NCBI GenBank assembly: GCA_041650515.1 | Contig: JBAZLA010000001.1 | Coordinates: forward strand, 146,710-210,709 | Reading direction: 5' to 3' | Length of the DNA: 64,000 bases | From: Patescibacteria group bacterium | GTDB taxonomy: Bacteria > Patescibacteriota > Patescibacteriia > JACRDY01 | Shown here: one piece after another, positions 1 through 64,000 of the stretch | Layout: every line of letters starts with the position of its first letter | Position numbering within the stretch: the first letter of the stretch is position 1 | Made by a program: the position numbers and the translations under genes | Notes under the pieces: model-generated | The model's input: only the letters and a program-made list of their open reading frames with translations | The model's database searches: none | Told to the model about the DNA's origin: nothing

Positions 1-1490
1 CTGTATGACCAAGCTCGTGGAGAACCGTATCTTTACTAGAACTATTAACAAAAGAATTTTGATCTAATTCTGCACCAGCAATAGTTTTTTTAATCAACGG
101 CAGTTTGCGACCGATCACTGTCTCCCGGGTAACATTTAGATGAGAGACAATCGCCTCAGTACCTGATTCACCTTCAGTCATAAAATGGGCATCCGGACCA
201 AAAGCAAACGGCTGGTTAGTCAAAACAATCGGCGGCACTTGATATGGTTCTTTGAGCGCTGCCTTATTAGCATCAACTATTTCTTGGGCTAGCGGCCGCA
301 GCTCATTTAATACTTGGCCCAGCTCTTTAGTCTCGGGAGTTTGAAAACCAAGCCGCATCTCCACATCCACTTTATCAGCTTCACCAGCCACCATCGCGCA
401 ACCCTGAGGAATTATAATAATTGGACAACCGGTCTCGGCCAGTTTAATATAACCCGCCTCTAGCTCACTCCACATTTTTTCTAATTGCTTAGGCGAAACG
501 CTATCGGAGTTATAGACCTGCGTCATCTGGCGCAGATAAGCTGGCAAACCAGCATAAGTCTCGGGTACTTTGCCATCAGTTAATAATTCATCTGTCCGAT
601 CAGCTAAAACTTCCAATCGTTTAACCAGCCGCGGCCACTCAGTAGCAAAGACATCTTTATAGGTTTTCTTATTCACCGCATCACTCGCTGGATTAGACTG
701 GAGATCATACATGTATTTAGCGCCAGCGCGTAAACCCAATGTAGTTTCTTCTGATCCGCCCGGCGCATCAGCTAACTCAATCTGTTTGATGTAGGCTTGG
801 TCGATAAATTTACCAACCATACCAGCGGTATCAAGCATCAGTTGGATTTCCGCGCGACCGACACCCATTTTTTCTAAACTCGCCTCGGGTAGTTCTTTAA
901 TCCAACGTCTCATTAAAACTACCGCCGCTAGCTGCCGCTCCGAAGAAGCCAGCACTAAACTCCGCCAAGCCTCAGGGATTGCTTCGCGCAAATTCTCAAA
1001 ATTACTCAGATCCTGAACCCGCAAATTTTCTTCCAATAAACCAGGCGAAGCGAGGGCTTTTCTAAGCTCTTTATTCTCTTCATTGTCCGGAATACCTGCT
1101 AGCCACTTAGCCGCCTGCTGGCCCAAAACTTCGGCCGCCGTGCTAAGCCATCGTTGAGCCACCTCGGCGCGAGCAGCCTCAAAAAGATCCTCAACCTTTA
1201 GAACATCTTTGGGACATTCGGGCCAACCTTGGGTTTCAACGGTTGATTTAAGTTGATCTCTAATTTGCCAACTGAGGTCAATATATTCAGGCAGATCTTG
1301 CAGCCGAACGACATCGGCGCGATCCACATATTTTTGTTCGAGGCCAATGTCGGGAATATCACCTTCAGATAAATCATCAATTCTTCCTTTTCTGATATTT
1401 TTAACATCTAACCGATTAGTCATATCGGGGTTAAAATCTTCGCCAAATCTTGGTCCACCTTCTCGCATATTTTTTGGTTTATTTACCATA
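1..1490 (-). CDS. Zinc metallopeptidase (HEXXH motif; M3/oligoendopeptidase-like), 3'-truncated at window edge
   Basis: Read by eye as the reverse complement of 1-1490. Start is ATGGTAAATAAACC at 1490 (MVNKPKNMREGGPRFGED...). The frame stays open to the window edge and ends in ...DTVLHELGHT, a HEXXH zinc-binding motif. The ORF track does not list it because it has no stop in the window. Confidence 0.5.
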
Positions 1491-1619
1491 TTATTAATAA
1501 AAATTAGTCTTAAATTTATCTTAGGCTATTCGGCCTTTTTTGGCAACCAATCTAAATGATTAAACAAAAAACACCCCGAGGAGTGATTTTATTCAGTACT
1601 ATATTTTTTATCGAGGTCA

Positions 1620-1745
1620 CTCAGGGCAGGCTTGCCACCCTACGGGTGGTCCCCCGTAGGGGGAAACCTGCGACCTCCGCGTCCCAAACGCGGCGCGCTA
1701 GCCCCGCCCAAAGGGCGGTCGCCCTCTGGGCGAAACTGTACGCCA
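1620..1745 (-). repeat. Degenerate tRNA-Pro-like copy with double-hairpin insertion in T-loop
   Basis: The reverse complement shares the tRNA-Pro anticodon arm (GCTAGCGCGCCGCGTTTGGGACGCGGAGGTCGCAGGTT). A 30-nt segment TCCCCCTACGGGGGACCACCCGTAGGGTGG then replaces the T-loop. The 5' part reads GCGTACAGTT[TCGCCCAGAGGGCGACCGCCCTTTGGGCGGG]GCTAGCGCG, with an insertion in the D-loop. Confidence 0.6.
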
Positions 1746-2031
1746 TACCATAGCTAGATACCACTCTACTCAGCTAATAATTTTCTATAATCAGCTTAAC
1801 TAATTTATTACCTACACCGGATTTTAAAAATTTTTCCCTTTGCCAAGCATCCTTTTGACAATAAAAACTCTCATAATAAACTAACTCAAATGGTCTATTC
1901 TGACTAGTCCAACTATTACTCCCCAAATTATGTTCCGCTAATCTTTTTCCCGGTAATTTCTATGTTACGCCAACATAAGATTTACCGTTCTTTAGACTTT
2001 TTAAAATATAAATAAAAAACATATATCTTTA

Positions 2032-2105
2032 TCGGGGTGACAGGGCTCGAACCTGCGACCTCCGCGTCCCAAACGCGGCGCGCTAGCCAACTGCGCTACA
2101 CCCCG
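2032..2105 (-). tRNA. tRNA-Pro (anticodon TGG)
   Basis: The reverse complement CGGGGTGTAGCGCAGTTGGCTAGCGCGCCGCGTTTGGGACGCGGAGGTCGCAGGTTCGAGCCCTGTCACCCCGA folds as a 74-nt cloverleaf. The anticodon loop is TTTGGGA. Confidence 0.85.
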
Positions 2106-2117
2106 GCGATAAAAATT

Positions 2118-2198
2118 GAAGGAACAATTCGTACGCGCTAGCCCCGCCCAAAGGGCGGTCGCCCTCTGGGCGAAACTGCGCTACACCCCGATAAAAAA
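2118..2198 (-). repeat. 5' tRNA-Pro fragment duplicate with 31-nt double-hairpin insertion in D-loop
   Basis: The reverse complement is CGGGGTGTAGCGCAGTT[TCGCCCAGAGGGCGACCGCCCTTTGGGCGGG]GCTAGCGCG followed by unrelated sequence. It is identical to the tRNA-Pro 5' end outside the insert. Confidence 0.6.
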
Positions 2199-2392
2199 AT
2201 AATGTTCAGGCAATAAACGCAGAAAACTCGATCCAGAGTCTCCCCCACGCAAATGCCGAGGGGCAGCCCTTCGCTTCGCTCAGGATGACAGACTGCCGAC
2301 CCGTTCGTCCCGATTGTCATCGGAACTCAGGGCAGGCTCCAGGATTTTCTATAAATTTATTCCTGCTAGTCCGGAGTTTATCCCTTTACAAA

Positions 2393-2464
2393 TGCCGAGG
2401 GGCAGGATTGAACTGCCGACGCAAGGATTTTCAGTCCTTCGCTCTACCACTGAGCTACCTCGGC
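2393..2464 (-). tRNA. tRNA-Phe (anticodon GAA)
   Basis: The reverse complement GCCGAGGTAGCTCAGTGGTAGAGCGAAGGACTGAAAATCCTTGCGTCGGCAGTTCAATCCTGCCCCTCGGCA is a 72-nt cloverleaf. The anticodon loop is CTGAAAA. Confidence 0.85.
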
Positions 2465-2533
2465 AAAAATTCTCGGCATTTGTAAAGGGACTCTACCACT
2501 GAGCTACCTCGGCAAAAATTCTCGGCATTTGTG
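2443..2533. repeat. Tandem direct repeat (~49 bp x2) duplicating the tRNA-Phe 5' end plus upstream flank
   Basis: The sequence ctctaccactgagctacctcggcaaaaattctcggcatttgt occurs twice in tandem. A 3'-end fragment aaatgccgaggggcag occurs at 2253 as well as at 2391. Confidence 0.7.
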
Positions 2534-2626
2534 TAAGGGAAACAATGTAGTTTTTAGTCCAAAATTCATCCTCAACGGATAAAAACTTCAACACTTCAGC
2601 TATCTTAACAACTATCTGGTACAAAG

Positions 2627-2700
2627 TGGGCGTACCTGGGCTCGAACCAGGGACCTCGTCATTATCAGTGACGCGCTCTGACCAGCTGAGCTATACGCCC
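2627..2700 (-). tRNA. tRNA-Ile (anticodon GAT)
   Basis: The reverse complement GGGCGTATAGCTCAGCTGGTCAGAGCGCGTCACTGATAATGACGAGGTCCCTGGTTCGAGCCCAGGTACGCCCA is a 74-nt cloverleaf. The anticodon loop is CTGATAA. Confidence 0.85.
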
Positions 2701-2936
2701 ACTCTACACCAGACCCAAATTGCTTCCATTGATTATACAAACAACACGAATTACAGTCTAATATAATTTATAAAAAAAATCAATACCATTAATTACTTAA
2801 AAACGCTCCATTAAGAAGCGCTTCTAATTTAACAACCAAAAAGTGATAGAAACCGCAGTATCCGAAATAACCACACTTTTTACTCAAGAGTAAAAAGTTC
2901 GACTAATTGGTGCATTTGCTCACCATATCTCCTTAG

Positions 2937-4586
<1,650 letters not shown>

Positions 4587-5157
4587 TTAAATACTGATAA
4601 GTTGTCCGTACACTAACAACACCAGTTGCTAATGTTTACCCCGTAGAGTCTACGGGTTTAACTCTCTCAGTAGAGTTATAAGAGAAAATAAAGTTGAATA
4701 GATAGGTTACTTCGCACTTACGATTTACTATCACTTTTCGATTGTCAATGTTCCTTTTCTCACCTCTTAATTTTTTATCAAATTAAGAGACGAAAAAACA
4801 GTGCGGGCCAAATCAACGACTTCCACTGGGGAATGTCTACTCAGCCATCACTGTTTTTCCGTCTACTTTTCCCCTGTCAGGGGAAAGTTTAGATGAATTG
4901 TAATAATGTTTTTATGGAACTTTTTATGCCTTGCCTCGCCGGTGCCCTAAAAGGGCATAGGCGGGTTATTTTTAAAGCCCTCTCATTATATACCTTTGCT
5001 AGACCCTGTCAAGGGTGAGACAACAAGCCAATAATGCACAAATTATACCCAGTCAATTTATAACCTAAATAGTAAAATAACCATTGTCCAAACCCTTGAC
5101 TAAATTGATTGTCCGTGTTACAGTTACTAATCCATTTCTCACACCAAGGAGGGCACT

Positions 5158-5463
5158 ATGCCCAAAGAACGACCGAGTGTGTTGGCGTTCATCGCCTATC
5201 TGGCGGAACACCAAACGGAATTTCACCTGGGCACCTGGTACCAGGTAGGCAAACCAGGCGTCGATGCGCGCGAAAATGACCTACTCGTGGCCAACTGCCG
5301 CGACAAAGCCGAAGCGGAACACATAGCCGCCGACCGCGACGGATTCGAGGTCAAAGCCATCGTCGTCCTGGCCATGGACGGCTACGATGCGGCCCTGCAG
5401 CTGCATCTCGCGACCATGACCATGACGCTGATCTACATCGGCGTCGCTGACGAAACCGTCTAA
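5158..5463 (+). CDS. Hypothetical protein, GC-rich (~60% GC) island
   Basis: The 101-aa ORF has the ribosome-binding site aaggagggcactATG and a strong intrinsic terminator, aaagccacccccgtggctttttttt, directly downstream. Its composition is far above the ~45% flanks. Confidence 0.5.
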   Translation: MPKERPSVLAFIAYLAEHQTEFHLGTWYQVGKPGVDARENDLLVANCRDKAEAEHIAADRDGFEVKAIVVLAMDGYDAALQLHLATMTMTLIYIGVADETV

Positions 5464-5475
5464 CACCGGTTACTC

Positions 5476-5510
5476 TACCGCTCAAAGCCACCCCCGTGGC
5501 TTTTTTTTAT
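5476..5510 (+). terminator. Rho-independent terminator
   Basis: The stem AAAGCCAC/GTGGCTTT is followed by a T8 run. Confidence 0.6.
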
Positions 5511-5541
5511 TCACTAATTATTATAACAACATAAACCTAAT

Positions 5542-5697
5542 GGGGGTTTGGGGCGAATACGGCGCGAAGCCGAGCTCCGACCTTTTTTGATTACGCCGAG
5601 GAGCGAGGCGGGTAGAACGAGCTGGGGATGAACAACGAATCGCGCCTGATGAGCCCCAAAGCTTTTTTGGTTACTTTTTTGGCTACAAAAAAGTAAC
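5542..5697 (+). repeat. Structured intergenic repeat family, copy 1 (GGGGTTTGGGG...CCCCAAAGC TTTTTT + GTTACTTTTTTGGNTACAAAAAAGTAAC hairpin)
   Basis: It shares a conserved core with the copies at 13634, 23507, 26186, 51869 and 60850. The core is GGGGTTTGGGGCG-AATACGGCGCGAAGCCGAG...GAGCGAGGCGGGTAGAAC...AACAATGAATCGCGCC...GCCCCAAA. Confidence 0.75.
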
Positions 5698-5722
5698 CTA
5701 CCTGCTAATAAAATAATACCTG

Positions 5723-6238
5723 TTATTTTTTTAACCACGCCGCTAGCGCCTGTTGAGCTAACTCCAACCGATTGGCAAAATCTGGCTCCTTAATCTCAAA
5801 ACTAATATCCTTGGAATAATTATCTAAAATCTGTCGATGATCACCCAGATGTTTATCCAGATATTCCAGCGCCCAGTTATATTGTTTACTTTGGTACAAC
5901 TGGCGAAGAAATTTGGGGGATAGCTCAATATTAATCAAAAAATATTCGTAACCGACTTCGACCAACTTGGCCTTTAATTCTGGCCAAACCCGATCAACAC
6001 TCGCATCATAAATAAAACTATCTCCCTTAGCTAAAATCTCTGCCAAGCGTTGGTCACGAATGACCAAATATTTAGCCTGATCAAAAGCGCCGTGGTCTTC
6101 AATCACTTCGGTCCGCATGATGTCATTACTAAAAATCGGCAAATTCAAATTCCAACTCAAATAATGAGCAATCGGCGTTTTGGAACAACCCGGCACGCCG
6201 GTAAATAAAACGATAAACTTTTTTGATAATATACTCAT
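5723..6238 (-). CDS. P-loop NTPase / predicted kinase (Walker A GVPGCSKT)
   Basis: A 171-aa ORF. The N-terminal FTGVPGCSKTPIAHYL matches the P-loop. Confidence 0.5.
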   Translation of the reverse strand: MSILSKKFIVLFTGVPGCSKTPIAHYLSWNLNLPIFSNDIMRTEVIEDHGAFDQAKYLVIRDQRLAEILAKGDSFIYDASVDRVWPELKAKLVEVGYEYFLINIELSPKFLRQLYQSKQYNWALEYLDKHLGDHRQILDNYSKDISFEIKEPDFANRLELAQQALAAWLKK

Positions 6239-6342
6239 TCTAATAAACTTAGAGTTCAGACTGATTTACATAAGTATGCAGTATGCGGGAATTAACGCCC
6301 ACGGACAACGAGATTCAACCCCTGCATACTGCATACTAAATA

Positions 6343-6999
6343 TTATTTCTTCCGATTTTTCCTCCGCCACTCAGTAATTTTTTGGTGGTCGCCCGAAAGT
6401 AAAACCGGTGGTACGCGCCAAGACTGCTTACCCGCTTTAAAAACCTCCGGCCGAGTGTACTGCGGGTACTCGGCAAAATATTCTAATTCTTTGGAAAAAG
6501 TTTCTTCCTTAAGCGATTCTTGTTTACCCAGAACTCCGGGGATTAAGCGCGAAACCGCCTCAACTACCACCATGGCTGGAATCTCGCCGCCAGAGAGAAC
6601 ATAATCGCCAACCGAAATTCGCGCATCAACCAGTTTTTTGATCCGCTCATCAAAACCTTCATACCGGCCGCAAAGCATAACTAATTGATCAAGTTGAGAA
6701 AATTTCTGCGCCATTTTCTGATTAAACCTTTTCCCTGCCGGATCGAACATTATCACCAAACTTTTTTTGCCCTTTTTTATCTTCTCTAAACATTTATAAA
6801 ACGGCTCAACCATCAAAAGCATGCCTGGTCCGCCGCCATATGGTTTATCATCAACGGTGTGATGCCGGTCTTGAGTACAGTCGCGTAAATTGTGGATTTT
6901 AATCTGAATCTTTTTCTTCTGCTGAGCAATTTTAAGAATCGACTCACTAAAGTAGGAGCTAAAAATTTGGGGGAAGATTGTGATAATTTCGAATTGCAT
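6343..6999 (-). CDS. trmD: tRNA (guanine37-N1)-methyltransferase
   Basis: 218 aa with the TrmD motifs DDKPYGGGPGM, RYEGFDERI and SVGDYVLSGGE. Confidence 0.85.
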   Translation of the reverse strand: MQFEIITIFPQIFSSYFSESILKIAQQKKKIQIKIHNLRDCTQDRHHTVDDKPYGGGPGMLLMVEPFYKCLEKIKKGKKSLVIMFDPAGKRFNQKMAQKFSQLDQLVMLCGRYEGFDERIKKLVDARISVGDYVLSGGEIPAMVVVEAVSRLIPGVLGKQESLKEETFSKELEYFAEYPQYTRPEVFKAGKQSWRVPPVLLSGDHQKITEWRRKNRKK

Positions 7000-7154
7000 A
7001 CGCTATAGTACTTAATACATAGTACACAGTACAGAGTAAATTGACCAGCCAGCAACATTTGGCTGATGTACTCTGTACTCAGTACTGTGTACTATTATAA
7101 AACAAAAACCGTCGGTTTGTCACCAACGGTCTTCGTTTTATTCAATGAACAATT

Positions 7155-7481
7155 TTAGATTTTGAGATTATCAATAGAGTCAGTGTCGACGTCAGCACTA
7201 GCGGCGCTAGCAGCGCTAGCCATCGCATGGCGAGAACCTTCTGGTTCGTGGATTTTTAGATTAACTCGCGCATTCAAACGAGCACCCACGATTTTGAGCA
7301 AGGTACGAATTGATCGAGCAGTTTGACCCTGCTTACCGATGACATAACCCATATCGGCTTGATTGACGTGTAAGGTGATTAAAACACCCATCTCGTCAAC
7401 TTTACGTTCGGTTTTGACATCATCAGGATTACCGACGATCGCTTTGACAACATCCTCAACAAACTTCTGATCCTTTTCCAT
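7155..7481 (-). CDS. KH-domain RNA-binding protein (KhpA/YlqC-like)
   Basis: 108 aa containing VIGKQGQTARSIRTLL, a GXXG KH motif. It sits between rpsP and trmD as in the canonical operon. Confidence 0.7.
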   Translation of the reverse strand: MEKDQKFVEDVVKAIVGNPDDVKTERKVDEMGVLITLHVNQADMGYVIGKQGQTARSIRTLLKIVGARLNARVNLKIHEPEGSRHAMASAASAASADVDTDSIDNLKI

Positions 7482-7601
7482 AGGAATTTTAGATTACTTT
7501 ATTGTTAAATTGCAGGACTGCCGACCCTTCTTTGGTCCCAAGCGGGATTAGAGAATACAGCCTGATAGATAATATTATATACAAAACAATCAACTAGTCA
7601 A

Positions 7602-7970
7602 TTAAACTTTTGGCTCGTTCTCAGCGGGCTTTTCCTCGGCCGATTTTTCCTCAGCAGCTGCCGCTGGTTTTTCTTCGGCTCCTTTTGCGGCCTCTTTTTT
7701 CTTCAACCGAAAAGCATGCACCTTGGCCCCAGTAATAACACCTTGGCTAACCAAAAGATTGTGAACCGAAGCTGACGGCTGGGCACCTTTAGATAACCAA
7801 TATTTGATTCTCTCGGTTTCTAAATTAACAATTTTGGGATTAGCCCGACGATTCCAAGTACCCACAAATTCCAAAACATCGCCCAAGGCGTCTTTGGTTT
7901 TTTCAGCTACTGTTAAACGGAAAGTCGGCGCATTCTTGCGGCCAAAACGGGTTAAACGAATCATCAACAT
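7602..7970 (-). CDS. rpsP: 30S ribosomal protein S16 (with KE/A-rich C-terminal tail)
   Basis: The internal start MLMIRLTRFGRKNAPTFRLTV matches the S16 N-terminus. The upstream part of the listed ORF is probably not translated. Confidence 0.8.
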   Translation of the reverse strand: MLMIRLTRFGRKNAPTFRLTVAEKTKDALGDVLEFVGTWNRRANPKIVNLETERIKYWLSKGAQPSASVHNLLVSQGVITGAKVHAFRLKKKEAAKGAEEKPAAAAEEKSAEEKPAENEPKV

Positions 7971-8147
7971 AATTGAAAGGTTAAGGATTAGGGTTAAAGC
8001 AAACCAACGTGTTTGCCCATTGTAGGGACATTGTCCTAATTTTGACAGTAGCCCCAGGATACCAAAATACTTTGTTTTAGTCAAGAATCTTGACGGCTAA
8101 CCATCCAACGGGTAATATTGATAATTCATCAACAAAGGGGGGAACCA

Positions 8148-8837
8148 ATGGGCCAATGTCCATTAACAACTTTAGCTGCTCAGAAGAAGATTGACCTGCC
8201 CGGCGAACGACAGCTGGAGTGGATCTACAACCCAGCGCTAAATGAGGTCTCTTTCCGGCTTGATCGGGCAGGTAAGATCGTTTGGCTGATCAGTCTCCAT
8301 CCACTGCCTGGCGGACGATATGAAGAGACCAGTGTCGACATGCTAGGTAAGTTGATCGGGCGACGATGGCAAATGGCTGATGTCAACCTGGAATACCAGC
8401 TGGTCCAGGCCATCATCGAGGCGAACGCACTACTCGATGACCAATTTCCGCTGGTCCAACCAGGGATCTACCAGGCGGTCAAAGATTGGCTGGGGACGAT
8501 CCTTGAAGTTGGCGGCATGGTCAACTTGGTGCTTTGGCTCAAAAAAGTCGGACCAAAATCTGATGCCGGTCGGCTGTTCATCTACCGGGCCAACAACCAT
8601 CAACCGCCGATTCTAACTGGCCGGATCAACAACGCTGACGGCCTGGCCAGACTGATGGCCAAAACCCGGGCTGACGAACAGCCAAACATCTGCCGCCGGT
8701 TGCTGGAATTAATCCCGGAAGAAATCCGGGAAAACGCCAGCAGTCTCCGGCTGGCTGCGGAGATCGCCAGCAAACGCGAAGACTTCCGCGTCTATATGCT
8801 GACTGTCTTCAATAAACTAATTGACTTGGCCAAATAA
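8148..8837 (+). CDS. Hypothetical protein, GC-rich (~53% GC) island
   Basis: The ORF starts at MGQCPLTT after the ribosome-binding site aaaggggggaacc. Hairpin terminators follow it (accgcctcaccgcggttttttt and tctcccctttttaaggggaga). Confidence 0.5.
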   Translation: MGQCPLTTLAAQKKIDLPGERQLEWIYNPALNEVSFRLDRAGKIVWLISLHPLPGGRYEETSVDMLGKLIGRRWQMADVNLEYQLVQAIIEANALLDDQFPLVQPGIYQAVKDWLGTILEVGGMVNLVLWLKKVGPKSDAGRLFIYRANNHQPPILTGRINNADGLARLMAKTRADEQPNICRRLLELIPEEIRENASSLRLAAEIASKREDFRVYMLTVFNKLIDLAK

Positions 8838-8999
8838 CGCCAAGAAGATTAGTACCAACCGCCTCACCGCGGTTTTTTTAATTCTCCCCTTTTTAAGGGG
8901 AGAATTAAAATGGGGTTCTACCTCTCCTTTCTGAGGGGAGGGCAGGGTGGGGTTCTATCTCCCCCTACTAAGGGGGAGGTGGCCGCAGGCCGGAGGGGG

Positions 9000-11273
9000 T
9001 TACTTGGCGTACTGCTGCCCTTCTTCCAGTTTAATCGACAGCATTTTGGAAACACTATCATCACCCATGGTCACGCCATAAAGCACATCGCCCTTGGCCA
9101 TGGTGGTTCGATTATGAGTCACAATAATAAATTGAGTTTTGTGCGCCAGGGTTTCAACAATATTAGACAATCGTTCTGAATTGGCTTCATCCAGCGCCGC
9201 ATCCACCTCATCAAGAACAACAAAGGGGGAGGGATTGCAAGCAATAATGGCGCAGATCAAAGCAATCGCCGTCATCGCTCGCTCGCCGCCTGACAAAGTG
9301 TTGAGACTAGAAATCCTTTTGCCTGGGGGACAAGCCTTAATCTCCACCCCGCCATATTCTAATTCCTTGCTACCGTCGCCGATTCTAGCTTTTCCGCCTC
9401 CGGCGGACCCGCCGTAGGCGGGCTTGTTGACCACCTTACCACTCTCATCCAGCTCTTCTTCATCATCTTCGATCTCGATCATAATTTTTTCCAAACTCGC
9501 CTTACCGCCACCAAACAACACTTGAAAATATTCACCAAACTTAGCATTAATATTTTGAAAAGTCTCATCAAAACGCTTATGGATCTCTTCATCCAACTCG
9601 CGAATAATCTGTCGCAGACTTTCGATGGCCTGAGTTAAATCTTGATACTGCTCATTTAAAAATTCATAACGAACCTTAATCTCTTCATATTCTCTAATCG
9701 ACTCATCATCTAGACCACCGATTAACTCGAGCTGCCGTTTGAGCTTTTGAATTTTGTCATAAGCCTCAGCCATCCCGCTCTCGCCGATCGCCGGCTGCTG
9801 ACTGCTGGTTGGCAATTCAACATCTCCCATCTCTCGTTTAATCTCCCGTTCCAAATCTTCTTTTCGTGTCTCTAGTTTGGCTAGCTCAATCTTGATATCA
9901 TTAACCTTGATTGACAGATTATTAAGCTCGCTTTGCTGACCAGCAAACTGACGTTGCAGATCAAAAAATTCACCTTTTTTCTCTTGCTGTGTTAGGTTAA
10001 AATCAGCAATCGCCCGTTGGCTAGTCACTAATTCTTTAGCCACCAAACCCAAAGCCTCTTGGGTTATTTTTAGTTCCGCTTCTAATTCTTGATCAATTTT
10101 GATCTCCTCATCGGCTGGTTTCCTCACCTTACCCAACAAATCCTTAAGCCGGCCCTTGACATGATGAATTTGGTCTTTGACCTGGCCTAAGTGAACCAAT
10201 TCTTTAATCTGATCAACGTGGCTGATCAACGCTTCGTGGAGACTAATCAACTCTTCAATATACTGAGCCATCTCTTCAGCACCCAGGGGAATAAAATCCT
10301 GCTGGGCCTGCTCTTTGGCTAATTGAATTTTACTCTGCAAGATGAGCTGCCGTGACTGGAGCTGATTTTTCTTATCCAAAATCTGATTAAACTGCTGCTG
10401 TAATTTTTCAAATGCTTCCTGACCCGAATCTTCCTGCTCTAGTTGATTAAGCTTTTGTTGGATTGATCCCAAATTCTCGTGCTTAGCCAGTCGACCATCT
10501 TCAATAGCTTTAAACTCGCTCTGATATTTTTGCCAGTGTTCATTAATATCAAAATACAACTGACCATAATACTGTTGCTGGATACCGCGCAATTCCGTCT
10601 CAATCTCGCCACGCTGTTCAAGCCGCTTGACCAATCGACCGAGTGAACGATAACGCGGCCCTAATTCCTGCAAAGTCACGTCGGTTGTTTTAAGATTTTC
10701 CTCAGTCCGCAAAAGTTTATTCAGGGTCTGGTCCCGCTTGATTTGGTATTCTTTAACCCCAGCTGCCTCATCAAAAAACTCTTTACGCTCAGACTGGGTA
10801 GCCACCAAAAAATGATCCACCATGCCTTGGCCAATAACACTATAAGTCCGCTGACCAAAATTGGCCTTGGCCAATAGAATCAAAATATCCCCCAAGCGCA
10901 CCCGACTCTTATTCAATAAATATTCGCTTTCGCCGTCACGATAAAGCCGGCGGGTAATTACCAACTCAGAATAATCAATCTGAGCTTGGCCATCCTCATT
11001 ATTTAAATACAAAGAAACTTCGGCCATACCCACCCGGGATTTTTTATCCGAACCAAAAAAGATGACGTCTTCGCTCTTTTTACCCCGCAACGTCTTCATC
11101 GACTGTTCACCTAACACCCAGCGGATAGCGTCAGCAATGTTGGATTTACCGCTGCCATTAGGACCAACTACCGCTGTGATGCCTTTACCTTTACCATTAG
11201 CCGAGGGGAATTCTAAAATCGTCCGATTGGCGAACGACTTAAACCCTTGGATCTCGAGTTTTTGTAAATACAT
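9000..11273 (-). CDS. smc: SMC-family chromosome segregation ATPase, unusually short (757 aa)
   Basis: The N-terminal head carries GPNGSGKSN, the Walker A motif. A coiled-coil middle follows. The C-terminal head carries LSGGERAMTAIALICAI...VLDEVDAALD...QFIIVTHNRTTMAKGDVLYGVTM. Confidence 0.7.
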   Translation of the reverse strand: MYLQKLEIQGFKSFANRTILEFPSANGKGKGITAVVGPNGSGKSNIADAIRWVLGEQSMKTLRGKKSEDVIFFGSDKKSRVGMAEVSLYLNNEDGQAQIDYSELVITRRLYRDGESEYLLNKSRVRLGDILILLAKANFGQRTYSVIGQGMVDHFLVATQSERKEFFDEAAGVKEYQIKRDQTLNKLLRTEENLKTTDVTLQELGPRYRSLGRLVKRLEQRGEIETELRGIQQQYYGQLYFDINEHWQKYQSEFKAIEDGRLAKHENLGSIQQKLNQLEQEDSGQEAFEKLQQQFNQILDKKNQLQSRQLILQSKIQLAKEQAQQDFIPLGAEEMAQYIEELISLHEALISHVDQIKELVHLGQVKDQIHHVKGRLKDLLGKVRKPADEEIKIDQELEAELKITQEALGLVAKELVTSQRAIADFNLTQQEKKGEFFDLQRQFAGQQSELNNLSIKVNDIKIELAKLETRKEDLEREIKREMGDVELPTSSQQPAIGESGMAEAYDKIQKLKRQLELIGGLDDESIREYEEIKVRYEFLNEQYQDLTQAIESLRQIIRELDEEIHKRFDETFQNINAKFGEYFQVLFGGGKASLEKIMIEIEDDEEELDESGKVVNKPAYGGSAGGGKARIGDGSKELEYGGVEIKACPPGKRISSLNTLSGGERAMTAIALICAIIACNPSPFVVLDEVDAALDEANSERLSNIVETLAHKTQFIIVTHNRTTMAKGDVLYGVTMGDDSVSKMLSIKLEEGQQYAK

Positions 11274-11336
11274 AAAAACAAAAAAGTTGCTTCTATTTTA
11301 GAATAAAAACAACTTTGGCGCAAACGTCAGCTTGCC

Positions 11337-12173
11337 CTATGCCGCTTTCTTCGCCTGTCCCGCTGTCGGTTGTTCTTCTTTTGATACTTGCTTAACTACA
11401 GTTTGAGATTTTTCCACTCCCTTAATAAAGATCACCCGGAAAGTATCATGCTCAGCTCTTAATTCCAAACCAACCTGGGCATCAGCGCCCTGAATAGCCC
11501 TTAGATCATAATCAGCCCTAAGAGCAACTAGTTTTTCCTTGATTCCTTCCAGGGCGTGGTTACTGATCAAAAAATATTCGTCAGCGACTTCAGCCACGGT
11601 TTTTAAAAATCGAGAATTGGCCGCGCTATCCGGCTTAATGCGCACTGTCTCATGTTCATAGCTCCGCAAAATATCAAACAGTTCTTCCACCCGATCCTTA
11701 AGTGTTTTTTCCTTCTGACTCTCGGCAGACGCGGCTTCGGCTTTTTTATCTTTGGGTTGGTTCAAAGGTCGATCGGTCTGAATTAAGTCGCGCACTTTGG
11801 CCGACTCAGCCTCGACCATAGCTTGATCCTCAGGTGACAATCGATCTCTTACTCCCTGGCCGATTCGTCGCGCCACTTCGTTTAAATTATGACCAGTCAA
11901 AATATCAACCCGAAAAGTTTCATCATTCACCCCGTCGGCCATCGCTACAAAATCGACCTCGCCGCCGCCTAGTATTATATTTTCCTGTTGGCGAATATCC
12001 AAAACATTCATCCCAACTTGCTCTCGGATCGTTTCAAACTCTGTTTTGCCTTCCTGTTTGGGTTGGTCCGAATCTTTTTCGGGGTCTAGATTTTCCGCCT
12101 GTTCATCCAAAAGAGCTGGCTCTTTTTCTTCCGGTGGAATATATTTTTTATTAATTGGCACAATCTGGGCCAT
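11337..12173 (-). CDS. Hypothetical protein upstream of smc (acidic/charged, no recognised domain)
   Basis: A 278-aa ORF in an operon-like arrangement with smc. Confidence 0.45.
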   Translation of the reverse strand: MAQIVPINKKYIPPEEKEPALLDEQAENLDPEKDSDQPKQEGKTEFETIREQVGMNVLDIRQQENIILGGGEVDFVAMADGVNDETFRVDILTGHNLNEVARRIGQGVRDRLSPEDQAMVEAESAKVRDLIQTDRPLNQPKDKKAEAASAESQKEKTLKDRVEELFDILRSYEHETVRIKPDSAANSRFLKTVAEVADEYFLISNHALEGIKEKLVALRADYDLRAIQGADAQVGLELRAEHDTFRVIFIKGVEKSQTVVKQVSKEEQPTAGQAKKAA

Positions 12174-12255
12174 AGATTTTTCAAATTATTAATCCAAAAA
12201 GATGACTTTATATAATCATCTTAGATTAAAATGGTTTTCCCAGCAAATCATTCAA

Positions 12256-13485
12256 TTAGCCAAAGCTCAACCAGGCCGGTTTAAAAATCAGCAACAACCC
12301 GAGGAGTAAAATGACCGCGCCACCGATCAAATTGGAATATTTAGTGTATTTAGTTCCAATATTAGTCACGTGTAAAGTTACCATGGCAGCAACAAAAATA
12401 ATCAGGTCATCAAACATGAAGAATAAAACGTAGACCAAAATATATAAATACTGCTCCCAGCGGGAAATATTATTAATCGCCAATAGGGAAGTAAAAATAG
12501 CCGGAAAACCAGCCGAGCAAGCTAGTTCAACAATATTAACGGAGAAGGCTAGAAGGGCAATGCCCGCCAGAGCCAAAAGTAAATTCTTCTCCATTATTAC
12601 CCCTTTTATCCGGTCAAAAATTTTACGCCGTTTTTCTGATGAAGTTACTTTACAAACTGGACCGATTTTACGCGTCCGCCAATAATCCCGCAAATTATAA
12701 ATACCAAAAAGAACAGCAAACAGACCGATGCCAAAACGAATATACCAGAGATAGCCCAAAAATAAGAAAGCCTGCAGCCAAGCGGTCATAAATAAAAAGT
12801 AAACCGCACCCGAAGCAATAATAAAAATACCGCCGATCAACCAGCGCCGTCGCTGAGAATCCACTCCCAAAAGTAGGGAAATCAGAAAAACCAGCACCCA
12901 CATGGCACACGGGTTAAACCCGTCTAATAGACCAATCACCACCGCCAAGAGAGGCAAAGAAAAATAGCTTAAATCTTTAGTGCCCACAAAGGGTATTTTG
13001 AGCAAAACTGGCTTATCCAAGCCTTGAGCTGCCGGCACTGCTAACTGGCTGCCATTATCGTGTTGATTCAAGAGATTTTTGGCCGGACACTCGCCAATCT
13101 GACCCGCCTGACATTGACTAATCAAACCCAAAATTTCCTGGCCGGTCGTTGCGTCATCTTGATAACCAATAATGTGTTGATCACCGATCAGGGTAATCGG
13201 CACACCAGCGACAGCGATCGGATGGAGTTTGGCCACCTCAGCTAGTAGCTTGGCATTATCTCGATCATGCCAAACTTCATAATAATGAATAAAAATTCTA
13301 TCACCAAAATCTTTTTTGAGCTGATCCAAAAACTGTTCTTCCGTCGCACAATGAGGACAACCATCACCATAAAAAAAATAGATGTCGACGGGTTTGGGTG
13401 TTTCGGCGGCCTGGCCAGCCCAAACCGGCACTAGCAGACTAATAGCAACAACCAAGAAAAAAATCTTGCTCAATATTCTATTCAT
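12256..13485 (-). CDS. Thioredoxin-fold (CPHC) domain fused to CcdA/DsbD-like transmembrane thiol-disulfide transporter
   Basis: Signal peptide, then YGDGCPHCATEE, followed by a multi-pass membrane domain with the NPCAMW motif. Confidence 0.6.
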   Translation of the reverse strand: MNRILSKIFFLVVAISLLVPVWAGQAAETPKPVDIYFFYGDGCPHCATEEQFLDQLKKDFGDRIFIHYYEVWHDRDNAKLLAEVAKLHPIAVAGVPITLIGDQHIIGYQDDATTGQEILGLISQCQAGQIGECPAKNLLNQHDNGSQLAVPAAQGLDKPVLLKIPFVGTKDLSYFSLPLLAVVIGLLDGFNPCAMWVLVFLISLLLGVDSQRRRWLIGGIFIIASGAVYFLFMTAWLQAFLFLGYLWYIRFGIGLFAVLFGIYNLRDYWRTRKIGPVCKVTSSEKRRKIFDRIKGVIMEKNLLLALAGIALLAFSVNIVELACSAGFPAIFTSLLAINNISRWEQYLYILVYVLFFMFDDLIIFVAAMVTLHVTNIGTKYTKYSNLIGGAVILLLGLLLIFKPAWLSFG

Positions 13486-13633
13486 ATATAAATAATCAAT
13501 TTAAGGTAAAAATATTTTACCACACTCAATCAAGTGTAACAAGCAATTAATCACCGGCGGCTTCTATTCTAAAACTATACTCTTTCCGATTTTTAGTTTT
13601 AATTTTAAAACCATAAAGATATTAATCCAGTAG

Positions 13634-13789
13634 GGGTTTGGGGCGAATATGGCGCGGAGCCGAAGTCCCCATCTGGTCGATACTGACCAGGGGACGAGGC
13701 GATTAAAACTAATTTCAAACTAAACAATGAATCGCGCCTTATAAGCCCCAAAACTTTTTTGGTTACTTTTTTGGTTGCAAAAAAGTAAC
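13634..13789 (+). repeat. Structured intergenic repeat family, copy 2 (with ~70-bp 5' preface from ~13560)
   Basis: It has the same GGGGTTTGGGGCGAATATGGCGCGGAGCCGAAG...CGCGCCTTATAAGCCCCAAAAC TTTTTTGGTTACTTTTTTGGTTGCAAAAAAGTAAC architecture. The internal hairpin GTCCCC...GGGGAC is compensatory relative to copy 5. Confidence 0.75.
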
Positions 13790-13830
13790 ATATTAAGACA
13801 ATTTTAGTAACAATAAAAACATCCCCCGAT

Positions 13831-13968
13831 TTAGCGAGGAAGTCTTTTTTTGAGAATTTTATTCAGAGCCTTGGAGGGGCGGCGCTGGCGATTGATCACT
13901 TTACCTTTTTTAATCTGTTTTTGACGAGCAATTTTAGCGCTATTACCCCATTTAAAATTATTGGGCAT
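13831..13968 (-). CDS. Possible small basic protein (45 aa; MPNNFKWGNSAKIARQKQIKKGKVINRQRRPSKALNKILKKRLPR)
   Basis: A short, highly basic ORF with no clear ribosome-binding site. It was found by manual translation and is below the ORF-track cutoff. Confidence 0.2.
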   Translation of the reverse strand: MPNNFKWGNSAKIARQKQIKKGKVINRQRRPSKALNKILKKRLPR

Positions 13969-14027
13969 ATCAGAAGTTTAGTTACTAAGTAGCTACAGCC
14001 TAGCAGAAAATCCACTAACTGCCAAGA

Positions 14028-14765
14028 CTACCCCATCACCAGGTGTAAAACCCAGACCAGGGCGATGCCGAGAATAAAAATGCCAAAATTAACCAAATTA
14101 TCTCTCAGGCTAATATTATGCTTTACTTCCGGAATCAAATCTGAACAAGCAATATAGATAAAATTACCGGCAGCAAAAGGCAAAAGCCAAGCCATATTAA
14201 TCTGCCATGACAGTAAGTAGACTAATAGACCGCCGGCCACCGCTGTTAGAGCAGAAATAAAATTAAAAAACAGCGCTTTACTCTTTGACCAACCGCCATG
14301 TATTAATACACCAAAATCGCCCAGCTCTTGTGGCACTTCATGCGCCACAATAGCTAACCAGGTAACCAAACCAACCTGAAAATTAAAAAGAAACGCACCA
14401 GCTAAAGCCATGCCATCAATAAAATTATGAACACCGTCAGCCACTAAGATTAGGTAAGTCACGGGGTGCTTATGCTCCGACGGTGTCTTATGGCAATGAT
14501 GCCAATGGATAAACTGTTCCAGAAAAAAGAAAAGTGAAAAGCCCACCAACAGCCAAAAAAAGATCCCACTGTCCACCCCCAGCTCAGCAATCGCTTCTGG
14601 CAGAATATGAAAAAAAACGCTCCCCAATAGAGTACCAGCTGATAGCGCCACTAGCGGCAAAAGGATTTTCTTAAGCATTGATTCCTGAAACCACAAAACC
14701 GTTATGCCAATTAATGAAATTAAACTGACGGCCACCGTGCTGATAACAATCCAAAATAAAATCAT
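14028..14765 (-). CDS. zupT: ZIP-family zinc transporter
   Basis: 245 aa with the ZIP signatures HNFIDGMA and HEVPQELGDF, and multiple transmembrane helices. Confidence 0.8.
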   Translation of the reverse strand: MILFWIVISTVAVSLISLIGITVLWFQESMLKKILLPLVALSAGTLLGSVFFHILPEAIAELGVDSGIFFWLLVGFSLFFFLEQFIHWHHCHKTPSEHKHPVTYLILVADGVHNFIDGMALAGAFLFNFQVGLVTWLAIVAHEVPQELGDFGVLIHGGWSKSKALFFNFISALTAVAGGLLVYLLSWQINMAWLLPFAAGNFIYIACSDLIPEVKHNISLRDNLVNFGIFILGIALVWVLHLVMG

Positions 14766-14776
14766 AAATCAAAAAG

Positions 14777-15151
14777 TTATTTGTTACATTTTGGGCAAAG
14801 ACCCGTTAATAATAATTGGTGGGAGACATCAGTAAAATTTTTAACCTTAGAAAAATCATGATGACACGGTACACATTCAATTTTCTGACAACGCCGGCAA
14901 ATGATATGATGGTGCGGCTGTTTAGCTAGATAGTAGTATTTCTCTTTGGCTGTCGTCTCTTGAAAAATCAAACCGATCTTTTCTAATAAATGCAAAGCGC
15001 GATAAACTGACGCTAAATTAAATCGGCTGCCGAGACTCTGCCAAATTGCCCGGGCCGTCTTGGGCAGGTGATCGTGCGCTAATAAATCCAAAACTGCCAG
15101 ACGGGGTTTAGTTAGTTTAAAACCGGCTCCTTTGATGGTTATTTTGTCCAT
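14777..15151 (-). CDS. zur: Fur-family metal-responsive regulator (Zur-like)
   Basis: 124 aa with a winged-helix N-terminus and the C-terminal CRRCQ...CPKC metal site. It lies directly upstream of zupT. Confidence 0.8.
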   Translation of the reverse strand: MDKITIKGAGFKLTKPRLAVLDLLAHDHLPKTARAIWQSLGSRFNLASVYRALHLLEKIGLIFQETTAKEKYYYLAKQPHHHIICRRCQKIECVPCHHDFSKVKNFTDVSHQLLLTGLCPKCNK

Positions 15152-15290
15152 AGCTTGATTGTATAACTAATAGCCAACAATTGCAAATGGTTTGCAATTA
15201 CTCAAAAGTTTAATTAGCTGCTATAATACCCTTACTAATAAAGACGGCCCAACCTATCGACCAGGTAGGCCAGCCGACTAATCTAAAAAT

Positions 15291-16082
15291 ATGTTAGAAA
15301 ATAAATGCGATTACGCTGGAGACGGCGGCAGCTGCTGCTCGCACTGGCGCTCACCCAAAACCTGGCTAGCCGTTCTAGCTGTCTTAATGCTGGGTACGGT
15401 AGTTATTGTTGCTATTCTCCGAGACCGGATTGTTAACCAGCCCCAATGGCAAATCTCAGTCACTGGCAAAGCCGAGCTCTATTACCAACCCGACACGGCT
15501 AATGTCAACATCGGGGTCCAAGTGGATAAAGCCGCCAAAGCTGACGATGCACTCAAGCAGCTAAACGAAAAAATGGACAAAATTTACCAAGCGCTAACTA
15601 ACCTCGGTATTGCTAAAGAAGACATCCAAACCCAAAACTATTCAGTTTCCCCGCAGTACGACTATTTAGATAATACTACTAGCCTAAGTGGTTACAACGC
15701 CAATCAAACTCTGACTATAAAGATCAAAAATGTTGAAACCAGCTCTGATTTGGTAGCTAAAGTCATCGAAGCCGCTACTGCCGCTGGGGCTAACCAAATC
15801 AACGGCGTCAATTTTGAAACTTCCAAGCTAGAAGAGCTACGCCAAGAGCTACGCCTTAAAGCTAATGCTGATGCCCGCAATAAAGCCGGCGCCATTGCCG
15901 ACTCACTCGATGTTAAACTTGGCGATATTGTTGGCTGGTGGGAAAATTCGTACCCAATAGAAAGTAGCTATTACGGCTACGACAAAGCCATGGGCATAGG
16001 CGGTGGCGGTGGCAGCCCAGTCGTTCCGGTCGGCGAACAAAAACTTCAAACCGAAGTCAGCATCAGCTACAAACTAAAATAG
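15291..16082 (+). CDS. SIMPL/DUF541-family periplasmic protein
   Basis: 263 aa with an N-terminal membrane anchor. The overall pattern is typical of SIMPL domain proteins. Confidence 0.55.
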   Translation: MLENKCDYAGDGGSCCSHWRSPKTWLAVLAVLMLGTVVIVAILRDRIVNQPQWQISVTGKAELYYQPDTANVNIGVQVDKAAKADDALKQLNEKMDKIYQALTNLGIAKEDIQTQNYSVSPQYDYLDNTTSLSGYNANQTLTIKIKNVETSSDLVAKVIEAATAAGANQINGVNFETSKLEELRQELRLKANADARNKAGAIADSLDVKLGDIVGWWENSYPIESSYYGYDKAMGIGGGGGSPVVPVGEQKLQTEVSISYKLK

Positions 16083-16180
16083 AATCGACCTTAAAAACGC
16101 TCTCCGTCACTAATGGCGGGGGGCGTTTTATGTTAAGTGTTATACGTTTCATGCTATAAGTTACATGCTATAATTCAGCT

Positions 16181-18178
16181 ATGAAAATCTGGCAAAATAA
16201 AACTCTTTGGCTCTTCACCTTAGTCGGCCTGGCCGCTTTTGTCCTAAGCACTATTGCCTGGGGTGACAATTTTTTATCCGACGAATATGAGTTTATCTAC
16301 GCCGCGAACCAGATCCATAATTGGCCAAGTTTTGTCCAGGTTATAACAGACAAAATCGGTGGCGACTTTTGGCGACCAATACTTTATCTATCTTTTATTT
16401 TAGATTTTTGGCTCTACGGCCTCAAACCTCTTGGCTACCATCTGACTAACAGTCTGCTACAAACAATCAATAGTCTGCTAGTCAGTTTAACCATCTGGCA
16501 GATAGCCAAACTTTACTGGCCCCGAGCGACTGAACCAAAAAAACTTTTTGTGGCCATAGTCTCGGGTCTGCTCTTTGGCATTTTCCCCAATCATCACGAA
16601 ACGGTCACCTGGCTGGCTGGCCGAACCGACCTACTGGCCACCACCTGGTATCTTCTAGCCTTATTCCTCTGGCTCAAATATTTGCCAACATTTAATCAAC
16701 CAGCTTCAGCTGGCGAAAAATGGTTTCTGTTTCTCGCAACCGTTATTTCTTCAGCGCTAGCTTATCTCACTAAAGAAGTAAGTATTACTCTAATTCTTAT
16801 CCTATTGATCACTGCCATAGTTTATTGGCGCTATTACCGACTAACTAAAATCCAAACGATCAAACTAGCTGCCGATGGGATGGTTTTATCAATCGTCTTC
16901 TTTGTCTACTTAATCATCCGCCGACTATTAGTTGGCTACTGGTTTGGCGGCTACATGATTACTGGCTCATCAGCTTTTTTAAATCTTAATCTAACGACTC
17001 TAAAATATTGGCTTCTGGCTCCAATTAACATTCTATTTTATAGCTTCAACTATAGTTACTTCCGCCACCTCTTGGCCTATCAGCCCAAAACTTTTGATCT
17101 TTATTTAACCTACCTCCCTTGGCTCAAAATAATCATCTTACTGGTTATACTGCTAGTTATCATCGGAACTATTTATTTAGCCAATCGCCGGCGATCTTGG
17201 CGATCGGCAATAATTTTAATCAGCCTGGGGCTAGGTTGGATTTATCTAACTATTGGTCCGGCTTTTGGCATGCTCACTTCGCTGGGTCGCAATTTAGAAT
17301 CAACTCGCTTATTCTATCTACCCTCGATTGGCATTTGTTTCTTATTAGCCCTCTGGCTATCACTTTGGCCTAGGTTCTGGCGCTATTTATTTACTACTGG
17401 TCTGACTATTATTTTGATTGCTTTTTACATTTTTAATTATCAACCATGGTCACTGGCCAGCGCTTCAGCCGAATTGATCCAACAGACTCTCCAAAACCAA
17501 ACTAGCCAATTTCAACCAGCTGATTGGATCTATATTCTCAACGCACCGGACAACCTCTACGGTGCTTATGTCTTCCGCCGCGGCCTGACTCAAATGGCCG
17601 CTCTAACTGCGCCAGCACTCCAAAGCCAACAAGTTATTATGACCGGCCGGGGCGTTAGCGGTACTCATGCCGCCAACTGCCTCCTAAACCAGTCAACTAA
17701 ATTTTGGCTGATGACGCTTGACCCGATTACTGGCCTAGTTCAATCTTTCACCCTCAAAAATACGCCGGCTGATCAATCTCAAAAGTGGCTGACAATCACT
17801 GACCGACAATTTGATTATTCCGATCTAAAAAAATTAAACAATAACACTTATCAAGTGATCGGAGATCTGCCCACGATCTCGCTAGCTAATCTTAACCTCG
17901 ACCCACAAACAATCACCAGTCTTAGATTCAATCTCGTCCCCGTACAGGACTTAGCTAAAAAATCAATTCATCTTTATTGGACAACTACTAGTCAACCAGA
18001 CTATCATGAATTTTTGCGTCATATCTGGCTAATCACCGACATATCGGCTCAGTCGGAATCAGACCAGGTTATTTCTATCCCGGTCTGTCAGTACCCAGCT
18101 TGGGTTTTTGGCGGTCTAATCCAAAATTTAAAAATCACCCTGCCGTTTAGACCGGGTGATACCTTTATCTTAAAGTAA
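16181..18178 (+). CDS. Polytopic membrane protein with C-terminal extracytoplasmic domain (putative GT39/ArnT-PMT-like glycosyltransferase)
   Basis: 665 aa. About 12 hydrophobic segments occupy the first ~450 aa, followed by a soluble domain. Confidence 0.35.
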   Translation: MKIWQNKTLWLFTLVGLAAFVLSTIAWGDNFLSDEYEFIYAANQIHNWPSFVQVITDKIGGDFWRPILYLSFILDFWLYGLKPLGYHLTNSLLQTINSLLVSLTIWQIAKLYWPRATEPKKLFVAIVSGLLFGIFPNHHETVTWLAGRTDLLATTWYLLALFLWLKYLPTFNQPASAGEKWFLFLATVISSALAYLTKEVSITLILILLITAIVYWRYYRLTKIQTIKLAADGMVLSIVFFVYLIIRRLLVGYWFGGYMITGSSAFLNLNLTTLKYWLLAPINILFYSFNYSYFRHLLAYQPKTFDLYLTYLPWLKIIILLVILLVIIGTIYLANRRRSWRSAIILISLGLGWIYLTIGPAFGMLTSLGRNLESTRLFYLPSIGICFLLALWLSLWPRFWRYLFTTGLTIILIAFYIFNYQPWSLASASAELIQQTLQNQTSQFQPADWIYILNAPDNLYGAYVFRRGLTQMAALTAPALQSQQVIMTGRGVSGTHAANCLLNQSTKFWLMTLDPITGLVQSFTLKNTPADQSQKWLTITDRQFDYSDLKKLNNNTYQVIGDLPTISLANLNLDPQTITSLRFNLVPVQDLAKKSIHLYWTTTSQPDYHEFLRHIWLITDISAQSESDQVISIPVCQYPAWVFGGLIQNLKITLPFRPGDTFILK

Positions 18179-18208
18179 ACCTTCTACAATTGATGTGGAA
18201 TAATTATT

Positions 18209-20749
18209 CTATCCTTCTTGACCATTTAAGACGTGTGAATAACGATAATAGAATAACTTAGCTGCCTCTGTACAAACAAAGTAAGCCACAACAACAAATA
18301 ATATCAAAATCAGATGCTGGTTAGTCGGCGCCACAAAACCAAACACCTTCTGACCAAAATGAGTATAAGGAATAATCACTGTTGTCAGTGAAGCAACCCC
18401 GGTTAGCCAGAGGATTAAACTGGCCGGACGATGAGCTTTGAAGAATGGCAAAGCTGTCCGAATAGAAAAAAGTAAAACCAATTCAGTCAAAATACTGCCG
18501 ATAAACCAGTTGGTCTGCAACACCCCCGGAGAGATTCGATAAAAAATTCCAAAAAATAAAAAGTCAAAGGCTGTGCTGACAATCCCCAAAATCATTGCCA
18601 CGGCCAAAATCTGTTTAACCTGATATTTACGTGGCTGAGCAATCTCGTTCTTATCAACATTGTCAGCAGCGATAGCAATCATCGGAAAATCTGACAGGAG
18701 GTTTAGAAGCAAAATCTGCAGCGGTAACATCGGCAAAAAATCAATGAAAAGAGAAGCAATCGCCACCGCATAAAAATTGCCGAAGTTAGAGGTTAAGGTG
18801 GCACGAATGTATTTAGTGGTATTAGCAAAAATACCCCGACCTTCCTTAATCCCATCAATAACTACCTTCAAGCTCCGCTGCAACAATATTATATCAGCGG
18901 CTTCGCGAGCAATATCAGACGCTCCCTGCACGACCAAAGAAACGCTAGCGACTTTAAGCGCCGGCGCGTCGTTGATACCTTCGCCCAAAAAACCAACCTC
19001 ATATTTTTCTTCCAAAATTTGGATAATTTTATACTTCTGTTCTGGCGACACTCGGGCAAAAACCGAATAATTATCAATTGCCTCATGTTGCTTTTTAGGC
19101 GGCAAATCGACGAACTCAGTACCGGTTATAACCGATGTTGCCGCGTCAACTAGTCCCACTTCTTTAGCGACCGCGCCGGCGACTTCTTTACTGTCGCCAG
19201 TCAAAATTTTAATTCGCACTCCCAAATCTTTAGCTTGTTTGACCGCTTGAAAAGTACTCTCCTTAATCGGATCGACAAAACTAATAACACCCAAAAATTC
19301 CATCTCTTCTTCCAGACCAGCCAACTTATCAATCGCAATCTTAGCTGTCTTAATCGACAAATTTTTTCTAGCGACTGCTAACACCCGCCGACCCTGGCTC
19401 CCCTTATCCACCAGCCATTTAGCAATCTCCTTTTGTTTGGCCGCCGAAACATTCTTAGCTAAAGACAAAACAACCTCCGGTGCGCCCCGGACAATAAGCT
19501 CATATTTTTTGTTTTTCTCGACCAGCGAGACATTACGCCGCAATTCCGGATTAAAAGGAATATCACCGATTCTAATCCACTGTTTTAGCTCTGTCTTTTT
19601 AGCTGAGGGCAGTTTATCCCACAAAGCAATATCAAAAGGATCGAGTTTCTTTTTATCCAAAGCCGTCGCCGCTAGATTGGCATATAACAAAGGATCAACA
19701 GCCCCGAGAGCATAAATCTCGTCAACAGCTAAAATATTTTCAGTGATGGTGCCGGTTTTATCAGTACACAGGACTTCGATACCGCCCAAATCTTCAATTG
19801 CCGAAAGCCTTTTGACCACTACCTTTTTTTTGGCTAGATGCAACGCACCGCGTGATAGAGAAAAGGTAGTCACTAGTGGTAAAGCCTCGGGGATGACACT
19901 AACTGCCAGGGCGATAGAAAAAACCAACAGTTCCAAAAAATTAGCACCCTGACCCTTAATCAATATATTGGCGACAAAAACCAAAACTAGCGTAACCAAG
20001 ACCAAGCGCAGAATAAAAGAACTAATTTTGGCGATGCCTTTTTCAAAAGCGCTAAAATGTCTGGTTTCTAAAGTCAAACGACTAATACCGGCCATCACTG
20101 TATTTTTACCCGTCGTTACTACCATTCCAAAACCCTTACCATTAACTACCATTGTTCCGGCAAAACCTAAATTGATTGCTTGATATATCTCTTTAGCCTC
20201 CTGCTCCAAGACTTCACTAATCTTTCTAACCGGCACTGACTCACCGGTTAAAATTGACTCGTCAACTGTCAAATTTTGCACCTCCAAAAAACGAACATCG
20301 GCCAAAATTTTATCTCCAGTCTCTAGAACCAAAATATCACCAGGCACCAGCTCGGTAGAGAGGATCACCAGCTCTTTACCATCCCGTAGTACCTTCGCCT
20401 GAGAAGTGACATAATGCTTGAGCAGTTTTAGAGTTTTTTCCGAACGATATTCCTGGCAAAAGCCCAAAATAGCGTTAATTAATAAAAATAATAAAATCAT
20501 TGAGCTATCCAAAATTTCTCCTAAAGCGAAAGTGAGAACCACCGCTGCCAGAAGTAAATAAATAAAGGGCGACTTAAATTGTCGCAATAGGATGCTCCAC
20601 CAATGGACTTGACGTGAGCCCAGTTCGTTCGGTCCAAACTTAACTAACTGCTCTTTAGCCTGGATCGGAGTTAAGCCACCAGCCAAAGAGGTTTTAAACT
20701 CGCTAACCAAATCAGCCGCCGCCTGGATAGTATAAACGTAAGGATTCAT
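18209..20749 (-). CDS. Cation-translocating P-type ATPase (type II, Ca2+/Mg2+-like)
   Basis: 846 aa with the phosphorylation motif CTDKTGTITEN, TGES, the hinge GEGINDAPALKVA and flanking transmembrane helices. Confidence 0.85.
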   Translation of the reverse strand: MNPYVYTIQAAADLVSEFKTSLAGGLTPIQAKEQLVKFGPNELGSRQVHWWSILLRQFKSPFIYLLLAAVVLTFALGEILDSSMILLFLLINAILGFCQEYRSEKTLKLLKHYVTSQAKVLRDGKELVILSTELVPGDILVLETGDKILADVRFLEVQNLTVDESILTGESVPVRKISEVLEQEAKEIYQAINLGFAGTMVVNGKGFGMVVTTGKNTVMAGISRLTLETRHFSAFEKGIAKISSFILRLVLVTLVLVFVANILIKGQGANFLELLVFSIALAVSVIPEALPLVTTFSLSRGALHLAKKKVVVKRLSAIEDLGGIEVLCTDKTGTITENILAVDEIYALGAVDPLLYANLAATALDKKKLDPFDIALWDKLPSAKKTELKQWIRIGDIPFNPELRRNVSLVEKNKKYELIVRGAPEVVLSLAKNVSAAKQKEIAKWLVDKGSQGRRVLAVARKNLSIKTAKIAIDKLAGLEEEMEFLGVISFVDPIKESTFQAVKQAKDLGVRIKILTGDSKEVAGAVAKEVGLVDAATSVITGTEFVDLPPKKQHEAIDNYSVFARVSPEQKYKIIQILEEKYEVGFLGEGINDAPALKVASVSLVVQGASDIAREAADIILLQRSLKVVIDGIKEGRGIFANTTKYIRATLTSNFGNFYAVAIASLFIDFLPMLPLQILLLNLLSDFPMIAIAADNVDKNEIAQPRKYQVKQILAVAMILGIVSTAFDFLFFGIFYRISPGVLQTNWFIGSILTELVLLFSIRTALPFFKAHRPASLILWLTGVASLTTVIIPYTHFGQKVFGFVAPTNQHLILILFVVVAYFVCTEAAKLFYYRYSHVLNGQEG

Positions 20750-20812
20750 AGATTAAAAAAATAAATAGCTAGATTGCTATTATTTTATCATCTTATTAGA
20801 CAAAACTACAGA

Positions 20813-21652
20813 TCAACTCTTGGCGACCTGTCTTAGCCGGCTAATCAGTACCTTCTCACCTCTGGTTAGTCTGCCAGTCTGGCGCGAAATATTATAATGG
20901 TGATCCGCTAATAAATATAGCCCCTGCCTACCGGCTGGGGTCAAAAATTTTAACAAACGATCCAGTTGGCGCGGACAATTGGCTAAAACCCGCAACAAGG
21001 TGGCGGTTACTGGCCGCGAGAGATTAATATTTTTAGCAACAATTTGCGGATATGACTCCAAAGCCAAATGATTGATAATTGATTCCCAAACGATTCTTTT
21101 TTTTCCTAGATCAGCAACAACAAAAAGATGAATCTTTTTTGCCCCAGCTTTAATCAACATCTGACTAACTTCCTTAGCGATTGATCCAGTAATTAAAATA
21201 TCATCAATGAGAATTATTTCTTTACCCTGAATTTTCTTTTTGTCGGCTGGACCAGCTAAAGCATAAAATTTAATTATGGCTTTTGGCCGCTTGGCCGCCG
21301 AAAGAATTAGGGCGTAATTATCAAAACGTTTTATTTTTTTAAGCCTAATTATCGGCAAGTGTAATTGCTGACTAATATTATTGGCTAAAATTTCTGCTGT
21401 CTGAGGCAGGCTCGGGCTGACTGACGAAGGATAAGCTAAGACAAATTGACGCCGGTCAAACCGACCAATAGTTTTAACAATTAGTTTTGATAATTTTTTA
21501 GAGAAATAATTAGTTTGGGTTAAAAAACCTAATTTCAAAAAAGAGAGCTTTAGTAGAATCTCTTTTTTTCGAGGATTATTAAAAATTTTAGTACCATCCA
21601 ATATACTTTTACAAATTGAGCTTGATTTTTCTTCAATCTTCTTTAATGCCAT
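20813..21652 (-). CDS. ComF-like phosphoribosyltransferase-domain protein
   Basis: A PRTase motif, GKEIILIDDILITGSIAKE, lies in the middle. The N-terminal zinc finger is absent. Confidence 0.55.
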   Translation of the reverse strand: MALKKIEEKSSSICKSILDGTKIFNNPRKKEILLKLSFLKLGFLTQTNYFSKKLSKLIVKTIGRFDRRQFVLAYPSSVSPSLPQTAEILANNISQQLHLPIIRLKKIKRFDNYALILSAAKRPKAIIKFYALAGPADKKKIQGKEIILIDDILITGSIAKEVSQMLIKAGAKKIHLFVVADLGKKRIVWESIINHLALESYPQIVAKNINLSRPVTATLLRVLANCPRQLDRLLKFLTPAGRQGLYLLADHHYNISRQTGRLTRGEKVLISRLRQVAKS

Positions 21653-21744
21653 TGAGGTCGTTGATAAATTATTTCCATCTTATAACTATTTCTTGAAAGA
21701 AGTCAACATCCCGGATGACAAATTTAATCAAGAGAATAAACTCT

Positions 21745-21775
21745 TGACTTAATCAAAAAATCCACTAAGATTGCC
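21745..21775 (+). promoter_or_regulatory. Sigma70-like promoter (TTGACT-16-TAAGAT) for candidate ncRNA
   Basis: The sequence is ttgacttaatcaaaaaatccactaagat. Confidence 0.4.
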
Positions 21776-21782
21776 CCCAGTG

Positions 21783-22128
21783 GCAACTTACCTGGAGGAT
21801 TAAAGTGACAACGTTGATCATTTCTTCGACGTTCCTCTGGGCAGCAGCACGCCTGTTCTGGTTGAGTCTTTACCAACCGAATGAGCAAACGCTGCCCTCT
21901 TGCGCCAACACTTTGACGGGGAGAATGCCCGGCATTGTTTCACTCACCGTTAGTGGCCGTCTGCCGCTGGATACTCCCGGTGGGAGAATGCCCGGCGTCA
22001 CTCACCGCGGGTGAGGTCTTGAATATCCGTTTACCTCAGCCACCAGTAAACGGAGCCTCACTCGCTTTGGAGCTTTGCTCCACCTCGGACAATTTCGCCG
22101 CGTCTCGGCAGATTGTCCTTTTTTTATT
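21783..22128 (+). ncRNA. Candidate structured ncRNA (~345 nt), GC-rich, class unknown
   Basis: There is no credible ORF. GC is about 57% in AT-rich flanks. The motif GGGAGAATGCCCGGC-N-TCACTCACCG is duplicated internally at 21919-21948 and 21978-22010. Hairpins include ccgtttac...gtaaacgg and ggagc...gctcc. It ends with the intrinsic terminator ggacaat...attgtcc plus T7 at 22087-22128. Confidence 0.35.
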
Positions 22129-22206
22129 AACAGATGATACAAACAAATAATATAGATATAATAAAGGTAGCTCATAGACTACCTCTGCATACTATGAAAC
22201 TCAATA

Positions 22207-23349
22207 CTATAGTTGCAGATAACTATAGCCAAACCAAAAGGGCTGACCTTGGTAAAATTTTTCTGACATTTCAAAATTTTCATAAGCCACCCCGGCCGTT
22301 AGTCTCTTACTACCGCAAGGGTTAATAAACCCGCCAAAATAATTCTCTCGGCCGTTAACTCGCACGGCTAAATCATCTTTGTAAGTGCCCGGATATTTCC
22401 GCCAATACTGATAAAATTTTAGTTCATCATAGTAAGGTGCCCCACTACCCAAATCGCTCACCCAGGGGCCGCTCTCATCATTATCGCTAGAAACAGTAAT
22501 ACTGCCATCAGCCGCAATTCGTAAACTGTCTAGACCAAAACTAACATACGGATAAAAACACCAGCTGCCCAACTGCTGACCACCAAATAAGTCTTCAGCG
22601 TTAGCGATACGATCTTTTAGATACAGATTGCGCAACCGACCTAGATTACCATAAGTCGCCGAAATATTAATGTATTTCAAAGACTTTGTTTTTTCTAGAG
22701 GATTGTAGCTACTGATTTTAATTTCGCGCGGTGCTTTCTTATCAATTTCAACGATGAGATAAATTTTAGCTTTGGTGTTATCAAATTCCGACAGACGAAA
22801 GACCACTCGCAACACATCATCTCTAATCTCAGCGGCGCTAGCGAGCCCCGCTGGTTTATTCTGTCCGGGATCGAGAAAATTTAAAACTTCCTGGCTAGCT
22901 TCACCTTTTTGATTAATCAATTGATCAAGATCGGCAACAAACTGGAGATTATCTGGATAAAACTCAATCCGCTCTTGCTCTGAAGCATCATATTTATTGT
23001 CCGCCGACAGTAAAGAGACGCCCAAATAATTAAAAAAATGACTCTGGCCAGTCTGATCGGTCCAACCGATACGCAATAATCCTTGGGCCCAAACACCGCC
23101 CGGTTTATAATCCATCTCAGTGCTGCTAATACCAAAAACGATCCCGTCTCTTAGCCCCCACAGCGGATTATCATTATCACTTAGTGGTTGAATCCATTCA
23201 GATTGGTTAATGGCCGGCTGGTTAGTAATCCGACTAACTGCCCGCTGCACCCAACCCGACTGCTGACCCCGGTGAACCAAACGCTGGCAACCAACAACTA
23301 ATAGCAGAATAATAATGATAAATAGCAGGCAGCAAAAAAATCGTTTCAT
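22207..23349 (-). CDS. Hypothetical lipoprotein (signal peptide + LVVGC lipobox)
   Basis: 380 aa. The N-terminus is MKRFFCCLLFIIIILLLVVGCQ. Confidence 0.5.
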   Translation of the reverse strand: MKRFFCCLLFIIIILLLVVGCQRLVHRGQQSGWVQRAVSRITNQPAINQSEWIQPLSDNDNPLWGLRDGIVFGISSTEMDYKPGGVWAQGLLRIGWTDQTGQSHFFNYLGVSLLSADNKYDASEQERIEFYPDNLQFVADLDQLINQKGEASQEVLNFLDPGQNKPAGLASAAEIRDDVLRVVFRLSEFDNTKAKIYLIVEIDKKAPREIKISSYNPLEKTKSLKYINISATYGNLGRLRNLYLKDRIANAEDLFGGQQLGSWCFYPYVSFGLDSLRIAADGSITVSSDNDESGPWVSDLGSGAPYYDELKFYQYWRKYPGTYKDDLAVRVNGRENYFGGFINPCGSKRLTAGVAYENFEMSEKFYQGQPFWFGYSYLQL

Positions 23350-23506
23350 AAGTTAGCTTTCTTTAATATTGATTATCTGACCCTATTATACCAAGCTAAA
23401 CAAAAATGAACTACCATCGACTCAGCGGCGACGGTTCCGTTCGACTGACTACGCCAGGGTAGTTTTATTATTATTATTTCAAAACGACCAAGATATCAAA
23501 CTGCCC

Positions 23507-23712
23507 GGGGTTTGGGGCAAATACGGCGCGAAGCCGAAGCTCCGACCTTTTCTGATTACGCCAAGGAGCGAGGCGGGTTAGTCCGTAGACAGCTAAACAA
23601 TGAATCGCGCCTTATGAGCCCCAAAACTTTTTTGGTCCGCCTAGACTCGCTAGGCGAGGCTGGTTACTTTTTTGCCCGCCTTGCCGGCGAGGCAGGGTTA
23701 CAAAAAAGTAAC
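23507..23712 (+). repeat. Structured intergenic repeat family, copy 3 (preface from ~23440; extra hairpin inserted in terminal loop)
   Basis: It reads GGGGTTTGGGGCAAATACGGCGCGAAGCCGAAGCTCCGACC...GAGCGAGGCGGGTTAGTCCG...AATGAATCGCGCCTTATGAGCCCCAAAAC TTTTTTGG...GTTACAAAAAAGTAAC. Confidence 0.75.
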
Positions 23713-23956
23713 AACTGCAACAACCGTAGCAGGTAAATACAGCTACGGAATTAATAACCCGGGAGCTATATTAGAAAACGTACTCACCAACTGACGCTAG
23801 TGACTTATCTGGTTAACTAAAAAGCGGTTACTTTTGGACTAATGAAACGTTACAACTAATAGCGCCGGCTCGCTAAAATAATCTATGCTATACTTAAAGA
23901 AATAGTTACCCGATGTAATACCCCAAATAAGGACAAAAAATAATTGCTAAATCTAG

Positions 23957-24523
23957 ATGATGAAGCCAGACGAAGCACAAATTATCATCGCCTGCCAGCA
24001 AGGTGATTTAACCAAATTTGCCCAGCTTTATGATCAATATATCAAAAAAATCTATAACTTCGTCTATTATAAAACCAACCATCCGCAAACAGCCGAAGAT
24101 CTAGTTAGCCAAACTTTTATCAAAGCCTTAGAGAACATTACTAAATTTAAACTCGGCAGTCAGAGCTCTTTTTCGGCCTGGCTTTATCGCATCGCCCAGA
24201 ATACCGTCATTGATTATTATCGAACCAAAAAAGCCGATGCTAATATTAACGACTACTACGACTTAGCCTCAACCGAAGACACTCAGCTCAACGCCATAAC
24301 CAGCGAGCAAAAAGCCAAAGTCCAGACCTACCTACAAAAACTCAACCCCGAACAACGCCAGATTGTTATTATGCGGCTCTGGGACGAGCTCTCTTATCAA
24401 GAAATAGCCAGCCTCACTCAAAAAAGCGAGGCTAGCTGTCGCATGACTTTTTGCCGAGCAATAGGCCAATTAAAAAAAGAATTACTAATTATCATCGCTT
24501 TTATCACGTTATTAATCAAATAA
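23957..24523 (+). CDS. ECF-type RNA polymerase sigma-70 factor
   Basis: 188 aa with sigma region 2 (YRIAQNTVIDYYR) and a region 4 helix-turn-helix (LSYQEIASLTQKSEASCRMTFCRAIGQLKK). Confidence 0.8.
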   Translation: MMKPDEAQIIIACQQGDLTKFAQLYDQYIKKIYNFVYYKTNHPQTAEDLVSQTFIKALENITKFKLGSQSSFSAWLYRIAQNTVIDYYRTKKADANINDYYDLASTEDTQLNAITSEQKAKVQTYLQKLNPEQRQIVIMRLWDELSYQEIASLTQKSEASCRMTFCRAIGQLKKELLIIIAFITLLIK

Positions 24524-24527
24524 AAAT

Positions 24528-26081
24528 ATGAACGACAAAATAAGAATCATCCTTGATGACCTCTACGCCCAAGACTCTAGCCTACGCCAACACGAAGAAA
24601 CACTCATCCAACTAATCAATGATTTTTTAGCTACCAAGCCCGACGTCCAAATTGACGAACAATTTATCCATCAACTGCGACAAACCCTTTTAGCCAAAGC
24701 TCAAGAGCTCGGACACCCACCCAAAAAAGATTTATTGACCATGATTAACCGATACCGAATCAGCAACAAACTGATCTATATCGCCAGCGGCACTTTTGTT
24801 TTGGCGCTGTTAGTTAGCTCCTTAAAATATGGTGGGGAAAACAGTCTGACTCTAGACCAAGCGCTTAATTTTGATAACCAACTAAAAATCGAAAAAGCTG
24901 AGCATCAAGCTTTTGGTTCCCTAGCCACTCAAGCTAACCTAGCGACTACTAATTATACTAGCCAAGAACTAGGCCTGGCTAGCGCGCCAGTTGCTGATGG
25001 TCGCGGTGGTGGCGGCACGGCAACCAAAGTTATAAGTAGCGAAATAATGATCGAGCCAGGGATGATGCCCCCAATAGATAACTGGCAGCCAACTGAATAC
25101 CAATTTATTTATAAGGGCGAACCGATCGATCCCACCGACACTGAGATAACTGTACTTAAACGGATCAAAATCAACAGTAGCGGCAGTAAACTAGCCCAAG
25201 TACTTAACAAAATAACCTTTGGTCTAATCGAGCCAAAAAACTTTACCAATACCAGTGTAGATAACGTCACTATCTCGGAAAACAAAAGTCTAGGCTATAG
25301 TGTTAATTACAATTTCACCGAAGGCGCTGCTTCGATCTCTGAAAATTATCCCAAATGGCAGCGCTGCGGCGGTGGCGACTGCCAGTATCAACCACTAAGC
25401 CCGGATGATATGCTAAGTGACGCGGTTTTGATCAAATTGGCCGATGAGTTTTTAGCTCAATATAAAATCAATATGACTAACTATGGTTCAGCTATAGTTA
25501 GTAAAACCAACCAACGGGATATGCCAGTAGCTAGTGGCGCTCCTAGTGAATACTACTTACCGGAGAATATCACTCTAGTCTACCCGCTAAAAATCGACGG
25601 GCAAATAGTTTATAACGAAAACGGCGATCCCGACGGCCTGCAAGTCAATATTAATCTACGAGAAAAAAAAGTGGCTAGCGTCTGGAATCTAAACACTCAA
25701 AACTACCAAGCTTCCAGCTATCCGGCCCAAGATAGCGCCGAAAGTATTATTCAACTAGCTGAGCAGGGTGGCTGGCGCAACTACCATTATCCCGCTGCTC
25801 CCGAATCAAAAATTGTGACAATCGAGCTTGGCACACCAATCAAAGGTCTGGTCCGAATTTGGAATTACCAGGGCCTGGTTAGCGACGAGCTACTGGTACC
25901 AGCCTACCTTTTCCCGATAACCAAAGTAACTGGTGAAGACTACTACCGGACTAACGTGATTGTGCCGCTGGCTAAAGACCTGCTGATCAATGACGTCTAT
26001 CCGATACCGCTATTAGAAAAAACTAGGTCCAGTATCACTCCACCAGCCGACATTCAAATCGCGCCTCAACCAAACCAATAA
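24528..26081 (+). CDS. Putative anti-sigma factor (single-pass membrane protein with large extracytoplasmic domain)
   Basis: 517 aa. It begins 4 bp after the sigma factor. There is one transmembrane segment around residue 90. Confidence 0.45.
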   Translation: MNDKIRIILDDLYAQDSSLRQHEETLIQLINDFLATKPDVQIDEQFIHQLRQTLLAKAQELGHPPKKDLLTMINRYRISNKLIYIASGTFVLALLVSSLKYGGENSLTLDQALNFDNQLKIEKAEHQAFGSLATQANLATTNYTSQELGLASAPVADGRGGGGTATKVISSEIMIEPGMMPPIDNWQPTEYQFIYKGEPIDPTDTEITVLKRIKINSSGSKLAQVLNKITFGLIEPKNFTNTSVDNVTISENKSLGYSVNYNFTEGAASISENYPKWQRCGGGDCQYQPLSPDDMLSDAVLIKLADEFLAQYKINMTNYGSAIVSKTNQRDMPVASGAPSEYYLPENITLVYPLKIDGQIVYNENGDPDGLQVNINLREKKVASVWNLNTQNYQASSYPAQDSAESIIQLAEQGGWRNYHYPAAPESKIVTIELGTPIKGLVRIWNYQGLVSDELLVPAYLFPITKVTGEDYYRTNVIVPLAKDLLINDVYPIPLLEKTRSSITPPADIQIAPQPNQ

Positions 26082-26185
26082 AATAAACCGCCGCTCCAAT
26101 AATTATCGGAGCGGTTTTGTTTTACTGACTTCGCCAGCCTAGTTCCTTATTCTTATTTCAAAACGATAAAGATATTAAACTAATA

Positions 26186-26343
26186 GGGGTTTGGGGTCGG
26201 CAAGGGGCCGAGCCGAGTCTCCGACCTTTTCTGACTACACCAAGGAGCGAGGCGGGTAGAACCGTAAATAGATAAACAGTACTTTGCCCCTTGCCGACCC
26301 CAAAACTTTTTTATATTACTTTTTTGGTTACAAAAAAGTAATA
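26186..26343 (+). repeat. Structured intergenic repeat family, copy 4 (preface from ~26122)
   Basis: It reads GGGGTTTGGGGTCGGCAAGGGGCCGAGCCGAG...TACTTTGCCCCTTGCCGACCCCAAAAC TTTTTTATATTACTTTTTTGGTTACAAAAAAGTAAT. The closing helix GGGGTCGGCAAGGGGC/GCCCCTTGCCGACCCC is perfectly complementary and differs from copy 1 by compensatory changes. Confidence 0.75.
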
Positions 26344-26473
26344 TACCAACCAAAGTAAATACCCCTAGGACTGCTCCAATCCGATTTTACGTCGGACCTC
26401 GCAATGACGTGAACAAAAATTTGGCGGTTCGGCCTAAAACCTCTATAATTAGGTTATAATCTAGCAATAAAAT

Positions 26474-27088
26474 ATGTACCATCAACAAATCGCTCGTTCG
26501 ATCAGCCGATACCAGGTTAATATTGTTATTAAAATTCTGATCATCTCCGATTTTCTGGTGTGGTCAGCTAACCAGCTGCTCGCTCCTATCTTTGCCATTT
26601 TTGTCACCGACCAAATCGCTGGCGGCACCATCGAAGCAGCCGGTATCGCCTCCGCTCTCTATCTAGTCTTTAAATCACTTTTTGAAATCCCGGTAGGTAT
26701 CTACATTGACCGCACTACCTCAGAAAAAGACGATCTCTGGTGTGCCGTCATTGGCACTACTCTAACGGCCCTGCTCTTTTTTGGCTACTCTTTTATCCAT
26801 ACTGTCAACGGTGTCTATATCATCCAAGCGCTGCTTGGAATCACCTCAGCCATATCTTTCCCCGGCTGGTATTCTATTTTTACCCGACATATTGATAGAG
26901 AAAAAGCCGGTTTTGAATGGAGTGTTTATGATGTTTTCTTAGGCCTAGGTATGGCGGCAGCCGCAGCGCTGAGCGGGTTTTTTGCTGATCGGTTCGGTTT
27001 TAGCTCTCTCTTTATCCTATTAGGAATATTCACCTTACTGGGATCATTTATGTTAATAATGATTAAGAATAAAATTTACACTAAATAG
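26474..27088 (+). CDS. Half-size (6-TM) MFS-transporter-like membrane protein
   Basis: 204 aa, resembling the C-terminal six-helix half of MFS permeases. No partner half is adjacent. Confidence 0.4.
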   Translation: MYHQQIARSISRYQVNIVIKILIISDFLVWSANQLLAPIFAIFVTDQIAGGTIEAAGIASALYLVFKSLFEIPVGIYIDRTTSEKDDLWCAVIGTTLTALLFFGYSFIHTVNGVYIIQALLGITSAISFPGWYSIFTRHIDREKAGFEWSVYDVFLGLGMAAAAALSGFFADRFGFSSLFILLGIFTLLGSFMLIMIKNKIYTK

Positions 27089-27094
27089 AAATCT

Positions 27095-28168
27095 ATGATC
27101 AAATGGTCGCAGCTATCTAGACTCAAAAAAATCGGCGCTGGGCTGGGAGCAATCGTCGGTTTATTCGTTTGCTGTATTATTATTCTGGTCGGCCTGAATA
27201 TTTATTTAACTAAACAACGAGCCGGCGATAGCCTGGCCCAACGCGTTCACTATCCCGGAGCTAGCGGGGTAATCTCTGGTGATGATTTAGGCTTAGAATA
27301 CGCTACCGCCACTGGCCTAGCTAATGATGAGGCATCACCAATAATCGAACTACTGGATAATATTAGTACCAAAGCCACCCTGGAGGAGACGGCGACACCT
27401 AATACCCAGGTCCTAGGTGCACAACCAGCCTATGCCCAAGAAGGCGAATTGACCCAGAAAAAAATTATCCGCGACGGTTCGCTTAGTCTCTTTGTTATTA
27501 GCCCGGAAGATTCAATCCAAAAAATCAGCGACTTAGCGACCAGCGCTGGCGGATTTATTCAAAATTCCCAAATCTATGAAGTCAGTAATGGTAATAAATC
27601 CGGCTATATTGTCATCCGCGTACCAGCCACTAAATTTGGGGAAACTGTTTCCAAAATTAAAGAATTAGCCAAAGAAGTTGAACGTGAAGAAATTGAATCT
27701 AAAGATGTAACCGAAAGGTTTGTCGATCTGGAAGCTCGGCTCCACAATTATCAAGCCGAGGAAGCCCGCTATTTAGAAATTATGAATAAAGCCGTAACTA
27801 TTGATGAAACATTAAAAGTCTCCCGACAACTCAGTGCGGTCCGTGAAAAGATTGAAACTCTCCAAGGCCAGCTGCAATACCTTTCCCGCCAAGTGGAAAT
27901 GTCCACCATCAGCGTCAATCTGACATCTTATGACGATGTTAAAGTCTTTGGTCTGCGCTGGCGGCCGCTTTACCAGATTAAAAAATCCTTCCGCGGGCTG
28001 CTTGATGGTCTAACTGGCTATATCGACGCGATGATCGGCCTACTGATGAGCCTCCCGATTATTATCCTTTGGTTAGCGACCATACTAGTAATCGCGATCC
28101 TGGTCTGGAAAATCTTGCGCTGGGTCTACCGCCGCTTCATCAAGCGCCAGGCGCCACCAGTACAATAA
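27095..28168 (+). CDS. DUF4349-like membrane-anchored protein (N-terminal TM, coiled-coil, C-terminal TM)
   Basis: 357 aa with an architecture typical of DUF4349. Confidence 0.45.
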   Translation: MIKWSQLSRLKKIGAGLGAIVGLFVCCIIILVGLNIYLTKQRAGDSLAQRVHYPGASGVISGDDLGLEYATATGLANDEASPIIELLDNISTKATLEETATPNTQVLGAQPAYAQEGELTQKKIIRDGSLSLFVISPEDSIQKISDLATSAGGFIQNSQIYEVSNGNKSGYIVIRVPATKFGETVSKIKELAKEVEREEIESKDVTERFVDLEARLHNYQAEEARYLEIMNKAVTIDETLKVSRQLSAVREKIETLQGQLQYLSRQVEMSTISVNLTSYDDVKVFGLRWRPLYQIKKSFRGLLDGLTGYIDAMIGLLMSLPIIILWLATILVIAILVWKILRWVYRRFIKRQAPPVQ

Positions 28169-28179
28169 ACAAATTTAGC

Positions 28180-28215
28180 TAAAACCACCTGACACCAACC
28201 AGGTGGTTTTGTTTC
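28180..28215 (+). terminator. Rho-independent terminator
   Basis: The hairpin aaaaccacctgacaccaaccaggtggtttt is followed by gtttcc. Confidence 0.55.
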
Positions 28216-28318
28216 CGAATCAACTACAAATTGTGGATAACCCCCCCCCGTTACGAAACAGCTAAAAAATGTTATAATTATAAAAAGTTTAATATAAATA
28301 TAAATAAACCAAAGTAAT

Positions 28319-30400
28319 ATGAACAAAAAGACTTTGGGCTGGCAGATTAGCGCCTTTATTCTTTCTGGCGTTTTTATCTTTGCCGCCTATCATTTTGCTG
28401 CTGCTGTTTACGCTCCCGGTGACACTTTAGATCCGGAATGTGAGCCAGGTGCTGAAGGTTGCACGGTCACCGCGCCAGCCATCTCAGGCGAGAATGATGA
28501 CATCACCTCATTAACTGGTCTAACAGAACTAAACGTCGGCGACGGCGCTTTTACAATTACTGTAGACGAAGAGAACTATGTGGTGAGTATCGACGAAACA
28601 ACAAACTTCGGGGTAGGCGATGGTGTTCTAGATGTTGATGTAGAGAAAGGCCAAGTCGGTATTAACAGTGAATTAGAAATTACCAGCCCGGGTGGCGAAG
28701 AAGCTGACGATATCAGTCTGTCTTTTCGAATAGAAGGCCTAGGTACCAACATCCCAGAAGAAGCGCCCATTGGTGAAGATGTTGCTGGTTTTATCACCTG
28801 GGATGATGTCGAAAATGGCGGACTAGATGTATGGGGAGTATCAATAGAGGGCCCGGCTTTAAGTTTTGTTGGTCTAATTACTGGTGAAACTGATGGTCCG
28901 GCGATCGGCTTTACGGTAGCTCAAATGAGTGAAGGAGAATTTGCCGCTATTGCTGATGACGCTATTGCTTTTGGATTCAGTAACGGTGACAATGACAAAA
29001 TCCTCAATATCCTGGGTAATGGCAACGTGGGTATCGGCACTGACGAACCTGATAGCCGACTAACTATTGAATATGAAGATAGTTCGGATCTAGCGAATTC
29101 CTTGCTTGATATTACCGTTGGTTCAGACGAAACTCCAATCGCTGGTGAAAATTATGCTGGCGGGTTAAGCGTTAGCATGACCTCCACGACCGGCGCGATG
29201 GTCACCAGTTTTGATTATGAGAGTGCTGGTCTGGTAGCGGATGCTTCAGTAGTCGGGAACTATATCGAGTTAAAAACTAATGAAAATGATGACGCCTCTG
29301 TTGCCTATGTTGGCTACCAAGCCACATTAACCGAACCCGAGGAAACGGAATCACCAGCGTTTTTAAAAGCCGGGTATACCACTTATACAAATAACGGTGA
29401 CTGGGATTATACCCTGGCGGCAGTTAATGGCGACTTAATTCTAGCGCCTTATGCCTACGGTGTCGGTAATGGTTATGATGCCTATCTCCAGGGCGGTGAC
29501 GCCACCGAAGAAGATGGTGGCAGTGTTTATATCTACGGCGGCGCGGCGGCCGGTGAGGGAGATAGCGCTGGCAATGTTATTTTAGCTTACCACGATGATG
29601 CTATTCAGGGTAATGTCGGTATCGGTACCGATAGCCCAATGACTTTACTTCATATCCAGAACGATGCTGCCGGTGATATGCCGCTAGCTTATATTTCATC
29701 AGGGTCCAGCGAGACGCCAATAAGCGATAACTATGTTTCCGGACTATCGGTCGAAATAAATGCTACGGCCACAGACTACGGCATTGACAGCACTTTCACA
29801 AGCCAAGGATTAGAAGCGAACGCAATTGGCCTGGGTTATTTCGCTCAAATTCAAACTAATGCAGCCGATGATGCCACTTCAAAATATATCGGCTACTTCT
29901 CCATGATGATGGATACCGTGGGTAGTCCTGCCGAAACGAAAATCGCCTTTGCCTCAATGCCTCAAGTAGGGAACTGGGACTATACTCTAACAGCTCTCGA
30001 TAGTGATCTAGTGCTGGCGCCCTATGCCTTTCAAACTGTCGGTGGCAATGATGCCTATCTTCAAGGTGGCGATGGGATCGGTGGTGAGGCTACTGATGGT
30101 GGCACCCTCTACCTATATGGCGGTACTGGCTTTGGCGGGGGAGCGAACGGCAATGTCGCTTTGGCCTATGATGGCACTGAGGCAGTCGGTTTGGTTGGTG
30201 TCGGCACGTCTACGCCGCTTACTCAACTCGATGTCGCTGGCGGTATGCGCGCTATTCAGCTAACTTACGACCCTTGTGATGGTGACGGCTACCCTGAAGG
30301 CACTCTATTCTATAACGATGCCAATGATTATTATTGTTTCTGTAACGCGGCCATGGCGGCCAAACAACTCCACTCTCCAGCCACCGCTTGTTTCGAATAA
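28319..30400 (+). CDS. Large secreted/cell-surface protein, acidic G/D/T/A-rich with internal repeats and Cys-rich C-terminus
   Basis: 693 aa. An N-terminal transmembrane or signal segment is present. The modules DWDYTLAAVNGDLILAPYAYGVGNGYDAYLQGGD and NWDYTLTALDSDLVLAPYAFQTVGGNDAYLQGGD are repeated. The C-terminus reads CDGDGYPEGTLFYNDANDYYCFCN. Confidence 0.6.
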   Translation: MNKKTLGWQISAFILSGVFIFAAYHFAAAVYAPGDTLDPECEPGAEGCTVTAPAISGENDDITSLTGLTELNVGDGAFTITVDEENYVVSIDETTNFGVGDGVLDVDVEKGQVGINSELEITSPGGEEADDISLSFRIEGLGTNIPEEAPIGEDVAGFITWDDVENGGLDVWGVSIEGPALSFVGLITGETDGPAIGFTVAQMSEGEFAAIADDAIAFGFSNGDNDKILNILGNGNVGIGTDEPDSRLTIEYEDSSDLANSLLDITVGSDETPIAGENYAGGLSVSMTSTTGAMVTSFDYESAGLVADASVVGNYIELKTNENDDASVAYVGYQATLTEPEETESPAFLKAGYTTYTNNGDWDYTLAAVNGDLILAPYAYGVGNGYDAYLQGGDATEEDGGSVYIYGGAAAGEGDSAGNVILAYHDDAIQGNVGIGTDSPMTLLHIQNDAAGDMPLAYISSGSSETPISDNYVSGLSVEINATATDYGIDSTFTSQGLEANAIGLGYFAQIQTNAADDATSKYIGYFSMMMDTVGSPAETKIAFASMPQVGNWDYTLTALDSDLVLAPYAFQTVGGNDAYLQGGDGIGGEATDGGTLYLYGGTGFGGGANGNVALAYDGTEAVGLVGVGTSTPLTQLDVAGGMRAIQLTYDPCDGDGYPEGTLFYNDANDYYCFCNAAMAAKQLHSPATACFE

Positions 30401-30422
30401 TAAAGAAACATAATATTGAGAT

Positions 30423-31622
30423 ATGCTTAAAAAAATATCCGCTATCTTAGTTATCGGCTTTCTAGTTGCCTACCCCGCGATCAGCTTAGCTTCGACCACC
30501 GATGGCACCATTGACTCCACCTACAAATACGCCTGGGGTGAAAACATCGGCTGGCTTAATTTTGGTAACGAAGGCGGTGATATCCATGTCACCGATAACG
30601 GCCTAACCGGCTATGCTTGGAGTGCCAATTATGGCTGGATTAATCTAGATCCAACTACCAGCGGCGTGGCTAATGATGGCGAGGGTGATCTGAGCGGCTA
30701 TGCCTGGGGCGAAAACCTAGGTTGGATCGATTTTGCTAATGTCAGTATTGATGATGACGGTCAATTCACTGGTACAGCTACTGGCACCATCTCTGGCGTA
30801 GTTACCTTTGATTGCACTAATTGCGATGTCCGGACTGACTGGCGACCAGCCAGCACTCGCAGCGGTGGTGGCACCAGTCGAAAATATCCACCGGCTGATA
30901 CATCAATTACTATTAATAATTACGCTGCGACCACTAGCTCAACGAGCGTCACGCTCAATCTAGCCGCCACCAATGCTACCCAGATGATTATTGCTAACTC
31001 CGCCGACTTTGCTGGCGCTAGCTGGGAGACTTTCGCCACTACCAAAAACTGGACGCTGACTGACGGCGATGGCCAAAAAACTGTTTACACTCAGTTTAAA
31101 AATACCTACGGTCAATCGGGAATCGTTTCTGATTCTATCACCCTAGCTACTCCCAGCCAACCAGGCGGCGGGACAACTCCGCCACCAACCCCACCAGCTA
31201 ATAATAGCGAAGAGGGTGATGATCAACAGATTGAAGAACCTCAAACCTACGCCGCCGGCAGCTTGGTTAAAGCACCAGAATTTGCAACGGTTTACTATAT
31301 CGGCGATGATGCTAAGCGCCATATTTTCCCAGACGAACATGTCTACTTTAGCCACTACTCGGACTTTTCTCAAGTCTTAACTATTCCACTAACCGATCTT
31401 CAACAATATCCCTTGGGTGCCAATATGACTTATAAACCAGGCAGTCTGGTTAAACTAACAACTGATCCCAAAGTCTACCGCGTCGATACGCCTAATATCT
31501 TACGCTGGATTGTTAGCGAAGAGGTCTTCTATGCCCTGGGCTATAATTTTAGCCTGGTTCACGATCTGTCTGACGCTTACTGGCTAGACTACACAGTTGG
31601 ACCAGATATCACTAGCTATTAA
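30423..31622 (+). CDS. Secreted cell-surface protein with WG-repeat modules and Pro-rich linker
   Basis: 399 aa with a signal peptide. Three repeats read YAWGENIGWLNFG, YAWSANYGWINLD and YAWGENLGWIDFA. A PPPTPP linker precedes a C-terminal domain. Confidence 0.6.
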   Translation: MLKKISAILVIGFLVAYPAISLASTTDGTIDSTYKYAWGENIGWLNFGNEGGDIHVTDNGLTGYAWSANYGWINLDPTTSGVANDGEGDLSGYAWGENLGWIDFANVSIDDDGQFTGTATGTISGVVTFDCTNCDVRTDWRPASTRSGGGTSRKYPPADTSITINNYAATTSSTSVTLNLAATNATQMIIANSADFAGASWETFATTKNWTLTDGDGQKTVYTQFKNTYGQSGIVSDSITLATPSQPGGGTTPPPTPPANNSEEGDDQQIEEPQTYAAGSLVKAPEFATVYYIGDDAKRHIFPDEHVYFSHYSDFSQVLTIPLTDLQQYPLGANMTYKPGSLVKLTTDPKVYRVDTPNILRWIVSEEVFYALGYNFSLVHDLSDAYWLDYTVGPDITSY

Positions 31623-31639
31623 CCAAATATAAGTAAATC

Positions 31640-31672
31640 TAAAACAGCCCCGTAAAACGGGGCTGTTTTATT
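31640..31672. terminator. Bidirectional rho-independent terminator
   Basis: The stem aaaacagccccgtaaaacggggctgtttt sits between convergent genes. Confidence 0.6.
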
Positions 31673-31687
31673 ACTTCGTCGAAGGTA

Positions 31688-31888
31688 TTAGACGCGGGTA
31701 ACGTTGACCGCGCGAGGACCCTTTTCAGAATCTTCGACGTCAAATGTCACAGCATCACCTTCATGAAGAGAGTTGAATTCGACACCTTGAAGGCTTGAGG
31801 AGTGAAAAAACACATCCTTGCCATCGCCATCATCGGGGGCGATAAAGCCAAAGCCTTTGTCGGTCAGTCTTTTAATCTTTCCGTTCAT
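31688..31888 (-). CDS. cspA: Cold-shock protein (CspA family)
   Basis: MNGKIKRLTDKGFGFIAPDDGDGKDVFFHSSSL carries the RNP1/RNP2 motifs. The start is placed at the internal Met. Confidence 0.85.
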   Translation of the reverse strand: MNGKIKRLTDKGFGFIAPDDGDGKDVFFHSSSLQGVEFNSLHEGDAVTFDVEDSEKGPRAVNVTRV

Positions 31889-32118
31889 AATGAGAAAATA
31901 GTTGATTAACTGCAAAGTGGGTTGTGCCGCAGAAATTCGACTGCTTTCTACTTATGGCAAACTTTTTGCACCAGCAATATACCATATAACCAAAAACAAG
32001 TCAACCACCAACCAGCAACTGAGAAAAATATGACTAAAATGTTATTAATAATATTGACAAGAATTATCAAATGATATACCATAAAGCATCCACACTAAAC
32101 CAGGTTGGGAGATCCAGA

Positions 32119-32331
32119 ATGCCGAAAAAGTATGACATGTGGAAATTGGACGGGGTTGAACAAGAACGAGCTTGGGAAGGATTGACCCAAGCTGAAATTG
32201 ACAGCTACGCTTTGGGATTAGAGATGAGCCCGGATCGGTGGGCCTTAGTAAAAGCAGCCCTGCCGCGTTGTCCCGCTATTACTGAACTGATTGAATTTAT
32301 TCGACCTAAATCAGCCGAAACGGCCGGATAA
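32119..32331 (+). CDS. Hypothetical small protein (70 aa)
   Basis: The ribosome-binding site ggttgggag lies 7 nt before ATG MPKKYDMWKL. GC is moderately elevated. Confidence 0.35.
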   Translation: MPKKYDMWKLDGVEQERAWEGLTQAEIDSYALGLEMSPDRWALVKAALPRCPAITELIEFIRPKSAETAG

Positions 32332-32456
32332 ATTGTTGGATTAATTTTTAGCAACCCGGCTCCAGACCAACCAAAAAGTCTACATCAAATGTAGACCGAG
32401 CCCACCAGTGGAGTGGGATTTTTTTGTTAAAGCTTAAAATAGATTAACAAAAAACA

Positions 32457-33386
32457 CTATCTTAAAATAAAATTAAACAGATACCCAGTAAACATAATCC
32501 CCAAACCAACGACTCCAGCAAAGAGTAAAATTAGCTTTGTCTTCATTATTTTTTTTAAAATCATAAATTCGGGCAAAGACAAAGCGGTTACCGCCATCAT
32601 AAAGGATAGAGCCGTACCCATCGCCACGCCTTTTTCAGTCAAGACGCTCACCAACGGGATAACCCCAGCCGCGTTGGAATAAAGCGGTATGCCAAATAAA
32701 ACCGCCAAGGGTACCGCGTACCACCTGTTGGCGCCAGCATAGCGAGCCAAAAAGTCAGTTGGCACATATCCATGAATAATCGCTCCTAAGCCAACGCCAA
32801 TAATAATATACGGCCAAACTTTTTTTAAAATACTTAGGGTATAACCCCAGGCATAGGTTAATCGATCCGACCAAGATAATTGATTAACAAAAGCAGCACT
32901 ATTATTTCTGGTTTTGAAGATAAAATCAGCTACTAGATGTTCAATACGAAGTTTACCAATAATAATTCCAGAGGCAATAGCAATAATCAGACCGCTGATA
33001 ATATATAATAAAGCGATCTGCCAACCAAACAAACTGAAAAGTAAAACTAAGGCCACCTCATTGATCATTGGCGAGGCCACCAAAAAAGAAAAAGTAACAC
33101 CTAGGGGAATACCGGCTTCGACAAAACCCAAAAACAACGGCACGGCTGAACAAGAACAAAAGGGGGTAATAATGCCTAAAATCGAGGCTAAAATGTTACC
33201 AATATATTCGTTCCTCTTAACCAAGAACTGTCTAATTCTTTCTGGCGGTAAGAAAGAGCGGACAACTGAGATAACAAAAATAATAACTACCAACAGGACA
33301 AAAATCTTGATCGTATCATAGATAAAAAAATCTATACTGGCTATAAAAGCTGGCTGGCTAACTAAATATTGGAAGTAATCTATCAT
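32457..33386 (-). CDS. Predicted permease (DUF318/UPF0718, YraQ-like)
   Basis: 309 aa with about 8 transmembrane helices. It is followed by a thioredoxin-like CXXC partner, as is usual for this family. Confidence 0.55.
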   Translation of the reverse strand: MIDYFQYLVSQPAFIASIDFFIYDTIKIFVLLVVIIFVISVVRSFLPPERIRQFLVKRNEYIGNILASILGIITPFCSCSAVPLFLGFVEAGIPLGVTFSFLVASPMINEVALVLLFSLFGWQIALLYIISGLIIAIASGIIIGKLRIEHLVADFIFKTRNNSAAFVNQLSWSDRLTYAWGYTLSILKKVWPYIIIGVGLGAIIHGYVPTDFLARYAGANRWYAVPLAVLFGIPLYSNAAGVIPLVSVLTEKGVAMGTALSFMMAVTALSLPEFMILKKIMKTKLILLFAGVVGLGIMFTGYLFNFILR

Positions 33387-33392
33387 TATAAA

Positions 33393-33635
33393 TTAGGTTA
33401 TATTCTCCTGAAGCAACTTTTTAATCTTCTCTTTGCTCGGCAACAGGCCGGCCAATATTGGCCGACCATTAACCGCCAAGACCGGCAGTGACATCACGCC
33501 CATCGCCAAGGCTTTATCAATATCCTTTATATATTCAACCTCAATCGGCCAGCCAAGCTCTTTGGCCGCCTCTTGGGTTACTTTATAAAGCTGATGACAG
33601 GTCGGGCAACCCGATCCTAAAACTTGGATATTCAT
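33393..33635 (-). CDS. Small thioredoxin-fold redox-active protein (CPTC)
   Basis: 80 aa, beginning MNIQVLGSGCPTCHQLY. Confidence 0.6.
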   Translation of the reverse strand: MNIQVLGSGCPTCHQLYKVTQEAAKELGWPIEVEYIKDIDKALAMGVMSLPVLAVNGRPILAGLLPSKEKIKKLLQENIT

Positions 33636-33658
33636 AAAATTACTAACAAAAATATATA

Positions 33659-33853
33659 TTATTTTTCAAAAATAAACAAATCGTCAATTTTGGTTTGCAG
33701 CACTCTAGCTACATCATAAGCCAGCTGCAATGACGGATTATATTTCCCTTGTTCCAAAAAAACAATAGTCTCGCGTCGAACGCCCACTTTTTTAGCTAAA
33801 TCATCCTGGGTTAGATTGTGCCGAGCCCTAAGCTCTTTAATTCGATTTACCAT
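33659..33853 (-). CDS. XRE-family helix-turn-helix transcriptional regulator
   Basis: 64 aa. The helix-turn-helix is [24 protein letters not shown]. Confidence 0.75.
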
Positions 33854-33863
33854 ATCAATTATT

Positions 33864-34310
33864 TTAGACCCGACCGCCGCGGCGACTAAAATGCCAATAA
33901 GCTAGGCTAAAAACTAGCGCCATCCCTATAATTCCCAACTCGCCGATATGTCGCGGGGCTAGCCCCCAAGCTGTAAAATAAGACGTTTCAGATAACCAAG
34001 ACAAAATCAACAACCAATAGATTCCAACATAGAAAGCCCAAGTAGCCGCTTGTCTTTCTAGACCTTTGGAACGTTCATCTTTGAGTGGAAAACCCTGTTT
34101 AACCCTTTGATAAACTTTATACAATGAGACAGCCGCCGTCACCACTATAATAATCGCCAATGGCCCGAGTATCGTCACTCTGGAGTAGTCACCCTTAATT
34201 AGAAAAATAACTCCCAACGCTATCACCATCAGAATTACGGTTATAGTTAAAATAATAATCAAACCTAACCTTGTTTTGTCATTCATATTTTTTAGATTAT
34301 TTTTTACCAC
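33864..34310 (-). CDS. Small membrane protein (2-4 TM), partner of XRE regulator
   Basis: A 148-aa hydrophobic ORF that overlaps the next ORF by 14 bp. Confidence 0.4.
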
Positions 34311-34677
34311 AATTATAAATTTGATACAAAACCACGTTAAGAATTAGCAAAACACAGACCGAGTAAGAAGCAAAATAACCCGGCACTAAGAGCTCCGGGT
34401 GGGTTTTACTTAAGGCGATAGCAACAATACTAACCAAAGCTAATAACAATGAGTAAACAGCAATCGCTACCCGGGCCGCTTGGCCAGCCACCTGGAGATC
34501 GCGCTCGTCAGCTAAAACTTCAGTAACACGCTTTTTAAGCACATAAATCAGGCTAACTGCCGCCACAAAACAGATTATCGGCAAAATATAATCACCACGA
34601 ATAATTGACTGACCAATAATTATAGCCAAAGTCATGGTTAAAGATACTTGGATAATTTTGAATTTCTTCTTAGTCAT
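34297..34677 (-). CDS. Small membrane protein (4 TM)
   Basis: A 126-aa hydrophobic ORF. Confidence 0.4.
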   Translation of the reverse strand: MTKKKFKIIQVSLTMTLAIIIGQSIIRGDYILPIICFVAAVSLIYVLKKRVTEVLADERDLQVAGQAARVAIAVYSLLLALVSIVAIALSKTHPELLVPGYFASYSVCVLLILNVVLYQIYNCGKK

Positions 34678-34815
34678 GATTTTTAAGCTTAAATTGTTAA
34701 GTATTCCTAACTTAATGTTATATTATTCTAACATTACTGTCAAGTGGATAAAAATATCAAAGTTGACAAATAAAGCTACAACCGGCAACCTAGACAATAG
34801 AAAAGGAGGGCTAGA

Positions 34816-35058
34816 ATGACCAAAGATACGGGCCTGCAATGCCGCACCTGCGGCGGCGCTCTCTGGATCCAGATTTCGCCGGAAGACCTGGAATCGCCAG
34901 TGGCCATGGTCCACAACGACAGCTCAGGTGAGCCGTGCCACGGCTCACTCCAGCCGGTAAAGGCCACCTGCCAAAAGTGCAGAGAGACCTTTATCTTGGA
35001 CCGACTGATCCACAATAAAAGAGGTGTCCTTTGCCCTAAATGTCGTCCTACAAAATAG
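34816..35058 (+). CDS. Cys-rich zinc-ribbon protein (3x CxxC), GC-rich island
   Basis: 80 aa with the ribosome-binding site aaaaggagggctagaATG. It contains CRTCGG...C..C...CQKC...CPKC. The terminator cagagccccttacggggctctg is downstream. Confidence 0.5.
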   Translation: MTKDTGLQCRTCGGALWIQISPEDLESPVAMVHNDSSGEPCHGSLQPVKATCQKCRETFILDRLIHNKRGVLCPKCRPTK

Positions 35059-35528
35059 GACCGAGCCATTTAGGGCTTTTTTATTTAAAATAAGCTAAAA
35101 TAACAGAGCCCCTTACGGGGCTCTGTCAGTTCAACGAAGAATCGTTAGAACTTAAGCAGCTTGATCACCGCCAGCAGGGGCGGCGGTTTCCTCACTTGGA
35201 GTCTGAGGAGCAGCGGCTTGATCGCCACCAGCAGGGGCGGCCTGAGTGTTTTCGTCATCAAGATAAATCATTTCTTTGTGGTTATTTATTAGTATAGGTT
35301 TACACTAAACCTTAAAGCTTGTTAAGTATAACAGACTCAACTATTCTGTCAACCCATCAAAGCAAAAAATGTCTAAAATTAAACAAAATTCTAGTCAAAC
35401 AATAGTGATGGCTATTGACCAGATAAGAGAAGATAAGCCCACTACAATAGCTTCCTATTTTTAGCTAGTTGACAGAATATAGTTATGGGTATATATTCAT
35501 AATAGATCTAATAAATAATCTCAAATGT

Positions 35529-35705
35529 ATGCCTAACATGGATGGAACCGGCCCAGCGAGCCAGGGACCCAAAACCGGCGGTCAGCGTGGTAATTGCCCC
35601 GGCGCTGTTCCACGCTCCCGACCTTTTGATGGCCGGGGCGGCGGTCTTGGCCAAGGTCGCGGACGACGCGGTAATGGTCGCGGTCAGAACTTAGGCCAAG
35701 CCTAA
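35529..35705 (+). CDS. DUF5320-like small Gly/Arg-rich protein (MPNMDGTGPASQGPKTGGQRGNCPG...)
   Basis: The N-terminal MxxxDGTGPxxxGPxTGxxxGxC pattern is followed by an RGG-rich tail. The terminator aaacccgcacc...ggtgcgggttt is downstream. Confidence 0.5.
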   Translation: MPNMDGTGPASQGPKTGGQRGNCPGAVPRSRPFDGRGGGLGQGRGRRGNGRGQNLGQA

Positions 35706-35799
35706 AAAAATATAAACCCGCACCTTTTACTCGGTTACCCTAAGGTGCGGGTTTATATCACCAATTTAACAATTAAAGTAATAAATATCAACCAACTAT

Positions 35800-36078
35800 A
35801 TGCCCCGACCAAGAAACTGCCGTCAGATTTTTATCCAACCCAAAACACTATTCTATAAACCTCAAGGTATCCCATTAAGAGACCTGGCAATCGTTGAGCT
35901 TCATCTAGAAGAACTGGAAGCGTTGAGATTAAAAAATTTAGAAAATTTGGAACAAACCGAGGCGGCAGCGCGGATGAATATTTCACAAAGCACCTTTCAA
36001 CGAACCCTCTCTGCTGCTTACAAAAAAATCAGCCTGGCTCTGGTTGAGGGTAAGGCAATCGCTATCCAGAAAGAGTAA
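35800..36078 (+). CDS. DUF134/UPF0251-family putative DNA-binding protein
   Basis: 92 aa. The sequence MPRPRNCRQIFIQPKTLFYKPQGIPLRDLAIVELHLEELEALRLKNLENLEQTEAAARMNISQSTFQRTL matches the family signature MPRPxxCRxI...P....FKP.GIP. Confidence 0.7.
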   Translation: MPRPRNCRQIFIQPKTLFYKPQGIPLRDLAIVELHLEELEALRLKNLENLEQTEAAARMNISQSTFQRTLSAAYKKISLALVEGKAIAIQKE

Positions 36079-36104
36079 AATAATAAATCAATTATTACAA
36101 AAAG

Positions 36105-36551
36105 TTAAAACCACCGTCTGGTTTTGTTTTTATAGTTTAAATATTCTTGGCCAAAAGTTTTGATCATTTTTTCTTCCTCGTAGGGGATAAACATAAAATT
36201 AGTAACCAAGAAAAAAACCACCGGCGTGAGTAACGAAATCAAGTTACCCAAAAAAATAGCTAAACCCAATAAACTAATTACTCCACCCAAATACATCGGA
36301 TTGCGGCTAAAGCGATAAAGATTTTCGATAACTAAACGAGTGGAATCAGCAAAGCTTTCCGGCGTTTGATGTTTTCTAAATAACAACCAAGATCTTATTA
36401 TCAAATAAAAACCGACTATAACTAAAATCAGGCCGATCGAATTGTATGGAAAATTAATTAAATTAGCCGAAGGTATAAAATAAAAAAATAAAACACTAAT
36501 TATCAAACTGAGGTAAAAATAATTGGGCGGGATAGATACAATCTTTTTCAT
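36105..36551 (-). CDS. Isoprenylcysteine carboxyl methyltransferase (ICMT)/phospholipid methyltransferase family membrane protein
   Basis: 148 aa with the RNPMYLG motif and four transmembrane helices. Confidence 0.65.
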   Translation of the reverse strand: MKKIVSIPPNYFYLSLIISVLFFYFIPSANLINFPYNSIGLILVIVGFYLIIRSWLLFRKHQTPESFADSTRLVIENLYRFSRNPMYLGGVISLLGLAIFLGNLISLLTPVVFFLVTNFMFIPYEEEKMIKTFGQEYLNYKNKTRRWF

Positions 36552-36574
36552 ACTCTCAAATCAAATTTAAAAAA

Positions 36575-37408
36575 CTAACACAATAATAAACTCAAAGCCA
36601 TTACCGCCATGCCGGCAATCAAACCATAAATCACCAGATGATGTTCGCCATATTCCTCGGCCGCCGGTAATAATTCATCTAAAGAAATAAAAATCATAAC
36701 GCCGGCAATAGCGGCAAAAACAATTCCTAAAATTGTATTATTTAGGAATGGAGATAAAACAAGATAACCGACTAGAGCTCCTACCGGTTCAGCCAATCCC
36801 GAAAAAAATGAATACAAAAATGCCTGCCGCTTGCTGCCAGTAGCATAGTAAACTGGAATAGAAACAGCCATGCCCTCGGGAATATTATGAATGGCCACCG
36901 CCACAGCAATCATGATACCAAAATGAATATTATTTAAAGCACCAAAAAAAGTGGCTAGACCTTCGGGAAAATTATGGATAGCTAAAGCAACCGCCACTAA
37001 AATACCAAGACGAAACAATTTTTGACATTCTAGATGATGGTGGCGATGCCGACGACAACCACCGTGGCCCATATCATCGAGTTGGTGAAACTCATGGGGG
37101 TTTTCACAATGCGGCAACAATCGGTCTATAAGAGCGGCCAAAGCAATACCACCAAAAAAAGCCGCCACGGCAATCATTAGGCCTAGCTTAGAACCAAAAT
37201 CAGTAATGATTAACTCCCGACCGCTGGGAAATATCTCCACGAAAGAGATGTAAATCATCACTCCGGCCGAAAAACCCAAAGCCAATGATAAAAAACGAGT
37301 GTTAGTTCTTTTGGCAAAAAAAGCCAAAAAACTACCCACCCCGGTAGCTAACCCAGCGAGGAGAGATAAACTCAGAGCAAATAAGACCTCATTAATACCA
37401 AACACCAT
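36575..37408 (-). CDS. ZIP-family metal transporter with His-rich cytoplasmic loop
   Basis: 277 aa with HNFPEGLAT, HNIPEGMAVS and a HGGCRRHRHHHLEC loop. Confidence 0.75.
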   Translation of the reverse strand: MVFGINEVLFALSLSLLAGLATGVGSFLAFFAKRTNTRFLSLALGFSAGVMIYISFVEIFPSGRELIITDFGSKLGLMIAVAAFFGGIALAALIDRLLPHCENPHEFHQLDDMGHGGCRRHRHHHLECQKLFRLGILVAVALAIHNFPEGLATFFGALNNIHFGIMIAVAVAIHNIPEGMAVSIPVYYATGSKRQAFLYSFFSGLAEPVGALVGYLVLSPFLNNTILGIVFAAIAGVMIFISLDELLPAAEEYGEHHLVIYGLIAGMAVMALSLLLC

Positions 37409-37473
37409 AAATAGTTATACGACGATTAATATATTATAACGCGCCTCAAACCACCGGCCGAGCAACAGCCTAA

Positions 37474-38040
37474 TTAAAGCCTAGAACCAATAAACAAAAT
37501 GACAAATATACCCGCGGTATTCAGAACATAAGAAAGGAGATAGAAATTCCTATTAGAAATACCCGACGAAGCAAGTAGCGAGACCCCGATCTCATCGGGC
37601 AAGGGAGAAGCAACTAAAACAGCTCCCAAAATAGGCAAAAAATATTTCTGAACCAATAGCGACATTTTAGATTTTAGATAAACAAATATCCTTTGTTGCG
37701 CTAGCCGCTCGATTTCATCAATAAAAGAATGCCGGATAAACTTAAATAAAATAAGATCCGAGACTAAAGCACCAAGACCGGCGACTAGGCCAGCCAAGAT
37801 AATATTTTGTCCTTTAGCTAAGATCAATAAAATTACGGTGGCCGGCGCGGCGGTAAAACCATAAACATAAAGCATACCAACAATAAAAATACCAACATAC
37901 CCTAGCGAGATCAAAAAATCGTGCCAAGGCTCAAAGTTTCTCTCAATAAACAAAAAATAAGCCAAAAAGACAGTCAATATTAGAGCCAAAAATTTGGGAT
38001 AACGGAGATAAGAGAATAAGTCTTTTATTTTCATAAACAC
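37474..38040 (-). CDS. Hypothetical polytopic membrane protein
   Basis: A 188-aa hydrophobic ORF. Confidence 0.4.
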   Translation of the reverse strand: MFMKIKDLFSYLRYPKFLALILTVFLAYFLFIERNFEPWHDFLISLGYVGIFIVGMLYVYGFTAAPATVILLILAKGQNIILAGLVAGLGALVSDLILFKFIRHSFIDEIERLAQQRIFVYLKSKMSLLVQKYFLPILGAVLVASPLPDEIGVSLLASSGISNRNFYLLSYVLNTAGIFVILFIGSRL

Positions 38041-38117
38041 ATTATATCTTATTATAAAACTAAAAACATCTCCTTGCCATTAGAAGCTGGCTAACCGCCC
38101 AGAAAATCATAAAAAGG

Positions 38118-38915
38118 TTATTCTAATATTTTTTTGATTGCTAATAGAGACTCCCGGGCGGCTTCTTCACCGCTAGCCATTATCTCCGGCCCGGCTTGAT
38201 CAAAAAAATATTTTTTAATGCCCAAAAAATCTTTGCATATTATCTTGGGTTCGATCACAATATCGGCATCAGCAAAAGAATACTCGGCTAACCGACGGGA
38301 CATTAACCTAAAACTAATATTGATATTTTCGAATAGTGATATCTTTTTTTGACTATCTTTGGGCGGATAGTGCTTGGTCAGGTTGACGGCAATAACTAAG
38401 TCGGCGCCCATTTCTCGGGCTAGTCTTGAAGGCAGCGGATCAACGACCCCGCCATCAACTAAAATTTGACCAGCCAGATAAATCGGCGTAAAAATTCCCG
38501 GCACCGCCATACTAGCATAAACCGCCTCAGGGACTTTACCTTGTTTTAAAACAACTCTTTTACCCGACACCAAGTCGGCTGCCACTACGGCTAAAGGAAT
38601 CTTGGTTTCTGAAAAATCATTGTCACCAAGCCACTCATAAAGCAATTTTTTAACCTTTTTTTCGCTGACCACCCCACCTTTAATATTGAGCAAGACTGCC
38701 AGTTTTTCTCGTTTTTTGCCAACGGTTATCTCGGTTAGCTTTTCTAAATCGTGGTGCAGGGCATAATGCGCCGCCACCCAAGCACCAATACTCGTTCCAG
38801 CAATATAATCAATTGGAATATTATTCTCTAACAAAACCTTAAGGACGCCAATATGCGCTAAACCACGAGCGCCACCGCCACCGAAAACCAAACCAACTTT
38901 TTTTCTCTTCTCCAT
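38118..38915 (-). CDS. Patatin-like phospholipase
   Basis: 265 aa with an oxyanion GGGGARG, the nucleophile GTSIG and a DGG motif. Confidence 0.8.
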   Translation of the reverse strand: MEKRKKVGLVFGGGGARGLAHIGVLKVLLENNIPIDYIAGTSIGAWVAAHYALHHDLEKLTEITVGKKREKLAVLLNIKGGVVSEKKVKKLLYEWLGDNDFSETKIPLAVVAADLVSGKRVVLKQGKVPEAVYASMAVPGIFTPIYLAGQILVDGGVVDPLPSRLAREMGADLVIAVNLTKHYPPKDSQKKISLFENINISFRLMSRRLAEYSFADADIVIEPKIICKDFLGIKKYFFDQAGPEIMASGEEAARESLLAIKKILE

Positions 38916-39023
38916 AACCTTAATTTAATAATTCTAGCTCTAGTATAACACAAAACGCCCTTCGGAAAGAAAGAGCGCTTTGTGAGGTCAGTTGATGGAT
39001 ATACTCGGCATTATCAATAACTA

Positions 39024-40130
39024 TTATTCTCTTATCTTCAAAAAATACGAAGCTAAATAACTAGCGACTGGAACAGCGGCCATTAGGGCTATGCTACCAA
39101 CTAACATTCTTACTATCTCAGTTGCCACAATTTCATTACTGACCACCTGCTCAAACCCTAGAAAAGGTGGTTCGTGAACATTAAACAAAATTAATAATGG
39201 AAGTGACGCGCCAGCATAGGCAAAAAACAATGTGTTGGTCATAGAGCTTATATGGTCAACGCCCACCTTCAAACTACTAAAAAATATTTCTCTATTAGAG
39301 AATTTAGGATTAGCTCTTTTAAGCTGTTCAACCACCGAAATCTGACTAATAACTACGTCATCTAAAACACCTAAAACACCGATTAAAATTCCGGCCAACA
39401 GTAGCCCTTCCAGGTTTAAACTATTACCATATAAGTTAATTAAATAAATCGATTCTTCGCCCGCTAAACCAGACAACTTAACAAAAGATGAAAAAAATAC
39501 AGACAACAACCCCGCTAAAGCTAAAGAAAAAAATAAACTAGCGTTAGCTAAATGCGCTTTCCTATTCAAACCTTGAGTTAAATAAATAGCTAAAGCTAAA
39601 ATTAAAAAACCCCCCACAACAGTTATAAAAACCGGGCTGCCGCCGTTTATTATTCTAGGAATAATTATTTTTAGAATAACGACGAAACTGATCAATAGGG
39701 CAATCAGAGAACGAAACCCCTTCCACTTGCCAACGATCAAAACACTAATAGCAAAAACAAGAAATAATAAATAAATTTTATTAGTTCTGTAGTAGTCTAC
39801 TATATATATTTGGCTGTTTCCCTCAAAATCAAAACTTTCCGCTACCAAAACCTTGTCACCTTTTTGATAAATATTATTTTTGACAACTTCAAAATCGTGT
39901 ACCCCTTCAAAAATAAATTCTTTACCCTTGTAGCCATTTTCTAAGCCTCTAATCTTTATATTCTGTTGAGTATATACCCGACCATCTTCAGACTCTTTTT
40001 CAGTCTCTAATAAAATCTCGAGGACCTCGGCTTTGAATATTTTTTCCTCTGGAATATCAGCTCCTTCTTGCGCGAAAAGAAAAGAAGGTATTAATAATAG
40101 AACCAAAAATATAAATATTATTTTTTGCAT
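39024..40130 (-). CDS. YibE/F-like membrane protein
   Basis: 368 aa with a signal peptide and extracellular domain, then a polytopic region with DDVVISQISVVE...NTLFFAYAGASLP. Confidence 0.45.
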   Translation of the reverse strand: MQKIIFIFLVLLLIPSFLFAQEGADIPEEKIFKAEVLEILLETEKESEDGRVYTQQNIKIRGLENGYKGKEFIFEGVHDFEVVKNNIYQKGDKVLVAESFDFEGNSQIYIVDYYRTNKIYLLFLVFAISVLIVGKWKGFRSLIALLISFVVILKIIIPRIINGGSPVFITVVGGFLILALAIYLTQGLNRKAHLANASLFFSLALAGLLSVFFSSFVKLSGLAGEESIYLINLYGNSLNLEGLLLAGILIGVLGVLDDVVISQISVVEQLKRANPKFSNREIFFSSLKVGVDHISSMTNTLFFAYAGASLPLLILFNVHEPPFLGFEQVVSNEIVATEIVRMLVGSIALMAAVPVASYLASYFLKIRE

Positions 40131-40154
40131 ATGAGCGTATTATATCTCAATTCC

Positions 40155-40232
40155 ACTAAAATCAAAAACACCTCCCAAAATAGGAGATGTCTTTTCCTTT
40201 GTCTTCGAACTTATGCCTAGAAACAAAGATCA
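40155..40232 (+). repeat. 75-bp direct repeat, copy A (terminator-like hairpin + T-rich tract)
   Basis: It matches 40790-40865 at about 88% identity. The sequence is aaaaacacctccc...ggagatgtcttttcctttgtcttcgaacttatgcctagaaacaaag. Confidence 0.7.
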
Positions 40233-40252
40233 GCTATGTGACGCGTTCAGAA

Positions 40253-40768
40253 CTATAGATGAAGCTTTGCGCCTTGATATTTCTCTAATAATTTCTTAAT
40301 ATCCTTATTAGATTTTATAATAATTATTTTTTTATTACTATGTTTCTTTAATAACTCTAGTGCTCTAGGTTTTCTTTCCTGAGGATATTCTAACAAAATA
40401 TTTCTAATTAACTTAAGGCTTACTTTTTCTTCACAATTGTTTAACTTATCAATTCTATCTTTTAAAATTCTTCTCTTAAACACTCGCCAGAGACAAACAG
40501 AACGATTGATATCTAAAAATATTATTGCATCGGTTGCTGGAGCTATAATATCAAGGGTGCTTTTATAATTTCCTTCTAAAATCCAACGGTCAGTTTTTAT
40601 CAACTCTAAAACTTTTTTTCGCCATCCACTTTTTTCTGGACTTTTCCATCCTGGTTGCCAATAACATTGGTCTAAACTCACAAAAGGAAAACTCAATATT
40701 TCACCAATCTTTTTTGCAATTGTAGATTTACCAGACCCAGAAGAACCTATAATTAAAATTCTTTTCAT
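40253..40768 (-). CDS. P-loop NTPase (adenylate-kinase/FlaR 'topology modulation'-like)
   Basis: 171 aa with a Walker A motif in ILIIGSSGSGKSTIAKKIG. The gene is bracketed by the 75-bp direct repeats. Confidence 0.55.
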   Translation of the reverse strand: MKRILIIGSSGSGKSTIAKKIGEILSFPFVSLDQCYWQPGWKSPEKSGWRKKVLELIKTDRWILEGNYKSTLDIIAPATDAIIFLDINRSVCLWRVFKRRILKDRIDKLNNCEEKVSLKLIRNILLEYPQERKPRALELLKKHSNKKIIIIKSNKDIKKLLEKYQGAKLHL

Positions 40769-40789
40769 ATAGACGAATTATACCTTATT

Positions 40790-40865
40790 TCTCAAACCAA
40801 AAACACCTCCCTCATCAGAAGGAGATGTCTTTTCCTTTGTCTTCGAGCTTATGCTTAGAGACAAA
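40790..40865 (+). repeat. 75-bp direct repeat, copy B, abutting tRNA-His
   Basis: See copy A. Confidence 0.7.
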
Positions 40866-40938
40866 GGTGACCGACGGGAATCGAACCCGTATAGCTGGTG
40901 CCACAGACCAGTGCACTAACCATTGTGCTACGGTCACC
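40866..40938 (-). tRNA. tRNA-His (anticodon GTG) with encoded G-1
   Basis: The reverse complement is G-GTGACCGTAGCACAATGGTTAGTGCACTGGTCTGTGGCACCAGCTATACGGGTTCGATTCCCGTCGGTCACC. The extra 5' G pairs with the discriminator C, which is the His identity element. The anticodon loop is CTGTGGC. Confidence 0.8.
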
Positions 40939-40984
40939 ATACATTAATTATTAATTACTAATTAATAATTGGTAACTGTTGTAA

Positions 40985-41264
40985 TCGCCCTCAGTAGGAA
41001 TCCCACCCCTACGGGTGGTGGCCCGTTAGGGCCAGAACCTACAAGAGAACAGTTGCTCTACTACTGGTTTCCAATATTCGCCCTCAGTAGGAATCCCACC
41101 CCTACGGGTGGTGGCCCGTTAGGGCCAGAACCTACAAGAGAACAGTTGCTCTACTACTGGTTTCCAATATTCGCCCTCAGTAGGAATCCCACCCCTACGG
41201 GTGGTGGCCCGTTAGGGCCAGAACCTACAAGAGAACAGTTGCTCTACTACTGGTTTCCAATATT
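40985..41264. repeat. Three tandem 93-bp units, each ending (tRNA orientation) in the 17-nt tRNA-Arg 3' terminus and containing a tRNA-3'-half-like segment with 32-nt double-hairpin insertion
   Basis: The units begin at 40985, 41079 and 41172 and are essentially identical. The next copy at 41265 is the genuine tRNA-Arg. The ORF-track 113-aa frame 40969..41310 is a repeat artefact. Confidence 0.8.
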
Positions 41265-41336
41265 CGCCCTCAGTAGGAATCGAACCTACATATCCAGCTT
41301 AGAAGGCTAGTGTTCTATCCATTGAACTATGAGGGC
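41265..41336 (-). tRNA. tRNA-Arg (anticodon TCT)
   Basis: The reverse complement GCCCTCATAGTTCAATGGATAGAACACTAGCCTTCTAAGCTGGATATGTAGGTTCGATTCCTACTGAGGGCG is a 72-nt cloverleaf. Confidence 0.8.
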
Positions 41337-41389
41337 TCAATTCGCACGAGTAAACCCAATTCTATCATATTTTTTTCAAAAATCAACCC

Positions 41390-42448
41390 CTAACTCTTTT
41401 TCCGCTGGCGACCATGAAAAGCCTTATAGACCTCACGCAAATGTTTATCGGTAATATGAGTATAAATTTGGGTTGTGGTGATGGAAGCATGGCCCAATAA
41501 CGACTGCACCGAACGGATATCAGCACCAGAAGTTAATAAATCAGTGGCAAAACTATGACGCAAAGTGTGCGGCGTAATCTTTTTGGTGATGCCGGCCAGC
41601 CGAGCGTACTTTTTGATCAATCGTTGCACTGACCGCGGCGTCAAAAAACTCACCTCCTCTACTCCTCTGGACTCTGGACTCGGGACTCGGGACTTATTTG
41701 CCCGATCATGACTAACAAAAATATAATCCGAACCATCCCGTCGAGTCGCCAAATAGCGTCGTAACCAAAATTTAGCTTGGTTAGAAATAAAAACCACTCG
41801 CGGTTTGTCACCCTTGCCCCGGACGGTAAATTCTTCTTTAGCTAGATTAATCTGATCTTTTTGAAGATGGACTAATTCTGAGACGCGCAGACCAGTCGAA
41901 AACAACATTTCTAATATGGCTTTGTCGCGGAGCGGAATAATATTGGCAATATAATCATTACCATCTTGATCAATCTCAACTTTATTAATCTGTAACGGCG
42001 CAGCTAAAAACCGTTCTAGATCGCTGCCTTCTAAATATTCAATGTGCCGTTCGGACTGCCTCGCTAGCTCAATTTTTTCTGGTGCCAAAGACCTAATATC
42101 GTTTTTGGCTAAATATTTAAGAAAAGAGCGCAAAGCAATCAGATGATAGTTCTGAGTGCTACTCTTGAGATTTTTACCATGATCATCAGTAGCTCGATTG
42201 AGCCAAAGCCGAAACTGACGGATCAGGCTCGAGTCGACATCTTCAATCTTAAAACTTTTGTTTTTACTTTTAGCCCAATTAAAAAACCGCTGTAAATAAA
42301 AATCATAATTACGAATCGTAGCTTGCGCTCGACCACGTTCGATCTCGAGATATTCGAGAAAATTAGTGACTAGGGGATTAGCTGACATAATTAAGAAAGC
42401 AAAAAAGCATACGGCCTCTCCGCCGAATCGGCGGATTGGCCTAAGCAA
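41390..42448 (-). CDS. Tyrosine site-specific recombinase/integrase (XerC/D-like)
   Basis: 352 aa with an N-terminal SAM-like domain. The catalytic C-terminus reads HTLRHSFATDLLTSGADIRSVQSLLGHASITTTQIYTHI (R...HxxR...Y). It is adjacent to tRNA-Arg. Confidence 0.8.
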   Translation of the reverse strand: MLRPIRRFGGEAVCFFAFLIMSANPLVTNFLEYLEIERGRAQATIRNYDFYLQRFFNWAKSKNKSFKIEDVDSSLIRQFRLWLNRATDDHGKNLKSSTQNYHLIALRSFLKYLAKNDIRSLAPEKIELARQSERHIEYLEGSDLERFLAAPLQINKVEIDQDGNDYIANIIPLRDKAILEMLFSTGLRVSELVHLQKDQINLAKEEFTVRGKGDKPRVVFISNQAKFWLRRYLATRRDGSDYIFVSHDRANKSRVPSPESRGVEEVSFLTPRSVQRLIKKYARLAGITKKITPHTLRHSFATDLLTSGADIRSVQSLLGHASITTTQIYTHITDKHLREVYKAFHGRQRKKS

Positions 42449-42601
42449 AAAAACAAATATTGTTTTTTTGTTTTCTTGTTTTCTTGATTTATTGCTTTCT
42501 CATTATATTTTACGACACTAAAAGAATAAAGGCAAATAAAAAAACCGCCCCAGCTCTCCTATAGCTACAAGCGGCGAATTTATTGTCTTTCCCTCCTGGG
42601 T

Positions 42602-43795
42602 TTAGAACTCCAAGCCGTGGATGCCCAGCACAGCCTCGTTGCCATCCAGCATCTCGCGGATCATGGCGTCGAGATGCGGTATCGTCTCCGACGCCAGGTC
42701 CAACACCGTAACCGCCGTCTGGCCATTACCTTGGTTGACCACGGCGCTGATATTGCCGCCGGCCTCGGCAACCTTGCTGGTCAAGAAGGCTAAGACCCCG
42801 GGTTGATCATGATGCAGCGCGGTCAACCGCTGCTTGACGTTTGCCGCTGGTGAGCTACCGGCGGACGGGAAGTTGACGCTGTTTCTGACGACACCCCAGT
42901 GCAACCATTCGTACAAAGTGTCACTGGCCATCTTAGCGCAACGATCTTCCGACTCTTGAGTCGAAGCGCCCAAGTGTGGTGTGCAAATCACACCCGGATG
43001 ACCGACCACGCCGGGTGTGGCAAAGTCGGTAATATAACACAGATTCTGGTCGGCATCCAACATCGCCACAATCGTCTTCTCATCAACCACCCCGGCACGA
43101 GAGAGATTGGCGATAAACGACCCGCCAAACGCCGACAATACCTTGGAACCCAACAGGCCCTTGGTAGCAGCGTTAAGAGGCACATGCACGGTCAAAATCG
43201 CCGCCTTCGCCGCCACTTCCTCGAGCGGAAGTAGCGTCACCCCGGGTACCAGGCGCAAAGCGTTGGCCGTCGTCAGCCCGGGGTCACAGGCGACCACCTG
43301 CATTCCCAAGGCCACGGCTTGGTTGGCCACCGCGATGCCTACCTGACCTAAGCCGACCACGCCGAGTGTTTGACCCCGCAATTCGCGACCGGCAAAGGCC
43401 TTCTTACCTTTTTCAACTTCTTTTTTCATCTCGTCGGCCGTCTTACCGGCCAAACCCGAGACGAATTGCAGCGCGGGTACGACCTTACGCAAGGCCATAC
43501 CGAGGAGAACGAACAACAGCTCGGCCACGCTTTGAGCGTTAGCCCCCGGCGCGTTAAACACCGGGATGCCCCGCTCGGTCGCCGCCGCAACCGGAATGTT
43601 GTCCGTGCCGCTGCCGGCGCGAGCAACGCCCTGTAAACTCGGATATAATCCGATATCCACGGGGGCGCTGCGCACCATAATGCCGACAACCCTTTCCAAC
43701 ACCATTTCCGGACCAGCGGTGACAAAATCACAGTTGCTACCCGACCAATCCGGTCTCCCCAATCCATTCAACAACAGAACTTGGCGCTCTTTCAT
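42602..43795 (-). CDS. D-isomer-specific 2-hydroxyacid dehydrogenase, SerA-like (with C-terminal ACT-like region), GC-rich (~60%)
   Basis: 397 aa with the NAD-binding motif GVVGLGQVGIAVANQAVALGMQVVACDP and a catalytic HLGAST-type region. Composition is far above the flanks. Confidence 0.7.
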   Translation of the reverse strand: MKERQVLLLNGLGRPDWSGSNCDFVTAGPEMVLERVVGIMVRSAPVDIGLYPSLQGVARAGSGTDNIPVAAATERGIPVFNAPGANAQSVAELLFVLLGMALRKVVPALQFVSGLAGKTADEMKKEVEKGKKAFAGRELRGQTLGVVGLGQVGIAVANQAVALGMQVVACDPGLTTANALRLVPGVTLLPLEEVAAKAAILTVHVPLNAATKGLLGSKVLSAFGGSFIANLSRAGVVDEKTIVAMLDADQNLCYITDFATPGVVGHPGVICTPHLGASTQESEDRCAKMASDTLYEWLHWGVVRNSVNFPSAGSSPAANVKQRLTALHHDQPGVLAFLTSKVAEAGGNISAVVNQGNGQTAVTVLDLASETIPHLDAMIREMLDGNEAVLGIHGLEF

Positions 43796-43896
43796 CCTAC
43801 ACCTCTCCTCCTGGTTATTCAGATTTCAATTCCGGAAGCAAGCACTGCTCATATCTTAACTAGTTCTGATCTAAACTGTCAATTGATCACCATGGT

Positions 43897-43925
43897 TGAC
43901 TAAAAATGTCTCTCGTGATATTCTA
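43897..43925 (+). promoter_or_regulatory. Promoter for rpsO (TTGACT-17-TATTCT)
   Basis: The sequence is ttgactaaaaatgtctctcgtgatattct. Confidence 0.4.
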
Positions 43926-44037
43926 CGAATTACTAATTAATTTGGGCGCTAACCTCGGTTTTTGGCCAAAACCTTAGACTGGGATAGCCGCCAGGAGCCC
44001 AGCCTCGCCAGACGCGAGTCTAGGCGGGCAAAACGCT

Positions 44038-44403
44038 ATGTTATCCAAACAAAAAAAGGACAAGATCATTGCCAAATTTAAGACTCACGCTCAGGATACT
44101 GGTTCACCTCAAGTGCAAGTAGCTATTCTGACTGAGGAGGTTAAAGAATTGACCAAACACCTTAAGGAACACCCCCTGGATTATTCTTCACGCCGTGGCC
44201 TAATCCGTAAAGTTAACGAACGTCGCAAGTTGCTCAAGTATCTAGCCCGAGAAGATAATCAAGCCTGGGAAAAACTAGTTAAAGAATTAAAAATAAAAAT
44301 TCCTAAGGTCCGAGAAGAAAAACTACTCGAAGAACTGGAAGAAGAGATCCTACCAGTTGATGAACCAGCTGAGGTTGAAGAAGTTAAAGACGACACTCTC
44401 TAG
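44038..44403 (+). CDS. rpsO: 30S ribosomal protein S15 (with acidic C-terminal extension)
   Basis: The match is TGSPQVQVAILTEEVKELTKHLKEHPLDYSSRRGLIRKVNERRKLLKYL. Confidence 0.85.
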   Translation: MLSKQKKDKIIAKFKTHAQDTGSPQVQVAILTEEVKELTKHLKEHPLDYSSRRGLIRKVNERRKLLKYLAREDNQAWEKLVKELKIKIPKVREEKLLEELEEEILPVDEPAEVEEVKDDTL

Positions 44404-44501
44404 TAACTTTAAAAGCCCGATCCGGGCTTTTATTAATAAAAGCTATTGGCTTCTGCCCTGAGTAAAATCGAAGGGATCGGCCATCAGCTAACTGCTATTT
44501 T

Positions 44502-45002
44502 ATGATCAAACACCCAGAACAGCGCGTCGGCGTCTTCGTCGACAGCCAAAACATGTATCACACTGCCAAAAACCTCTACCGAGCTAAGGTTAACTTTAAA
44601 GAAATACTCAAAACCGCTATTGCTGGCCGCCGTCTAGTTCGAGCAGTGGCCTATGTTATCGAATCCAAAAGCCATGAAGAAGCTGGTTTTTTTGACGCCT
44701 TGGATAAGCAAGGTTTTGAAGTTAAGAGTAAAGAGCTCCAAGTTTTCTTTGGTGGCGCCAAAAAAGGCGATTGGGATATTGGCATGGCCATCGACACCGT
44801 CAAAATGGCTGACAAACTAGATTGCGTCATTCTGGTTACTGGCGACGGTGATTTTATCCCGCTGATCAGATACCTAAAAGAAAACAAAGGCTGTTTGGTT
44901 GAAGTCGTAGCTTTTAGTAAAACTACTTCGACTAAACTAATCGAAGAAGCTGACGATTTTACCGATCTTGGTGCTAACCCTAAAAAGTATTTAATTAAAT
45001 GA
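44502..45002 (+). CDS. NYN-domain (LabA-like PIN) ribonuclease-family protein
   Basis: 166 aa. RVGVFVDSQNMY...DWDIGMAIDTVKMADKLDCVILVTGDGDFIPLI matches the NYN catalytic Asp pattern. Confidence 0.7.
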   Translation: MIKHPEQRVGVFVDSQNMYHTAKNLYRAKVNFKEILKTAIAGRRLVRAVAYVIESKSHEEAGFFDALDKQGFEVKSKELQVFFGGAKKGDWDIGMAIDTVKMADKLDCVILVTGDGDFIPLIRYLKENKGCLVEVVAFSKTTSTKLIEEADDFTDLGANPKKYLIK

Positions 45003-45193
45003 AATTATTGAATAATCATTCAATTATTTCATCCTGAGTCCGCCGTGGCGGACAAAGGATCACTTATCCGTTTTATTAATAATTAATAAATAATTCCGGT
45101 GAGAAGCAAGTTGTTGTTAGTTACGCTGGCTTACTAAAAAACTTTAGTAGTCAGGAAAATAACAAAAACTTCCTCTGGGCCGGAGAAAAATTT

Positions 45194-47527
45194 ATGTCCG
45201 AAATCAAAGAATTTTCTTTGGAAATCGCCGGCAAAGAATTAAAAGTTCAAGTCGGTAAACTAGCCATGCATACCAACGCTAGCTGCACCGTCCAATACGG
45301 CGATACGGTAGTTTTAGCAACTGCCGTCATGTCTCCCACCGCACGGGAAGATATTGATTACTTCCCGTTGATGGTCGATTATGAAGAAAAAATGTATGCC
45401 GCTGGCAAAATCAAAGGTAGCCGGTTTATCAAACGTGAAGGCCGACCAACTGACGAAGCTATTCTTAGCGGCCGAATGATCGATCGTGGCCTGCGACCAC
45501 TCTTTCCTGAGGAGCTAAGAAACGACGTTCAGACTGTTCTGACCGTGCTCTCGAGCGATGGTGAAAACGATCCTGATACCATCGCCATTACCGCTGCCTC
45601 GATTGCTCTGCATATCTCTAACATTCCTTGGAACGGCCCACTAGTCGGTATCCGCGTTGGTCAGATCGAGGGCGAGTGGGTTTTAAATCCCAGCTATGCC
45701 GCTCGAGAAAAATCTACTTGCGACATCGCTTTTTCGGTGACCGCCGATAAGGTAATGATGTTTGAAGCCACCGGTCAAGAAATCGCCGAAGAAACCTTTT
45801 TCGAAGCGGTCCAGTTTGGCCTCAAACATGGTAAAAAAGTGATTAAATTTATCGAAGAAATCCGCCAAGCCGTTGGCAAAGAAAAAGTCCCGCTAACCCA
45901 AATCAAAGAGGAAGCGGCAGTGGCAGAATTCCCTGGCGAAGACACTCCGGCCGAAGCGATCGAAGCGGAGAAAATCTACGAACAAGCCAAAGCGGAAACT
46001 GAACAATTTATTCTCCAAAATTTGGATCAATACTTGTTTGATAAACCCAAGGGCACCAAACGAGAACGCAAAGAAATTTTGGCCGAACTTAAGGCCAAAG
46101 TCGAAGCTTTCTTATTGGAAAAACAAGTTGGCAAAGACAAACGCAAAAAAATCCTCAAAGATTTTGACCTCTTCGTGGAAGCGCAGATCTCCAAGGCGAT
46201 CTTGGCCGCCGACCGGCGCGTCGATGGCCGCAAATTAGATGAGATCAGACCACTAGGCTGTGAGATCGGCCTCTTGCCGCGCACTCACGGCTCCGCCCTG
46301 TTTAATCGCGGTGAGACACAGATTCTCTCCACTGTCACTTTGGGCTCACCCGGCGATGAACAGTTGCTCGACTCAATGGAAGAAAGCGGCAAAAAACGCT
46401 ATATGCATCATTATAACGATGCGCCCTTTAGCTACGGCGAAGCCGGCCCCTTGCGTGGTCCAGGCCGTCGAGCGATTGGCCACGGCGCTTTAGCCGAAAA
46501 AGCTTTATTGCCAGTTCTACCAACTAAAGAAGATTTTCCTTATACTATCCGCGTTGTCTCCGAAGTGATGAGCTCTAACGGCTCATCCTCAATGGGTTCA
46601 ACCTGTGGCTCGTCATTGGCCCTAATGGATGCCGGCGTACCAATCAAAAAACATGTCGCCGGTATTGCGATGGGTCTAGCGACTGATAGCCAAAACAATT
46701 ACAAAGTTATTACCGACCTCCAGGATTTAGAAGATGGTCCTGGTGGTATGGACTTTAAGGTAGCCGGTACCCGTGATGGTATCACGGCTGTCCAGATGGA
46801 CACCAAAACCAATGGACTAACTTTAGAGATGATTGAAAAAGCCTTAGCCCAAGCCAAAAAGGCTCGGCTCCAGATTATCGACCTGATGGAAAAAACCATA
46901 CCAACACCACGACCCGACCTTTCGCCTTATGCGCCGCGAATTGTCTCCTTCCATATCGAACCAGATAAAATTCGCGAGGTGATCGGCCCCGGCGGTAAAG
47001 TGATTAACGAAATAATCGCCGCCACCGGCGTTGATATTGATATCGAAGATGACGGCCTAGTAATGATTACCGGCACCGACCCAGAAAAAACTCAGCAAGC
47101 TGTTGATTGGGTCAAAAATATTGTTCGCGAAGTCCAGGCCGGCGAAATATTTGAAGGCAAAGTCACCCGGCTGATGGACTTTGGTGCTTTTGTTGAAGTG
47201 TTGCCTGGCCAAGAAGGCTTGGTTCACATTTCCGAATTAGCCCAAACCAGAACCGAAAAAGTGACCGACGTCGTTAATATCGGCGATAAGGTTAAAGTAA
47301 TTGTTAAAGAAATTGACGACCAGGGCCGAATCAATCTCTCAATCAAACGACTCGATCCTAATTATAAGGATCAACCTCGGTCGAGCTATGGTGACCGTGG
47401 CGGTAACGATCGCGGCGGCCGCAGCGGCTACCGTGGTAATAACCGCAGTAACAGCCATAGCCACTACCAAAATGATAAACCCAGTCCAACCACTCCAGAC
47501 AAGAAAAAGCACTTCTGGGAAAAATAA
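45194..47527 (+). CDS. pnp: Polynucleotide phosphorylase (with RGG-rich C-terminal tail)
   Basis: 777 aa with two RNase PH domains, a KH domain (IGPGGKVINEI) and an S1 domain. It is downstream of rpsO. Confidence 0.9.
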   Translation: MSEIKEFSLEIAGKELKVQVGKLAMHTNASCTVQYGDTVVLATAVMSPTAREDIDYFPLMVDYEEKMYAAGKIKGSRFIKREGRPTDEAILSGRMIDRGLRPLFPEELRNDVQTVLTVLSSDGENDPDTIAITAASIALHISNIPWNGPLVGIRVGQIEGEWVLNPSYAAREKSTCDIAFSVTADKVMMFEATGQEIAEETFFEAVQFGLKHGKKVIKFIEEIRQAVGKEKVPLTQIKEEAAVAEFPGEDTPAEAIEAEKIYEQAKAETEQFILQNLDQYLFDKPKGTKRERKEILAELKAKVEAFLLEKQVGKDKRKKILKDFDLFVEAQISKAILAADRRVDGRKLDEIRPLGCEIGLLPRTHGSALFNRGETQILSTVTLGSPGDEQLLDSMEESGKKRYMHHYNDAPFSYGEAGPLRGPGRRAIGHGALAEKALLPVLPTKEDFPYTIRVVSEVMSSNGSSSMGSTCGSSLALMDAGVPIKKHVAGIAMGLATDSQNNYKVITDLQDLEDGPGGMDFKVAGTRDGITAVQMDTKTNGLTLEMIEKALAQAKKARLQIIDLMEKTIPTPRPDLSPYAPRIVSFHIEPDKIREVIGPGGKVINEIIAATGVDIDIEDDGLVMITGTDPEKTQQAVDWVKNIVREVQAGEIFEGKVTRLMDFGAFVEVLPGQEGLVHISELAQTRTEKVTDVVNIGDKVKVIVKEIDDQGRINLSIKRLDPNYKDQPRSSYGDRGGNDRGGRSGYRGNNRSNSHSHYQNDKPSPTTPDKKKHFWEK

Positions 47528-47580
47528 TACTAGTACTCAGTACCCAGTCCATAGTAATCTAGTTTCCCACTTCAATCATA

Positions 47581-47615
47581 ACACCCCGGTTATTTCAAAA
47601 ACTGGGGTGTTTGTT
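47581..47615 (+). terminator. Rho-independent terminator of pnp
   Basis: The stem acaccccggttatttcaaaaactggggtgt is followed by ttgtt. Confidence 0.55.
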
Positions 47616-47702
47616 ATCTGTGTACTATGTACTAGGTACTAGGTACTAACATTATAAAAAAAGCCACCCGTAGGTGACTAGCTGCTGTAGGCAAGACTTT
47701 AC

Positions 47703-48113
47703 TCACGCCGCGGGCAGCTTGATCTCGGCTCGGACGATCATCTCCAGGATTTGCCGGCCGATCGCCTGGTCGCCCTCGATGACCACCCTCTGGGCAGCCA
47801 ACGACATCGCAACCTGCCTGGTCGCCACTTCCGCCTCGCGCAACGGCTGCTCACGGCAGAAGCTGAGGAAGGTGGCCACATCCAGCTTAATCATCGCCCA
47901 AGTGGCTTCTCCATCGGTTACCGCCGTGGGCACAACGGCCTGCAACACTCGGGGCATCGACCCGGTCAGGTCAATCTCCCACTGACGATCAGGCCAAAAC
48001 CGCATGGTAATGTAGCTCTGGGGCAACCCGTGATCACCCTGCTGAAGCAATTGCTTCAATTGTTCAAAAGCCATCCCAATCGCCGCATCAGCCCGATCTT
48101 TAGCATGTGACAT
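47703..48113 (-). CDS. SCP2-like lipid-binding domain protein, GC-rich
   Basis: Start is at MSHAKDRAD after the ribosome-binding site ggagga. The C-terminus reads VVIEGDQAIGRQILEMI, an SCP2-type signature. The terminator gccacccgtaggtgac plus T7 lies downstream on the minus strand. Confidence 0.45.
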   Translation of the reverse strand: MSHAKDRADAAIGMAFEQLKQLLQQGDHGLPQSYITMRFWPDRQWEIDLTGSMPRVLQAVVPTAVTDGEATWAMIKLDVATFLSFCREQPLREAEVATRQVAMSLAAQRVVIEGDQAIGRQILEMIVRAEIKLPAA

Positions 48114-48248
48114 TGGTCCTCCTGGTGGTACTACCCTAATGACATACAAAACAACTTTATCCTGCACAGTAACAAACCAACCTAACGAAGTCAAGATAAA
48201 AAAATAAAAAAATCCCCGAAGGGATTGTGCTGCCGGCGATGAGTAAAA

Positions 48249-48626
48249 TCAACCCAACGGCAGAAGCTGAGCCTGGCTCAGCCATTCCAACAGCTGCCGG
48301 CCGGCCTTCTGATTACCCCGAATCTCAATCCAACCGGTTGCGAGCGCCGCCTCAATTTCTCTCGCACTGAGGTGTCCGCGAACCAAGTTGAGAAAACCCC
48401 CAGATGTCATATTGATCACAGTGACATCCGGTGATATCGGGGGAATGGCAAAACGCTGACTTACCGGGATCGCGACACCAGATGTATCGACGTCCCACCA
48501 CAGGGTAACCGAACCAGCCAGCAGATGAAACTCAAACCTTTTTCGAGGCAAAGTAACATTGCCCACTTGTAGCAACTTTCCCAGTGCCCCGAAAACACCA
48601 TTCACCAAGTCACGAAGCTCGGGCAT
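48249..48626 (-). CDS. SCP2-like lipid-binding domain protein (paralog of preceding), GC-rich
   Basis: 125 aa. The C-terminus reads WIEIRGNQKAGRQLLEWLSQ. Confidence 0.45.
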   Translation of the reverse strand: MPELRDLVNGVFGALGKLLQVGNVTLPRKRFEFHLLAGSVTLWWDVDTSGVAIPVSQRFAIPPISPDVTVINMTSGGFLNLVRGHLSAREIEAALATGWIEIRGNQKAGRQLLEWLSQAQLLPLG

Positions 48627-48751
48627 AATAACCTCCTTGTTTTTTGTATCCGAAACTAGTCTATCACTTTACTAGAATATTTAATTACAGTCAATAAAAT
48701 AAAAAAGTAACACTTACCCTATCAAATCACCCATATGCTATAATTAAACCA

Positions 48752-50158
48752 ATGAAAATAAATCTTAATTGGTCTAAATTGTTCCCGCCTGATCTTAGCC
48801 GAACCAAGCTCGGAATTTTTCTAATTCTTCTGATACTAGCTTTAGTTCTCGGTGGGGTTTTATATTGGCAGCACCAAATTAACCAGCAGGATAACTTAAT
48901 CAAACTCGTACCAGCCAACGCCAATCTTTACCTTCACTTTAATTACCAACCAAACCAGCTAACTGCCACCACCCAACTACTCTTTAATAATCTTTTTACT
49001 GACTTAGATGATCACTTTTTAGCCAATTCCCCGGCTAAGCTTTCCGCTAATTTACAAAGCTACTTAAACCGCGAGCTTGGACTAATTGCCACCCCAACTG
49101 GCCACTACCTGCTGATTGCAAAAATAAAAAATGGCCGAGAGCTAAAAGCCCAATATCCAGAATTAACTATTTTTAAAAACCATTATTTAATATTGGGCCA
49201 AGACTCGGCTAATAGTCTAGCCAGCGACCAAAACCAAAGCCTCGGTCAAGCTCAGCCTTGGCCAGAAAAATATTCCGCTGGCTTACTTCAAGCTTACTTT
49301 ACCACCCAATTTATAACCGGTTCTCTAACCGACCAACCAGCCAAAGACCTGCTCAGATACTATTTCGAACAAAACCAACAACAATATTTCCAATTAGCGC
49401 TAGATAACAACCTTAACCTGGAATTAGCAGCCAATGCCAACCTGGGTGAGCTCTCACCACTGTTTTTGACCAACCTCAACCAGAATACTATTTTAAGTCT
49501 AGCTCTACCCAGCCTTAGCACCTCAGTTAGTCAACTGGGTAGCTGGCTACAAAATTTTAACCCCAATTTGGCATCAACGTTGCTCCAAACCGGCCAAAGC
49601 TATCTCCAAGATTACAGAATTGATCTACCATCCTTATTCTCTTTAGCTAATCATCCAGCCCAGATAGTGGTTTTGCCAGATCAAAAGTATATTCTGATTC
49701 TAGAACAGACCACCCTGGATGAGCTGGAGATTCTAGATAACTTACTTAAGCAAGCGACTGCCCGCCGTTTTCCGCTAAGAATAGCCAAAAAACTACCAGA
49801 CGGGACGCCAATCACCGAGCTGGTAGCTGACCCAGCTAAATTTCAACTAATCGCCGAAGACGTAGCTGGCCAAACTATTAAGATAATTAAAGACGGTTCT
49901 GAGATCTGGGAATTGGCCTATTTTAGCAATAACAATCGTTTAATCATCAGCAACTCACTAACCGACCTAAGAGCTCTAGCTAGTCAACAAGCCACTATTA
50001 ACCTTAAAACGCTTTGCCCGCGCCTACCAGCTCATCAATTATTCCTCCAACCAGCTTACTGGTTGCAAAACCAACCAATTTTGTCTAAATATAGCCAAAT
50101 TTTACCTAATTTAACGTTAAATATTCAGGGTCAGATGCTACTCGGCTGCTTCTTCTAA
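48752..50158 (+). CDS. Hypothetical membrane-anchored protein (N-terminal TM, Q/N/L-rich)
   Basis: A 468-aa ORF. Confidence 0.4.
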   Translation: MKINLNWSKLFPPDLSRTKLGIFLILLILALVLGGVLYWQHQINQQDNLIKLVPANANLYLHFNYQPNQLTATTQLLFNNLFTDLDDHFLANSPAKLSANLQSYLNRELGLIATPTGHYLLIAKIKNGRELKAQYPELTIFKNHYLILGQDSANSLASDQNQSLGQAQPWPEKYSAGLLQAYFTTQFITGSLTDQPAKDLLRYYFEQNQQQYFQLALDNNLNLELAANANLGELSPLFLTNLNQNTILSLALPSLSTSVSQLGSWLQNFNPNLASTLLQTGQSYLQDYRIDLPSLFSLANHPAQIVVLPDQKYILILEQTTLDELEILDNLLKQATARRFPLRIAKKLPDGTPITELVADPAKFQLIAEDVAGQTIKIIKDGSEIWELAYFSNNNRLIISNSLTDLRALASQQATINLKTLCPRLPAHQLFLQPAYWLQNQPILSKYSQILPNLTLNIQGQMLLGCFF

Positions 50159-50283
50159 CTAACAGCTGTGGACAAGTTGTTAACTTTCTGATTTTAAATT
50201 GTTATTTTTCTTTGTTAATAAAAAAGTAATCCACAGTTTTTTTAGCTAAATTTAAACAAAAAATATTAAATGTTGACATAGTT

Positions 50284-50312
50284 GATAGGGTGTCAAATTT
50301 ATGATATACTAA
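50284..50312 (+). promoter_or_regulatory. Sigma70-like promoter (TTGATA-17-TATACT)
   Basis: The sequence is ttgatagggtgtcaaatttatgatatact. Confidence 0.4.
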
Positions 50313-50319
50313 TAGTAGA

Positions 50320-50740
50320 TAACTTTTGTTCTTTCTAATCTTTTAGGGAAATGAACCGAATTGAGTTTGTTATTGGATGATTCGACAACAAATCAATCCT
50401 GAGTCCGCCTATGGCAGACGAAGGATCTAGTTGGGTTTATTTCTCTCTCACCCACTCGGTCTTTTTGGAGGCCGCAACCCTCCGCTAAAACAAAAAACAA
50501 AAACGGGCTACACCCTAAACCAGTCACTAGCCCAGACCAGGTGAGTGAGCGACGCGTAACTCAGTTGCAAGTAACGCCCAACGACCTAGAGGTTAAGTTC
50601 TATCCTAGCCCTATAAAAAAGGGCTTAGATAGCGGACCTGTGGGTCCTGTGGGGCGTCTAAAGTGCCTACTATTTATAAAATATCTCATCCAGAGTGGTG
50701 AGGGGGCGCTTCGGCGCCCCCTCTTTTTTTACTTTAAATT
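50320..50740 (+). ncRNA. Candidate ncRNA (~420 nt) bounded by promoter and strong terminator; class unknown
   Basis: No convincing ORF. The listed 81-aa ORF reads through the terminator. A strong terminator, gagggggcgcttcggcgccccctc plus T7, lies at 50700-50737. Internal hairpins are present, including atcctgagtccgcc...ggcagacgaaggat. Confidence 0.3.
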
Positions 50741-50924
50741 AGTACATAGTACTCAGCACCCAGTACACAGAAAAATATTAATCTAATAGCCTAACTAGTT
50801 AATTTACTTCCTAAAGTACTGGGTACTAGGTACTGGGTACTAGTTAATAATTGACAAAACCAATAAATTTGAGATAATGGGACAAACATTATCGAGGAGG
50901 GCTTTTTATTTAGGAATAATTGCT

Positions 50925-51284
50925 ATGGATAAGAAAACATTAGAAACAATCAAACAAGATCTGCTTAATCGCCGCAATCAAATTGCCAAAGAACTAAAAG
51001 AAACTACCGGCGGTGATAATAAAGCTATCGATGCCAACTTCCCTCAGTTTGGTGATAAAGAGGATGAAAACGCCAGCGAAGTGGCCGCTTATAGCGACAA
51101 CCTTTCGATTGAATTTACTCTACAAAAAACCCTAGAAGATATTGATAAAACCCTAGAAAGCATCGACAAGGGCACTTATGGTGTCTGCCGCTATTGCAAA
51201 CAACCCATTGATGAGAAGCGTCTCTTAGCCCGACCCACGTCGTCAGCTTGTGTCGGCTGCAAGAATCGCCTAAGCAAAAGTTAA
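50925..51284 (+). CDS. DksA/TraR-family C4 zinc-finger protein
   Basis: The C-terminus carries the finger CRYCKQPI...CVGCK. Start is at the internal MDKKTLE. Confidence 0.7.
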   Translation: MDKKTLETIKQDLLNRRNQIAKELKETTGGDNKAIDANFPQFGDKEDENASEVAAYSDNLSIEFTLQKTLEDIDKTLESIDKGTYGVCRYCKQPIDEKRLLARPTSSACVGCKNRLSKS

Positions 51285-51285
51285 G

Positions 51286-51735
51286 ATGAACTCTAAGACC
51301 AAATTTTCGCTCTGGGGCTCGACCGCTGGCGGGATATTCATTGCTGACCAACTAATCAAAAACTTTTTATTAAATCACCCCGATTATCAAGGTGATTTTT
51401 GGTTTTTTAAAATCCACTTTTGGCAAAATTCTGGCATTGCTTTCGGCCTACCACTAGCTAACAACTTGGTTATCGTTATCTCCCTTTTGATAATTCTGAC
51501 TCTAACTCTCTGTTGTTTAAGAGAACTTAGAAATAATAATTTTGTGTTAAGTAGCTATATTACCCTAATCAATTATGGCGCTTTCTCCAACTTTATCGAT
51601 CGAATAATTCATAAAGGAGTAATTGATTATATCGACGCCAGTATTGTTCCTTGGCCGGTATTCAATCTGGCGGATATACTGATTGTGGTGGGGGTTTTGG
51701 GGTGGCTAATTTATTTATTAAGAAACAAAAAGTAA
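51286..51735 (+). CDS. lspA: Lipoprotein signal peptidase II
   Basis: 149 aa with the NSGIAFG and FNLADI motifs. Confidence 0.85.
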   Translation: MNSKTKFSLWGSTAGGIFIADQLIKNFLLNHPDYQGDFWFFKIHFWQNSGIAFGLPLANNLVIVISLLIILTLTLCCLRELRNNNFVLSSYITLINYGAFSNFIDRIIHKGVIDYIDASIVPWPVFNLADILIVVGVLGWLIYLLRNKK

Positions 51736-51868
51736 TTTCTATAATCCTGTTTCCCCTCCCCAAGAGGGGATTTTTAGTTTGGGTTAATTTTTATTTTAAG
51801 TGGAGTTAATCTATATCCACATAATATAAGATATAGACAAATCCACCGCCGCTAAACTAATAGAACCG

Positions 51869-52049
51869 GTTGGGGTCTGGGGCGGATGCGGCGCCGAGTC
51901 CCGCCCCGGCCTCTTTGGTCTTTCCTTAGGGGCGGGACGGGTAGAACGAACTAAAGTTCAACAATGAATCGCGCCTCATTATGTCTCTTGGCGCCAAGAG
52001 ACATAATCCCCAGGACTTTTTTGCTACTTTTTTAGTCATAAAAAAGTAG
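51869..52049 (+). repeat. Structured intergenic repeat family, copy 5 (divergent; hairpin GTCCCGCCCC/GGGGCGGGAC)
   Basis: It reads GGTTGGGGTCTGGGGCGGATGCGGCGCCGAG...GGGCGGGACGGGTAGAACG...AACAATGAATCGCGCC...GACTTTTTTGCTACTTTTTTAGTCATAAAAAAGTAG. Confidence 0.7.
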
Positions 52050-52107
52050 AAAGAGTCCGTGACATAAACCACTCGATCCTTCGACTCGCCCTACGGGCTC
52101 GCTCAGG

Positions 52108-53643
52108 ATGACAATCAAAAAAACTATGATAACTACCATCAAAACCTGCGCGGTAATCGGCCTAAACTGCGAACCAGTGGAAGTGGAAGTCGATCTCAAT
52201 CGAGGCCAATCGTTTTTTGGGATCATCGGCCTGCCGGATAAATCAATCCAGGAAGCGACTGACCGCCTGCGTTCGGCGCTAAAAAACTCGGGTATTCCTT
52301 TCCCATCAAACAAAAGATTGATTATTAACTTGGCGCCGGCTGATGTGCGCAAAGAAGGCCCGGCCTACGATCTGCCAATGGCTGTGGGGATTATCCTGAG
52401 CGTCTTAGAATTAAAACCCGATTTAACTAACCATTTATTCATCGGCGAACTGGCACTGGAGGGTAATCTCCGGCCAACCCATGGTATTTTACCAATTGCT
52501 ATTTATGCCAAGGAACGAGGGATAAAAACACTTTGTCTACCCAAAGCTAATATAGCTGAAGCTAGCCTAATTCCCGGTCTGGAGCTTATCCCGCTTGATA
52601 ACTTGAATCAACTAATTGCCCACCTGCGCAATGAAAAAAATATCAAGCCGATCCAATCACCTGGCCTAGTTACTACCGACACGATCAACAACCTAACTTT
52701 AGATTTATCCTTAGTTAAAGGTCAACAACAAGCAAAGCGCGCGCTAGAAATCGCTGCCGCTGGCGGCCACAATATCCTGATGACTGGACCACCAGGCGCC
52801 GGTAAAACATTATTAGCTAAAACTCTGCCCTCGATCCTGCCACCGCTAACTACTGAGGAGATTCTCGAGGTGACCAAAATTTACAGTGTCGCTGGATTAT
52901 TACCAACTGACCAACCAATCATTACCGAGCGACCGTTCCGTTCACCACATCATTCCAGTTCTGGCGCGGCTTTAGTTGGCGGTGGCAAAAATCCCCGACC
53001 TGGCGAAATCTCACTGGCTCACCGCGGAATTTTGTTTCTGGACGAGTTCCCTGAATTTAACCGCCAAGTTATTGAAAACCTCCGCCAACCACTCGAGGAT
53101 GGCGTGGTGACTATTTGCCGCGCCGCCGGTAGCTTGGCTTTTCCGGCACGATTTACTCTAGTCGCCTCACAGAATCCTTGCCCCTGCGGTTTTGCGACTG
53201 ATCCGCACAAACCTTGCATTTGTACTCCCAGCCAAATTAACAACTATCGCCGTAAAATCTCCGGCCCAATCCTTGATCGGATTGACCTTCATCTAGAAGT
53301 ACCGCGCCTAGAGTTTGATAAATTAACCAGTGACAACCCCACGGACGAATCAAGCACTATCCGGTCCGCGGTGAGCCAAGCCCGACAAATCCAACACCGA
53401 CGCTTTGCTGGTTCAAAGATCATCACTAATGCCGAGATGGGCCCTAAAGAAATCAAAAAATTTTGTCAGGTCGATAATGCCGGTTTTGATCTTATCAAAA
53501 ACGCCGTTAACCAACTCCACCTCTCGGCCCGCGCCTATCATCGAATATTAAAAGTTGCCAGAACGATTGCCGATCTAGCAACTGAAGAAAAAATCAAAGT
53601 CGAATATCTAGCCGAAGCGCTACAATACAGAATTAAAAGTTAA
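52108..53643 (+). CDS. comM: YifB/ComM-family Mg-chelatase-like AAA+ ATPase
   Basis: 511 aa with Walker A ILMTGPPGAGKTLLAK, Walker B LFLDEF, a zinc-finger CPCG...C.C and a C-terminal helical domain. Confidence 0.85.
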   Translation: MTIKKTMITTIKTCAVIGLNCEPVEVEVDLNRGQSFFGIIGLPDKSIQEATDRLRSALKNSGIPFPSNKRLIINLAPADVRKEGPAYDLPMAVGIILSVLELKPDLTNHLFIGELALEGNLRPTHGILPIAIYAKERGIKTLCLPKANIAEASLIPGLELIPLDNLNQLIAHLRNEKNIKPIQSPGLVTTDTINNLTLDLSLVKGQQQAKRALEIAAAGGHNILMTGPPGAGKTLLAKTLPSILPPLTTEEILEVTKIYSVAGLLPTDQPIITERPFRSPHHSSSGAALVGGGKNPRPGEISLAHRGILFLDEFPEFNRQVIENLRQPLEDGVVTICRAAGSLAFPARFTLVASQNPCPCGFATDPHKPCICTPSQINNYRRKISGPILDRIDLHLEVPRLEFDKLTSDNPTDESSTIRSAVSQARQIQHRRFAGSKIITNAEMGPKEIKKFCQVDNAGFDLIKNAVNQLHLSARAYHRILKVARTIADLATEEKIKVEYLAEALQYRIKS

Positions 53644-53680
53644 TTACAAATTACGAATTACAAATTATCAATTTAAGACT

Positions 53681-54043
53681 ATGAAGGAAAATATTATCCA
53701 ACAAAAAAGCTACGTCTTTGCCTTGAGGATTATTAAATTATATGGATTCTTAGTTGAAAAACAGAGAGAGTTTGTTCTATCAAAACAAATTTTAAGATGC
53801 GGCACGTCGGTTGAAGCTAATATTGAGGAAGCAATTGGCGGTCAATCTAAAAAAGATTTCATTTTTAAAGTATCTATTGCTTATAAAGAAGCCAGGGAAA
53901 CTCATTATTGGATCAGACTTTTATATGATTCCGGTTTTTTGATTAAAAAACAATTCGGGTCGTTAATAGCAGACTGCGAAGTGTTAACTAAAATCACTGG
54001 TCGAATCCAAAAAACGTCTAAAGCTAAAGATTTTAATTCTTAA
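53681..54043 (+). CDS. Four-helix-bundle protein ('23S rRNA intervening-sequence protein' family, PF05635-like)
   Basis: 120 aa. The pattern SYVFALRIIKLY...LRCGTSVEANIEEA...SKKDFIFKVSIAYKEARETHYWIRLL is typical of the family. It is flanked by inverted CGAATTAC-type repeats. Confidence 0.7.
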   Translation: MKENIIQQKSYVFALRIIKLYGFLVEKQREFVLSKQILRCGTSVEANIEEAIGGQSKKDFIFKVSIAYKEARETHYWIRLLYDSGFLIKKQFGSLIADCEVLTKITGRIQKTSKAKDFNS

Positions 54044-54064
54044 TTCGTAATCTGCAATTCGTAA

Positions 54065-55363
54065 TTATTTAATGTAGCTGAGGGGATTAACGGTTTTACC
54101 ATTAATCCGGACCTCGAAATGCAGATGGGTGCCAGTTGAGTGGCCAGTGGTACCCATCATACCAATTGTTTGACCGCGCGTGACAGTGTCACCTAATTTA
54201 ACAAAAAGCTTGCTCATATGAGCATATAAGGTAGACAAACCACCACCGTGGTCAATTGCCAAAACATTACCATATCCATTATTCCAACCACCCCAACCAT
54301 ATCGGCTAATAGTCCCAGATTCAGCAGCATAAATGGGTGACGAATAATCACCATCAATATCCAAACCGCCATGTTTCCAGCCAAAATATTGAGTAATACG
54401 ACGTCCAGAGGTCGGCCATTGCAACTGAGTCGAGCTAGGAGTAGCTGAGGCTGGAGCCGATCCAACATAACTCCTAACCACCGGCTTGGGCGTTGGCGCA
54501 TAAACCGGTAATTTTTTGCCGCCGGGAATAATTAGCTCTTGGCCAATACTCAATGAGCTATTAACATCAAGGTCATTAGCAATCATAACTTGAGCAACCT
54601 CAATACCATAGAGCTGAGCTATCTTATTAATATTCTCACCGCGAACGACTTTATGTTTAATGCCAGAAACCGGCAGGATCGTCAGTTTATCGCCCGGCCG
54701 AATATAGCTCCTTTCAGTTAGCTTATTCTCCCACAGAACCGTATTGACTGAGATACCAAACTTCTCGGCGATCGAACCAATTGTGTCGCCCTGTTGTACT
54801 GTATAAGTTTCGCTCGCTGCTCTAGCCGGACCAGCCGTCTCGTTACCCGGAGAAATTTCTGGTTTAATCAGCGCCGTGCCGCCTTGAGTGGTGGCGGTAA
54901 TATCCTGAATTTCACCCTGGTTAGAAAATTTAGGTGTATTGGACGTAACCCCAGATTCATAGCCCAAATAACTAGAAATGTTTGAACCGGCCGGAGAATT
55001 ATCAATACTTTCTTCAACCAAGCCTAGTTCCTGGCCGCCGACTAACTGATAAAGAATTGTTTTTTTACCAAACTCCTCGTCGCGAAAACCATGCCAGCGC
55101 GCTTGAAGATTATTAGTAACCACCAAAAGACCCAATATCAAAATAATGCCATGGATAACATACCGATTGGTAATAATATCCCAAAGTTTATTACCTGAAG
55201 GGATATAAATTTTAAGTAATTGCCTCTTAAAAAACAGATAACCCTTATAGATCGGCAAAATCCCGAAGCCAAAAAGAAAACCACCAACAGCCTTTAGTGG
55301 TCTTTTAATCTTTGGCCAAAACCGGCCACCAAGAAAACCTATTCCCGTCTTCATCTTTACCAA
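54065..55363 (-). CDS. M23-family peptidoglycan endopeptidase with two LysM domains
   Basis: 432 aa. The LysM domains begin YTVQQGDTIGSIAEKFGIS and HKVVRGENINKIAQLYGIE. The M23 domain carries HxxxD...HLHFE. Confidence 0.8.
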   Translation of the reverse strand: MVKMKTGIGFLGGRFWPKIKRPLKAVGGFLFGFGILPIYKGYLFFKRQLLKIYIPSGNKLWDIITNRYVIHGIILILGLLVVTNNLQARWHGFRDEEFGKKTILYQLVGGQELGLVEESIDNSPAGSNISSYLGYESGVTSNTPKFSNQGEIQDITATTQGGTALIKPEISPGNETAGPARAASETYTVQQGDTIGSIAEKFGISVNTVLWENKLTERSYIRPGDKLTILPVSGIKHKVVRGENINKIAQLYGIEVAQVMIANDLDVNSSLSIGQELIIPGGKKLPVYAPTPKPVVRSYVGSAPASATPSSTQLQWPTSGRRITQYFGWKHGGLDIDGDYSSPIYAAESGTISRYGWGGWNNGYGNVLAIDHGGGLSTLYAHMSKLFVKLGDTVTRGQTIGMMGTTGHSTGTHLHFEVRINGKTVNPLSYIK

Positions 55364-55678
55364 ACCCTTCAGAACAAGCGCGGCCGATTGAATTCCGATT
55401 TTTTTAAGTATTGGGGAGATATGTTTTCAATTTAATCAGTCTCTAGTCTATCAAGATAGCCCCCCAGGGTCAAGCTAGTCTAGTGCTAGCTTGGCACTAT
55501 CAAAAATGGCAATAACTACCGCCCTTCAATCATGAATTAAGTTATTCACCAGAGCAGACAAAACAGTGGGTATCGAGACGCTCAACTAATAATCAACAAA
55601 TTGACATTTTTGGGCTAAAACTTTAAGATATTAGCTGTTGATTAAAATATATTTTAATTAAGTCTTAAAAATCAAATT

Positions 55679-57709
55679 ATGTCTAGTGGTCTCATCCTCT
55701 TCACGCTAGTCTGTGCTTTCTTGGCCATTGCTTATGGCTTCGTTCTGATCTTCATAATTCTCAAGAAGCCAACTGGCGACGAAAAAATGCAATCAATCGC
55801 CAAAGCGATTCAGGAAGGAGCTAAAGCTTATCTCAACCGGCAGTATCGAACTATCGCGATTATTGCGGCGATTTTATTTATCGCTCTTGGTCTGGCCTTA
55901 AACTGGTTAACCGCTTTAGCCTTTTTGGTCGGGGCAGTTTTCTCAGCTTTGGCTGGCTACATTGGCATGAATGTCTCGGTGCGAGCTAATGTCCGAACAA
56001 CTGAAGCCGCCAAAAGCGGCCTGGCTCCGGCCCTAGCAGTAGCCGTTAAAGGTGGTTCAGTCACTGGTTTGCTAGTAGTTGGCCTGGGGTTACTCGGTGT
56101 CGCTGGTTTTTATTATATTTTAACTCTAATTGGCCAAACACCAGCCGAAGCGACTAAAGTTCTAATCGGCTTGGGTTTTGGTGGCAGCTTAATCTCGGTC
56201 TTTGCCCGGCTCGGTGGCGGCATCTATACCAAAGCCGCTGATGTTGGCGCTGACCTAGTTGGTAAAGTCGAAGCTGGTATCCCCGAAGACGACCCACGCA
56301 ACCCAGCCGTAATCGCTGACAACGTCGGTGATAATGTCGGCGACTGCGCTGGTATGGCTGCCGATTTGTTTGAAACCTATGCCGTGACTTCTGTCGCGGC
56401 CATGCTTTTAGGCTCACTCTTATTCAAAGATTTTGAAGCCGCTATCATCTACCCGCTAGTCTTAGGTGGGGTAGCTATCCTAACCTCTATTGTTGGCAGT
56501 TTCTTCATCAAGCTTGGTCGCAGCCAGAATATCATGGGCGCCCTCTACAAAGGCCTGGCCGCCGCCGGAATATTAGCCGCGATCCTCTTCTACTTTGTTA
56601 CTGACTGGCTGATGAAAGGTAATGGCCAATATGAACCCTGGCAAATTTTTGTCAGCGCTCTGATCGGTTTAGTCATAACCGCCTTAATTGTGGTTATTAC
56701 TGAATATTATACTTCAACCAAATATAAACCGGTTCAAAATATCGCCGCTGCTTCTCAGACTGGCCACGGGACTAATATTATCGCTGGTCTAGCGTTATCA
56801 ATGAGATCAACCGCTTGGCCAGTTCTAGTGATCGCCGCTGGTATTTTTGGCGCTTATTACCTAGCTGGCCTTTACGGCATCGCCATCGCCGTCATGGCTA
56901 TGCTTTCTTTATCCGGCATTATCGTCACCATCGACTCATATGGCCCAATTACTGACAATGCTGGCGGTATTGCCGAGATGGCTAATCTGCCCGAGTCGGT
57001 TCGTCATATCACTGATCCGCTAGATGCGGTTGGCAACACCACCAAAGCGGTAACTAAAGGCTACGCTATTGGTTCGGCTGGTCTAGCCGCGGTGGTGCTT
57101 TTTGCTTCTTACATCCAAGAATTTATTGACCGGGGTAAAGAGCTGGTCTTTTTGCTCTCTGATCCGCTGGTTATCATTGGCTTATTTATTGGCGGACTTT
57201 TACCTTATCTCTTCGGCGCTTTTTCCATGGAAGCAGTGGGTAAAGCGGCTGGCCAAGTAGTAGAAGAAGTGCGCAGCCAATTCAAAAACAACCCTGGGAT
57301 TATGCAAGGAACTAGCAAACCAGACTATGGCCGAACCGTTGATATTGTTACTAAGTCAGCGCTCAAGCAAATGATTATACCCGCTTTATTGCCAGTGCTA
57401 ACGCCGATCCTGGTTGGCCTTATTTTGGGCCCGGTTGCTCTAGGCGGCGTCTTAATTGGGAGTATTGTTACCGGTATCTTTTTAGCAATCTCCATGACCA
57501 CCGGTGGCGGTGCCTGGGATAATGCCAAAAAATATATTGAACAGGGTAACTTTGGCGGCAAGGGCAGTGAAGCCCATAAAGCCGCTGTGACTGGTGACAC
57601 TGTTGGCGACCCTTATAAAGACACGGCTGGTCCGGCTATTAACCCAATGATCAAAATCCTCAATGTTGTTGCCCTACTAATGGTTAGTCTGCTGATTAAG
57701 ATGATGTAA
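55679..57709 (+). CDS. hppA: Membrane-bound H+(Na+)-translocating pyrophosphatase
   Basis: 676 aa. [19 protein letters not shown]...[21 protein letters not shown]...[14 protein letters not shown] carries the H+-PPase signatures. Confidence 0.9.
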
Positions 57710-57902
57710 ACAAAACACCACATCTCAGCCTTTAAGTAAACAAAACACCCCCGCCTAAGCGGGGTGTTTTGTATCTTATTCAGCTATCTCTATAGGCATA
57801 CCCTTGACTTATTCTAAAAAATAATTTAAGATAAAAAATCTTTTCGAAAATATTCCAAGGGGAGCTAGCGCTTCTAACTTTTCCTGCACAGGGGGGAAAT
57901 TT

Positions 57903-58160
57903 ATGATTTTTCTGAAAGTTAAACAGCAGATCGCCACCGAGGGTTTTGAAACCCAAGCGGTGGCGAGGGTCACCGAGCTGCCAGCCAAGCTGGAGCTCGG
58001 ACAAACGGTCCGGGTATGTTACCTGGGCCAAAACCGCAAATGGACTCTGACCGAACAGAAAGTTCGGCTGGACTGGGATGGTCAGTGGCGGCACTTGGGT
58101 GAGCCGATACCCGACCAGGCCGAAGGCGGTCGCCCGGTCGACAAGGCCGACACGTCCTAG
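57903..58160 (+). CDS. Hypothetical small protein, GC-rich island
   Basis: 85 aa with the ribosome-binding site cacaggggggaaatttATG. A T-run terminator follows. Composition is ~58% GC. Confidence 0.4.
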   Translation: MIFLKVKQQIATEGFETQAVARVTELPAKLELGQTVRVCYLGQNRKWTLTEQKVRLDWDGQWRHLGEPIPDQAEGGRPVDKADTS

Positions 58161-58245
58161 CAGCGCGACACCACAACCAAACATTGTGTGTGGATCGATC
58201 GCTGCTTTTTTTTATTATTTTAAAATGTTAAAATAGGGCTAACCT

Positions 58246-59385
58246 ATGATTGGCCACTCCAAAATTTCTTTTGCTTTTGCCACCTCGATCGGCACCGCTA
58301 TCGGTGTCGGCCTTTTTGCCCTGCCATACCTCGCTAGCCAAACTAGCTTTGCCACCTTGCTGGCTTATTTTATTGTTTTAGGTATTCTAATCACCATTAT
58401 TCAACTAATCTACGGCGAGATTATCACTAAGACAGAACAGCGTCACCAACTCTCTGGCTACGCCAAGATCCATCTTGGTCCACACTGGCAGCCTTGGGTT
58501 TTTGTGGTCGAGTTTTTGGGTATCATCGGCGCCCTAACTGCCTATCTAGTGGTGGGCGGAAAATTTCTCTACTTATTATCGTCGCCGCTAATTGGTGGCG
58601 GGGTAACACTCTATGTCTTGATCTATTTTTCATTGGGCACCCTACTAGTCTACTGGGGGATTCAGTCGGTGGCTGGCTCGGAATTAGTTTTGGTTGGCTT
58701 ATTAATTGGGACAATTATTTTTCTCTTTTTGGCTAACTACACTAGGCTGGATTTCCAGCTACTGACCAATATCAGCGCCAAAAATCTTTTTTTACCTTAC
58801 GGCGCGGTACTTTTTGCTCTGTGGAACGGTACGGTGATACCCGAAGTAGCTGAAGTGCTGGACAAAAACCACCGCCAATTAAAAAAAATAATAATCCTTT
58901 CGACTCTATTATCTATCATCCTGTATATTATTTTTGTTATCACAGTTTTTGGTCTTAGCGGCGATCACACGTCAAGCGATGCTCTAACTGGGTTAGCCCA
59001 ATATTTTTCACCAACCCTACTGACTGTTGCCCTGGTTCTTGGCCTACTAGCCACTTTCACCTCTTTTATTTCACTCGCTATGGCGGCTAAGAACTCCCTA
59101 ACGGAAGATTGGCGACTCAAGCCAAGGTTGGCTTGGTTTGGCGTTTGTTTTCTGCCGCTGGCGCTCTATTTTTTGGGCGCCCAAAACTTTTTAACGATTA
59201 TCAGCTTAACCGGTGCAATCATGTTTGGCGCCTATGGCTTCCTGATACTGCTGATTTATCTTAAAATAAAAAACCGGCCAACCGGTGATTACCATCTCAA
59301 CTTGCCTAAAACCCTGGTCTATTTTCTAGGCATCGTTCTGGCCTTAGGCGTTATCGGCGAAATCTTTTATACCCTAACTAGATAA
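58246..59385 (+). CDS. Amino-acid permease (HAAAP/Trp-Tyr permease-like, 11 TM)
   Basis: A 379-aa polytopic ORF beginning MIGHSKISFAFATSIGTAIGVGLFALPY. Confidence 0.5.
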   Translation: MIGHSKISFAFATSIGTAIGVGLFALPYLASQTSFATLLAYFIVLGILITIIQLIYGEIITKTEQRHQLSGYAKIHLGPHWQPWVFVVEFLGIIGALTAYLVVGGKFLYLLSSPLIGGGVTLYVLIYFSLGTLLVYWGIQSVAGSELVLVGLLIGTIIFLFLANYTRLDFQLLTNISAKNLFLPYGAVLFALWNGTVIPEVAEVLDKNHRQLKKIIILSTLLSIILYIIFVITVFGLSGDHTSSDALTGLAQYFSPTLLTVALVLGLLATFTSFISLAMAAKNSLTEDWRLKPRLAWFGVCFLPLALYFLGAQNFLTIISLTGAIMFGAYGFLILLIYLKIKNRPTGDYHLNLPKTLVYFLGIVLALGVIGEIFYTLTR

Positions 59386-59467
59386 AACCAGCCAGGATTG
59401 ATTTCCCCAGTTAATTCTGCTAAACTAGAACGACTTTTATAATTATTTAAACGTTAAATACCACGTT

Positions 59468-60742
59468 ATGATTATTACCAAAAATCAAATTAGCCAGACC
59501 CAGGTTGAGCTAACGATTGAGTTAACCGTTGATGAAATCAAACCGTTCTTAGCCAAAGCAGCTGACAAAATCTCCCAGACAACCAAGATTGCTGGCTTTC
59601 GTCCAGGTAAGGCCCCTTATGACGTTATAAAAAACCAAGTCGGCGAGATGACGATCTACCAAGAAGCAACCGAGGCTATCGTGGCGGCCACATTATTTGA
59701 GGCGTTAGAAAAAGAGCTGCCCGACGCCGAAATCGTTGGCCAGCCACAGATTAATATCGAAAAAATGGCCCCCGATAATCCACTGAGCTACAAAGCACTA
59801 GTCACTTTGGTTCCGGAGATCAAGTTAGGTGATTACCAAAATCTAAAAATCACCAAAAAAGAAATCAAAATTGACGAGGAAAAAATTAAAAAAACATTGG
59901 CCAGCCTAACCAAGATGATGGCTAAAGAAGAAATCAAAACCGGACCGCTAGCTAAAGGGGATAAAGCGGTTGTTTCTTTTCAGGTTTTTGTTGATCGGGT
60001 TTTGATCGAAGGTGGCGCCCATCAAAGCTACCCAATAGTCATTGGCGAAGATACTTTTATTCCCGGCTTTGAAGACCAGCTGGTCGGCCTGAGTAAAGGC
60101 GACAAAAAAGAATTTGAATTAAATTTTCCCGAAAAATACCACCAAAAAAACTTGGCTGGTAAATTAGCCCTCTTTAAAGTGGAGATTGTCGAAACTTATA
60201 GTTACCAGCCAGCTGAACTTACTGACGACTTTGCTAAAACCCTTAATTACCAAAACCTAGACGAACTTAAACAAAATGTTCGAACCAGTATTGAACAAGA
60301 GGCCAAGGTAAAAGAAAACCAACGACAGGAGTTAGAACTTTTGGAGCAATTAATCGCCGTTTCCACTTTTGGCGAGCTACCGCAGACTTTGCTGGATAAG
60401 GAAGCCCACAAAATGGTTCACGAGCTAGAACACGGCATCGCTCAGCAAGGCTTAAAGTTTGAAGACTATTTGGCTCACCTCAAAAAAACCGAAGCTGATT
60501 TAGAAAAAGAATTTTTACCAGAGGCCGCCAAAAGAATCAAAACCAGCCTAATCTTGCGCCAGATTGCTAAAGAACAAAAGATTGTTGTCTCTAAAGAAGA
60601 CCTTGACCAGGAGATCACTAAAATCAGCCAAAACTACCAAGATAATCCTGAAGCATTGGAGCAAATTAAAACAGCTGGCTATCGTCACTATCTAAGCAAC
60701 GCCATGACCAATCAGAGAGTAATGGATTTTCTAAAAAAATAA
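59468..60742 (+). CDS. tig: Trigger factor
   Basis: 424 aa with the ribosome-binding motif GFRPGKAP, an FKBP-like PPIase region and a C-terminal domain. Confidence 0.85.
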   Translation: MIITKNQISQTQVELTIELTVDEIKPFLAKAADKISQTTKIAGFRPGKAPYDVIKNQVGEMTIYQEATEAIVAATLFEALEKELPDAEIVGQPQINIEKMAPDNPLSYKALVTLVPEIKLGDYQNLKITKKEIKIDEEKIKKTLASLTKMMAKEEIKTGPLAKGDKAVVSFQVFVDRVLIEGGAHQSYPIVIGEDTFIPGFEDQLVGLSKGDKKEFELNFPEKYHQKNLAGKLALFKVEIVETYSYQPAELTDDFAKTLNYQNLDELKQNVRTSIEQEAKVKENQRQELELLEQLIAVSTFGELPQTLLDKEAHKMVHELEHGIAQQGLKFEDYLAHLKKTEADLEKEFLPEAAKRIKTSLILRQIAKEQKIVVSKEDLDQEITKISQNYQDNPEALEQIKTAGYRHYLSNAMTNQRVMDFLKK

Positions 60743-60849
60743 ACCGACAACCGATCGCTCCGCTAATCAGCGGAGCGATTTTGTTTTACTAAGCCACGCA
60801 TGCCTATCCTACTATCTTTGTTTCAAAACAACGAAGGTGCAGAACCAGC

Positions 60850-61004
60850 GGGGTTTGGGGGCGGCACGGGGCGGAGCCGAAGCTTCGACCTCTTCTGATT
60901 ACACCGAGGAGCGAGGCGGATTAATCCGTAAGTAGATAAACAATACTTTGCCCCTTGCCGCCCCCAAAACTTTTTTGCATTACTTTTTTGGTTACAAAAA
61001 AGTA
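60850..61004 (+). repeat. Structured intergenic repeat family, copy 6 (preface from ~60784)
   Basis: It reads GGGGTTTGGGGGCGGCACGGGGCGGAGCCGAAG...GAGCGAGGCGG...TTTGCCCCTTGCCGCCCCCAAAAC TTTTTTGCATTACTTTTTTGGTTACAAAAAAGTAG. Confidence 0.75.
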
Positions 61005-61169
61005 GATAATTACGTAGATGAGACAGAGCTCCCTTCGACTCGCTTCGCTCGCTCAGGGCGGGCCTTCGCGGAGTTTACCCTGAGTGAAACGAAGGGCTCA
61101 GAATAACAACAATAAGGTGGGCCTGCCCCTACTGTTTTAAAACCCCAAATTTTGTTAAAATAACGGCAT

Positions 61170-61673
61170 ATGTCTATCGCCATCATGTCTGATAGCCACG
61201 ACAATCTACCTAATATCAATGAAGCGCTTAAAATTATCAACCAAGCACAAATCCAAACCATTATCCATTGCGGTGATGTCTGTTCAGCCGAAGTAACCCG
61301 ATATATTAGCAAACATTTCACTGGCCAGATCCACCTAATTGCTGGTAATGTTGCTGGTGACCACGCCAAGAAAATTAAGCGCTATCGGTTAAAAAACGTC
61401 ACCTTCTATAATCAAACTGGCACTATAAAAATAGCTAACAAGACGATCGGATTTGCCCACCAGCCAGCTGAAGCTAAACAACTAGCGGCCACCGGCGGTT
61501 ATGATCTAGTCTTCTATGGCCATACCCACCGACCCTGGGAAGAAACCATTGGCCAAACACGTCTAGTCAACCCCGGCACCTTAGCTGGCCTTTTTGCTAG
61601 ACCAACCTTTGCCATTTATAACCCAACAACCAACCAACTTGAACTTAAAATTCTTTACACCAATAATTGTTAA
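61170..61673 (+). CDS. YfcE/MJ0936-family metallophosphoesterase
   Basis: 167 aa with the SDSHDN, GDVCS and GHTHRPW motifs. Confidence 0.7.
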   Translation: MSIAIMSDSHDNLPNINEALKIINQAQIQTIIHCGDVCSAEVTRYISKHFTGQIHLIAGNVAGDHAKKIKRYRLKNVTFYNQTGTIKIANKTIGFAHQPAEAKQLAATGGYDLVFYGHTHRPWEETIGQTRLVNPGTLAGLFARPTFAIYNPTTNQLELKILYTNNC

Positions 61674-61704
61674 TTCGTAATTCTTAACTCGTAATTATTG
61701 AACT

Positions 61705-62121
61705 ATGTTTCAACTCATCATCATCGGCAAACTGATTTTAGCTGGTCTACTAGGTGCCATCATCGGCTGGGAGAGAAAATTTCTAGCTGGCCGCCAAGCT
61801 GGCATTAAAACCTGCACCCTAGTGGCTATGGGTTCAGCGCTTTTTACTCTGCTATCAATTGACGGTTTCGCCGGCGCCTTGACGGATCCCAGCCGCGTGG
61901 CGGCCCAGATTGTAGTGGGTATTGGTTTTTTGGGCGCCGGCACCATTATGGTTTACCAGGGCCATATCGAGGGTCTGACTACTGCTGCTGGTCTCTGGTT
62001 TATTGCCGCTATTGGCATGGCGGTAGCAGTTGATTGGTACTTAGTGGCGGTGGTGACAACTATTGTGGTTTTCACTTTTCTCTACGTTTATAATCGTTTA
62101 TCAATCAAAAAACAATCATGA
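61705..62121 (+). CDS. MgtC/SapB-family membrane protein
   Basis: 138 aa with the IGWERK motif. Confidence 0.7.
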   Translation: MFQLIIIGKLILAGLLGAIIGWERKFLAGRQAGIKTCTLVAMGSALFTLLSIDGFAGALTDPSRVAAQIVVGIGFLGAGTIMVYQGHIEGLTTAAGLWFIAAIGMAVAVDWYLVAVVTTIVVFTFLYVYNRLSIKKQS

Positions 62122-62891
62122 GGTGCTTTGTCTCTCGACTAATCATTTCGGCCGGCCAGGAGCTGCTACGCCAGTTTTATCTTTTTAACCGTGACCAGGT
62201 CAGATATAAATCTAAACACCAGATCGTTACTCGAGCTGATATTATTGCCGAAAAAATTATCATCTCAGCAATTAATAAAAAATACCCCACTCACCAAATA
62301 CTTTCTGAAGAAGCCGGTTTGTCTAAGCAGACTTCTGAATACCTCTGGATTATCGATCCGCTGGATGGCACCACTAATTTTGCTCTAAAGAACCCGCTTT
62401 TCGGCATCAGCATCGCCCTGGCTAAAAAAGGCCAGATTATTTTTGGCGCGATCTATATCCCGTTTATTAATAAATTAGTATTAGCCGAGCTCGGTCAGGG
62501 TGCTACCATCAACGGTAAAAAAATCCACGTTTCTAAAAAGAAAAATTTGAACGGCGCCTTTCTGACTTATTGCCACGGCTCCAAACTAAACGACGTCAAA
62601 CGGGCGATTGCGGTTTATAAAGGTTTAAAGATTAAATACTCTGACGTCCGTCAAATGGGTTCTTCAGTGGTGGAGATGGCTTGGGTGGCCGCTGGCTATA
62701 CTGACGGCCATTTTGTCCCCGGCGCTAATCTCTGGGACGTAGCGGCTGGTTCATTAATCATCCGCGAGGCTGGGGGCCGAGTAACTGATTTACAGAACCA
62801 TCCCTGGGATCTAAAATCAAAAGATCTGATTGCTTCCAACGGCCAAGTTCATAATCAATTACTTAAAGAAATTAGAAAATATGATCTATAG
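62118..62891 (+). CDS. Inositol monophosphatase-family protein (SuhB-like)
   Basis: 257 aa with WIIDPLDGTTNF. The ATGA overlap with the upstream gene suggests translational coupling. Confidence 0.75.
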   Translation: MRCFVSRLIISAGQELLRQFYLFNRDQVRYKSKHQIVTRADIIAEKIIISAINKKYPTHQILSEEAGLSKQTSEYLWIIDPLDGTTNFALKNPLFGISIALAKKGQIIFGAIYIPFINKLVLAELGQGATINGKKIHVSKKKNLNGAFLTYCHGSKLNDVKRAIAVYKGLKIKYSDVRQMGSSVVEMAWVAAGYTDGHFVPGANLWDVAAGSLIIREAGGRVTDLQNHPWDLKSKDLIASNGQVHNQLLKEIRKYDL

Positions 62892-62993
62892 CTACTACTA
62901 CGAATTTACAAATTTCTACGAATATACTAATACTACGAATTAATTGCTTTATTCGTATATTAGTAATGATTCGTAAATTCGTAGTTAATAAAT

Positions 62994-63221
62994 ATGATTT
63001 ACCGTATCAAAATCAAAGTTGTCACCAAGGCCAGCCGCGACCAGATTATCCACGAACCGGACGGCAGTTGGAAAGTCCGGGTAACAGTAGCGCCGACTCA
63101 AGGCAAAGCTAATGACCGGGTGATTGAGCTTATGGCTGACGAGTTTAAAACTGCCAAAAGCAACATCCAAATAATTCATGGACTCAGGAATAAAGAAAAA
63201 ATAGTTGAGATAATAATGTAA
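62994..63221 (+). CDS. DUF167/YggU-family small protein
   Basis: 75 aa, matching the ...KANDRVIELMADEFK...IQIIHG pattern. Confidence 0.5.
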   Translation: MIYRIKIKVVTKASRDQIIHEPDGSWKVRVTVAPTQGKANDRVIELMADEFKTAKSNIQIIHGLRNKEKIVEIIM

Positions 63222-63235
63222 CTGTATTACCTGCG

Positions 63236-63772
63236 GTGGTTGGGTATCTAAAATGTATTTACCCACGACTGGGCATTACACCTTCCTACAATAGAAACCA
63301 TATGAGTGAAAAATTCTGGGAAAATTTAACTGAAAACCAAGACGAAGCCCAATTTGTCTGGAGGATGGTTCGTCAAGCAATTGAGCGCGTTGGTCGGCAA
63401 GATATTTTACAAAATCCAGCTGTCCTGGACTTAGGTGGTGGCGCTGGGGAATTTGCTAAATACCTAAATGCTCAAGGTCTCCAATGCGTAAGTTTGGATG
63501 TCCAAGACTGGGGGACCAATCCTGAATCACAACCGATAAGGGGCGACGCCTATAAAACACCCTTTGCTGATGGCAGCTTCGACATAGTTCATGGTTATGG
63601 AATATTTGATAATGCCATGTACCACCACAATTTTGCAAAATTACTGCCAGAAATCGCCCGCATCTTAAAAACCAGGGGCATCCTATCAATATTTGGTGCC
63701 AACTCTCCACCAATGGAAGAACTGAGAAAACATTTCAAGTCATTAGAACATTCTCTGTGGGAGAAAAAATAG
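63236..63772 (+). CDS. Class I SAM-dependent methyltransferase
   Basis: VLDLGGGAGEF is motif I. The start is uncertain and could instead be at 63302. Confidence 0.55.
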   Translation: MVGYLKCIYPRLGITPSYNRNHMSEKFWENLTENQDEAQFVWRMVRQAIERVGRQDILQNPAVLDLGGGAGEFAKYLNAQGLQCVSLDVQDWGTNPESQPIRGDAYKTPFADGSFDIVHGYGIFDNAMYHHNFAKLLPEIARILKTRGILSIFGANSPPMEELRKHFKSLEHSLWEKK

Positions 63773-63796
63773 TAAAATAATACTTTAATTTTATTA

Positions 63797-63832
63797 CCTC
63801 ACAGAATTATTAAAAGTCCGTTTGGTTAGCCA
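63797..63832. terminator. Bidirectional terminator hairpin
   Basis: The stem aaagtccgtttggttagccaagcggactttt lies between convergent genes. Confidence 0.5.
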
Positions 63833-63850
63833 AGCGGACTTTTAATAATT

Positions 63851-64000
63851 CTGATCTGCGACGTAGCCACGTGAGTATAAATCTGTGTTGTTTTAATACT
63901 ATTGTGTCCCAACAATTCCTGAACATAACGAATGTCTGTGCCGTTCTCCAGAAGGTGAGTGGCAAAACTATGGCGTAGAGAATGAAACCCGGCCCGCTTA
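63851..64000 (-). CDS. Tyrosine recombinase/integrase, C-terminal end (5' part beyond window)
   Basis: The reverse-complement translation reads ...[44 protein letters not shown]... Confidence 0.6.

Follow-up and report, generated by a model that had tools for sequence, protein, structure and literature searches.

The intact tRNA-Pro gene of the window, by which we mean the whole 64,000-nt stretch of Patescibacteria DNA analysed here, is flanked by two broken copies of itself, A and C. We interpret these as decaying scars of a selfish homing-type GIY-YIG nuclease cassette, accompanied by a palindromic double hairpin (DH) at the point where the displaced tRNA copy is interrupted, and we put the probability of this reading at roughly 55%. 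All parts of the locus lie on the minus strand. ARAGORN and Rfam (RF00005, 66.5 bits) place the intact gene (anticodon TGG) at 2032..2105, where a sequence-only reading of the stretch had put it. That reading had also described an upstream 5' fragment with an insert in its D-loop and a diverged downstream copy with inserts in both D-loop and T-loop, and both descriptions hold at the level of single bases. Copy A (2134..2190), a non-functional 5' fragment identified by direct reading, matches tRNA-Pro positions 1-17 exactly (2190-2174, cggggtgtagcgcagtt), continues into a perfect 30-nt DH in the D-loop, also found by the hairpin scan (2173-2144, TCGCCCAGAGGGCGA/CCGCCCTTTGGGCGG), and ends with ggctagcgcg, identical to tRNA-Pro positions 18-26 (2143-2134). 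A 28-nt spacer (2106..2133) separates it from the intact gene; the corresponding position is often occupied by a nuclease gene in related loci, and comparable layouts of fragment, spacer and tRNA without such a gene were seen at L142, L186 and L188. On the other side of the tRNA, a nuclease pseudogene (1774..2022) lies between the intact gene and copy C (1611..1750). Copy C consists of a degenerate 5' part (1750-1734), a D-loop DH that is the same as that of copy A (1733-1704), a 39-nt core identical to the intact tRNA-Pro (1703-1665), a second DH in the T-loop (1664-1635, TCCCCCTACGGGGGA/CCACCCGTAGGGTGG) and a diverged 3' end that does not pair with the 5' end (1634-1611). The core spans the 3' strand of the D-stem, the anticodon arm, the variable loop and the 5' strand of the T-stem. 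Copies A and C share a direct repeat that is perfect over 45 nt (1694-1738 and 2134-2178).

Neither copy behaves as a tRNA. ARAGORN and Rfam detected the intact genes only, even at E<=1, and no Rfam family was assigned to the DH or the fragments either at gathering thresholds or at E<=1. Detection programs had been proposed as a check in the sequence-only reading; their outcome, together with the non-complementary ends of copy C, is that A and C are neither tRNA variants nor intron-bearing genes. A tRNA intron (group I or bulge-helix-bulge) was rejected: neither copy is complete, the inserted 30 nt form a simple palindrome, and an intact gene adjoins. We also consider it quite improbable that the DH-bearing pieces are functional RNA, be it as hairpins of the nuclease mRNA, as split or intron-containing tRNAs, or as decoys. 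They would share a transcription unit with the nuclease gene, DHs lie 10-36 nt ahead of the nuclease start codon or 11-40 nt past its stop codon, the hairpins are very stable (for copy C, the DNA fold has z = -4.8), and the core of copy C has stayed identical to the live gene. However, the acceptor ends of copy C cannot pair, the covariance model is blind to both copies, an intact tRNA is always alongside, fragments range from 11 nt up to almost full length, and the same DH occurs at hundreds of unrelated places, coding sequence included. A consensus scan places a terminator-like hairpin followed by a T run at 1572..1585 (minus strand), which probably ends a unit of tRNA-Ile, tRNA-Phe, tRNA-Pro and nuclease gene that we infer to be co-transcribed.

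The gene between tRNA-Pro and copy C, which the sequence-only reading had passed over, is a stand-alone frame of 82 codons on the strand of the tRNA (2022-1774) and is inactivated by a single in-frame TAG at codon 21 (1962-1960). With the stop replaced in the query, it matches Pfam PF01541 at E=1.9e-15 (57.4 bits, cut-off 22.6). Its catalytic residues Y5, Y16, R27, H31 and E51 are invariant across 20 family sequences, and intact homologues are 57-77% identical. The modelled structure (pLDDT 97) comes closest to UPF0213, the nuclease domain of Slx1 and the catalytic domain of I-TevI, with 1zg2, 7cq2, 4xlg, 6seh and 7cq4 as the best structural matches; the sequence also matches UPF0213 EF2693. 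By profile, catalytic residues and fold, the broken frame is a member of the GIY-YIG superfamily. A match to TIGR01453 is confined to profile positions 3-76 of 215 and reaches 22 bits where the cut-off asks for 56. With 13,215 cluster representatives at E<=1e-3 the nuclease family is large, and several of its proteins have mis-called N-termini that run through an upstream DH or a tRNA T-arm. These properties, namely catalytic residues kept throughout the family and a stopped copy in the window, a fold close to the I-TevI domain, family size and N-termini reading through DH or T-arm, argue for a homing-type cassette. Against it, the 82-residue protein is a catalytic domain only: the DNA-binding domain of characterised homing endonucleases, which Seg and I-TevI-type enzymes combine with the catalytic one, is absent, and this leaves site specificity unexplained.

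The association with tRNA genes was examined at 80 genomic loci encoding relatives of the window nuclease (the nuclease-first set). An intact tRNA on the same strand lay within 60 nt of the nuclease gene at 53 of the 80 loci (42 downstream, 12 upstream), against a background of 0.09 tRNA per kb, and an intact tRNA on the opposite strand lay within this distance at none. DHs were found within 80 nt of the nuclease gene at 29/80 loci; when three loci found earlier are added, 35 of 46 DHs fall in this zone, which makes up 3.5% of the sequence. DHs near nuclease genes were always inside a tRNA-derived fragment, at position 8, 12/13, 17, 35-37 or 55/56 of the partial copy, all in unpaired parts of the cloverleaf. 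In every mapped case one arm of the DH-bearing fragment reaches the tRNA end and the other, on the junction side, measures 3-14 nt. Since the short arm is kept at any DH position, the DH site is tied to the cassette junction. Fragments with several loops usually carry a DH only in the loop on the junction side. Fragments of the 5' end are no rarer than those of the 3' end, and 28-440 nt lie between the copies. Two loci, L005 and L021, have the same layout as the window with downstream copies that are undecayed. Nuclease clade follows tRNA isotype: one clade is found with tRNA-Ser in 14/14 cases, the window's clade with tRNA-Pro in seven of the nine other loci having a nearby intact tRNA, and the remaining clades group around His, Asn, Gln and Leu tRNAs. 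DH subtype follows nuclease clade in turn, the Ser clade having C-first loops throughout. The cassette reading draws support from the position of the nuclease gene between tRNA-Pro and copy C, the proximity to tRNAs, the placement of the DH, the clade-isotype link and the layouts of L005 and L021.

Recurrence bears on a suggestion of the sequence-only reading, that a systematic mechanism rather than random duplication was at work. The layout was recovered from dozens of independent assemblies of other Patescibacteria and of other phyla, on long contigs from many projects and assemblers, and the comparative genomics that had been proposed shows a partial tRNA with a loop DH beside an intact tRNA elsewhere as well; the suggestion is supported. 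A simple assembly collapse had been named as one of the findings that would undo it. Many related nuclease genes do sit on short contigs that end at a tRNA repeat, and a single assembly covers the window's tRNA region (one identical contig stops before the tRNAs), but the probability of an artefact, be it a collapse or a chimera of repeated tRNA sequence, is negligible given the same ordered layout on long contigs across independent projects and assemblers.

At the syntenic site, presence of the nuclease gene is sporadic. L088 shares the order 16S-Ile-Val-NUDIX-Phe-Pro-homologous gene with the window; its tRNA-Pro is solitary and 23 nt from the next gene, with neither nuclease gene nor fragments. 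At L013, tRNA-Pro is followed by the nuclease gene without a fragment. The gene is therefore present in L013, decayed to a pseudogene in the window and absent from L088, a comparison that favours the cassette reading. L088 is a distant relative (~50% protein identity), which reduces its weight as an empty site. A search for strain variants at the locus returned identical sequence only, the next relative being ~50% identical, and no filled/empty pair within one population was found.

In the mechanism that we propose, the cassette would be an 82-residue UPF0213/Slx1-like GIY-YIG gene housed inside tRNA transcription units, tens of bases from an intact tRNA. The nuclease would break its cognate tRNA gene at a site that is unpaired in the cloverleaf, candidates being 8/9, 12/13, 17/18, the anticodon loop and the T-loop. 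Repair from a donor allele would then set the cassette between a displaced partial tRNA and a complete one. Because the tRNA is essential, only products that regenerate an intact tRNA would survive, and each invasion would thus leave a truncated copy beyond the nuclease gene. The DH, which marks the very point where the displaced copy is interrupted, would destroy the target in the pseudo-copy. Finally, the nuclease gene would decay, as by the TAG here, or disappear, as beside copy A and in the tRNA-Arg array described below; the fragments would persist, partly homogenised with the live gene, and could amplify in tandem. The anatomy of the locus, its recurrence, the clade-isotype link, the presence or absence of the gene at a syntenic site and the dispersal of the DH family are observed, and cleavage, spread by repair and any role of the DH are inferred. 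One difficulty is that the intact tRNA alongside keeps the presumed target, so that self-cutting must somehow be avoided.

The DH itself is a 30-nt palindrome of two adjacent hairpins (6+3+6 / 6+3+6). Seven perfect adjacent 6-bp hairpin pairs are present in the window; 100 shuffles that preserved its dinucleotides had 0.01 on average and never more than 1. One DH of the same family, detected by the hairpin scan at 9393..9422 (plus strand), lies within the SMC gene (9000-11273, minus strand), where it is in frame and encodes PAYGGSAGGG, part of ~36 residues that are inserted when compared with the SMC head of B. subtilis; DHs in protein genes had also escaped the sequence-only reading. A metagenome scan gave 113 perfect DHs (the DH-first set), with flanks of TTT/AAA or TTC/GAA. 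Open frames of >=150 codons span 59 of the 113, mostly reading SA[KQE]GG[SP]A.GG. The DH is a dispersed and abundant palindromic repeat family, not specific to tRNAs. Only 6/113 lie within 100 nt of a nuclease gene. The DH-first contigs contain 11 nuclease genes, 8 of which have a DH no more than 200 nt away. Some ten tRNA fragments with a DH adjoin intact tRNAs without a nuclease gene, as do copy A and the tRNA-Arg array, so that fragments of this kind may be able to form where no nuclease gene is nearby.

The nuclease-free fragments and the few DHs near a nuclease gene count against the cassette reading, as does the distance of L088, and lend themselves to an account based on two unrelated selfish elements. 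A free-standing homing-type GIY-YIG gene would make the dead fragments and the DH would be an independent mini repeat, accumulating there since dead tRNA loops (TTC/GAA, TTTT/AA) are good and rare neutral targets in a compact genome. The remoteness of most DHs from nuclease genes, their flanks, their frequency in long frames and the nuclease-free fragments, window copy A and the Arg array among them, all suit this account. It does not predict a junction-side arm that stays at 3-14 nt for DHs at positions 8, 17, 36 and 56 alike, nor the preference of multi-loop fragments for a DH beside the junction, the 29 loci with a DH within 80 nt or the tracking of nuclease clade by DH subtype, and we regard it as unlikely.

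Features of the DH suggest a different partition of roles. Its halves are inverted copies of each other, loop polarity included, as would be expected of a symmetric protein site, and columns 7-24 and 9-22 are complementary in 33/39 and 35/39 variants. A single long 30-nt hairpin finds less support in these 39 variants (82% of cells paired, against 99.6% for two hairpins, the latter figure arising partly by construction because the set was selected on hairpin pairing); for the window's own copies the minimum-energy DNA fold is a long hairpin stacked on the D-stem. Nuclease genes away from tRNAs are centred in 13-20-bp inverted repeats, and that of L007 is flanked by two half-DH hairpins. The DH could accordingly be a non-autonomous transposable element and the GIY-YIG protein its structure-specific mobilising nuclease, which would recognise extruded hairpins or cruciforms (DHs, tRNA arms, other palindromes) and cut at or next to the apex. 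Other DHs would then be the source from which new copies are patched in, and duplication of the tRNAs would be a collateral effect of repair. Slx1, one of the nearest folds, is a branched-DNA nuclease, the insertion points are unpaired in the cloverleaf, and most nuclease genes of the DH-first contigs have a DH close by. On the other hand, complementarity of the flanks is weakly enriched at solo DHs (13/110 with a flanking stem of >=5 pairs, against ~7 expected), so insertion of solo copies into loops of pre-existing hairpins is only weakly supported, and the association could reflect shared host range. We hold it to be doubtful, and we know of no GIY-YIG transposase in prokaryotes. In the broader form of a new kind of prokaryotic mobile system, in which the 82-residue protein, by structure-specific cutting at hairpin apices, would spread its own gene and a far commoner non-autonomous mini-palindrome, landing in tRNA pseudo-copies and in frame in protein genes, through Patescibacteria and beyond, we regard the idea as tentative and rather unlikely.

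The sequence-only reading had drawn a parallel with the tRNA-Arg locus, and the parallel is real. Three tandem 93-nt units (40982..41286, minus strand) follow tRNA-Arg(TCT) (41336-41265), each made of a T-arm, the 3' strand of the acceptor stem and a 34-nt spacer; the T-loops contain DHs of 32 nt (41003-41034, 41096-41127 and 41189-41220). The array contains no nuclease gene, the only one in the window being that of the tRNA-Pro locus. Immediately upstream of tRNA-Arg is a gene for a tyrosine recombinase (41390-42448, minus strand), an integrase gene is found near L003, and integrases classically target anticodon loops and T-loops. The fragments might on this evidence be att-site remnants of integrase-mediated insertion or excision of islands at tRNA genes. 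We rejected att duplication as very improbable: the Pro locus has no integrase, 5' fragments are as frequent as 3' fragments, the inserts are short at 28-440 nt, and a tblastn search with the window recombinase gave no match in the 80 nuclease-first and 120 DH-first loci (0/200).

The closest precedent for the cassette is SegB, a free-standing GIY-YIG endonuclease of the tRNA cluster of T-even phages, which has been linked to breakage of DNA that contains tRNA genes and gives rise, through recombination, to tandem repeats of tRNA and segB (PMC13096335). Both systems place the gene of a GIY-YIG nuclease amid tRNA genes. Proteins of the Seg type are larger and, as far as is known, carry DNA-binding domains. 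Unlike SegB, the system described here has an 82-residue catalytic domain, resides in a bacterial chromosome, and is accompanied by regular partial tRNAs and a palindromic insert at the junction. Paquin and colleagues reportedly described in 1994 an endonuclease ORF inserted at mitochondrial atp6 of Allomyces with duplication of the gene end, and a double hairpin may lie at the atp6 junction. Working gene, endonuclease ORF and displaced decaying end would correspond to tRNA-Pro, nuclease gene and copy C, although the host is a mitochondrion and the target a protein gene.

Short repeats with comparable architecture are known. Chytrid fungi and fission yeasts have mitochondrial double-hairpin elements (DHEs), and yeast mitochondria have GC clusters; these are short, GC-rich pairs of adjacent stem-loops, dispersed in AT-rich genomes between genes and in rRNA genes. 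Such elements appear to be mobile, and those of Allomyces have no duplications at their flanks (PMC10085805, PMC2800124). The DH matches this architecture, being a GC-rich unit of two stem-loops in many dispersed copies. DHEs are known only in mitochondria, whereas the DH is bacterial, strictly 6+3+6 / 6+3+6, linked to tRNA fragments and GIY-YIG genes, and common in coding sequence. Rickettsia palindromic elements insert into protein genes without breaking the frame, and the added peptide segment is tolerated, a likeness to the DHs within open frames, but they are ~100-150 nt long, restricted to Rickettsia, unrelated in sequence and not known to be connected with nuclease genes or tRNA loops. 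In REP/BIME with RAYT and in IS200/IS605, hairpin repeats in inverted pairs outnumber the enzyme gene and DNA hairpins are recognised. The DH resembles them as a short paired hairpin repeat far commoner than a dedicated enzyme gene; they use an HUH (Y1) transposase, whereas the DH-linked gene is GIY-YIG and has the repeat on one side. This is the sole gene that recurrently adjoins DHs in the nuclease-first and DH-first loci. The best structural likeness of the window nuclease is to Slx1 and UPF0213 (YhbQ-like) proteins. Slx1 differs in requiring Slx4 and a RING-type domain, and to our knowledge no role has been established for bacterial UPF0213 proteins, nor has a connection between them and tRNA genes been described. 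In the literature outside subscription journals, we found no description of this arrangement of GIY-YIG gene, tRNA fragment and palindrome.

In ultra-small bacteria that have single-copy tRNA sets, tRNA genes seem to house members of a large family of tiny nuclease genes on a regular basis. If so, such elements influence how tRNA operons are built, interrupt assemblies and lead to wrong gene calls; many predicted proteins begin within a DH or a tRNA. The DH gives many proteins ten extra Gly/Ser/Ala-rich residues and is thus a hidden source of insertions in these lineages. Should the stand-alone GIY-YIG protein have a defined DNA-structure substrate, UPF0213/YhbQ-like proteins would gain a testable function, and the unexplained mitochondrial double-hairpin elements would have a bacterial counterpart.

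Some smaller observations concern the DH and the surrounding genes. Loop purine content is an invalid test of DH orientation, as it is unchanged by reverse complementing an inverted repeat. The closing base pairs provide a valid test: TA-first and CG-first DHs of the DH-first set stand at 13:1 close to nuclease genes, at 13:2 within coding sequence and at 3:4 beside tRNAs, a bias that is suggestive only. The 16S rRNA present in the window is bacterial, and a 663-aa protein is encoded adjacent to the tRNA-Pro locus. Direct reading also revealed two remnants of tRNA-Phe on the minus strand: a 3' fragment (2254..2300), whose T-loop is swapped for ctgtcatcctgagcgaagcgaaggg, a GC-rich insert different from the DH, and an extra leader with 5' part (2491..2532, repeat family D19), which repeats 2442-2483 perfectly over 42 nt and lacks a DH.

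The locus lies on the minus strand in the order 16S rRNA (4590–2937), tRNA-Ile (2700–2626), tRNA-Phe (2465–2392) and intact tRNA-Pro(TGG) (2105–2032), as annotated with ARAGORN and Rfam. At 1654 nt, the match to the 16S rRNA model of 1533 positions implies insertions totalling about 120 nt in the gene; the tRNAs are not followed by a 23S rRNA. Direct reading identified, upstream of the intact tRNA-Pro, a broken partial copy of it (copy A), separated from it by a 28-nt spacer and consisting of positions 1–17 (2190–2174), a perfect 30-nt double hairpin (DH; TCGCCCAGAGGGCGA/CCGCCCTTTGGGCGG, 2173–2144, also recovered by hairpin scan) and positions 18–26 (2143–2134). Downstream, copy C (1750–1611) has a degenerate 5' part, the same DH as copy A (1733–1704), a 39-nt core that matches the live tRNA-Pro exactly (1703–1665) and a second DH in the T-loop (1664–1635); its diverged 3' end is unable to pair with its own 5' end. 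The two copies have a perfect 45-nt repeat in common. ARAGORN detected neither, nor did the Rfam tRNA model with the threshold relaxed to E ≤ 1, and we rejected tRNA introns and split tRNAs as explanations because the copies are incomplete and unrecognized as tRNA.

Seven perfect DHs occur in the window, whereas dinucleotide shuffles give an expectation of 0.01. Of the seven, three belong to the Pro locus and three lie one each in tandem tRNA-Arg 3' fragments (Arg array, 40982–41286). The data thus bear out the sequence-only reading, which had proposed DH-interrupted copies beside tRNA-Pro and a parallel at tRNA-Arg. The seventh (9393–9422) is in frame within an SMC gene (9000–11273, minus), where it encodes PAYGGSAGGG in a stretch of ∼36 residues inserted relative to the SMC head of B. 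subtilis; with the pyrimidine-rich loop first, this DH reverses the order found in nearly all the other DH copies seen.

That reading had overlooked a GIY-YIG nuclease gene of 82 codons (2022–1774, minus) in the 250-nt interval that separates tRNA-Pro from copy C, the only gene of this type in the window. It scores 57.4 bits against Pfam PF01541 (cut-off 22.6). The catalytic residues are invariant across the family; in the window copy one in-frame TAG, at codon 21, interrupts the gene. The AlphaFold model (pLDDT 97) matches the UPF0213 protein BH0048 and the nuclease domain of Slx1, with a weaker match to the catalytic domain of I-TevI, and the sequence matches the UPF0213 protein EF2693. Since the protein is a bare catalytic domain, and TIGR01453 (group I intron endonuclease) gives a sub-cut-off match to its N-terminal part only, it is without the DNA-binding domain of characterized homing endonucleases. 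The family has 13,215 representatives at E ≤ 1e-3, with lengths of 63–140 residues in nearly all of the best matches listed. In several gene calls the N-terminal residues come from reading through an upstream DH (..SAKGGSASGG..) or a tRNA T-arm (..VGSNP..). Given the promoter-like site ahead of tRNA-Ile and the terminator-like hairpin after copy C (1585–1572) found by consensus scan, the tRNAs, nuclease gene and copy C probably form one transcription unit.

Intact 82-residue homologues (57–77% identity) are present in Patescibacteria. At L005, a locus from another assembly, tRNA-Pro is followed by the nuclease gene and then by 'gcagtt', a DH and the remainder of tRNA-Pro, an arrangement equal to that of the window prior to decay; at L006 the order is 5' tRNA fragment with DH, nuclease gene, tRNA. 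A survey of nuclease relatives, limited to a single genome for each species, yielded 80 loci, with more than 523 relatives available. An intact same-strand tRNA lay within 60 nt of the nuclease gene in 53 of the 80 (42 downstream, 12 upstream) and an opposite-strand one in none, against a background of 0.09 tRNAs per kb. Perfect or near-perfect DHs were found within 80 nt of the gene in 29/80, and many remaining loci have an imperfect DH or another GC-rich hairpin in the equivalent place. When three earlier loci are included, 35 of 46 DHs fall in this 80-nt zone, which makes up 3.5% of the sequence. Because the layout recurs in many independent assemblies, an assembly artefact, including the simple collapse that the sequence-only reading had named as a possible refutation, was rejected.

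The cassettes take two mirror-image forms. In form 1, the tRNA 5' part to position x is followed by a DH, 3–14 tRNA bases, the nuclease gene and an intact tRNA. In form 2, the window type, the intact tRNA precedes the nuclease gene, 4–12 tRNA bases, a DH and the rest of the tRNA starting at x+1, and the downstream flank is frequently duplicated too. Interruption occurs at x = 8, 12/13, 17, 35–37 or 55/56, all unpaired in the cloverleaf; the short tRNA arm stays short whatever x, so the DH is tied to the cassette junction. At some loci (L008, L012) the outer fragments derive from a different tRNA than the inner intact one. Away from tRNAs, nuclease genes are centred in 13–20-bp inverted repeats, and at L007 two half-DH hairpins enclose the gene.

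The DH is a family of its own. Thirty-nine distinct copies follow T-C-N-G-C-C/3 nt/G-G-C-N-G-A, then Y-C-N-G-C-C/3 nt/G-G-C-N-G-R, with two-sided changes in 8 of 12 pairs; 99.6% of cells are paired, partly by construction since the set was chosen for pairing. A single long hairpin is argued against by differences between the halves at variable stem positions. The loops of the two halves are mutually complementary in 33 and 35 of 39 copies, which makes the unit an inverted repeat of a polar 15-mer. A DH-first scan of metagenome contigs gave at least 120 contigs and, among the matches listed, 113 perfect DHs in 128, flanked by TTT and AAA (40 and 36 of 110) or by TTC and GAA. Among these listed matches, 59/113 lie in open frames of 150 codons or more, in most cases as SA[KQE]GG[SP]A.GG, 20/113 within 400 nt of a tRNA and only 6/113 have a nuclease gene within 100 nt. 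Ten DH-bearing tRNA fragments adjoin an intact tRNA without a nuclease gene and resemble copy A and the Arg array.

The nuclease clades sort by tRNA isotype even though their hosts carry labels of different phyla. One clade is at tRNA-Ser in 14/14 cases; of the 9 other loci in the window's clade that have an intact tRNA close by, 7 are at tRNA-Pro, one at Asp and one at Val, and other clades group by His, Asn, Gln, Leu or Lys/Val tRNAs. L088, syntenic with the window (S16-KH-TrmD-16S-Ile-...-Phe-Pro-homologous gene), has a solitary tRNA-Pro 23 nt from the next gene, with neither nuclease gene nor Pro fragments at the site; L013 has tRNA-Pro then the nuclease gene without a fragment. Isotype tracking, these differences, the invariant catalytic residues against a broken window copy, the family's size, the read-through N-termini and the inverted repeats around genes away from tRNAs all point to an element that is selfish and specific for its target.

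The evidence best supports reading copies A and C as the decaying scars left by a GIY-YIG cassette of homing type that resides in tRNA operons. Since the tRNA cannot be dispensed with, survival would be confined to products in which an intact tRNA is regenerated, and each invasion would leave a displaced partial copy with a DH at its interruption point. After fixation the nuclease gene would decay (the window TAG) or disappear (copy A, Arg array), and fragments would be partly homogenized with the live gene (39-nt core, 45-nt repeat) or amplified in tandem (three Arg units). Integrase att remnants were rejected: a tyrosine recombinase adjoins tRNA-Arg, but it has no homologue in the 200 related loci. 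Among the closest precedents are, for the homing-type cassette, an endonuclease ORF reportedly inserted at atp6 in Allomyces mitochondria and, for the DH, Rickettsia palindromic elements. They also include SegB in T-even phage tRNA clusters (PMC13096335) and mitochondrial double-hairpin elements (PMC10085805, PMC2800124), respectively. The literature searched held no description of the tRNA-fragment/DH/GIY-YIG arrangement.

Other repeats were observed. In the region 2240–2540 (minus), a second copy of the tRNA-Phe leader and 5' part (42-nt perfect repeat) lies ahead of the gene; a 19-nt inverted repeat (tccctttacaaatgccgag/ctcggcatttgtaaaggga) that takes in the gene's own 3' end brackets it, and a 3' fragment with the T-loop swapped for ctgtcatcctgagcgaagcgaaggg follows. 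No nuclease gene is present in this region. A second GC-rich insert family begins CCTGCC (full form the palindrome CCTGCCTGCCGGCAGGCAGG); in other genomes (L006, L024, L055, L081, L084 and L088) it is located in the D- or T-loop of tRNA fragments, and AGCCTGCCCTGAGT, a motif shared by 1620–1633 and 2326–2339 in the window, may be a degenerate copy. L088, which has no Pro cassette, still has a tRNA-Ile 3' fragment with two hairpins ahead of it, as well as a tRNA-Phe 5' fragment in which CCTGCCTGCCGGCAGGCAGG follows position 11 (4830–4925, 5620–5700); hairpin-bearing tRNA pseudo-copies are therefore general in the lineage. On the window's own contig (L001, 17070–17100), ∼830 nt before window position 1, a further DH (TCACCCTAACGGGTGA/TCCCCCGTAGGGGGA) in a T-loop context (ggtgggttc-DH-gattcccattacccgctcca) marks another tRNA 3' fragment. 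A 60-nt repeat of the tRNA-His downstream flank (40182–40241 and 40820–40879, 85% identical) encloses a 171-residue P-loop kinase-like gene (40253–40768), which looks like a cassette inserted with flank duplication. Short tandem heptamer-like repeats (GTACTNN/GGACTCN) lie at 7068–7094, 47622–47648, 50816–50842 and 41669–41695, the last inside the tyrosine recombinase frame (41390–42448; ..KSRVPSPESRG..). A repeat of ∼125–160 nt without an Rfam match occurs six times (5542–5700, 13633–13790, 23507–23665, 26186–26345, 51872–52050 and 60850–61009, plus strand as read). It has a long closing helix (GGGGTTTGGGGC.../...GCCCCAAAAC), in which two-sided changes keep pairing in 6 of 31 predicted pairs, followed in most copies by a TTACTTTTTTGG..CAAAAAAGTAA hairpin, and has the look of a structured RNA present in several copies, or of an element associated with terminators.

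Follow-up and report, generated by a model that had tools for sequence, protein, structure and literature searches.

A live tRNA-Phe gene of a Patescibacteria group bacterium lies between the two halves of an older, dead tRNA-Phe copy, and on balance these halves are best read as the scars of cassettes that invade tRNA genes and bring a replacement with them. The locus was studied within a stretch of 64,000 nucleotides, referred to here as the window (contig JBAZLA010000001.1, positions 146,710 to 210,709). Both repeats of the tRNA-Phe gene found there, one of its 5' end and one of its 3' end, are real and non-random.

Architecture of the tRNA-Phe locus

The genes for tRNA-Phe, tRNA-Pro, tRNA-Ile and 16S rRNA are all coded on the minus strand, and the locus is accordingly described in that orientation. 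Its features, in window coordinates, are the following.

4590-2937, minus strand: 16S rRNA (ARAGORN / Rfam)
2626-2700, minus strand: tRNA-Ile (ARAGORN / Rfam)
2515..2543, minus strand: outer leader tcccttacacaaatgccgag and spacer (inverted repeat with the outer trailer, 2238-2260)
2491..2514, minus strand: outer 5' fragment, exact tRNA-Phe nt 1-24, ending ..GGTAGAG (direct repeat; TRF period 49)
2466..2490, minus strand: inner leader, a 6-7 nt A/T spacer plus the helix strand tccctttacaaatgccgag (inverted repeat, fold, covariation)
2392..2465, minus strand: intact inner tRNA-Phe(GAA), CCA not encoded (ARAGORN; Rfam tRNA, 70.3 bits)
2381..2399, minus strand: inner-helix partner, the last 8 nt of tRNA-Phe plus the trailer tttgtaaaggga (inverted repeat, fold, covariation)
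2368..2384, minus strand: conserved 3'-flank motif GGGATAAACTCCGGACT (same 17-mer in 10 other loci)
2241..2349, minus strand: dead tRNA-Phe copy, outer 3' half, made of GAAAATCCT, GTCGGCAGT and CTGCCCCTCGGCA plus the trailer tttgcgtggggga (repeat search)
2301..2340, minus strand: insert 1, in place of the variable region of the dead copy (contains AGCCTGCCCTGAG)
2267..2291, minus strand: insert 2, in place of the T loop of the dead copy (contains GAGCGAAGCGAAG)

Read 5' to 3', the outer leader tcccttacacaaatgccgag is followed by the copy of tRNA-Phe nt 1-24, by the inner leader with tccctttacaaatgccgag and by the intact tRNA-Phe. On the 3' side of the intact gene lie the trailer tttgtaaaggga, the motif taaaCTCCGGACT, 18 nt and then the outer 3' half, which begins with GAAAATCCT and continues through a 40-nt insert, GTCGGCAGT, a 25-nt insert and CTGCCCCTCGGCA to the outer trailer tttgcgtggggga. 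A preliminary description of this DNA had placed a tandem duplication of the 5' end at 2443-2484 and 2492-2533. The repeat is present, as an exact direct repeat of 42 nt, one base away from those positions at 2442-2483 and 2491-2532 (repeat search), and it consists of 24 nt of tRNA-Phe and 18 nt of leader rather than of 20 nt of tRNA and 22 nt of upstream sequence. TRF reports the same region as a tandem at 2442-2540 with a period of 49, 2.0 copies and 96% matches.

The recurrence of the tRNA 3' end, given earlier as 140 bp away, is likewise confirmed with a spacing of 139 nt, as the 17-nt exact repeat CAAATGCCGAGGGGCAG at 2250-2266 and 2389-2405; two matches are found where 0.00 are expected (100 shuffles), and only 122 nt lie between them. 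The homology extends beyond this repeat, which forms one end of it. Three exact blocks on the minus strand, GAAAATCCT at 2349-2341, GTCGGCAGT at 2300-2292 and CTGCCCCTCGGCATTTG at 2266-2250, are colinear with tRNA-Phe, and the 17-nt repeat is thus the 3' terminus of a degenerate half of 109 nt from which the variable region and the T loop are gone. The half has no tRNA covariance-model match even at E ≤ 5, the threshold at which the tRNA model finds nothing at this locus beyond the three intact genes. Because a copy of nt 1-24 stands on the other side of the live gene, the upstream fragment and the degenerate downstream half are taken together as the two halves of one disrupted, dead tRNA-Phe. 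Between the inner and outer copies all 77 of the 77 aligned nucleotides are identical. The GGACT of the flank motif GGGATAAACTCCGGACT could in addition represent nt 29-33, in the anticodon arm, of the displaced copy.

The two inserts of the dead half have counterparts elsewhere in the window. AGCCTGCCCTGAG matches twice (0.04 expected), at 2326-2338 in the dead tRNA-Phe and at 1620-1632 in a dead tRNA-Pro copy, and GAGCGAAGCGAAG also matches twice (0.09 expected), at 2269-2281 in the dead tRNA-Phe and at 3307-3319 within a 175-nt insertion of the 16S gene.

Leader-trailer helices

The flank upstream of the tRNA-Phe gene, treated as anonymous in the preliminary description, is a leader whose conserved sequence pairs with the 3' end of the tRNA and the trailer. 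In the window the inner leader matches the final 8 nt of tRNA-Phe and the trailer without a mispair (100% complementarity, 19 nt), giving an inner helix of 20 bp; the pseudo-acceptor 5' strand GCCGAG is contained in its helix strand tccctttacaaatgccgag, and the spacer reads aattttt. The outer leader and the outer trailer form a 23-nt inverted repeat with 83% complementarity, 2/3 mismatches being G-U in the tRNA sense, and the whole stretch adopts nested helices in its MFE fold (z = -8.0). Across 13 species RNAalifold gives a tRNA-Phe leader-trailer helix of 18 pairs, 13 of which have compensatory changes. This covariation identifies the upstream part of the tandem repeat as a functional leader. 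In 17 tRNA-Phe loci the helices extend over 16-25 bp, against maxima of about 10 in shuffled sequences, with the pseudo-5' strand of the leader paired to the tRNA 3' end and trailer and then followed by an A/T spacer of 3-11 nt. At tRNA-Ile, tRNA-Pro and some tRNA-Gly genes the acceptor stem is itself extended contiguously by 13-22 bp.

In rRNA operons, leader-trailer processing stems are RNase III substrates. The helices described here are similar in that flanks of a stable RNA, at tRNA-Ile, tRNA-Pro and tRNA-Phe, pair over 13-22 bp and covary between species. In contrast to the stems of rRNA operons, they flank single tRNAs, and the tRNA-Phe helix sequesters the acceptor 3' strand with a pseudo-5' strand, leaving the 3-11 nt A/T spacer. 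Most simply, the tRNA-Phe helix would be a processing stem, and the covarying sequences suggest that tRNAs may be released in an rRNA-like manner in these organisms. The junction between GGTAGAG and T can also be read as an extended -10 promoter box, and TAGAGT is also seen at other loci, 20-30 nt upstream of their tRNA-Phe; a simple promoter scan called no promoter at the junction.

Scars at neighbouring tRNA genes

The tRNA-Pro gene displays the same layout as tRNA-Phe with more of its parts preserved, and a third scarred gene, tRNA-Arg, lies 38 kb from the tRNA-Phe locus. The features concerned are these.

2134..2190, minus strand: tRNA-Pro 5' fragment, nt 1-27 (30-nt double hairpin in the D loop, 2144-2173)
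2032..2105, minus strand: intact tRNA-Pro(TGG) (ARAGORN / Rfam)
1774..2022, minus strand: GIY-YIG nuclease pseudogene, 82 codons (jackhmmer; Pfam PF01541, E 1.3e-15)
1611..1744, minus strand: dead tRNA-Pro copy, from the D loop to the 3' end (direct repeats)
40985..41281, minus strand: 3.2 tandem 93-nt units 3' of tRNA-Arg (TRF, 100% matches)

The GIY-YIG pseudogene, positioned between the intact tRNA-Pro and the dead 3' copy, is interrupted by a single in-frame TAG at 1960-1962 and has intact homologues with 57-77% identity. The dead tRNA-Pro copy carries double hairpins in both its D loop (1704-1733) and its T loop (1635-1664) and has no tRNA-model match; its D-loop segment is 100% identical over 45 nt to that of the 5' fragment, and a second direct repeat is 100% identical over 39 nt. 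In each unit of the tRNA-Arg array a 36-nt spacer precedes a T arm, whose loop holds a double hairpin, and then the acceptor 3' strand; the copy number is uncertain in a k141 short-read assembly. The preliminary description had every tRNA downstream of the 16S gene bearing partial-duplication scars, which is borne out at tRNA-Pro and tRNA-Arg and not at tRNA-Ile, where no self-fragment of at least 11 nt occurs in the flanks. Flanking self-fragments are also absent from tRNA-His.

GIY-YIG genes, double hairpins and displaced tRNA fragments

Small GIY-YIG ORFs, a conserved 30-nt double hairpin and displaced tRNA fragments are linked. All of the small GIY-YIG ORFs detected in 0.94 Mb (11/11) adjoin a tRNA gene encoded on their own strand. 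At every fragment separated from its tRNA by 250-360 nt, including at the tRNA-Pro of the window, the gap is filled by a GIY-YIG ORF, and the ORF is found between the intact gene and the displaced fragment at that tRNA-Pro and in L113, L080, L100, L116, L017, L021, L162, L165 and L167. Two arrangements are observed. In the first, a 5' fragment with a D-loop hairpin is followed by the ORF and then by the intact tRNA; in the second, the intact tRNA is followed by the ORF and by a copy that begins with GCAGTT, the double hairpin and GGCTAG. In L113 and L080 the reading frame stays open across the hairpin as far as the D-loop TAG. The closest database homologues of the window ORF, comprising four gene families, form an independent sample and display the same association: a tRNA piece with a D-loop double hairpin adjoins the ORF in three of the four, 10-15 nt past the stop codon in L162-164 and L167-169 and directly upstream of the start codon in L165, and in the fourth family the ORF is followed by an intact-looking tRNA-Pro start. 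In L162 an integrase gene also lies about 130 nt from a tRNA-Pro, according to one gene table.

The double hairpin has the consensus TCCGCCaaagGGCGGA-CCCGCCtctgGGCGGG. Of 18 perfect copies in 1.02 Mb, 16 occupy a D or T loop of tRNA-like sequence, always in one orientation and with conserved sequence, the contexts being AGTT/../GGCTAG in the D loop and GGTTC/../GATTC in the T loop. These near-identical short hairpin units constitute a family dispersed within and between genomes. The window holds seven double hairpins, together with 59 single GC hairpins where shuffles predict about 9. One double hairpin (9393-9422) is part of the reading frame of the window's SMC gene and encodes PAYGGSAGGG. 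A further element, module X, occupies the T-loop position and has 22 compensated pairs. Neither the fragments nor the double hairpins nor module X matched an Rfam family at the gathering or the E ≤ 5 threshold. An RNA-guided system of the IS200/IS605-omega kind was considered for module X and its adjacent tRNA fragment, and was dropped because a rebuilt intact tRNA would recreate the target.

Recurrence in other Patescibacteria

The preliminary description had proposed alignment against related genomes, and this comparison finds the tRNA-Phe layout in at least ten other Patescibacteria loci (L102, L103, L077, L125, L127, L130, L133, L137, L139 and L146). A scan with a tRNA-Phe 40-mer, using one genome per species, yielded 119 loci, for which the records that name a lineage are nearly all Patescibacteria, one being labelled Pirellulales. 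Self-fragments, defined as exact matches of at least 11 nt in the flank of a tRNA and outside annotated tRNAs, accompany 72 of the 360 tRNAs (20%) in these 119 loci, against a chance expectation, by our own estimate, of about 7 of 360. The fragments are strongly polarised: upstream blocks are 5' parts in 46/48 cases and downstream blocks are 3' parts in 56/65 (Fisher p = 5e-20).

The ten loci also share their junctions. The 5' fragment ending ..GGTAGAG is joined to a leader starting with tccc, the trailer ending in ggga is joined to taaaCTCCGGACT(GAAAAT..), and the 17-mer GGGATAAACTCCGGACT follows the tRNA-Phe trailer in all of them. L102 and L142 lie on the same 229,512-bp contig and are therefore not independent. 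In L058 and L041 the inner gene is inserted further 3' within the outer copy. L059, L018 and L107, which are long-read assemblies or complete chromosomes by record name only, show the same features.

Outer and inner copies are not always of the same allele. The outer acceptor stem of L077 is GCCAGGG/CCCTGGC and the inner one GCCGAGG/CCTCGGC, and in L137 the outer stem GCCGGGT/ACCCGGC surrounds the inner stem GCCGGCT/AGCCGGC; in both loci the outer halves are complementary to one another though unlike the inner gene. Similarly, the outer 5' fragment of L127 and of L146 derives from another allele than the inner gene. To judge from these sequences, such outer alleles would be hard to obtain from two independent local duplications. 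They fit either the placement of an intact gene of another allele inside the resident gene or recombination of the whole unit through its outer arms.

The 663-aa protein encoded beside the locus has a best homologue with 52% identity, and two loci (L159 and L161), distant at about 52% protein identity, retain the order 16S-Ile-(Val)-Phe-Pro-protein. In L161 tRNA-Phe is clean and the nested gene is tRNA-Ile, where hairpins occur in the D and the T loop. In L159 tRNA-Ile has a 3' fragment, and tRNA-Phe has only a 5' fragment with a hairpin. Since the syntenic relatives are scarred at different tRNAs, the process is recurrent and lineage-specific, not a conserved structure. No pair of filled and empty alleles was found among close relatives, the nearest flanking protein being about 52% identical. 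A scan of viral contigs with the tRNA-Phe pattern returned two unrelated tRNA-Phe genes at contig ends only. The literature search found no paper on Patescibacteria that describes tRNA copies of this nested or hairpin-bearing kind or GIY-YIG genes linked to tRNAs.

Origin of the nested tRNA genes

The GIY-YIG pseudogene at tRNA-Pro and the conserved 30-nt double hairpin, located at D-loop position 17/18 and in the T loop, lead us to favour the scars of selfish cassettes as the origin of the nested genes. At tRNA-Phe a self-contained unit (leader, tRNA, trailer and motif GGGATAAACTCCGGACT) would have been placed inside the resident gene, between nt 23/24 and the anticodon loop, so that one intact gene was kept and the ends of the resident were displaced outwards. 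The displaced halves, free of selection, would then have gained small GC-rich hairpin inserts; the 3' half would have lost its T loop, and the 5' half would later have been re-homogenised or re-duplicated as the 49-nt tandem. This order of events is the one we infer from the present arrangement. The same process would have acted at many tRNA genes of Patescibacteria, with selfish cassettes invading tRNA genes and the host surviving through a replacement tRNA or tRNA segment and not through splicing. Insertion would presumably be driven by the nuclease, by homing through double-strand-break repair. The tRNA-Phe locus contains no nuclease ORF, and by analogy its cassette may be an element of the same kind as those of the GIY-YIG loci. 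Further observations stand against cassette invasion: an intact tRNA retains any nuclease target site that lies inside the tRNA, and the model gives no account of how a homing nuclease would spare it; the GIY-YIG gene at the tRNA-Pro of the window has its in-frame stop; the inner and outer tRNA-Phe copies of the window are identical; and the comparison with relatives yielded no filled and empty pair.

More tentatively, Patescibacteria may harbour an undescribed selfish family that invades tRNA loops, with autonomous GIY-YIG members and ORF-less members mobilised in trans; we regard this as a possibility worth entertaining and would not assert it. The invasion sites would be D-loop position 17/18, the interval from nt 23/24 to the anticodon loop, and T-loop position 56/57. 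Autonomous members would code for a GIY-YIG nuclease of 80-95 aa and terminate with the conserved 30-nt double hairpin, and their ORF-less derivatives would include the nested tRNA-Phe cassette, the 93-nt tRNA-Arg units and units of about 165 nt with module X. About a fifth of tRNA genes would then be layered relics of repeated invasions. If such a family exists, the tRNA genes of streamlined CPR genomes are a major arena for selfish DNA, and "replace the gene you break" would be a third route into an essential gene without host death, alongside self-splicing introns and the rebuilding of a 3' end by integrase elements. Together with the 30-nt double hairpin, the small GIY-YIG proteins would be a candidate sequence- or structure-specific nuclease system. 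Dead tRNA copies of this type can also mislead tRNA counts.

Local events without any mobile element are a rather unlikely general explanation, with a distinct foothold at the locus itself. Slippage or unequal crossing-over across the 5' or 3' boundary of a gene would produce extra pieces, which decay and collect hairpin inserts while selection keeps one copy intact. The 49-nt tandem repeat is 96-100% identical. The inner and outer tRNA-Phe copies of the window share every aligned base, so that for this one locus local duplication is as good an explanation as a cassette. The tRNA-Arg array is moreover a perfect 93-nt tandem, and the polarity of the fragments is also expected of boundary-spanning tandem duplications under purifying selection. 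Local events leave unaccounted for, however, the differing yet mutually complementary outer acceptor stems of L077 and L137, the identical junctions in at least ten species and the strict linkage of GIY-YIG genes and double hairpins with dead copies.

It is improbable that the outer pieces are functional RNA, either as a tRNA-Phe that is split or has several introns, with all inserts (the inner tRNA among them) removed from the transcript, or as a scaffold for processing of a 16S-tRNA operon. Pairing is the strength of this proposal: the leader-trailer helix covaries, with compensatory changes in 13 of its 18 pairs; pairing persists between the outer leader and the outer trailer, the G-U pairs being those of the sense orientation; the outer acceptor halves of L077 and L137 are compensated; and module X, in a T-loop position, has its 22 compensated pairs. 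The 17-nt flank motif is conserved as well, and together with the covarying helices GGGATAAACTCCGGACT hints that some parts are functional RNA and not debris. Removal of the inserts in the window nevertheless gives no tRNA, as there is no T loop or variable region and no match at E ≤ 5, the inner gene is a complete tRNA by itself, and the outer copies are not kept at the orthologous tRNAs of the syntenic relatives. Bacteria are not known to have a splicing endonuclease, which also counts against a functional split tRNA. Threading of the outer pieces onto a tRNA with cheap long gaps over-fits, picking scraps of 3 nt, and is therefore counted neither for nor against an intron model.

The preliminary description called the 3' fragment att-like. 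On a classical att reading, an integrative element would once have recombined site-specifically into the tRNA-Phe 3' end and would since have been deleted, which we consider very improbable. A 17-nt copy of the tRNA 3' end does lie downstream, as at attR sites, and a tyrosine recombinase gene (41390-42448) does adjoin tRNA-Arg and its array. That gene, the only recombinase in the window, scores as a XerD/XerC-type housekeeping enzyme and lies on the 5' side of tRNA-Arg, 39 kb from tRNA-Phe; a search at 1500-3000 found none. The spacing of 139 nt leaves no element DNA between the repeats, the 3' copy carries inserts, reaches the anticodon loop and is paired with an upstream 5' fragment, and the same scars are linked elsewhere to GIY-YIG genes, although an integrase gene does lie near the tRNA-Pro of L162.

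An assembly artefact is scarcely credible: the window is indeed one contig (k141_1064255) of a short-read metagenome assembly (MEGAHIT k141; ENA ERZ27247363), the copy number of perfect tandems longer than k is untrustworthy, and the independent Logan assembly breaks inside the repeats, yet the tRNA-Phe repeats do not reach the length of k and their edges differ, unique inserts occur in the outer 3' half, and the same architecture occurs in many assemblies made by different assemblers, some of them long-read by record name only. The only independent contig, from Logan SRR8542065, starts at window position 1656, inside a hairpin repeat, and is identical over the 1656-nt overlap. Repeats adjacent to tRNAs break short-read assemblies, and Logan contigs stop there.

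Comparison with known systems

The tRNA-Phe locus is claimed for none of the known families compared here, because there is no integrase at the locus, an endonuclease is found only next door and excision of inserts yields no tRNA. Among the closest parallels are free-standing homing-endonuclease cassettes with a replacement gene segment. Paquin et al. 1994 reportedly describes a GIY-YIG ORF in Allomyces macrogynus mtDNA that comes with a foreign atp6 C-terminus, and Brok-Volchanskaya et al. 2008 is said to place SegB of phage T4 in a tRNA gene cluster. Duplications of host-gene fragments next to HEGs are on record in fungal mitochondria. As in such cassettes, a small GIY-YIG ORF stands beside a gene of which one copy is intact and a displaced partial copy lies on the far side, and the arrangement varies among relatives. 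In contrast, the targets here are bacterial chromosomal tRNA genes, the supplied sequence would be a complete tRNA or else its 5' or 3' part, the conserved double hairpin is present in the D or T loop of the dead copy, and many copies, including that at tRNA-Phe, have no ORF, nuclease activity and homing being putative and drawn from the analogy.

Tyrosine integrases that target tRNA and tmRNA genes reportedly leave partial tRNA duplications at attL and attR (Williams 2002). As with those integrative elements, the tRNA gene would be restored here by element-borne sequence, a partial copy is left as a direct repeat and tandem accretion is possible. In contrast to them, there is no integrase, the inserts measure 50-400 nt and not kilobases, the junctions are spread over the D loop, nt 23/24, the anticodon loop and the T loop, and both sides have fragments.

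Rickettsia palindromic elements are small palindromic mobile elements. Yeast mitochondrial GC clusters belong to the same class (PMC4478555), and double-hairpin elements are reported from Allomyces mtDNA. The double hairpins of the window resemble these double-hairpin elements and the other small palindromic mobile elements in being short GC-rich hairpin pairs that form a dispersed family, found within variable regions of rRNA, within the SMC reading frame and within RNA copies that are non-essential. They differ in that the unit is only 30 nt long, has a fixed orientation, occurs almost exclusively in dead tRNA copies, in their D and T loops, and is tightly linked to GIY-YIG ORFs; its mobility is putative.

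Disrupted tRNA genes of archaea and algae may have multiple introns or be split or permuted (PMC4390854, PMC3978253, PMC3728597). They share with the present loci breaks at D-, anticodon-, variable- and T-loop positions as well as leader-trailer pairing. In contrast, the organism here is a bacterium, an intact gene lies inside the disrupted one, and excision cannot restore the interrupted copy. By analogy, the insertion logic of the tRNA-Phe locus would be similar to that of homing-endonuclease cassettes and of integrative elements that rebuild the end of a tRNA.

A structured module shared by tRNA-Ala and tRNA-Pro units

The 3' units of tRNA-Ala and tRNA-Pro carry a structured module of ~90 nt within a T-loop-like hairpin, located as follows among the tRNA-Phe-bearing loci (L-numbers) of the database scan.

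L055 4849-5549: ~90-nt module, in tandem
L018 3575-3721: ~90-nt module
L047 2824-2970: ~90-nt module
L079, L082, L091 and L107: ~90-nt module

The module follows the pattern GGAGCGATG..CCGCGAG..GGTGGC..CGGAAG..CGAGGCC and is almost the same in the Ala and Pro units within one genome. Its modelled fold comprises 36 predicted pairs, 22 of which show compensatory changes, and a comparison with Rfam returned no match.

Hairpin-bearing repeats and segments in the window

Hairpins are found beside tRNA-Arg, in the 16S rRNA gene and in a protein-coding gene.

40985-41281, minus strand: 93-nt perfect tandem units, 3.2 copies, adjoining tRNA-Arg (41265-41336)
3296-3470: insertion of ~175 nt in the 16S rRNA gene (2937-4590, minus strand)
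9393-9422, sequence given on the plus strand: 30-nt double hairpin of the tRNA-loop family (TCCGCCtccGGCGGA-CCCGCCgtaGGCGGG), within the SMC gene (9000-11273, minus strand)

Each 93-nt unit consists of the tRNA-Arg acceptor 3' strand and a T arm with the T-loop double hairpin, the copy number being uncertain in this short-read k141 assembly; the recombinase beside the array (41390-42448) is of the Xer type. The 16S insertion, composed of small GC hairpins and an A/T-rich inverted repeat, has the 13-mer GAGCGAAGCGAAG in common with the insert of the dead tRNA-Phe half. The double hairpin in the SMC gene is in frame and translates to PAYGGSAGGG.

Fragments and interruptions at tRNA-Phe

A TAGAGTC / TAGGATC box recurs 20-30 nt upstream of tRNA-Phe at L010, L032, L038, L146, L011 and L119, in a position matching the fragment junction GGTAGAG|TCCC of the window. 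The D-arm fragment retained at the window tRNA-Phe may also act as a promoter element of the extended -10 type (TGGTAGAGT), a candidate that a simple promoter scan did not call. In the window, aagatagctgaagtgttgaag (2586-2606, minus strand) bears a weak likeness to tRNA-Phe nt 5-24, about 14/20 by eye; this segment may be a third, older layer of tRNA-Phe 5' fragment.

L018 3990-4170, minus strand: five 32-nt tandem repeats (atggaaaaGCCGAGGtttaCTCGGCgtaatgt) between a GIY-YIG nuclease ORF and tRNA-Phe

Every one of these repeats is a mini-hairpin built from tRNA-Phe acceptor strands. In the tRNA-Phe region of L104, in minus orientation and ~250 nt after GCGAAGGACTG, the anticodon loop of a second tRNA-Phe copy is split by ~250 nt, with resumption at GAAAATCCTTGCG.. 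in a partly N-masked record; the interruption may be a group I-type intron.

Counterparts in other genomes

1774-2022, minus strand: GIY-YIG nuclease pseudogene of 82 codons, with a single in-frame TAG at 1960-1962
2615-2634 and 2694-2713, minus strand: the two pairing strands of the tRNA-Ile leader-trailer extension

The pseudogene, flanked by tRNA-Pro and a dead, hairpin-bearing tRNA-Pro copy, has intact homologues with 57-77% identity. Leader-trailer pairing lengthens the tRNA-Ile acceptor stem by 13-14 bp, which include three G-U pairs when read in the sense direction, and comparable extensions occur in other genomes at tRNA-Ile, tRNA-Pro and tRNA-Gly.

Follow-up and report, generated by a model that had tools for sequence, protein, structure and literature searches.

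The REP/BIME and REPIN sequences (RAYT; proteobacteria) are multicopy, strictly extragenic, hairpin-forming repeats that are homogeneous within a genome, whose structure is kept by compensating changes and which may act as single-stranded nucleic acid. The repeat described here, present six times in a 64-kb stretch of Patescibacteria DNA (the window), resembles them in these respects. However, REPs are palindromes of 20 to 40 nt whose conserved head is of the GTAG type and REPINs are symmetric doublets, whereas our element spans 115 to 180 nt, is asymmetric, and carries a pseudoknot module, and no RAYT-like gene was seen among the open reading frames (ORFs) beside its loci. We know of no counterpart among REPs to its replication-strand bias. 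Correia (Neisseria), BOX/RUP (Streptococcus), RPE (Rickettsia), and ERIC sequences are likewise small noncoding repeats (100 to 200 bp) with stable predicted folds that lie between genes, sometimes with promoters or terminators, and are also found in reduced genomes. They are lineage restricted, occur in either orientation, and are mostly TIR bounded and accompanied by target duplications, whereas the element occurs in many Patescibacteria lineages with only its end chassis constant and is strongly oriented.

Integron attC sites share with the element conserved paired ends, a variable terminal structure, a premium on structure over sequence, and a single functional strand. In chromosomal arrays the functional attC strand lies on the leading-strand template, and the polarity of the element relative to replication is the same. 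The element differs in lacking RYYYAAC/GTTRRRY cores, a cassette array, and integrase association, in its spacing of 2.6 to 25 kb among housekeeping genes, and in its extra U/U/A module. Multicopy sRNA families (Qrr, LhrC, and csRNAs) also comprise several paralogous, cofolding genes per genome that end in a stem and a U-run. They number 2 to 7 copies, have defined regulators, and to our knowledge follow no replication-strand rule, whereas the element reaches six copies in 64 kb, and up to three in 4 kb within the family, and has no consistent promoter.

The element also bears a structural likeness to H-type pseudoknots with a U·A-U triplex in the major groove, a class that includes telomerase RNA, the SAM-II and preQ1-II riboswitches, and the ENE, MALAT1, and transposon RNA triplexes. 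The strand order is the same (stem 1 5' strand, U-rich loop 1, stem 2 5' strand ending in U's, stem 1 3' strand, short loop, and A-rich 3' strand), and here too a single A-tract, encoded in the genome, is as long as each of two U-tracts. The element differs in that its triples are inferred, its stem 1 is only 3 to 4 bp, its stem 2 has an extra 5 to 6 bp, and no ligand-specific or template function is evident. Bacterial triple helices are mentioned in a review only for riboswitches and a group II intron, not for dispersed repeats (PMC13541005).

The repeat family is a previously undescribed folded element. Rfam 15 returned no match even at an E value of ≤10, in line with the first-pass annotation, which could assign it to no named RNA family, and we found no matching description in the literature. 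Several points had escaped that annotation. The family goes beyond the source genome and is widespread in the tiny genomes of Patescibacteria (CPR), at more than 116 metagenome loci and in 2 reference genomes. Moreover, what is conserved is a chassis running from end to end of the element, within which the middle is interchangeable and lineage specific. In this chassis a 5' GGGGUYUGGGG and a 3' CCCCAR form helix P1 around an inner domain of 45 to 115 nt, followed in order by N2N3C, a U-run, 5 to 6 nt, UAC, a second U-run, a loop, an A-run, and GUA. The inner domain in the source genome consists of a P2 helix (GGCGC/GCGCC), a P3 hairpin, and the conserved joining strands GGGUAGAAC and AAACAAUGAAU.

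All six copies first noticed in the window were recovered at their reported positions, every one on the + strand. Trained on 89 metagenome relatives, without window sequence, and run with filters off on both strands, a covariance model gave exactly these copies as its six top matches (53.2, 52.7, 50.6, 48.4, 38.1, and 24.1 bits); on the − strand of the window it found nothing full length, its hits there covering just part of the element at these copies' palindromic AU hairpin. In addition, TACTTTTTTN6AAAAAAGTA occurs 5 times in the window (0.06 expected) and GGGGTTTGGGG with at most one mismatch 8 times (1.45 expected). An optional preface had also been described, and we observe it as an upstream segment of about 40 to 110 nt common to copies 2, 3, 4, and 6 only.

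Copy 1 (core 5543-5698, +; 53.2 bits) has no preface. Its P1 is formed by a 5' arm at 5543-5553 and CCCCAA at 5654-5659, its pseudoknot pairs A5660, G5661, and C5662 with T5684, C5683, and G5682 of the loop, and its U-run1 (5663-5668) precedes an AU hairpin at 5669-5698 with U-run2 at 5675-5680, loop GGCTAC at 5681-5686, and A-run at 5687-5692. Copy 2 (core 13633-13790, +; 48.4 bits; folding z −5.1) follows an A+T-rich preface (13560-13632, +) that carries AAAGATATTAA 7 nt before GGGG and resembles those of copies 3 and 4 from about −42 and −31 relative to GGGG; its P1 arms lie at 13633-13643 and 13746-13751, AAC at 13752-13754 pairs with GTT at 13774-13776, and U-run1 (13755-13760) is followed by the AU hairpin at 13761-13790. 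The preface of copy 3 (23432-23506, +) holds a promoter-like CTGACT-18-TATTAT (23445-23474) and TTTCAAAACGACCAAGATATCAAAC. The copy 3 core (23507-23713, +) is longer and low scoring, with 24.1 bits for the portion ahead of the insertions, because G+C-rich hairpins have been inserted twice, in the linker that follows U-run1 (23636-23661) and, in the loop of the AU hairpin, on the 5' side (23675-23696); its P1 arms are at 23507-23517 and 23619-23624, AAC at 23625-23627 pairs with GTT at 23697-23699, and the three runs lie at 23628-23633, 23668-23673, and 23702-23707.

In copy 4 the preface (26077-26185, +) contains the terminator hairpin of the upstream gene (CGCTCC...GGAGCG, then TTTTGTTTT), followed by CTGACT-17-TATTCT and TTTCAAAACGATAAAGATATTAAAC. 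Its core (26186-26344, +; 52.7 bits; folding z −4.9) has P1 arms at 26186-26196 and 26298-26303, AAC at 26304-26306 paired with GTT at 26327-26329, U-run1 at 26307-26312, and the AU hairpin at 26313-26344. Copy 5 (core 51872-52049, +; 51.1 bits; folding z −4.1) lacks a preface, and its closing stem is interrupted on the 3' strand by a 28-nt hairpin insertion (51979-52006). Its P1 arm GGGGTCTGGGG (51872-51882) pairs with CCCCAG (52008-52013), with C-G where the other copies have U-A; GAC at 52014-52016 pairs with GTC at 52035-52037, U-run1 is at 52017-52022, and the AU hairpin (52024-52049) has loop AGTCAT and a closing A-T versus G-C elsewhere. The preface of copy 6 (60733-60849, +), in which an A+T-rich segment accompanies the terminator hairpin of the upstream gene, aligns with that of copy 4; the similarity of the two begins there, at −109/−117, and amounts to about 80 to 88% identity over about 270 nt. 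The copy 6 core (60850-61004, +; 50.6 bits; folding z −5.9) has P1 arms at 60850-60860 and 60962-60967, AAC at 60968-60970 paired with GTT at 60991-60993, U-run1 at 60971-60976, and the AU hairpin at 60981-61004.

Selection on structure, proposed from the six copies, holds across 117 members. Standard pairs fill 94.2% of proposed-helix cells versus 79.1% after shuffling, both sides change in 19 of 25 pairs, and the covariation score is 0.355 versus 0.104 for shuffled data, a value that none of 500 shuffles reaches; sliding the partners leaves 41 to 60% of cells paired. The compensatory stems originally quoted for copy 4 versus copy 1 are present as written, as is the internal hairpin GTCCCGCCCC/GGGGCGGGAC in copy 5 versus GTCCCC/GGGGAC in copy 2. 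Unpaired interior columns (identity 0.58) are no better conserved than paired ones (0.75), and therefore the usual signature of conserved loops and covarying stems is absent.

The helices include an H-type pseudoknot, absent from the first-pass annotation, in which N2N3C, the three bases before the first U-run, pairs with the loop of the AU hairpin. Although this pairing was left out of the model that produced the alignment, four pair types occur at each position among the 117 members (N2-l3: AU 64, CG 23, GC 14, UA 9; N3-l2: AU 80, GC 27, UA 4, GU 2), and in L080 the otherwise invariant C has become G and the loop G has become C. Changes within the window compensate as well, with AGC/GCU in copy 1, GAC/GUC in copy 5, and AAC/GUU in the other four. 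Also new is that the three homopolymer runs covary in length as 4/4/4, 5/5/5, or 6/6/6: of 114 members, 86 are 5/5/5 and 16 are 6/6/6, with about 1 case of the latter expected under independence, and four copies beyond the original search pattern are 4/4/4. In one single observation, L105, an A-run AAGAAA accompanies U-run2 UUUCUU and a run 1 of UUC[insert]UUU, the mirror order required by a parallel third strand. These run lengths and the geometry suggest a U·A-U triple helix in the pseudoknot. The loop-closing pair (G-C 70, A-U 33) leaves a four-base loop of which three bases are needed for the pseudoknot, and the two may represent alternative states and not coexist in a single structure.

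It is the given strand that folds. Its helices contain 51 G·U versus 7 A·C, and for 86 of 103 members it gives a more stable fold than the complementary strand (mean, −3.6 kcal/mol; P = 7e-14), a test that cannot separate RNA from DNA since G·T pairs form in single-stranded DNA too. The shared orientation of the six copies, judged early on to be nonrandom and independent of neighboring genes, proves to be linked to replication: the element lies on the C-rich, lagging strand, against the direction of replication, in about 85% of loci. GC skew is negative across the whole window, and 96 of 118 loci carry the element on their C-rich strand. Once the coding-strand effect is separated, 37 of 43 loci show a negative replication component, and 10 of 13 adjacent pairs of extra copies inside one locus are co-oriented.

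The repeat was initially put forward as either an sRNA or a structured MITE. With belief and doubt about evenly balanced, we favor the view that each copy is a unit of a Patescibacteria-wide structured family that acts as RNA transcribed from the given strand. Such an RNA would start at or near the 5' GGGG, and UYUGGGG with the next bases would pair with the 3' strand ending in CCCCAR as a long closing P1 around the lineage-specific inner domain. N2N3C and three loop bases of the downstream AU-rich hairpin (UAC-Un/An-GUA) would form the pseudoknot, and the U-run between its strands, matched in length to the U and A runs of the hairpin, would lie in the hairpin major groove as U·A-U triples, with the distal 5 to 6 bp supplying the distance for the third strand's groove crossing. 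P1 plus the U-run resembles an intrinsic terminator; where the downstream hairpin is also transcribed, the pseudoknot would displace the outermost P1 pairs and lock the 3' part as one coaxial rod, a putative stability or protein-recognition module bearing the interchangeable inner domain. Small intergenic modules of this kind would have multiplied inside genomes and been retained, or inserted, in the orientation that puts the folding strand on the lagging strand, and transcription would therefore be head-on to replication. Head-on orientation is normally under negative selection, and an independent sRNA gene offers no reason for a replication-strand bias. A density of one copy per 4 to 10 kb in genomes of about 1 Mb (the window and L105) also fits repeats better than it fits RNA genes. 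RNA-like features, by contrast, are the genuine terminators that lie 30 to 70 nt past the pseudoknot in other lineages, the confinement of hairpin insertions to loops and linkers, and the TAAAAT or TATTAA boxes, conserved by subfamily, that stand 6 to 7 nt ahead of the first G. No −10-like signal at a fixed distance is family-wide, however: about 17 to 20% of members have one at 5 to 7 nt, no more than in the A+T-rich background farther upstream.

It is possible, though we think it rather doubtful, that the repeat is instead a nonautonomous mobile or recombination element working as folded single-stranded DNA, like REP/REPIN-RAYT, IS200/IS605 ends, and integron attC. An enzyme encoded elsewhere in the genome would recognize the hairpins and the loop-to-tail pairing, and the strand bias would stem from the availability of single-stranded DNA at the fork or from selection keeping the recombinogenic strand off the lagging-strand template, as is reportedly the case in chromosomal integron arrays. 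This would suit a multicopy, dispersed element that is always intergenic, among unrelated genes (no family enriched in 368 ORFs), features that accord with the RNA view as well. It would also suit an element homogeneous within but divergent between genomes, whose orientation is strongly biased with respect to GC skew whatever the direction of the genes. Also consistent with it are the 3' boundary, which every pairwise comparison places sharply where the AU hairpin ends, whereas the 5' extent varies; the attC-like conserved ends and variable middle; the inverted hairpin loop of L056, a DNA-level event; and assembly breaks inside copies, seen at AMFJ01 contig ends and in copies 3, 4, and 5 in another assembly of the same strain. 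However, transposases, recombinases, and reverse transcriptases are not enriched beside the 118 loci, 2.9 million viral contigs gave 0 matches, and neither a target-site duplication nor a conserved target was seen. The better-folding strand is on the lagging strand, that is, the leading-strand template, whereas the active strand of IS200/IS605 is placed the opposite way; attC cores are absent from these widely spaced copies; and the pseudoknot, the G·U-rich strand asymmetry, and a G+C-rich stem running directly into U5-6 are typical of RNA. The asymmetry and strand bias of the element make a classical TIR/DDE-type MITE unlikely.

Less probable still is a host punctuation mark, a strong one-way transcription stop on the lagging strand (P1 and U-run, backed by the pseudoknot) that needs no promoter of its own and would halt polymerases moving head-on to the fork, both in lagging-strand genes and in antisense across leading-strand genes. 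Such a stop would account for the replication-strand rule in both gene contexts, (−,−) 41 times and (+,+) 12 times plus 3 in the window, the (+,+) skew component still being negative in 8 of 8 measurable cases, and for the weak promoter signal, the absence of a linked gene, and the intergenic location. Copies 1, 4, 5, and 6 indeed follow the 3' ends of + strand, i.e., lagging-strand, genes. Yet a short G+C hairpin and U-tract suffice for a terminator, which leaves the conserved inner domain, the invariant GGGGUYUGGGG, and a pseudoknot past the release site unexplained; moreover, an ordinary terminator already stands directly ahead of copies 4 and 6, and copy 3 lies between divergent genes.

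That the copies are inert leftovers of old duplications, with inherited palindromy and no selection, is scarcely credible: the resemblance of copies 4 and 6 could reflect a recent duplication, but this reading is already contradicted by the covariation, by the significant folding-strand asymmetry and replication bias, by a pseudoknot that no palindrome can generate, and by the recurrence of the same chassis, with dozens of independent compensatory changes, throughout the metagenome loci and other Patescibacteria genomes.

The element, a structured intergenic repeat, is present in the window as six copies, with cores at 5543-5698, 13633-13790, 23507-23713, 26186-26344, 51872-52049 and 60850-61004 (copies 1 to 6), all on the + strand. 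Direct reading of these stretches bears out the architecture, coordinates and strand that the first-pass annotation had assigned to all six. According to repeat finding and pattern counts, the repeat pattern is far above chance: TACTTTTTTN6AAAAAAGTA occurs 5 times in the window where 0.06 occurrences are expected, and GGGGTTTGGGG with at most one mismatch 8 times where 1.45 are expected. An A+T-rich upstream preface of varying extent is common to copies 2, 3, 4 and 6, and in copies 4 and 6 it extends as far upstream as the preceding gene's terminator hairpin. At the 3' side, the end of the AU hairpin is the limit of similarity in every comparison of copies.

We also observe about 55 nt of additional similarity past the AU hairpin in copies 5 and 6 (52050-52107 versus 61005-61057, CCTTCGACTCGC...GCTCGCTCAGG). 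CTTCGAC strings resembling this segment follow elements in four metagenome loci as well (L006, L038, L077 and L083), and it may represent another repeat or a 3' extension of some copies. G+C-rich hairpin insertions interrupt copy 3 twice (23636-23661 and 23675-23696) and copy 5 once (51979-52006). In several genomes, small G+C-rich palindromes (CCTGCC...GGCAGG, CTGCCCGCCTCTGGCGGG, TGTCTCTTGGCGCCAAGAGACA) are inserted in loops or linkers of the element, among them metagenome loci L105 (7335-7478 and 8945-9088) and the interiors of L005 and L013; these palindromes may constitute a separate mini-hairpin family.

The window belongs to a 472.5-kb contig of a MAG labeled "Patescibacteria group bacterium". 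A scan of a genome collection for both arms of the closing helix P1 at the window spacing recovered two true relatives, in a Magasanikbacteria MAG and in another Patescibacteria MAG, while the remaining eight matches fell in unrelated phyla and were presumed to be due to chance. At least 116 metagenome loci match the 3' module, and 124 pattern matches to it were counted across the collected loci and the window. The relatives retain 5' GGGGUYUGGGG and 3' CCCCA-N1N2N3-C-U5/6-(2-3 nt)-UAC-U5/6-loop-A5/6-GUA, and the part between these conserved ends, about 45-115 nt, belongs to several mutually unrelated classes, that of the window being present also in L069, L104, L076 and L091. Trained on 89 short and medium members and on no window sequence, a covariance model returned exactly the six copies, all on the + strand, as its top matches in the window, and found additional copies in many loci, with a maximum of three in 4 kb (L105). 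These data show a broad, multi-copy Patescibacteria family. Two weaker model matches, at 51691-51794 (18 bits) and 50695-50749 (16 bits), were not taken as copies; the former lies at the end of the signal-peptidase II gene, holds GGGGGTTTTGGGG and AAACAAAAAGTAA followed by an ordinary terminator, and is either a chance match or a decayed fragment.

IMG/VR viral contigs contained zero matches to the element, and no description of it was found in the literature, searched by topic and by literal sequence. The earlier impression that it corresponds to no named RNA family agrees with an Rfam 15 scan of the whole window (at the gathering threshold and at E<=10) and of loci of the short and medium types (20 at gathering and 10 at E<=5), in which no match overlapped the element on its strand.

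The fold of the element is conserved and includes a pseudoknot. The AU-hairpin loop is complementary to N2N3C, the three bases preceding the first U-run (U-run1), and this pairing is seen as AAC/GUU, CAC/GUG, GAC/GUC, AGC/GCU, AUC/GAU, UGC/GCA, CGC/GCG and GGC/GCC. Pairing statistics were taken from a model-derived alignment of 117 members, the pseudoknot being absent from that model, and a MAFFT alignment was also tested. The pair N2-l3 is AU in 64 members, CG in 23, GC in 14 and UA in 9, and the pair N3-l2 is AU in 80, GC in 27, UA in 4 and GU in 2. Across P1, hairpin and pseudoknot, 94.2% of cells are paired versus 79.1% in shuffles and 41-60% with slid partners, and 19 of the 25 helix pairs show changes on both sides. 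The helix-preserving paired substitutions proposed from the window alone hold up family-wide, and the individual compensatory examples quoted between copies were correct. The two interleaved helices follow the H-type order S1a-L1-S2a-S1b-L3-S2b, with covariation behind each. Copies outside the search pattern carry UUC/GAA, UCC/GGA or UUUC/GAAA in place of UAC/GUA, and in L080 the invariant C has become G, compensated by a G-to-C change in the loop. Within the window, compensating pseudoknot changes set copies 1 and 5 apart from the others; copy 5 in addition has C-G for U-A in P1 and A-U for G-C at the loop-closing pair. The loop-closing pair may not coexist with the pseudoknot, each belonging to an alternative state.

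Several other structural ideas were discarded. An outer extension of P1, pairing the 5' GGGG with N2N3C and the U's, shows no covariation (mutual information of 0.13 versus 0.67-1.42 for real pairs). The likeness of GGGGTTTGGGG/CCCCAAAAC to ciliate telomeres and telomerase templates is treated as coincidence, since the two strands pair with each other. A trans-acting RNA is expected to have better-conserved loops than stems; that argument was dropped because the stems proved better conserved. In one locus (L056, 2448-2566), the AU-hairpin loop is present in reverse complement, GTAACC for GGTTAC, with loss of the pseudoknot pairing, which suggests a DNA-level flip of the palindrome.

The three homopolymer runs (U-run1, U-run2 and the A-run) are of equal length: of 114 members, 86 have 5/5/5 and 16 have 6/6/6, while four copies found without a run-length constraint have 4/4/4. 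Phased A-tract DNA bending was rejected because the spacers stay constant at 5-6 nt as run length varies, so that phase is not maintained. A helix between U-run1 and the A-run, which could account for their equal lengths, was rejected likewise: the informative flanking pairs neither pair nor covary, and the base that compensates the C-to-G change of L080 lies in the loop and not after the A-run. Since this competing helix lacks covariation, we favor an arrangement in which U-run1 would sit in the major groove of the U/A helix as a U·A-U triplex, with the constant distal stem of 5-6 bp, judging from geometry, providing the span for a strand to cross the deep groove. The C/G variant of L105 (A-run AAGAAA, run 2 UUUCUU, run 1 UUC...UUU), a single case interrupted by an insertion, has a mirror order consistent with a parallel third strand. 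In strand order and polarity, the proposed arrangement matches triplex pseudoknots of the telomerase and SAM-II types (PMC13541005).

The given strand, on which the element is read, is the folding strand: its helices contain 51 G·U versus 7 A·C (20 versus 7 leaving out one doubtful pair), and it is more stable than its complement in 86 of 103 members. The element also follows a replication-strand rule. In the window, GC skew of the + strand is negative, −0.01 to −0.18, in nearly all 4-kb intervals (+0.002 at 28-32 kb), across gene blocks of either orientation, and the 16S rRNA and all five tRNAs are encoded on the − strand; the + strand is therefore the lagging strand. Among loci oriented by the element, the skew is negative, marking the C-rich strand, in 96 of 118. 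When ORFs are split by strand, the coding component comes out at +0.085 and the replication component at -0.073, the latter being negative in 37 of 43 loci. The non-random orientation first suspected from six copies is thereby upheld. Relative to the element, the flanking gene pair is (-,-) 41 times and (+,+) 12 times, with 8 convergent and 3 divergent arrangements; among loci whose flanking genes are co-oriented with the element, all 8 measurable cases still have a negative replication component. Orientation is thus predicted better by replication direction than by neighboring genes. Neighboring copies also tend to point the same way, as they do in 10 of 13 adjacent pairs elsewhere and in all 5 of the window (15 of 18 together). 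Head-to-head (divergent) pairs 45-90 nt apart were observed in L055 (3765-4034) and L072 (3515-3853); GC skew changes sign at the L055 pair, from +0.12 on the left to -0.04 on the right, as expected of a replication terminus, with no sign change at the L072 pair.

The element is always intergenic, and no gene is linked to it. Clustering of 368 flanking ORFs revealed no enriched protein family, the biggest cluster having 4 members, which excludes a gene-specific leader or riboswitch as well as an adjacent transposase or nuclease. A riboswitch or cis-regulatory leader is further contradicted by the lack of any conserved downstream class and by the strand of the downstream gene, which is opposite to that of the element in 64 of 89 cases. 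A search for a -10 box at a fixed distance gave, family-wide, a weak local peak that does not rise above the A+T-rich background, and for that reason we do not claim a promoter of the element's own. Subfamily-specific TAAAAT or TATTAA boxes 6-7 nt upstream of the first G, and CTGACT-17/18-TATTnT matches in the prefaces of copies 3 and 4, fall short of a family-wide positional signal and are weak evidence for such a promoter. The hallmark of an intrinsic terminator, a G+C-rich stem followed by a U-tract, is present, with U4-6 directly after P1 in every member, even where the search did not require it. Of 87 upstream genes, only 34 share the orientation of the element, which is not the placement of a terminator at the 3' end of a co-oriented gene. 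In other lineages the module is followed by a small G+C hairpin and then a true terminator; in the window, the 100 nt inspected past each copy show no conserved hairpin or terminator.

Our preferred reading, to which we give about an even chance, is a transcribed RNA module. P1 with its U-run would be able to terminate transcription, and the pseudoknot, possibly as a triplex, would lock the 3' part into one coaxial rod bearing the lineage-specific inner domain. This reading draws support from the U-run that follows a stem, from the G·U asymmetry and from the pseudoknot, but a promoter signal is absent, the copy density speaks against it and the orientation rule is left unexplained.

The element is a member of no family tested and is best described among interspersed structured intergenic repeats or multi-copy small RNAs, standing out by an interchangeable middle within a conserved chassis of end parts, by the U/U/A pseudoknot and by its replication-related strand bias. 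REP/REPIN sequences are imperfect palindromes of 20-40 nt with a conserved tetranucleotide head, often in inverted doublets, whereas the element is 115-180 nt long and asymmetric, with distinct 5' and 3' modules. No Y1 (RAYT) transposase is enriched among the 368 flanking ORFs, and none appears in the Pfam lists for window positions ~1-57,500, which hold copies 1 to 5, the 64-kb window being the part of the 472-kb contig that was covered. A TIR-bounded MITE (DDE derivative) does not fit, as the inverted arms GGGGUYUGGGG/CCCCAR lie within the element, whose 3' end is formed by the AU hairpin; we saw no direct repeats flanking it. MITEs insert either way and the element is strongly oriented, so the early case against random MITE insertion stands. 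IS200/IS605 elements keep their active folding strand on the lagging-strand template; the better-folding C-rich strand of the element is the leading-strand template, an opposite polarity that argues against an IS200/IS605-type end or PATE. In IS200/IS605 elements, a guide beside the hairpin foot pairs with a fixed tetra- or pentanucleotide, 3' of which insertion takes place. At element loci we saw no fixed flanking motif, and N2N3C covaries with the hairpin loop, not with a guide at the foot. Integron attC sites are dismissed because the core sites RYYYAAC ... GTTRRRY are absent, the element ending in GGGGTYTGGGG ... CCCCARNNC, and a cassette array because copies lie 2.6-25 kb apart with genes for ribosomal protein S16, TrmD, PNPase and pyrophosphatase between them. 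The sole tyrosine recombinase noted (41390-42448) adjoins a tRNA and not a copy of the element. TnpB/IscB omega RNAs and IS110 bridge RNAs are disfavored by the lack of a nuclease or recombinase neighbor family and of any Rfam match to those RNAs.

A mobile or recombination element working as folded single-stranded DNA would account for the dispersal, the sharp 3' end and the replication bias, but it comes without an enzyme, target signatures or the expected strand polarity, and we regard it as a possible, rather doubtful alternative. A one-way stop against head-on transcription would explain the orientation and the lack of a promoter, yet leaves the elaborate conserved fold unexplained and appears quite improbable.

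Patescibacteria have tiny genomes, few repeats and few known regulatory RNAs. Because the element occupies roughly 2% of the 64-kb window and keeps one fold across many lineages of such repeat-poor genomes, it is unlikely to be neutral. As a candidate natural bacterial pseudoknot whose U/U/A tracts match in length, it is compact and defined by sequence. Its orientation rule ties a folded nucleic acid to replication direction, a kind of link that to our knowledge has few examples besides Chi, KOPS, IS200/IS605 and integron attC sites. A bolder proposal, which we consider unlikely, is a new class of replication-oriented module, ancient in Patescibacteria, whose rod and U·A-U triplex pseudoknot would be read by a lineage-specific protein, either to manage encounters between transcription and the replication fork or to drive structure-guided copying. 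The former could involve a programmed head-on stop or pause, or transcript-assisted lagging-strand events; the latter would be a novel structure-guided insertion of small RNA/DNA modules into the leading-strand template. Either version, if true, would be the first dispersed bacterial RNA family with an ENE- or telomerase-like triplex. In practical terms, the element disrupts the assembly of these genomes from short reads; another assembly of the same strain has contig breaks inside copies 3, 4 and 5. Its orientation is a possible replichore marker for fragmented CPR bins.

Other features of the window were also recorded. The 16S rRNA gene (2937-4590, − strand) measures 1654 nt and contains an A+T-rich inverted-repeat insertion of ~135 nt at about 3316-3451; ORF 3441-3842, within this gene, is spurious. 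It is followed by tRNA-Ile, tRNA-Phe and tRNA-Pro, with no 23S gene, and this tRNA cluster includes two exact short duplications: a 42-nt tandem copy overlapping the 5' part of tRNA-Phe (2442-2483/2491-2532) and, on either side of tRNA-Pro, two copies of a G+C-rich hairpin-like sequence of 45 nt separated by 440 nt (1694-1738/2134-2178). At 40982-41286 (− strand), three 93-bp tandem repeats, each starting with a copy of the 3' end of tRNA-Arg(TCT), adjoin tRNA-Arg (41265-41336, − strand) and the tyrosine recombinase ORF (− strand, Phage_integrase domains), and look like stacked attachment-site remnants of integrative elements. Finally, a sub-threshold match to the cspA thermoregulator model (49 bits versus a gathering threshold of 78) spans a cold-shock-domain gene and its leader at 31640-31993 (− strand).

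Follow-up and report, generated by a model that had tools for sequence, protein, structure and literature searches.

What kind of element builds the GTAC-containing arrays that face one another, as large palindromes, in three intergenic gaps of a Patescibacteria metagenome-assembled genome? We addressed this question in a 64-kb stretch of that genome, which we call the window. An initial annotation had proposed that the arrays represent either a REP-like element or the binding array of a regulator that recognises the GTAC palindrome. We found all three array loci to be present, with small corrections to their coordinates; at each of them, four to five AGTACNN units oppose four NNGTACT units across a core of 24-66 nt. 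The three elements are laid out as follows:

7005-7041, left arm of element 1: AGTACTT AATACAT AGTACAC AGTACAG AGTAAAT, five heptamers of which two are degenerate
7042-7065, core of element 1: 24 nt with a small hairpin, CAGCCA-N8-TGGCTG, read from sequence and fold
7066-7095, right arm of element 1: GTACTCT GTACTCA GTACTGT GTACTAT, four perfect GTACT units
47529-47556, left arm of element 2: AGTACTC AGTACCC AGTCCAT AGTAATC, beginning 2 nt past the pnp stop codon (47525-47527)
47557-47617, plus strand, core of element 2: a terminator-like hairpin at 47580-47611 with 12 pairs and the tail TGTTATCTGT
47618-47650, right arm of element 2: GTACTAT GTACTAG GTACTAG GTACTAA
50740-50767, left arm of element 3: AGTACAT AGTACTC AGCACCC AGTACAC, beginning 17 nt past a strong terminator (50700-50723)
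50768-50814, core of element 3: AT-rich, ~47 nt, unrelated to cores 1 and 2
50815-50843, right arm of element 3: GTACTGG GTACTAG GTACTGG GTACTAG, a perfect 14-nt double unit present twice

All three elements (~90-130 bp each) lie between protein-coding genes, and their cores contain no ORF. Element 1 lies on the strand of rpsP, KH and trmD; on one side it adjoins the KH terminator hairpin (7097-7141, minus strand), and on its other side is the trmD start codon (6999). The ~85-bp palindrome that had been noted between KH and trmD is confirmed here, with arms at 7005-7041 and 7066-7095; the left arm and positions 7066-7094 form an inverted repeat of 29 nt that is 83% complementary. The stem of element 2 is prolonged by an ATAAT/ATTAT pairing to 47524/47655, and the convergent gene downstream of it has a terminator at 47662-47679; the ORF beside this element had no match on record. 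Element 3 is followed on its 3' side by a near-consensus promoter for the dksA-like gene (50851-50878; TTGACA-16-GATAAT, with TG). Its right arm starts at 50815 and not, as first given, at 50826, a position that omits the first one and a half units, and the “ncRNA” said to lie upstream of it had no match in Rfam or with ARAGORN. Two of the arrays had further been described as wrapping intrinsic terminators. This applies to element 2, which encloses a terminator-like hairpin, but not to element 3, whose terminator ends 17 nt before the element begins. The association with terminators reads better when reversed, with the elements sitting in or beside intergenic gaps that contain hairpins.

Searching the window for GTACN3GTACN3GTAC with at most one mismatch returned 12 matches, all of them within the three loci, where 0.02 were expected and ≤1 was found in 100 shuffles. 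Likewise, 20 of the 91 GTAC sites in the window (22%) fall inside 319 bp that make up 0.5% of its bases, a density ~56 times that found elsewhere, with GTAC across the whole window occurring at 1.03 times its Markov expectation. The initial annotation had named a motif frequency no higher than expected from composition as the outcome that would count against it; within the window, the arrays cluster far above that expectation. The repeat period is exactly 7 at all three loci, and a tandem-repeat finder assigned period 7, with 3.3-4.0 copies, to each GTAC arm. The motif had been described as three to five repeats with a spacer of 2-3 nt, inverted between the arms; the inversion stands, but the variable spacer does not, given that the period is strictly 7, and the arms hold 4-5 AGTACNN units on the left and, once reverse-complemented, 4 units each on the right. 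Period-7 arrays numbered eight in the window, compared to 0-3 for the other periods among 5-11 and none in shuffles. Within the units, the AGTAC pentamer is mismatched at only 5 of 125 positions, all of these in left arms, and the NN positions are variable. With at least three head-to-tail 7-nt units each, the arms show the tandem-repeat feature of STRR-type sequences. The canonical cyanobacterial STRR units are CCCCAGT, TTGGTCA and CAACAGT, and AGTACNN is none of these.

Every AGTAC array in the window is one arm of an inverted pair. The arms (28-35 nt) are 72-83% complementary over 29-43 nt, the NN positions often being mispaired between them, and each element folds into an imperfect stem of 28-35 bp with a free energy of -37 to -51 kcal/mol and a z-score of -4.7 to -7.8, matched by none of 200 shuffles on either strand. 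Element 1 as a whole reaches -39 kcal/mol (z -6.2 on the plus and -4.7 on the minus strand), element 2 reaches -49.8 (plus) and -51.3 kcal/mol (minus; z -7.8 and -7.3), and element 3 reaches -36.6 (plus) and -44.4 kcal/mol (minus). As both strands fold about equally strongly, the folds give no strand-specific RNA signal, and they neither support nor exclude a role as RNA. No Rfam family covered the elements, and the 64-kb window yielded no RNase III signature motif.

The three cores (24, ~61 and ~47 nt for elements 1, 2 and 3) are mutually unrelated and have no other copy in the window by self-BLAST. Considering that they differ in both sequence and length, the three loci are a poor fit to the simple copy-and-paste of one element, and no direct repeats that could represent a target-site duplication were seen at the ends of elements 1-3. 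At the site of element 1, the KH-trmD spacer of the closest relative (L123) measures 62 nt and holds a terminator only, compared to 155 nt in the window, although this comparison is coarse, the closest metagenome TrmD being only 61% identical. Another relative (L134) carries a different, AT-rich heptamer palindrome in the same spacer. Contigs encoding an identical TrmD or DksA-like protein came from the same strain and are identical to the window, with no strain variation recorded. Heptamer slippage clearly acts in situ in CPR lineages, even within trmD: in several CPR relatives, heptamer arrays with locally determined units lie in frame within one trmD loop. At one further locus (L057), two neighbouring arrays are built of different units. 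In the window itself, the perfect 14-nt duplication in the right arm of element 3, which has no counterpart change in the left arm, looks like a recent product of slippage.

The same two-arm design is found in the window with other heptamer units, in an insertion in the 16S rRNA gene and in a cassette encoding an S23p protein, which brings the number of such elements to five in 64 kb. Two further features have units of the AATTACG flavour that is seen in the cassette:

3296-3464, minus strand: 16S rRNA insertion, 169 nt in place of a 5-nt terminal loop (Rfam SSU model positions 1149-1169)
3321-3355 and 3410-3446: arms of the 16S insertion, AAATTCA-type and TGAATTT-type respectively, around a core with two hairpins
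53639-54066, plus strand: S23p cassette, comprising an AATTACN array (53639-53674), an ORF (53681-54043) and an NGTAATT array (54031-54066)
61663-61694: solo array of the AATTACG flavour, TAATTCG TAATTCT TAACTCG TAATTAT
62897-62985: degenerate palindrome of TACGAAT/ATTCGTA units, AATTACG flavour, 78% self-complementary

The 16S insertion folds on the rRNA strand with -49.8 kcal/mol (z -8.6). The ORF of the cassette encodes a 120-aa protein of the S23p/four-helix-bundle family, with matches to PF05635 (23S rRNA intervening-sequence protein, E 2.3e-26), TIGR02436 (four-helix-bundle protein) and PDB 2RLD (E 1.5e-30). Both arrays of the cassette are fitted closely to coding sequence: the 3' array overlaps the final codons of the ORF, and the comM stop codon lies within the first unit of the 5' array. 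The other two features fill tight gaps as well. The solo array takes up the 31 nt from a stop codon (61673) to the start codon that follows it (61705), and the palindrome occupies the gap between an ORF end (62891) and an ORF start (62994).

We compared the cassette with its homologs elsewhere. Proteins with 62-75% identity to the S23p protein of the window occur in Patescibacteria, Planctomycetes, Ignavibacteria, NC10, Thermodesulfobacteriota, Calditrichaeota and Bacteroidota. Among eight distinct loci besides the window, which were picked by protein similarity alone, seven have inverted arrays of the AATTACG/AATTAGG type on both sides of the gene (eight of nine when the window is included), and the remaining one (L205) is partial. 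The 3' arm overlaps the last S23p codons in several of these loci. The cassettes separate operon partners: they part gyrB from a topoisomerase IV/gyrA-type subunit, a PKS from an NRPS gene, one lysine aminomutase subunit from the other, YitT from an SMR-type gene, and RhuM from HsdR. The S23p/four-helix-bundle family is large, a single search returning ~7,000 proteins (90%-identity cluster representatives) at E ≤1e-5, and PF05635 has a relative in Avd, which serves diversity-generating retroelements as an accessory protein. A role of S23p in a defence system was considered and dropped, as PADLOC gave no match.

AGTAC arrays accompany S23p genes too. A scan for four GTACTNN units in 185,579 species genomes gave at least 120 loci in many phyla, and a profile search of 960 kb of sequence surrounding GTACT arrays in other phyla recovered four S23p-family ORFs, all four of them ≤70 nt from an AGTAC array. 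Three of these ORFs (L085, L089 and L113) have AGTAC arrays on both sides and the fourth (L061) on one side only; at L089, the first unit contains the stop codon of the upstream gene, and the last unit touches the start codon of the downstream one. The cassette loci L089 and L113, like the intergenic elements, are covered by no Rfam family. The AGTAC-flanked proteins make up a clade of their own, which shares only ~20% identity with the AATTACG-flanked one, so that array flavour tracks S23p clade among the nine proteins compared. The match is not strict, however: XCC0516 of Xanthomonas (PDB 2GSC), a clear S23p (PF05635) homolog with E ~1e-24, belongs to the AGTAC-flanked clade, yet it lies beside GGGAATC repeats, and Xanthomonas GGGAATC repeat #15 overlaps its start codon. 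With heptamer repeats directly at the gene, XCC0516 agrees all the same with the general association of S23p genes and such arrays, and so does the Coxiella IVS described below.

In other genomes, GTACT arrays mostly occur singly. Where convergent pairs do occur among the loci listed, 12 have AGTAC on the left and GTACT on the right and one has the opposite arrangement, with cores of 33-355 nt. The arrays are enriched in intergenic DNA, 44% of the arrays at the 120 listed loci falling within an ORF versus 90% of random positions. The genome of Clostridium hydrogenum, a cultured isolate, contains an element of ~215 nt in at least 11 dispersed copies, which are 75-91% identical and share a core. 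The copies end exactly at the outermost heptamers and have unrelated flanks, no target-site duplication was seen at the 11 copies, and no Rfam family covers them. Their consensus fold has 43 pairs, of which 12 show compensatory double changes, arm positions included, and in one copy GTAG units in one arm stand opposite CTAC units in the other. The compensatory changes and this switch between the arms indicate that it is the pairing that is conserved and not the GTAC palindrome.

Viral contigs served as a comparison for the unit itself. They contain 67 loci with GTACT arrays, and the control 5-mers gave 66 (ACTGT), 42 (GATCT) and 15 (CATGT). Since control 5-mers form arrays as often in these contigs, GTACT/AGTAC arrays in different phyla need not share ancestry, and the claim of a single homologous AGTAC family across phyla, which we had considered, is weakened accordingly. 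None of the viral GTACT arrays formed a convergent pair, and none lay beside an S23p ORF; carriage of the paired design by phages was rejected as an explanation on these grounds.

Among the closest known counterparts of this design is the intervening sequence (IVS) of rRNA genes. The IVS in 23S helix 45 of Coxiella burnetii carries an S23p ORF and has GACAGAT repeated three to four times at its 5' end, where RNase III cuts at the first repeat (PMC4990558). Like that IVS, the elements described here have paired ends that form a long stem around a variable core, and they are made of tandem heptamers; the window additionally holds an insert of like build in a 16S hairpin loop and an S23p gene between heptamer arrays. 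The GTAC elements differ in that they lie between protein-coding genes, contain no ORF and are much shorter, and in that their cleavage is a prediction. Taken feature by feature, elements 1-3 thus have the extended end stem of an IVS, and the rRNA location and the S23p ORF are absent from them. Within the same window, the sister element at 3296-3464 occupies an rRNA hairpin loop and the cassette at 53639-54066 carries the S23p ORF. Against the design in its general form (inverted arrays of one heptamer unit that bound a core and lie in an intergenic gap or an RNA hairpin loop), elements 1-3 match throughout; the heptamer-array-bounded S23p cassette is a class that we propose here and not a published family. 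The rRNA genes of CPR bacteria, the clade to which the organism of the window belongs, have been surveyed for insertions (Tsurumaki et al. 2024, PMC11270868), which lie at the tops of stem-loops and in some cases code for 23S_rRNA_IVP. That survey focused on homing-endonuclease introns, and its main text mentions no heptamer, tandem repeat or inverted repeat (PMC11270868).

Heptamer repeats have also been described without reference to rRNA. Xanthomonas genomes contain 70-75 convergent pairs of GGGAATC arrays each, which are intergenic and capable of forming stem-loops (Rehm et al. 2015, PMC4692102); most of the arrays are transcribed, and their lengths differ among species (PMC4692102). Elements 1-3 resemble them in that one heptamer forms two intergenic arrays that lie near each other on opposite strands. 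The GGGAATC unit, however, is rich in G and was examined for its ability to form G-quadruplexes, whereas units with an AGTAC core cannot form a G-quadruplex, and the Xanthomonas paper makes no link to S23p or IVSs (PMC4692102). Direct repeats of TAACTGA are known from Beggiatoaceae, Cyanobacteria and Bacteroidetes (MacGregor 2015, PMC4679880). STRR and TAACTGA sequences share with the elements the tandem heptamers, in two to six or more units, the mostly intergenic position, often just 5' of start codons, and a patchy phylogenetic distribution that suggests horizontal spread (PMC4679880). Those arrays are overwhelmingly direct and single, with 169 direct sets versus 1 indirect in the Guaymas genome (PMC4679880), whereas the AGTAC arrays of the window are always paired and inverted. 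In the literature that we could access, heptamer arrays have not been described as defining the ends of IVSs or S23p cassettes.

Taking this evidence together, we propose with moderate confidence that the GTAC loci are hairpin elements of an IVS-like kind, which carry no gene and have heptamer arrays as their arms, and that they represent the AGTAC flavour of a more general design. We infer that such elements would be transcribed through and cut by RNase III, possibly with consequences for the genes beside them. If either strand is transcribed, the arms would zip into a duplex of ~30 bp in which 5-bp helices are parted by 2x2 internal loops, and, because GTAC is self-complementary, the arms could pair in several registers. 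A duplex of this kind would be of the RNase III type, and by analogy with the rRNA IVS the elements are likely RNase III substrates. In rRNA, cleavage would cut the element out; within an mRNA, it would set the ends of transcripts or part one transcript from the next, which in the window would concern pnp at its 3' end, and trmD and the dksA-like gene in their upstream regions. A hairpin that can be cleaved may be harmless even in tight intergenic gaps, and could therefore persist as selfish or near-neutral DNA, its arrays being built and resized by slippage of the heptanucleotide. Both insertion of an element and growth of arrays around local hairpins were considered for the origin of the loci, and we rank the IVS-like reading above purely local growth.

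Such local growth is nonetheless the most serious competitor. It would hold that the loci were never mobile and have no IVS ancestry: intergenic hairpins, for instance terminators, gained heptamer repeats in their lower stems by slippage, and template switching copied the expansions between the arms. Much of what we found in the window is compatible with this account: each core is specific to its locus, that of element 2 being a terminator-like hairpin, the numbers of units in the arms are unequal, and element 3 has a perfect 14-nt duplication as its right arm. The in-frame arrays within trmD of several CPR relatives, the different palindrome in the KH-trmD spacer of L134, the adjoining arrays of different units at L057 and the control units that form arrays as often as GTACT in viral contigs all argue in the same direction, and a published proposal ascribes the over-representation of heptamers in bacteria to slippage (PMC4692102). 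Purely local seeding, however, predicts a different unit at each site, and within these 64 kb three separate loci share the AGTAC unit and three others the AATTACG unit. Local growth also does not account for the polarity bias of 12 to 1, for the multi-copy family of C. hydrogenum with its conserved core and sharp ends, or for the S23p cassettes, which hold arrays and ORF jointly across phyla, with the 3' arm lying over the stop codon. We therefore consider it a possible but doubtful explanation for the three loci.

The proposal that the arrays are binding sites fared worse. Here, a protein that recognises AGTAC at 7-nt spacing, in DNA or in RNA, would regulate the neighbouring genes, and in one variant the S23p-type protein would itself be the binder. 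In favour of this, AGTAC is nearly invariant and NN is free, as would be expected of a recognition site but not of a plain stem. In addition, the arrays adjoin promoter-like sites and start codons, separate S23p clades come with separate array flavours, and binding of a post-transcriptional regulator has been proposed for the TAACTGA heptamer arrays (PMC4679880). Against a regulator specific for the GTAC palindrome, as first suggested, stands the C. hydrogenum copy with GTAG and CTAC units on opposite arms, which has lost the palindrome and retained the complementarity. The same architecture is also built from unrelated units, namely the AAATTCA arms in the 16S rRNA and the AATTACN arms around S23p. 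Moreover, arrays occur in many phyla without a common regulator, and in viral contigs those of GTACT are no commoner than those of control 5-mers. The genes concerned in the window (pnp, trmD and the dksA-like gene) have no obvious common regulon, the window encodes no candidate binder for the AGTAC flavour, and XCC0516 breaks the match between flavour and clade. Given the compensatory changes in the arms, the existence of other flavours and the presence of one copy within rRNA, a GTAC-specific regulator is unlikely, and we regard regulation through such binding sites as improbable overall; the invariance of the pentamer leaves room for some sequence-specific recognition, possibly by an S23p-type protein.

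The suggestion of a REP-like element survives only loosely, in that the elements are dispersed, intergenic, hairpin-forming repeats. With MITEs and REP/REPIN sequences they have in common that they are small, gene-less and intergenic, with relatives that are multi-copy in at least one genome, and a transposase-dependent family, in which the arrays would be the terminal inverted repeats of a MITE or of a REP/REPIN mobilised by a RAYT or IS200/IS605-type enzyme, could explain the inverted ends, the intergenic sites, the small size and the multi-copy family of C. hydrogenum. The hairpins nearby would also suit it, such structures being favoured targets of some single-strand transposases. However, target-site duplications were not seen, and none of the ~20 paired elements examined adjoins a transposase, the adjoining gene, where there is one, encoding S23p. 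Nor was a partner transposase, a RAYT or a transposase-bearing parent element seen, the part of this genome that was covered being 64 kb. Furthermore, the cores within the window are unrelated, and arms made of variable numbers of tandem heptamers are atypical of terminal inverted repeats, which makes this origin very unlikely. Least likely of all is that the arrays are contingency repeats whose copy number switches the expression of neighbouring genes, as heptamer repeats in Haemophilus promoters or 5' UTRs do, for although elements 1 and 3 lie beside promoter-like sites just 5' of genes, ~4 units per arm with heterogeneous NN positions are a poor substrate for such slippage, the neighbours are housekeeping genes, the paired inverted layout would be unnecessary, and independent contigs on record are identical over the locus.

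Returning to the IVS-like reading, we tentatively extend it beyond the window, as a proposal that we think possible though clearly less secure than the reading of the three loci themselves. Inverted heptamer arrays may be the defining ends of pan-bacterial selfish cassettes, the full-length members of which would carry an S23p gene encoding an Avd-like, pentameric four-helix bundle. Classical rRNA IVSs would then be copies that reside in rRNA hairpin loops, and many orphan heptamer repeats (the GGGAATC pairs of Xanthomonas, the arrays of CPR genomes and possibly STRR and TAACTGA sequences) would be gene-less remnants or miniatures. The S23p protein would act on its own array flavour, by analogy with the action of Avd on nucleic acid in diversity-generating retroelements, and so propagate or maintain the cassette. 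Parts of this picture are already known, namely heptamer repeats, the convergent heptamer pairs of Xanthomonas and S23p-bearing IVSs, and it is the link between S23p or IVSs and heptamer arrays that appears to be previously undescribed. In the literature that could be searched, we found no description of inverted heptamer arrays as regular boundaries of S23p cassettes across phyla, of gene-less miniature cassettes of the S23p type, or of rRNA, cassette and intergenic forms together in one genome.

Questions about the origin of rRNA IVSs and the function of S23p/four-helix-bundle proteins date back to the early 1990s and, to our knowledge, are still open, and we know of no accepted explanation for the over-representation of heptanucleotides in bacteria. 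Here, one small CPR genome holds an rRNA insert, an S23p cassette and gene-less intergenic copies that are built on a common inverted-heptamer plan. For the annotation of such genomes, this calls for some caution, as these hairpins can mimic or enclose terminators and directly touch stop and start codons. If the link is true, it would unite three phenomena that have been described separately, and would provide a simple sequence signature by which further elements could be discovered.

Heptamer arrays, tandem 7-nt units whose inverted pairs bound hairpin elements, occur within structural RNA as well as within protein-coding sequence. In the window, the 16S rRNA gene carries an intervening sequence that stands in place of a 5-nt helix loop (Rfam SSU model positions 1149-1169), and the stem of this insert is made up of inverted arrays of the AAATTCA type.

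16S rRNA gene and its insert in the window
2937-4590, 16S rRNA gene
3296-3464, minus strand, 169-nt intervening sequence in the 16S rRNA gene

In several CPR relatives, heptamer arrays lie inside the coding region of trmD, at about the same relative position and with differing units (AATCAAA, AATCCGA, AGTCGAA and AAGCNCA). In the readable protein alignments (L123, L125, L130 and L134) they are translated in frame and lengthen one loop by 3-9 residues; the trmD of the window is without an array-encoded loop insertion.

Arrays within trmD of CPR relatives (arrays also occur in L125 and L131)
L123, 1951-1995
L130, 2719-2761
L134, 2715-2756
L136, 2720-2756

Cassettes consisting of an S23p gene (PF05635) bracketed by heptamer arrays are found, in different phyla, inserted between closely spaced genes of one operon (L281, L282, L283, L207 and L211, loci with homologs of the S23p gene of the window). 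The flanking pairs are PKS/NRPS, gyrB/topoisomerase IV-gyrA-type subunit, two lysine aminomutase subunits, YitT/SMR-type gene and RhuM/HsdR, and the first heptamer unit of the cassette often holds the upstream TAA stop codon. Arrays with differing units can also adjoin one another: a single intergenic gap in another Patescibacteria MAG (L057:6978-7090) holds five units of GGTACTA followed by seven of GCTGTTC. The AGTACAN element of Clostridium hydrogenum has several copies (L040, L055, L058 and L047) around which a further, outer inverted repeat is seen (CCTGAYAAATTACAATTT ... AAATTGTAATTTRTCAGG); this suggests that the element inserted into a palindrome already present, at its loop.

Repeats of other kinds accompany the tRNA genes of the window. 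A 93-bp tandem repeat (40985-41281), whose 3.2 copies are ~99-100% identical, extends into the 3' end of tRNA-Arg and is separated from tRNA-His by an ATTAATT heptamer array (40939-40980), and segments 40110-40228 and 40748-40866 are 78% identical.

tRNA genes at this locus
40865-40938, tRNA-His
41265-41336, tRNA-Arg

Beside the rRNA operon (the region of 1665-1738, 2050-2178 and 2442-2540), perfect partial duplications surround tRNA-Pro, and two copies of a 49-bp repeat overlap tRNA-Phe; these repeats may be an integration scar or att-site duplications.

We also noted a noncoding stretch of ~540 nt (50160-50700) that ends in a very strong terminator (50700-50723) and contains a promoter-like site (50282-50310). 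Neither Rfam nor ARAGORN gave a match within it, and its motif ATCCTGAGTCCGCCnnGGCnGACnAAGGAT at ~50397 reappears at ~45031, upstream of pnp.

Finally, a GC-rich structured element of ~130-170 nt is present in six copies in the window.

Copies of the GC-rich element
5540-5705, plus strand
13630-13795, plus strand
23470-23640, plus strand
26150-26350, plus strand
51868-52010, plus strand, terminal palindrome of another kind
60845-61010, plus strand

A terminator-like hairpin (ACTTTTTTGGTTACAAAAAAGT) forms the 3' end of four of the six copies and is lacking from the copy at 23470. An Rfam search returned no matching family for the element. Its consensus fold comprises 38 pairs, nine of which show compensatory double changes, and we consider the element a candidate for a novel small RNA that CPR bacteria carry in multiple copies.
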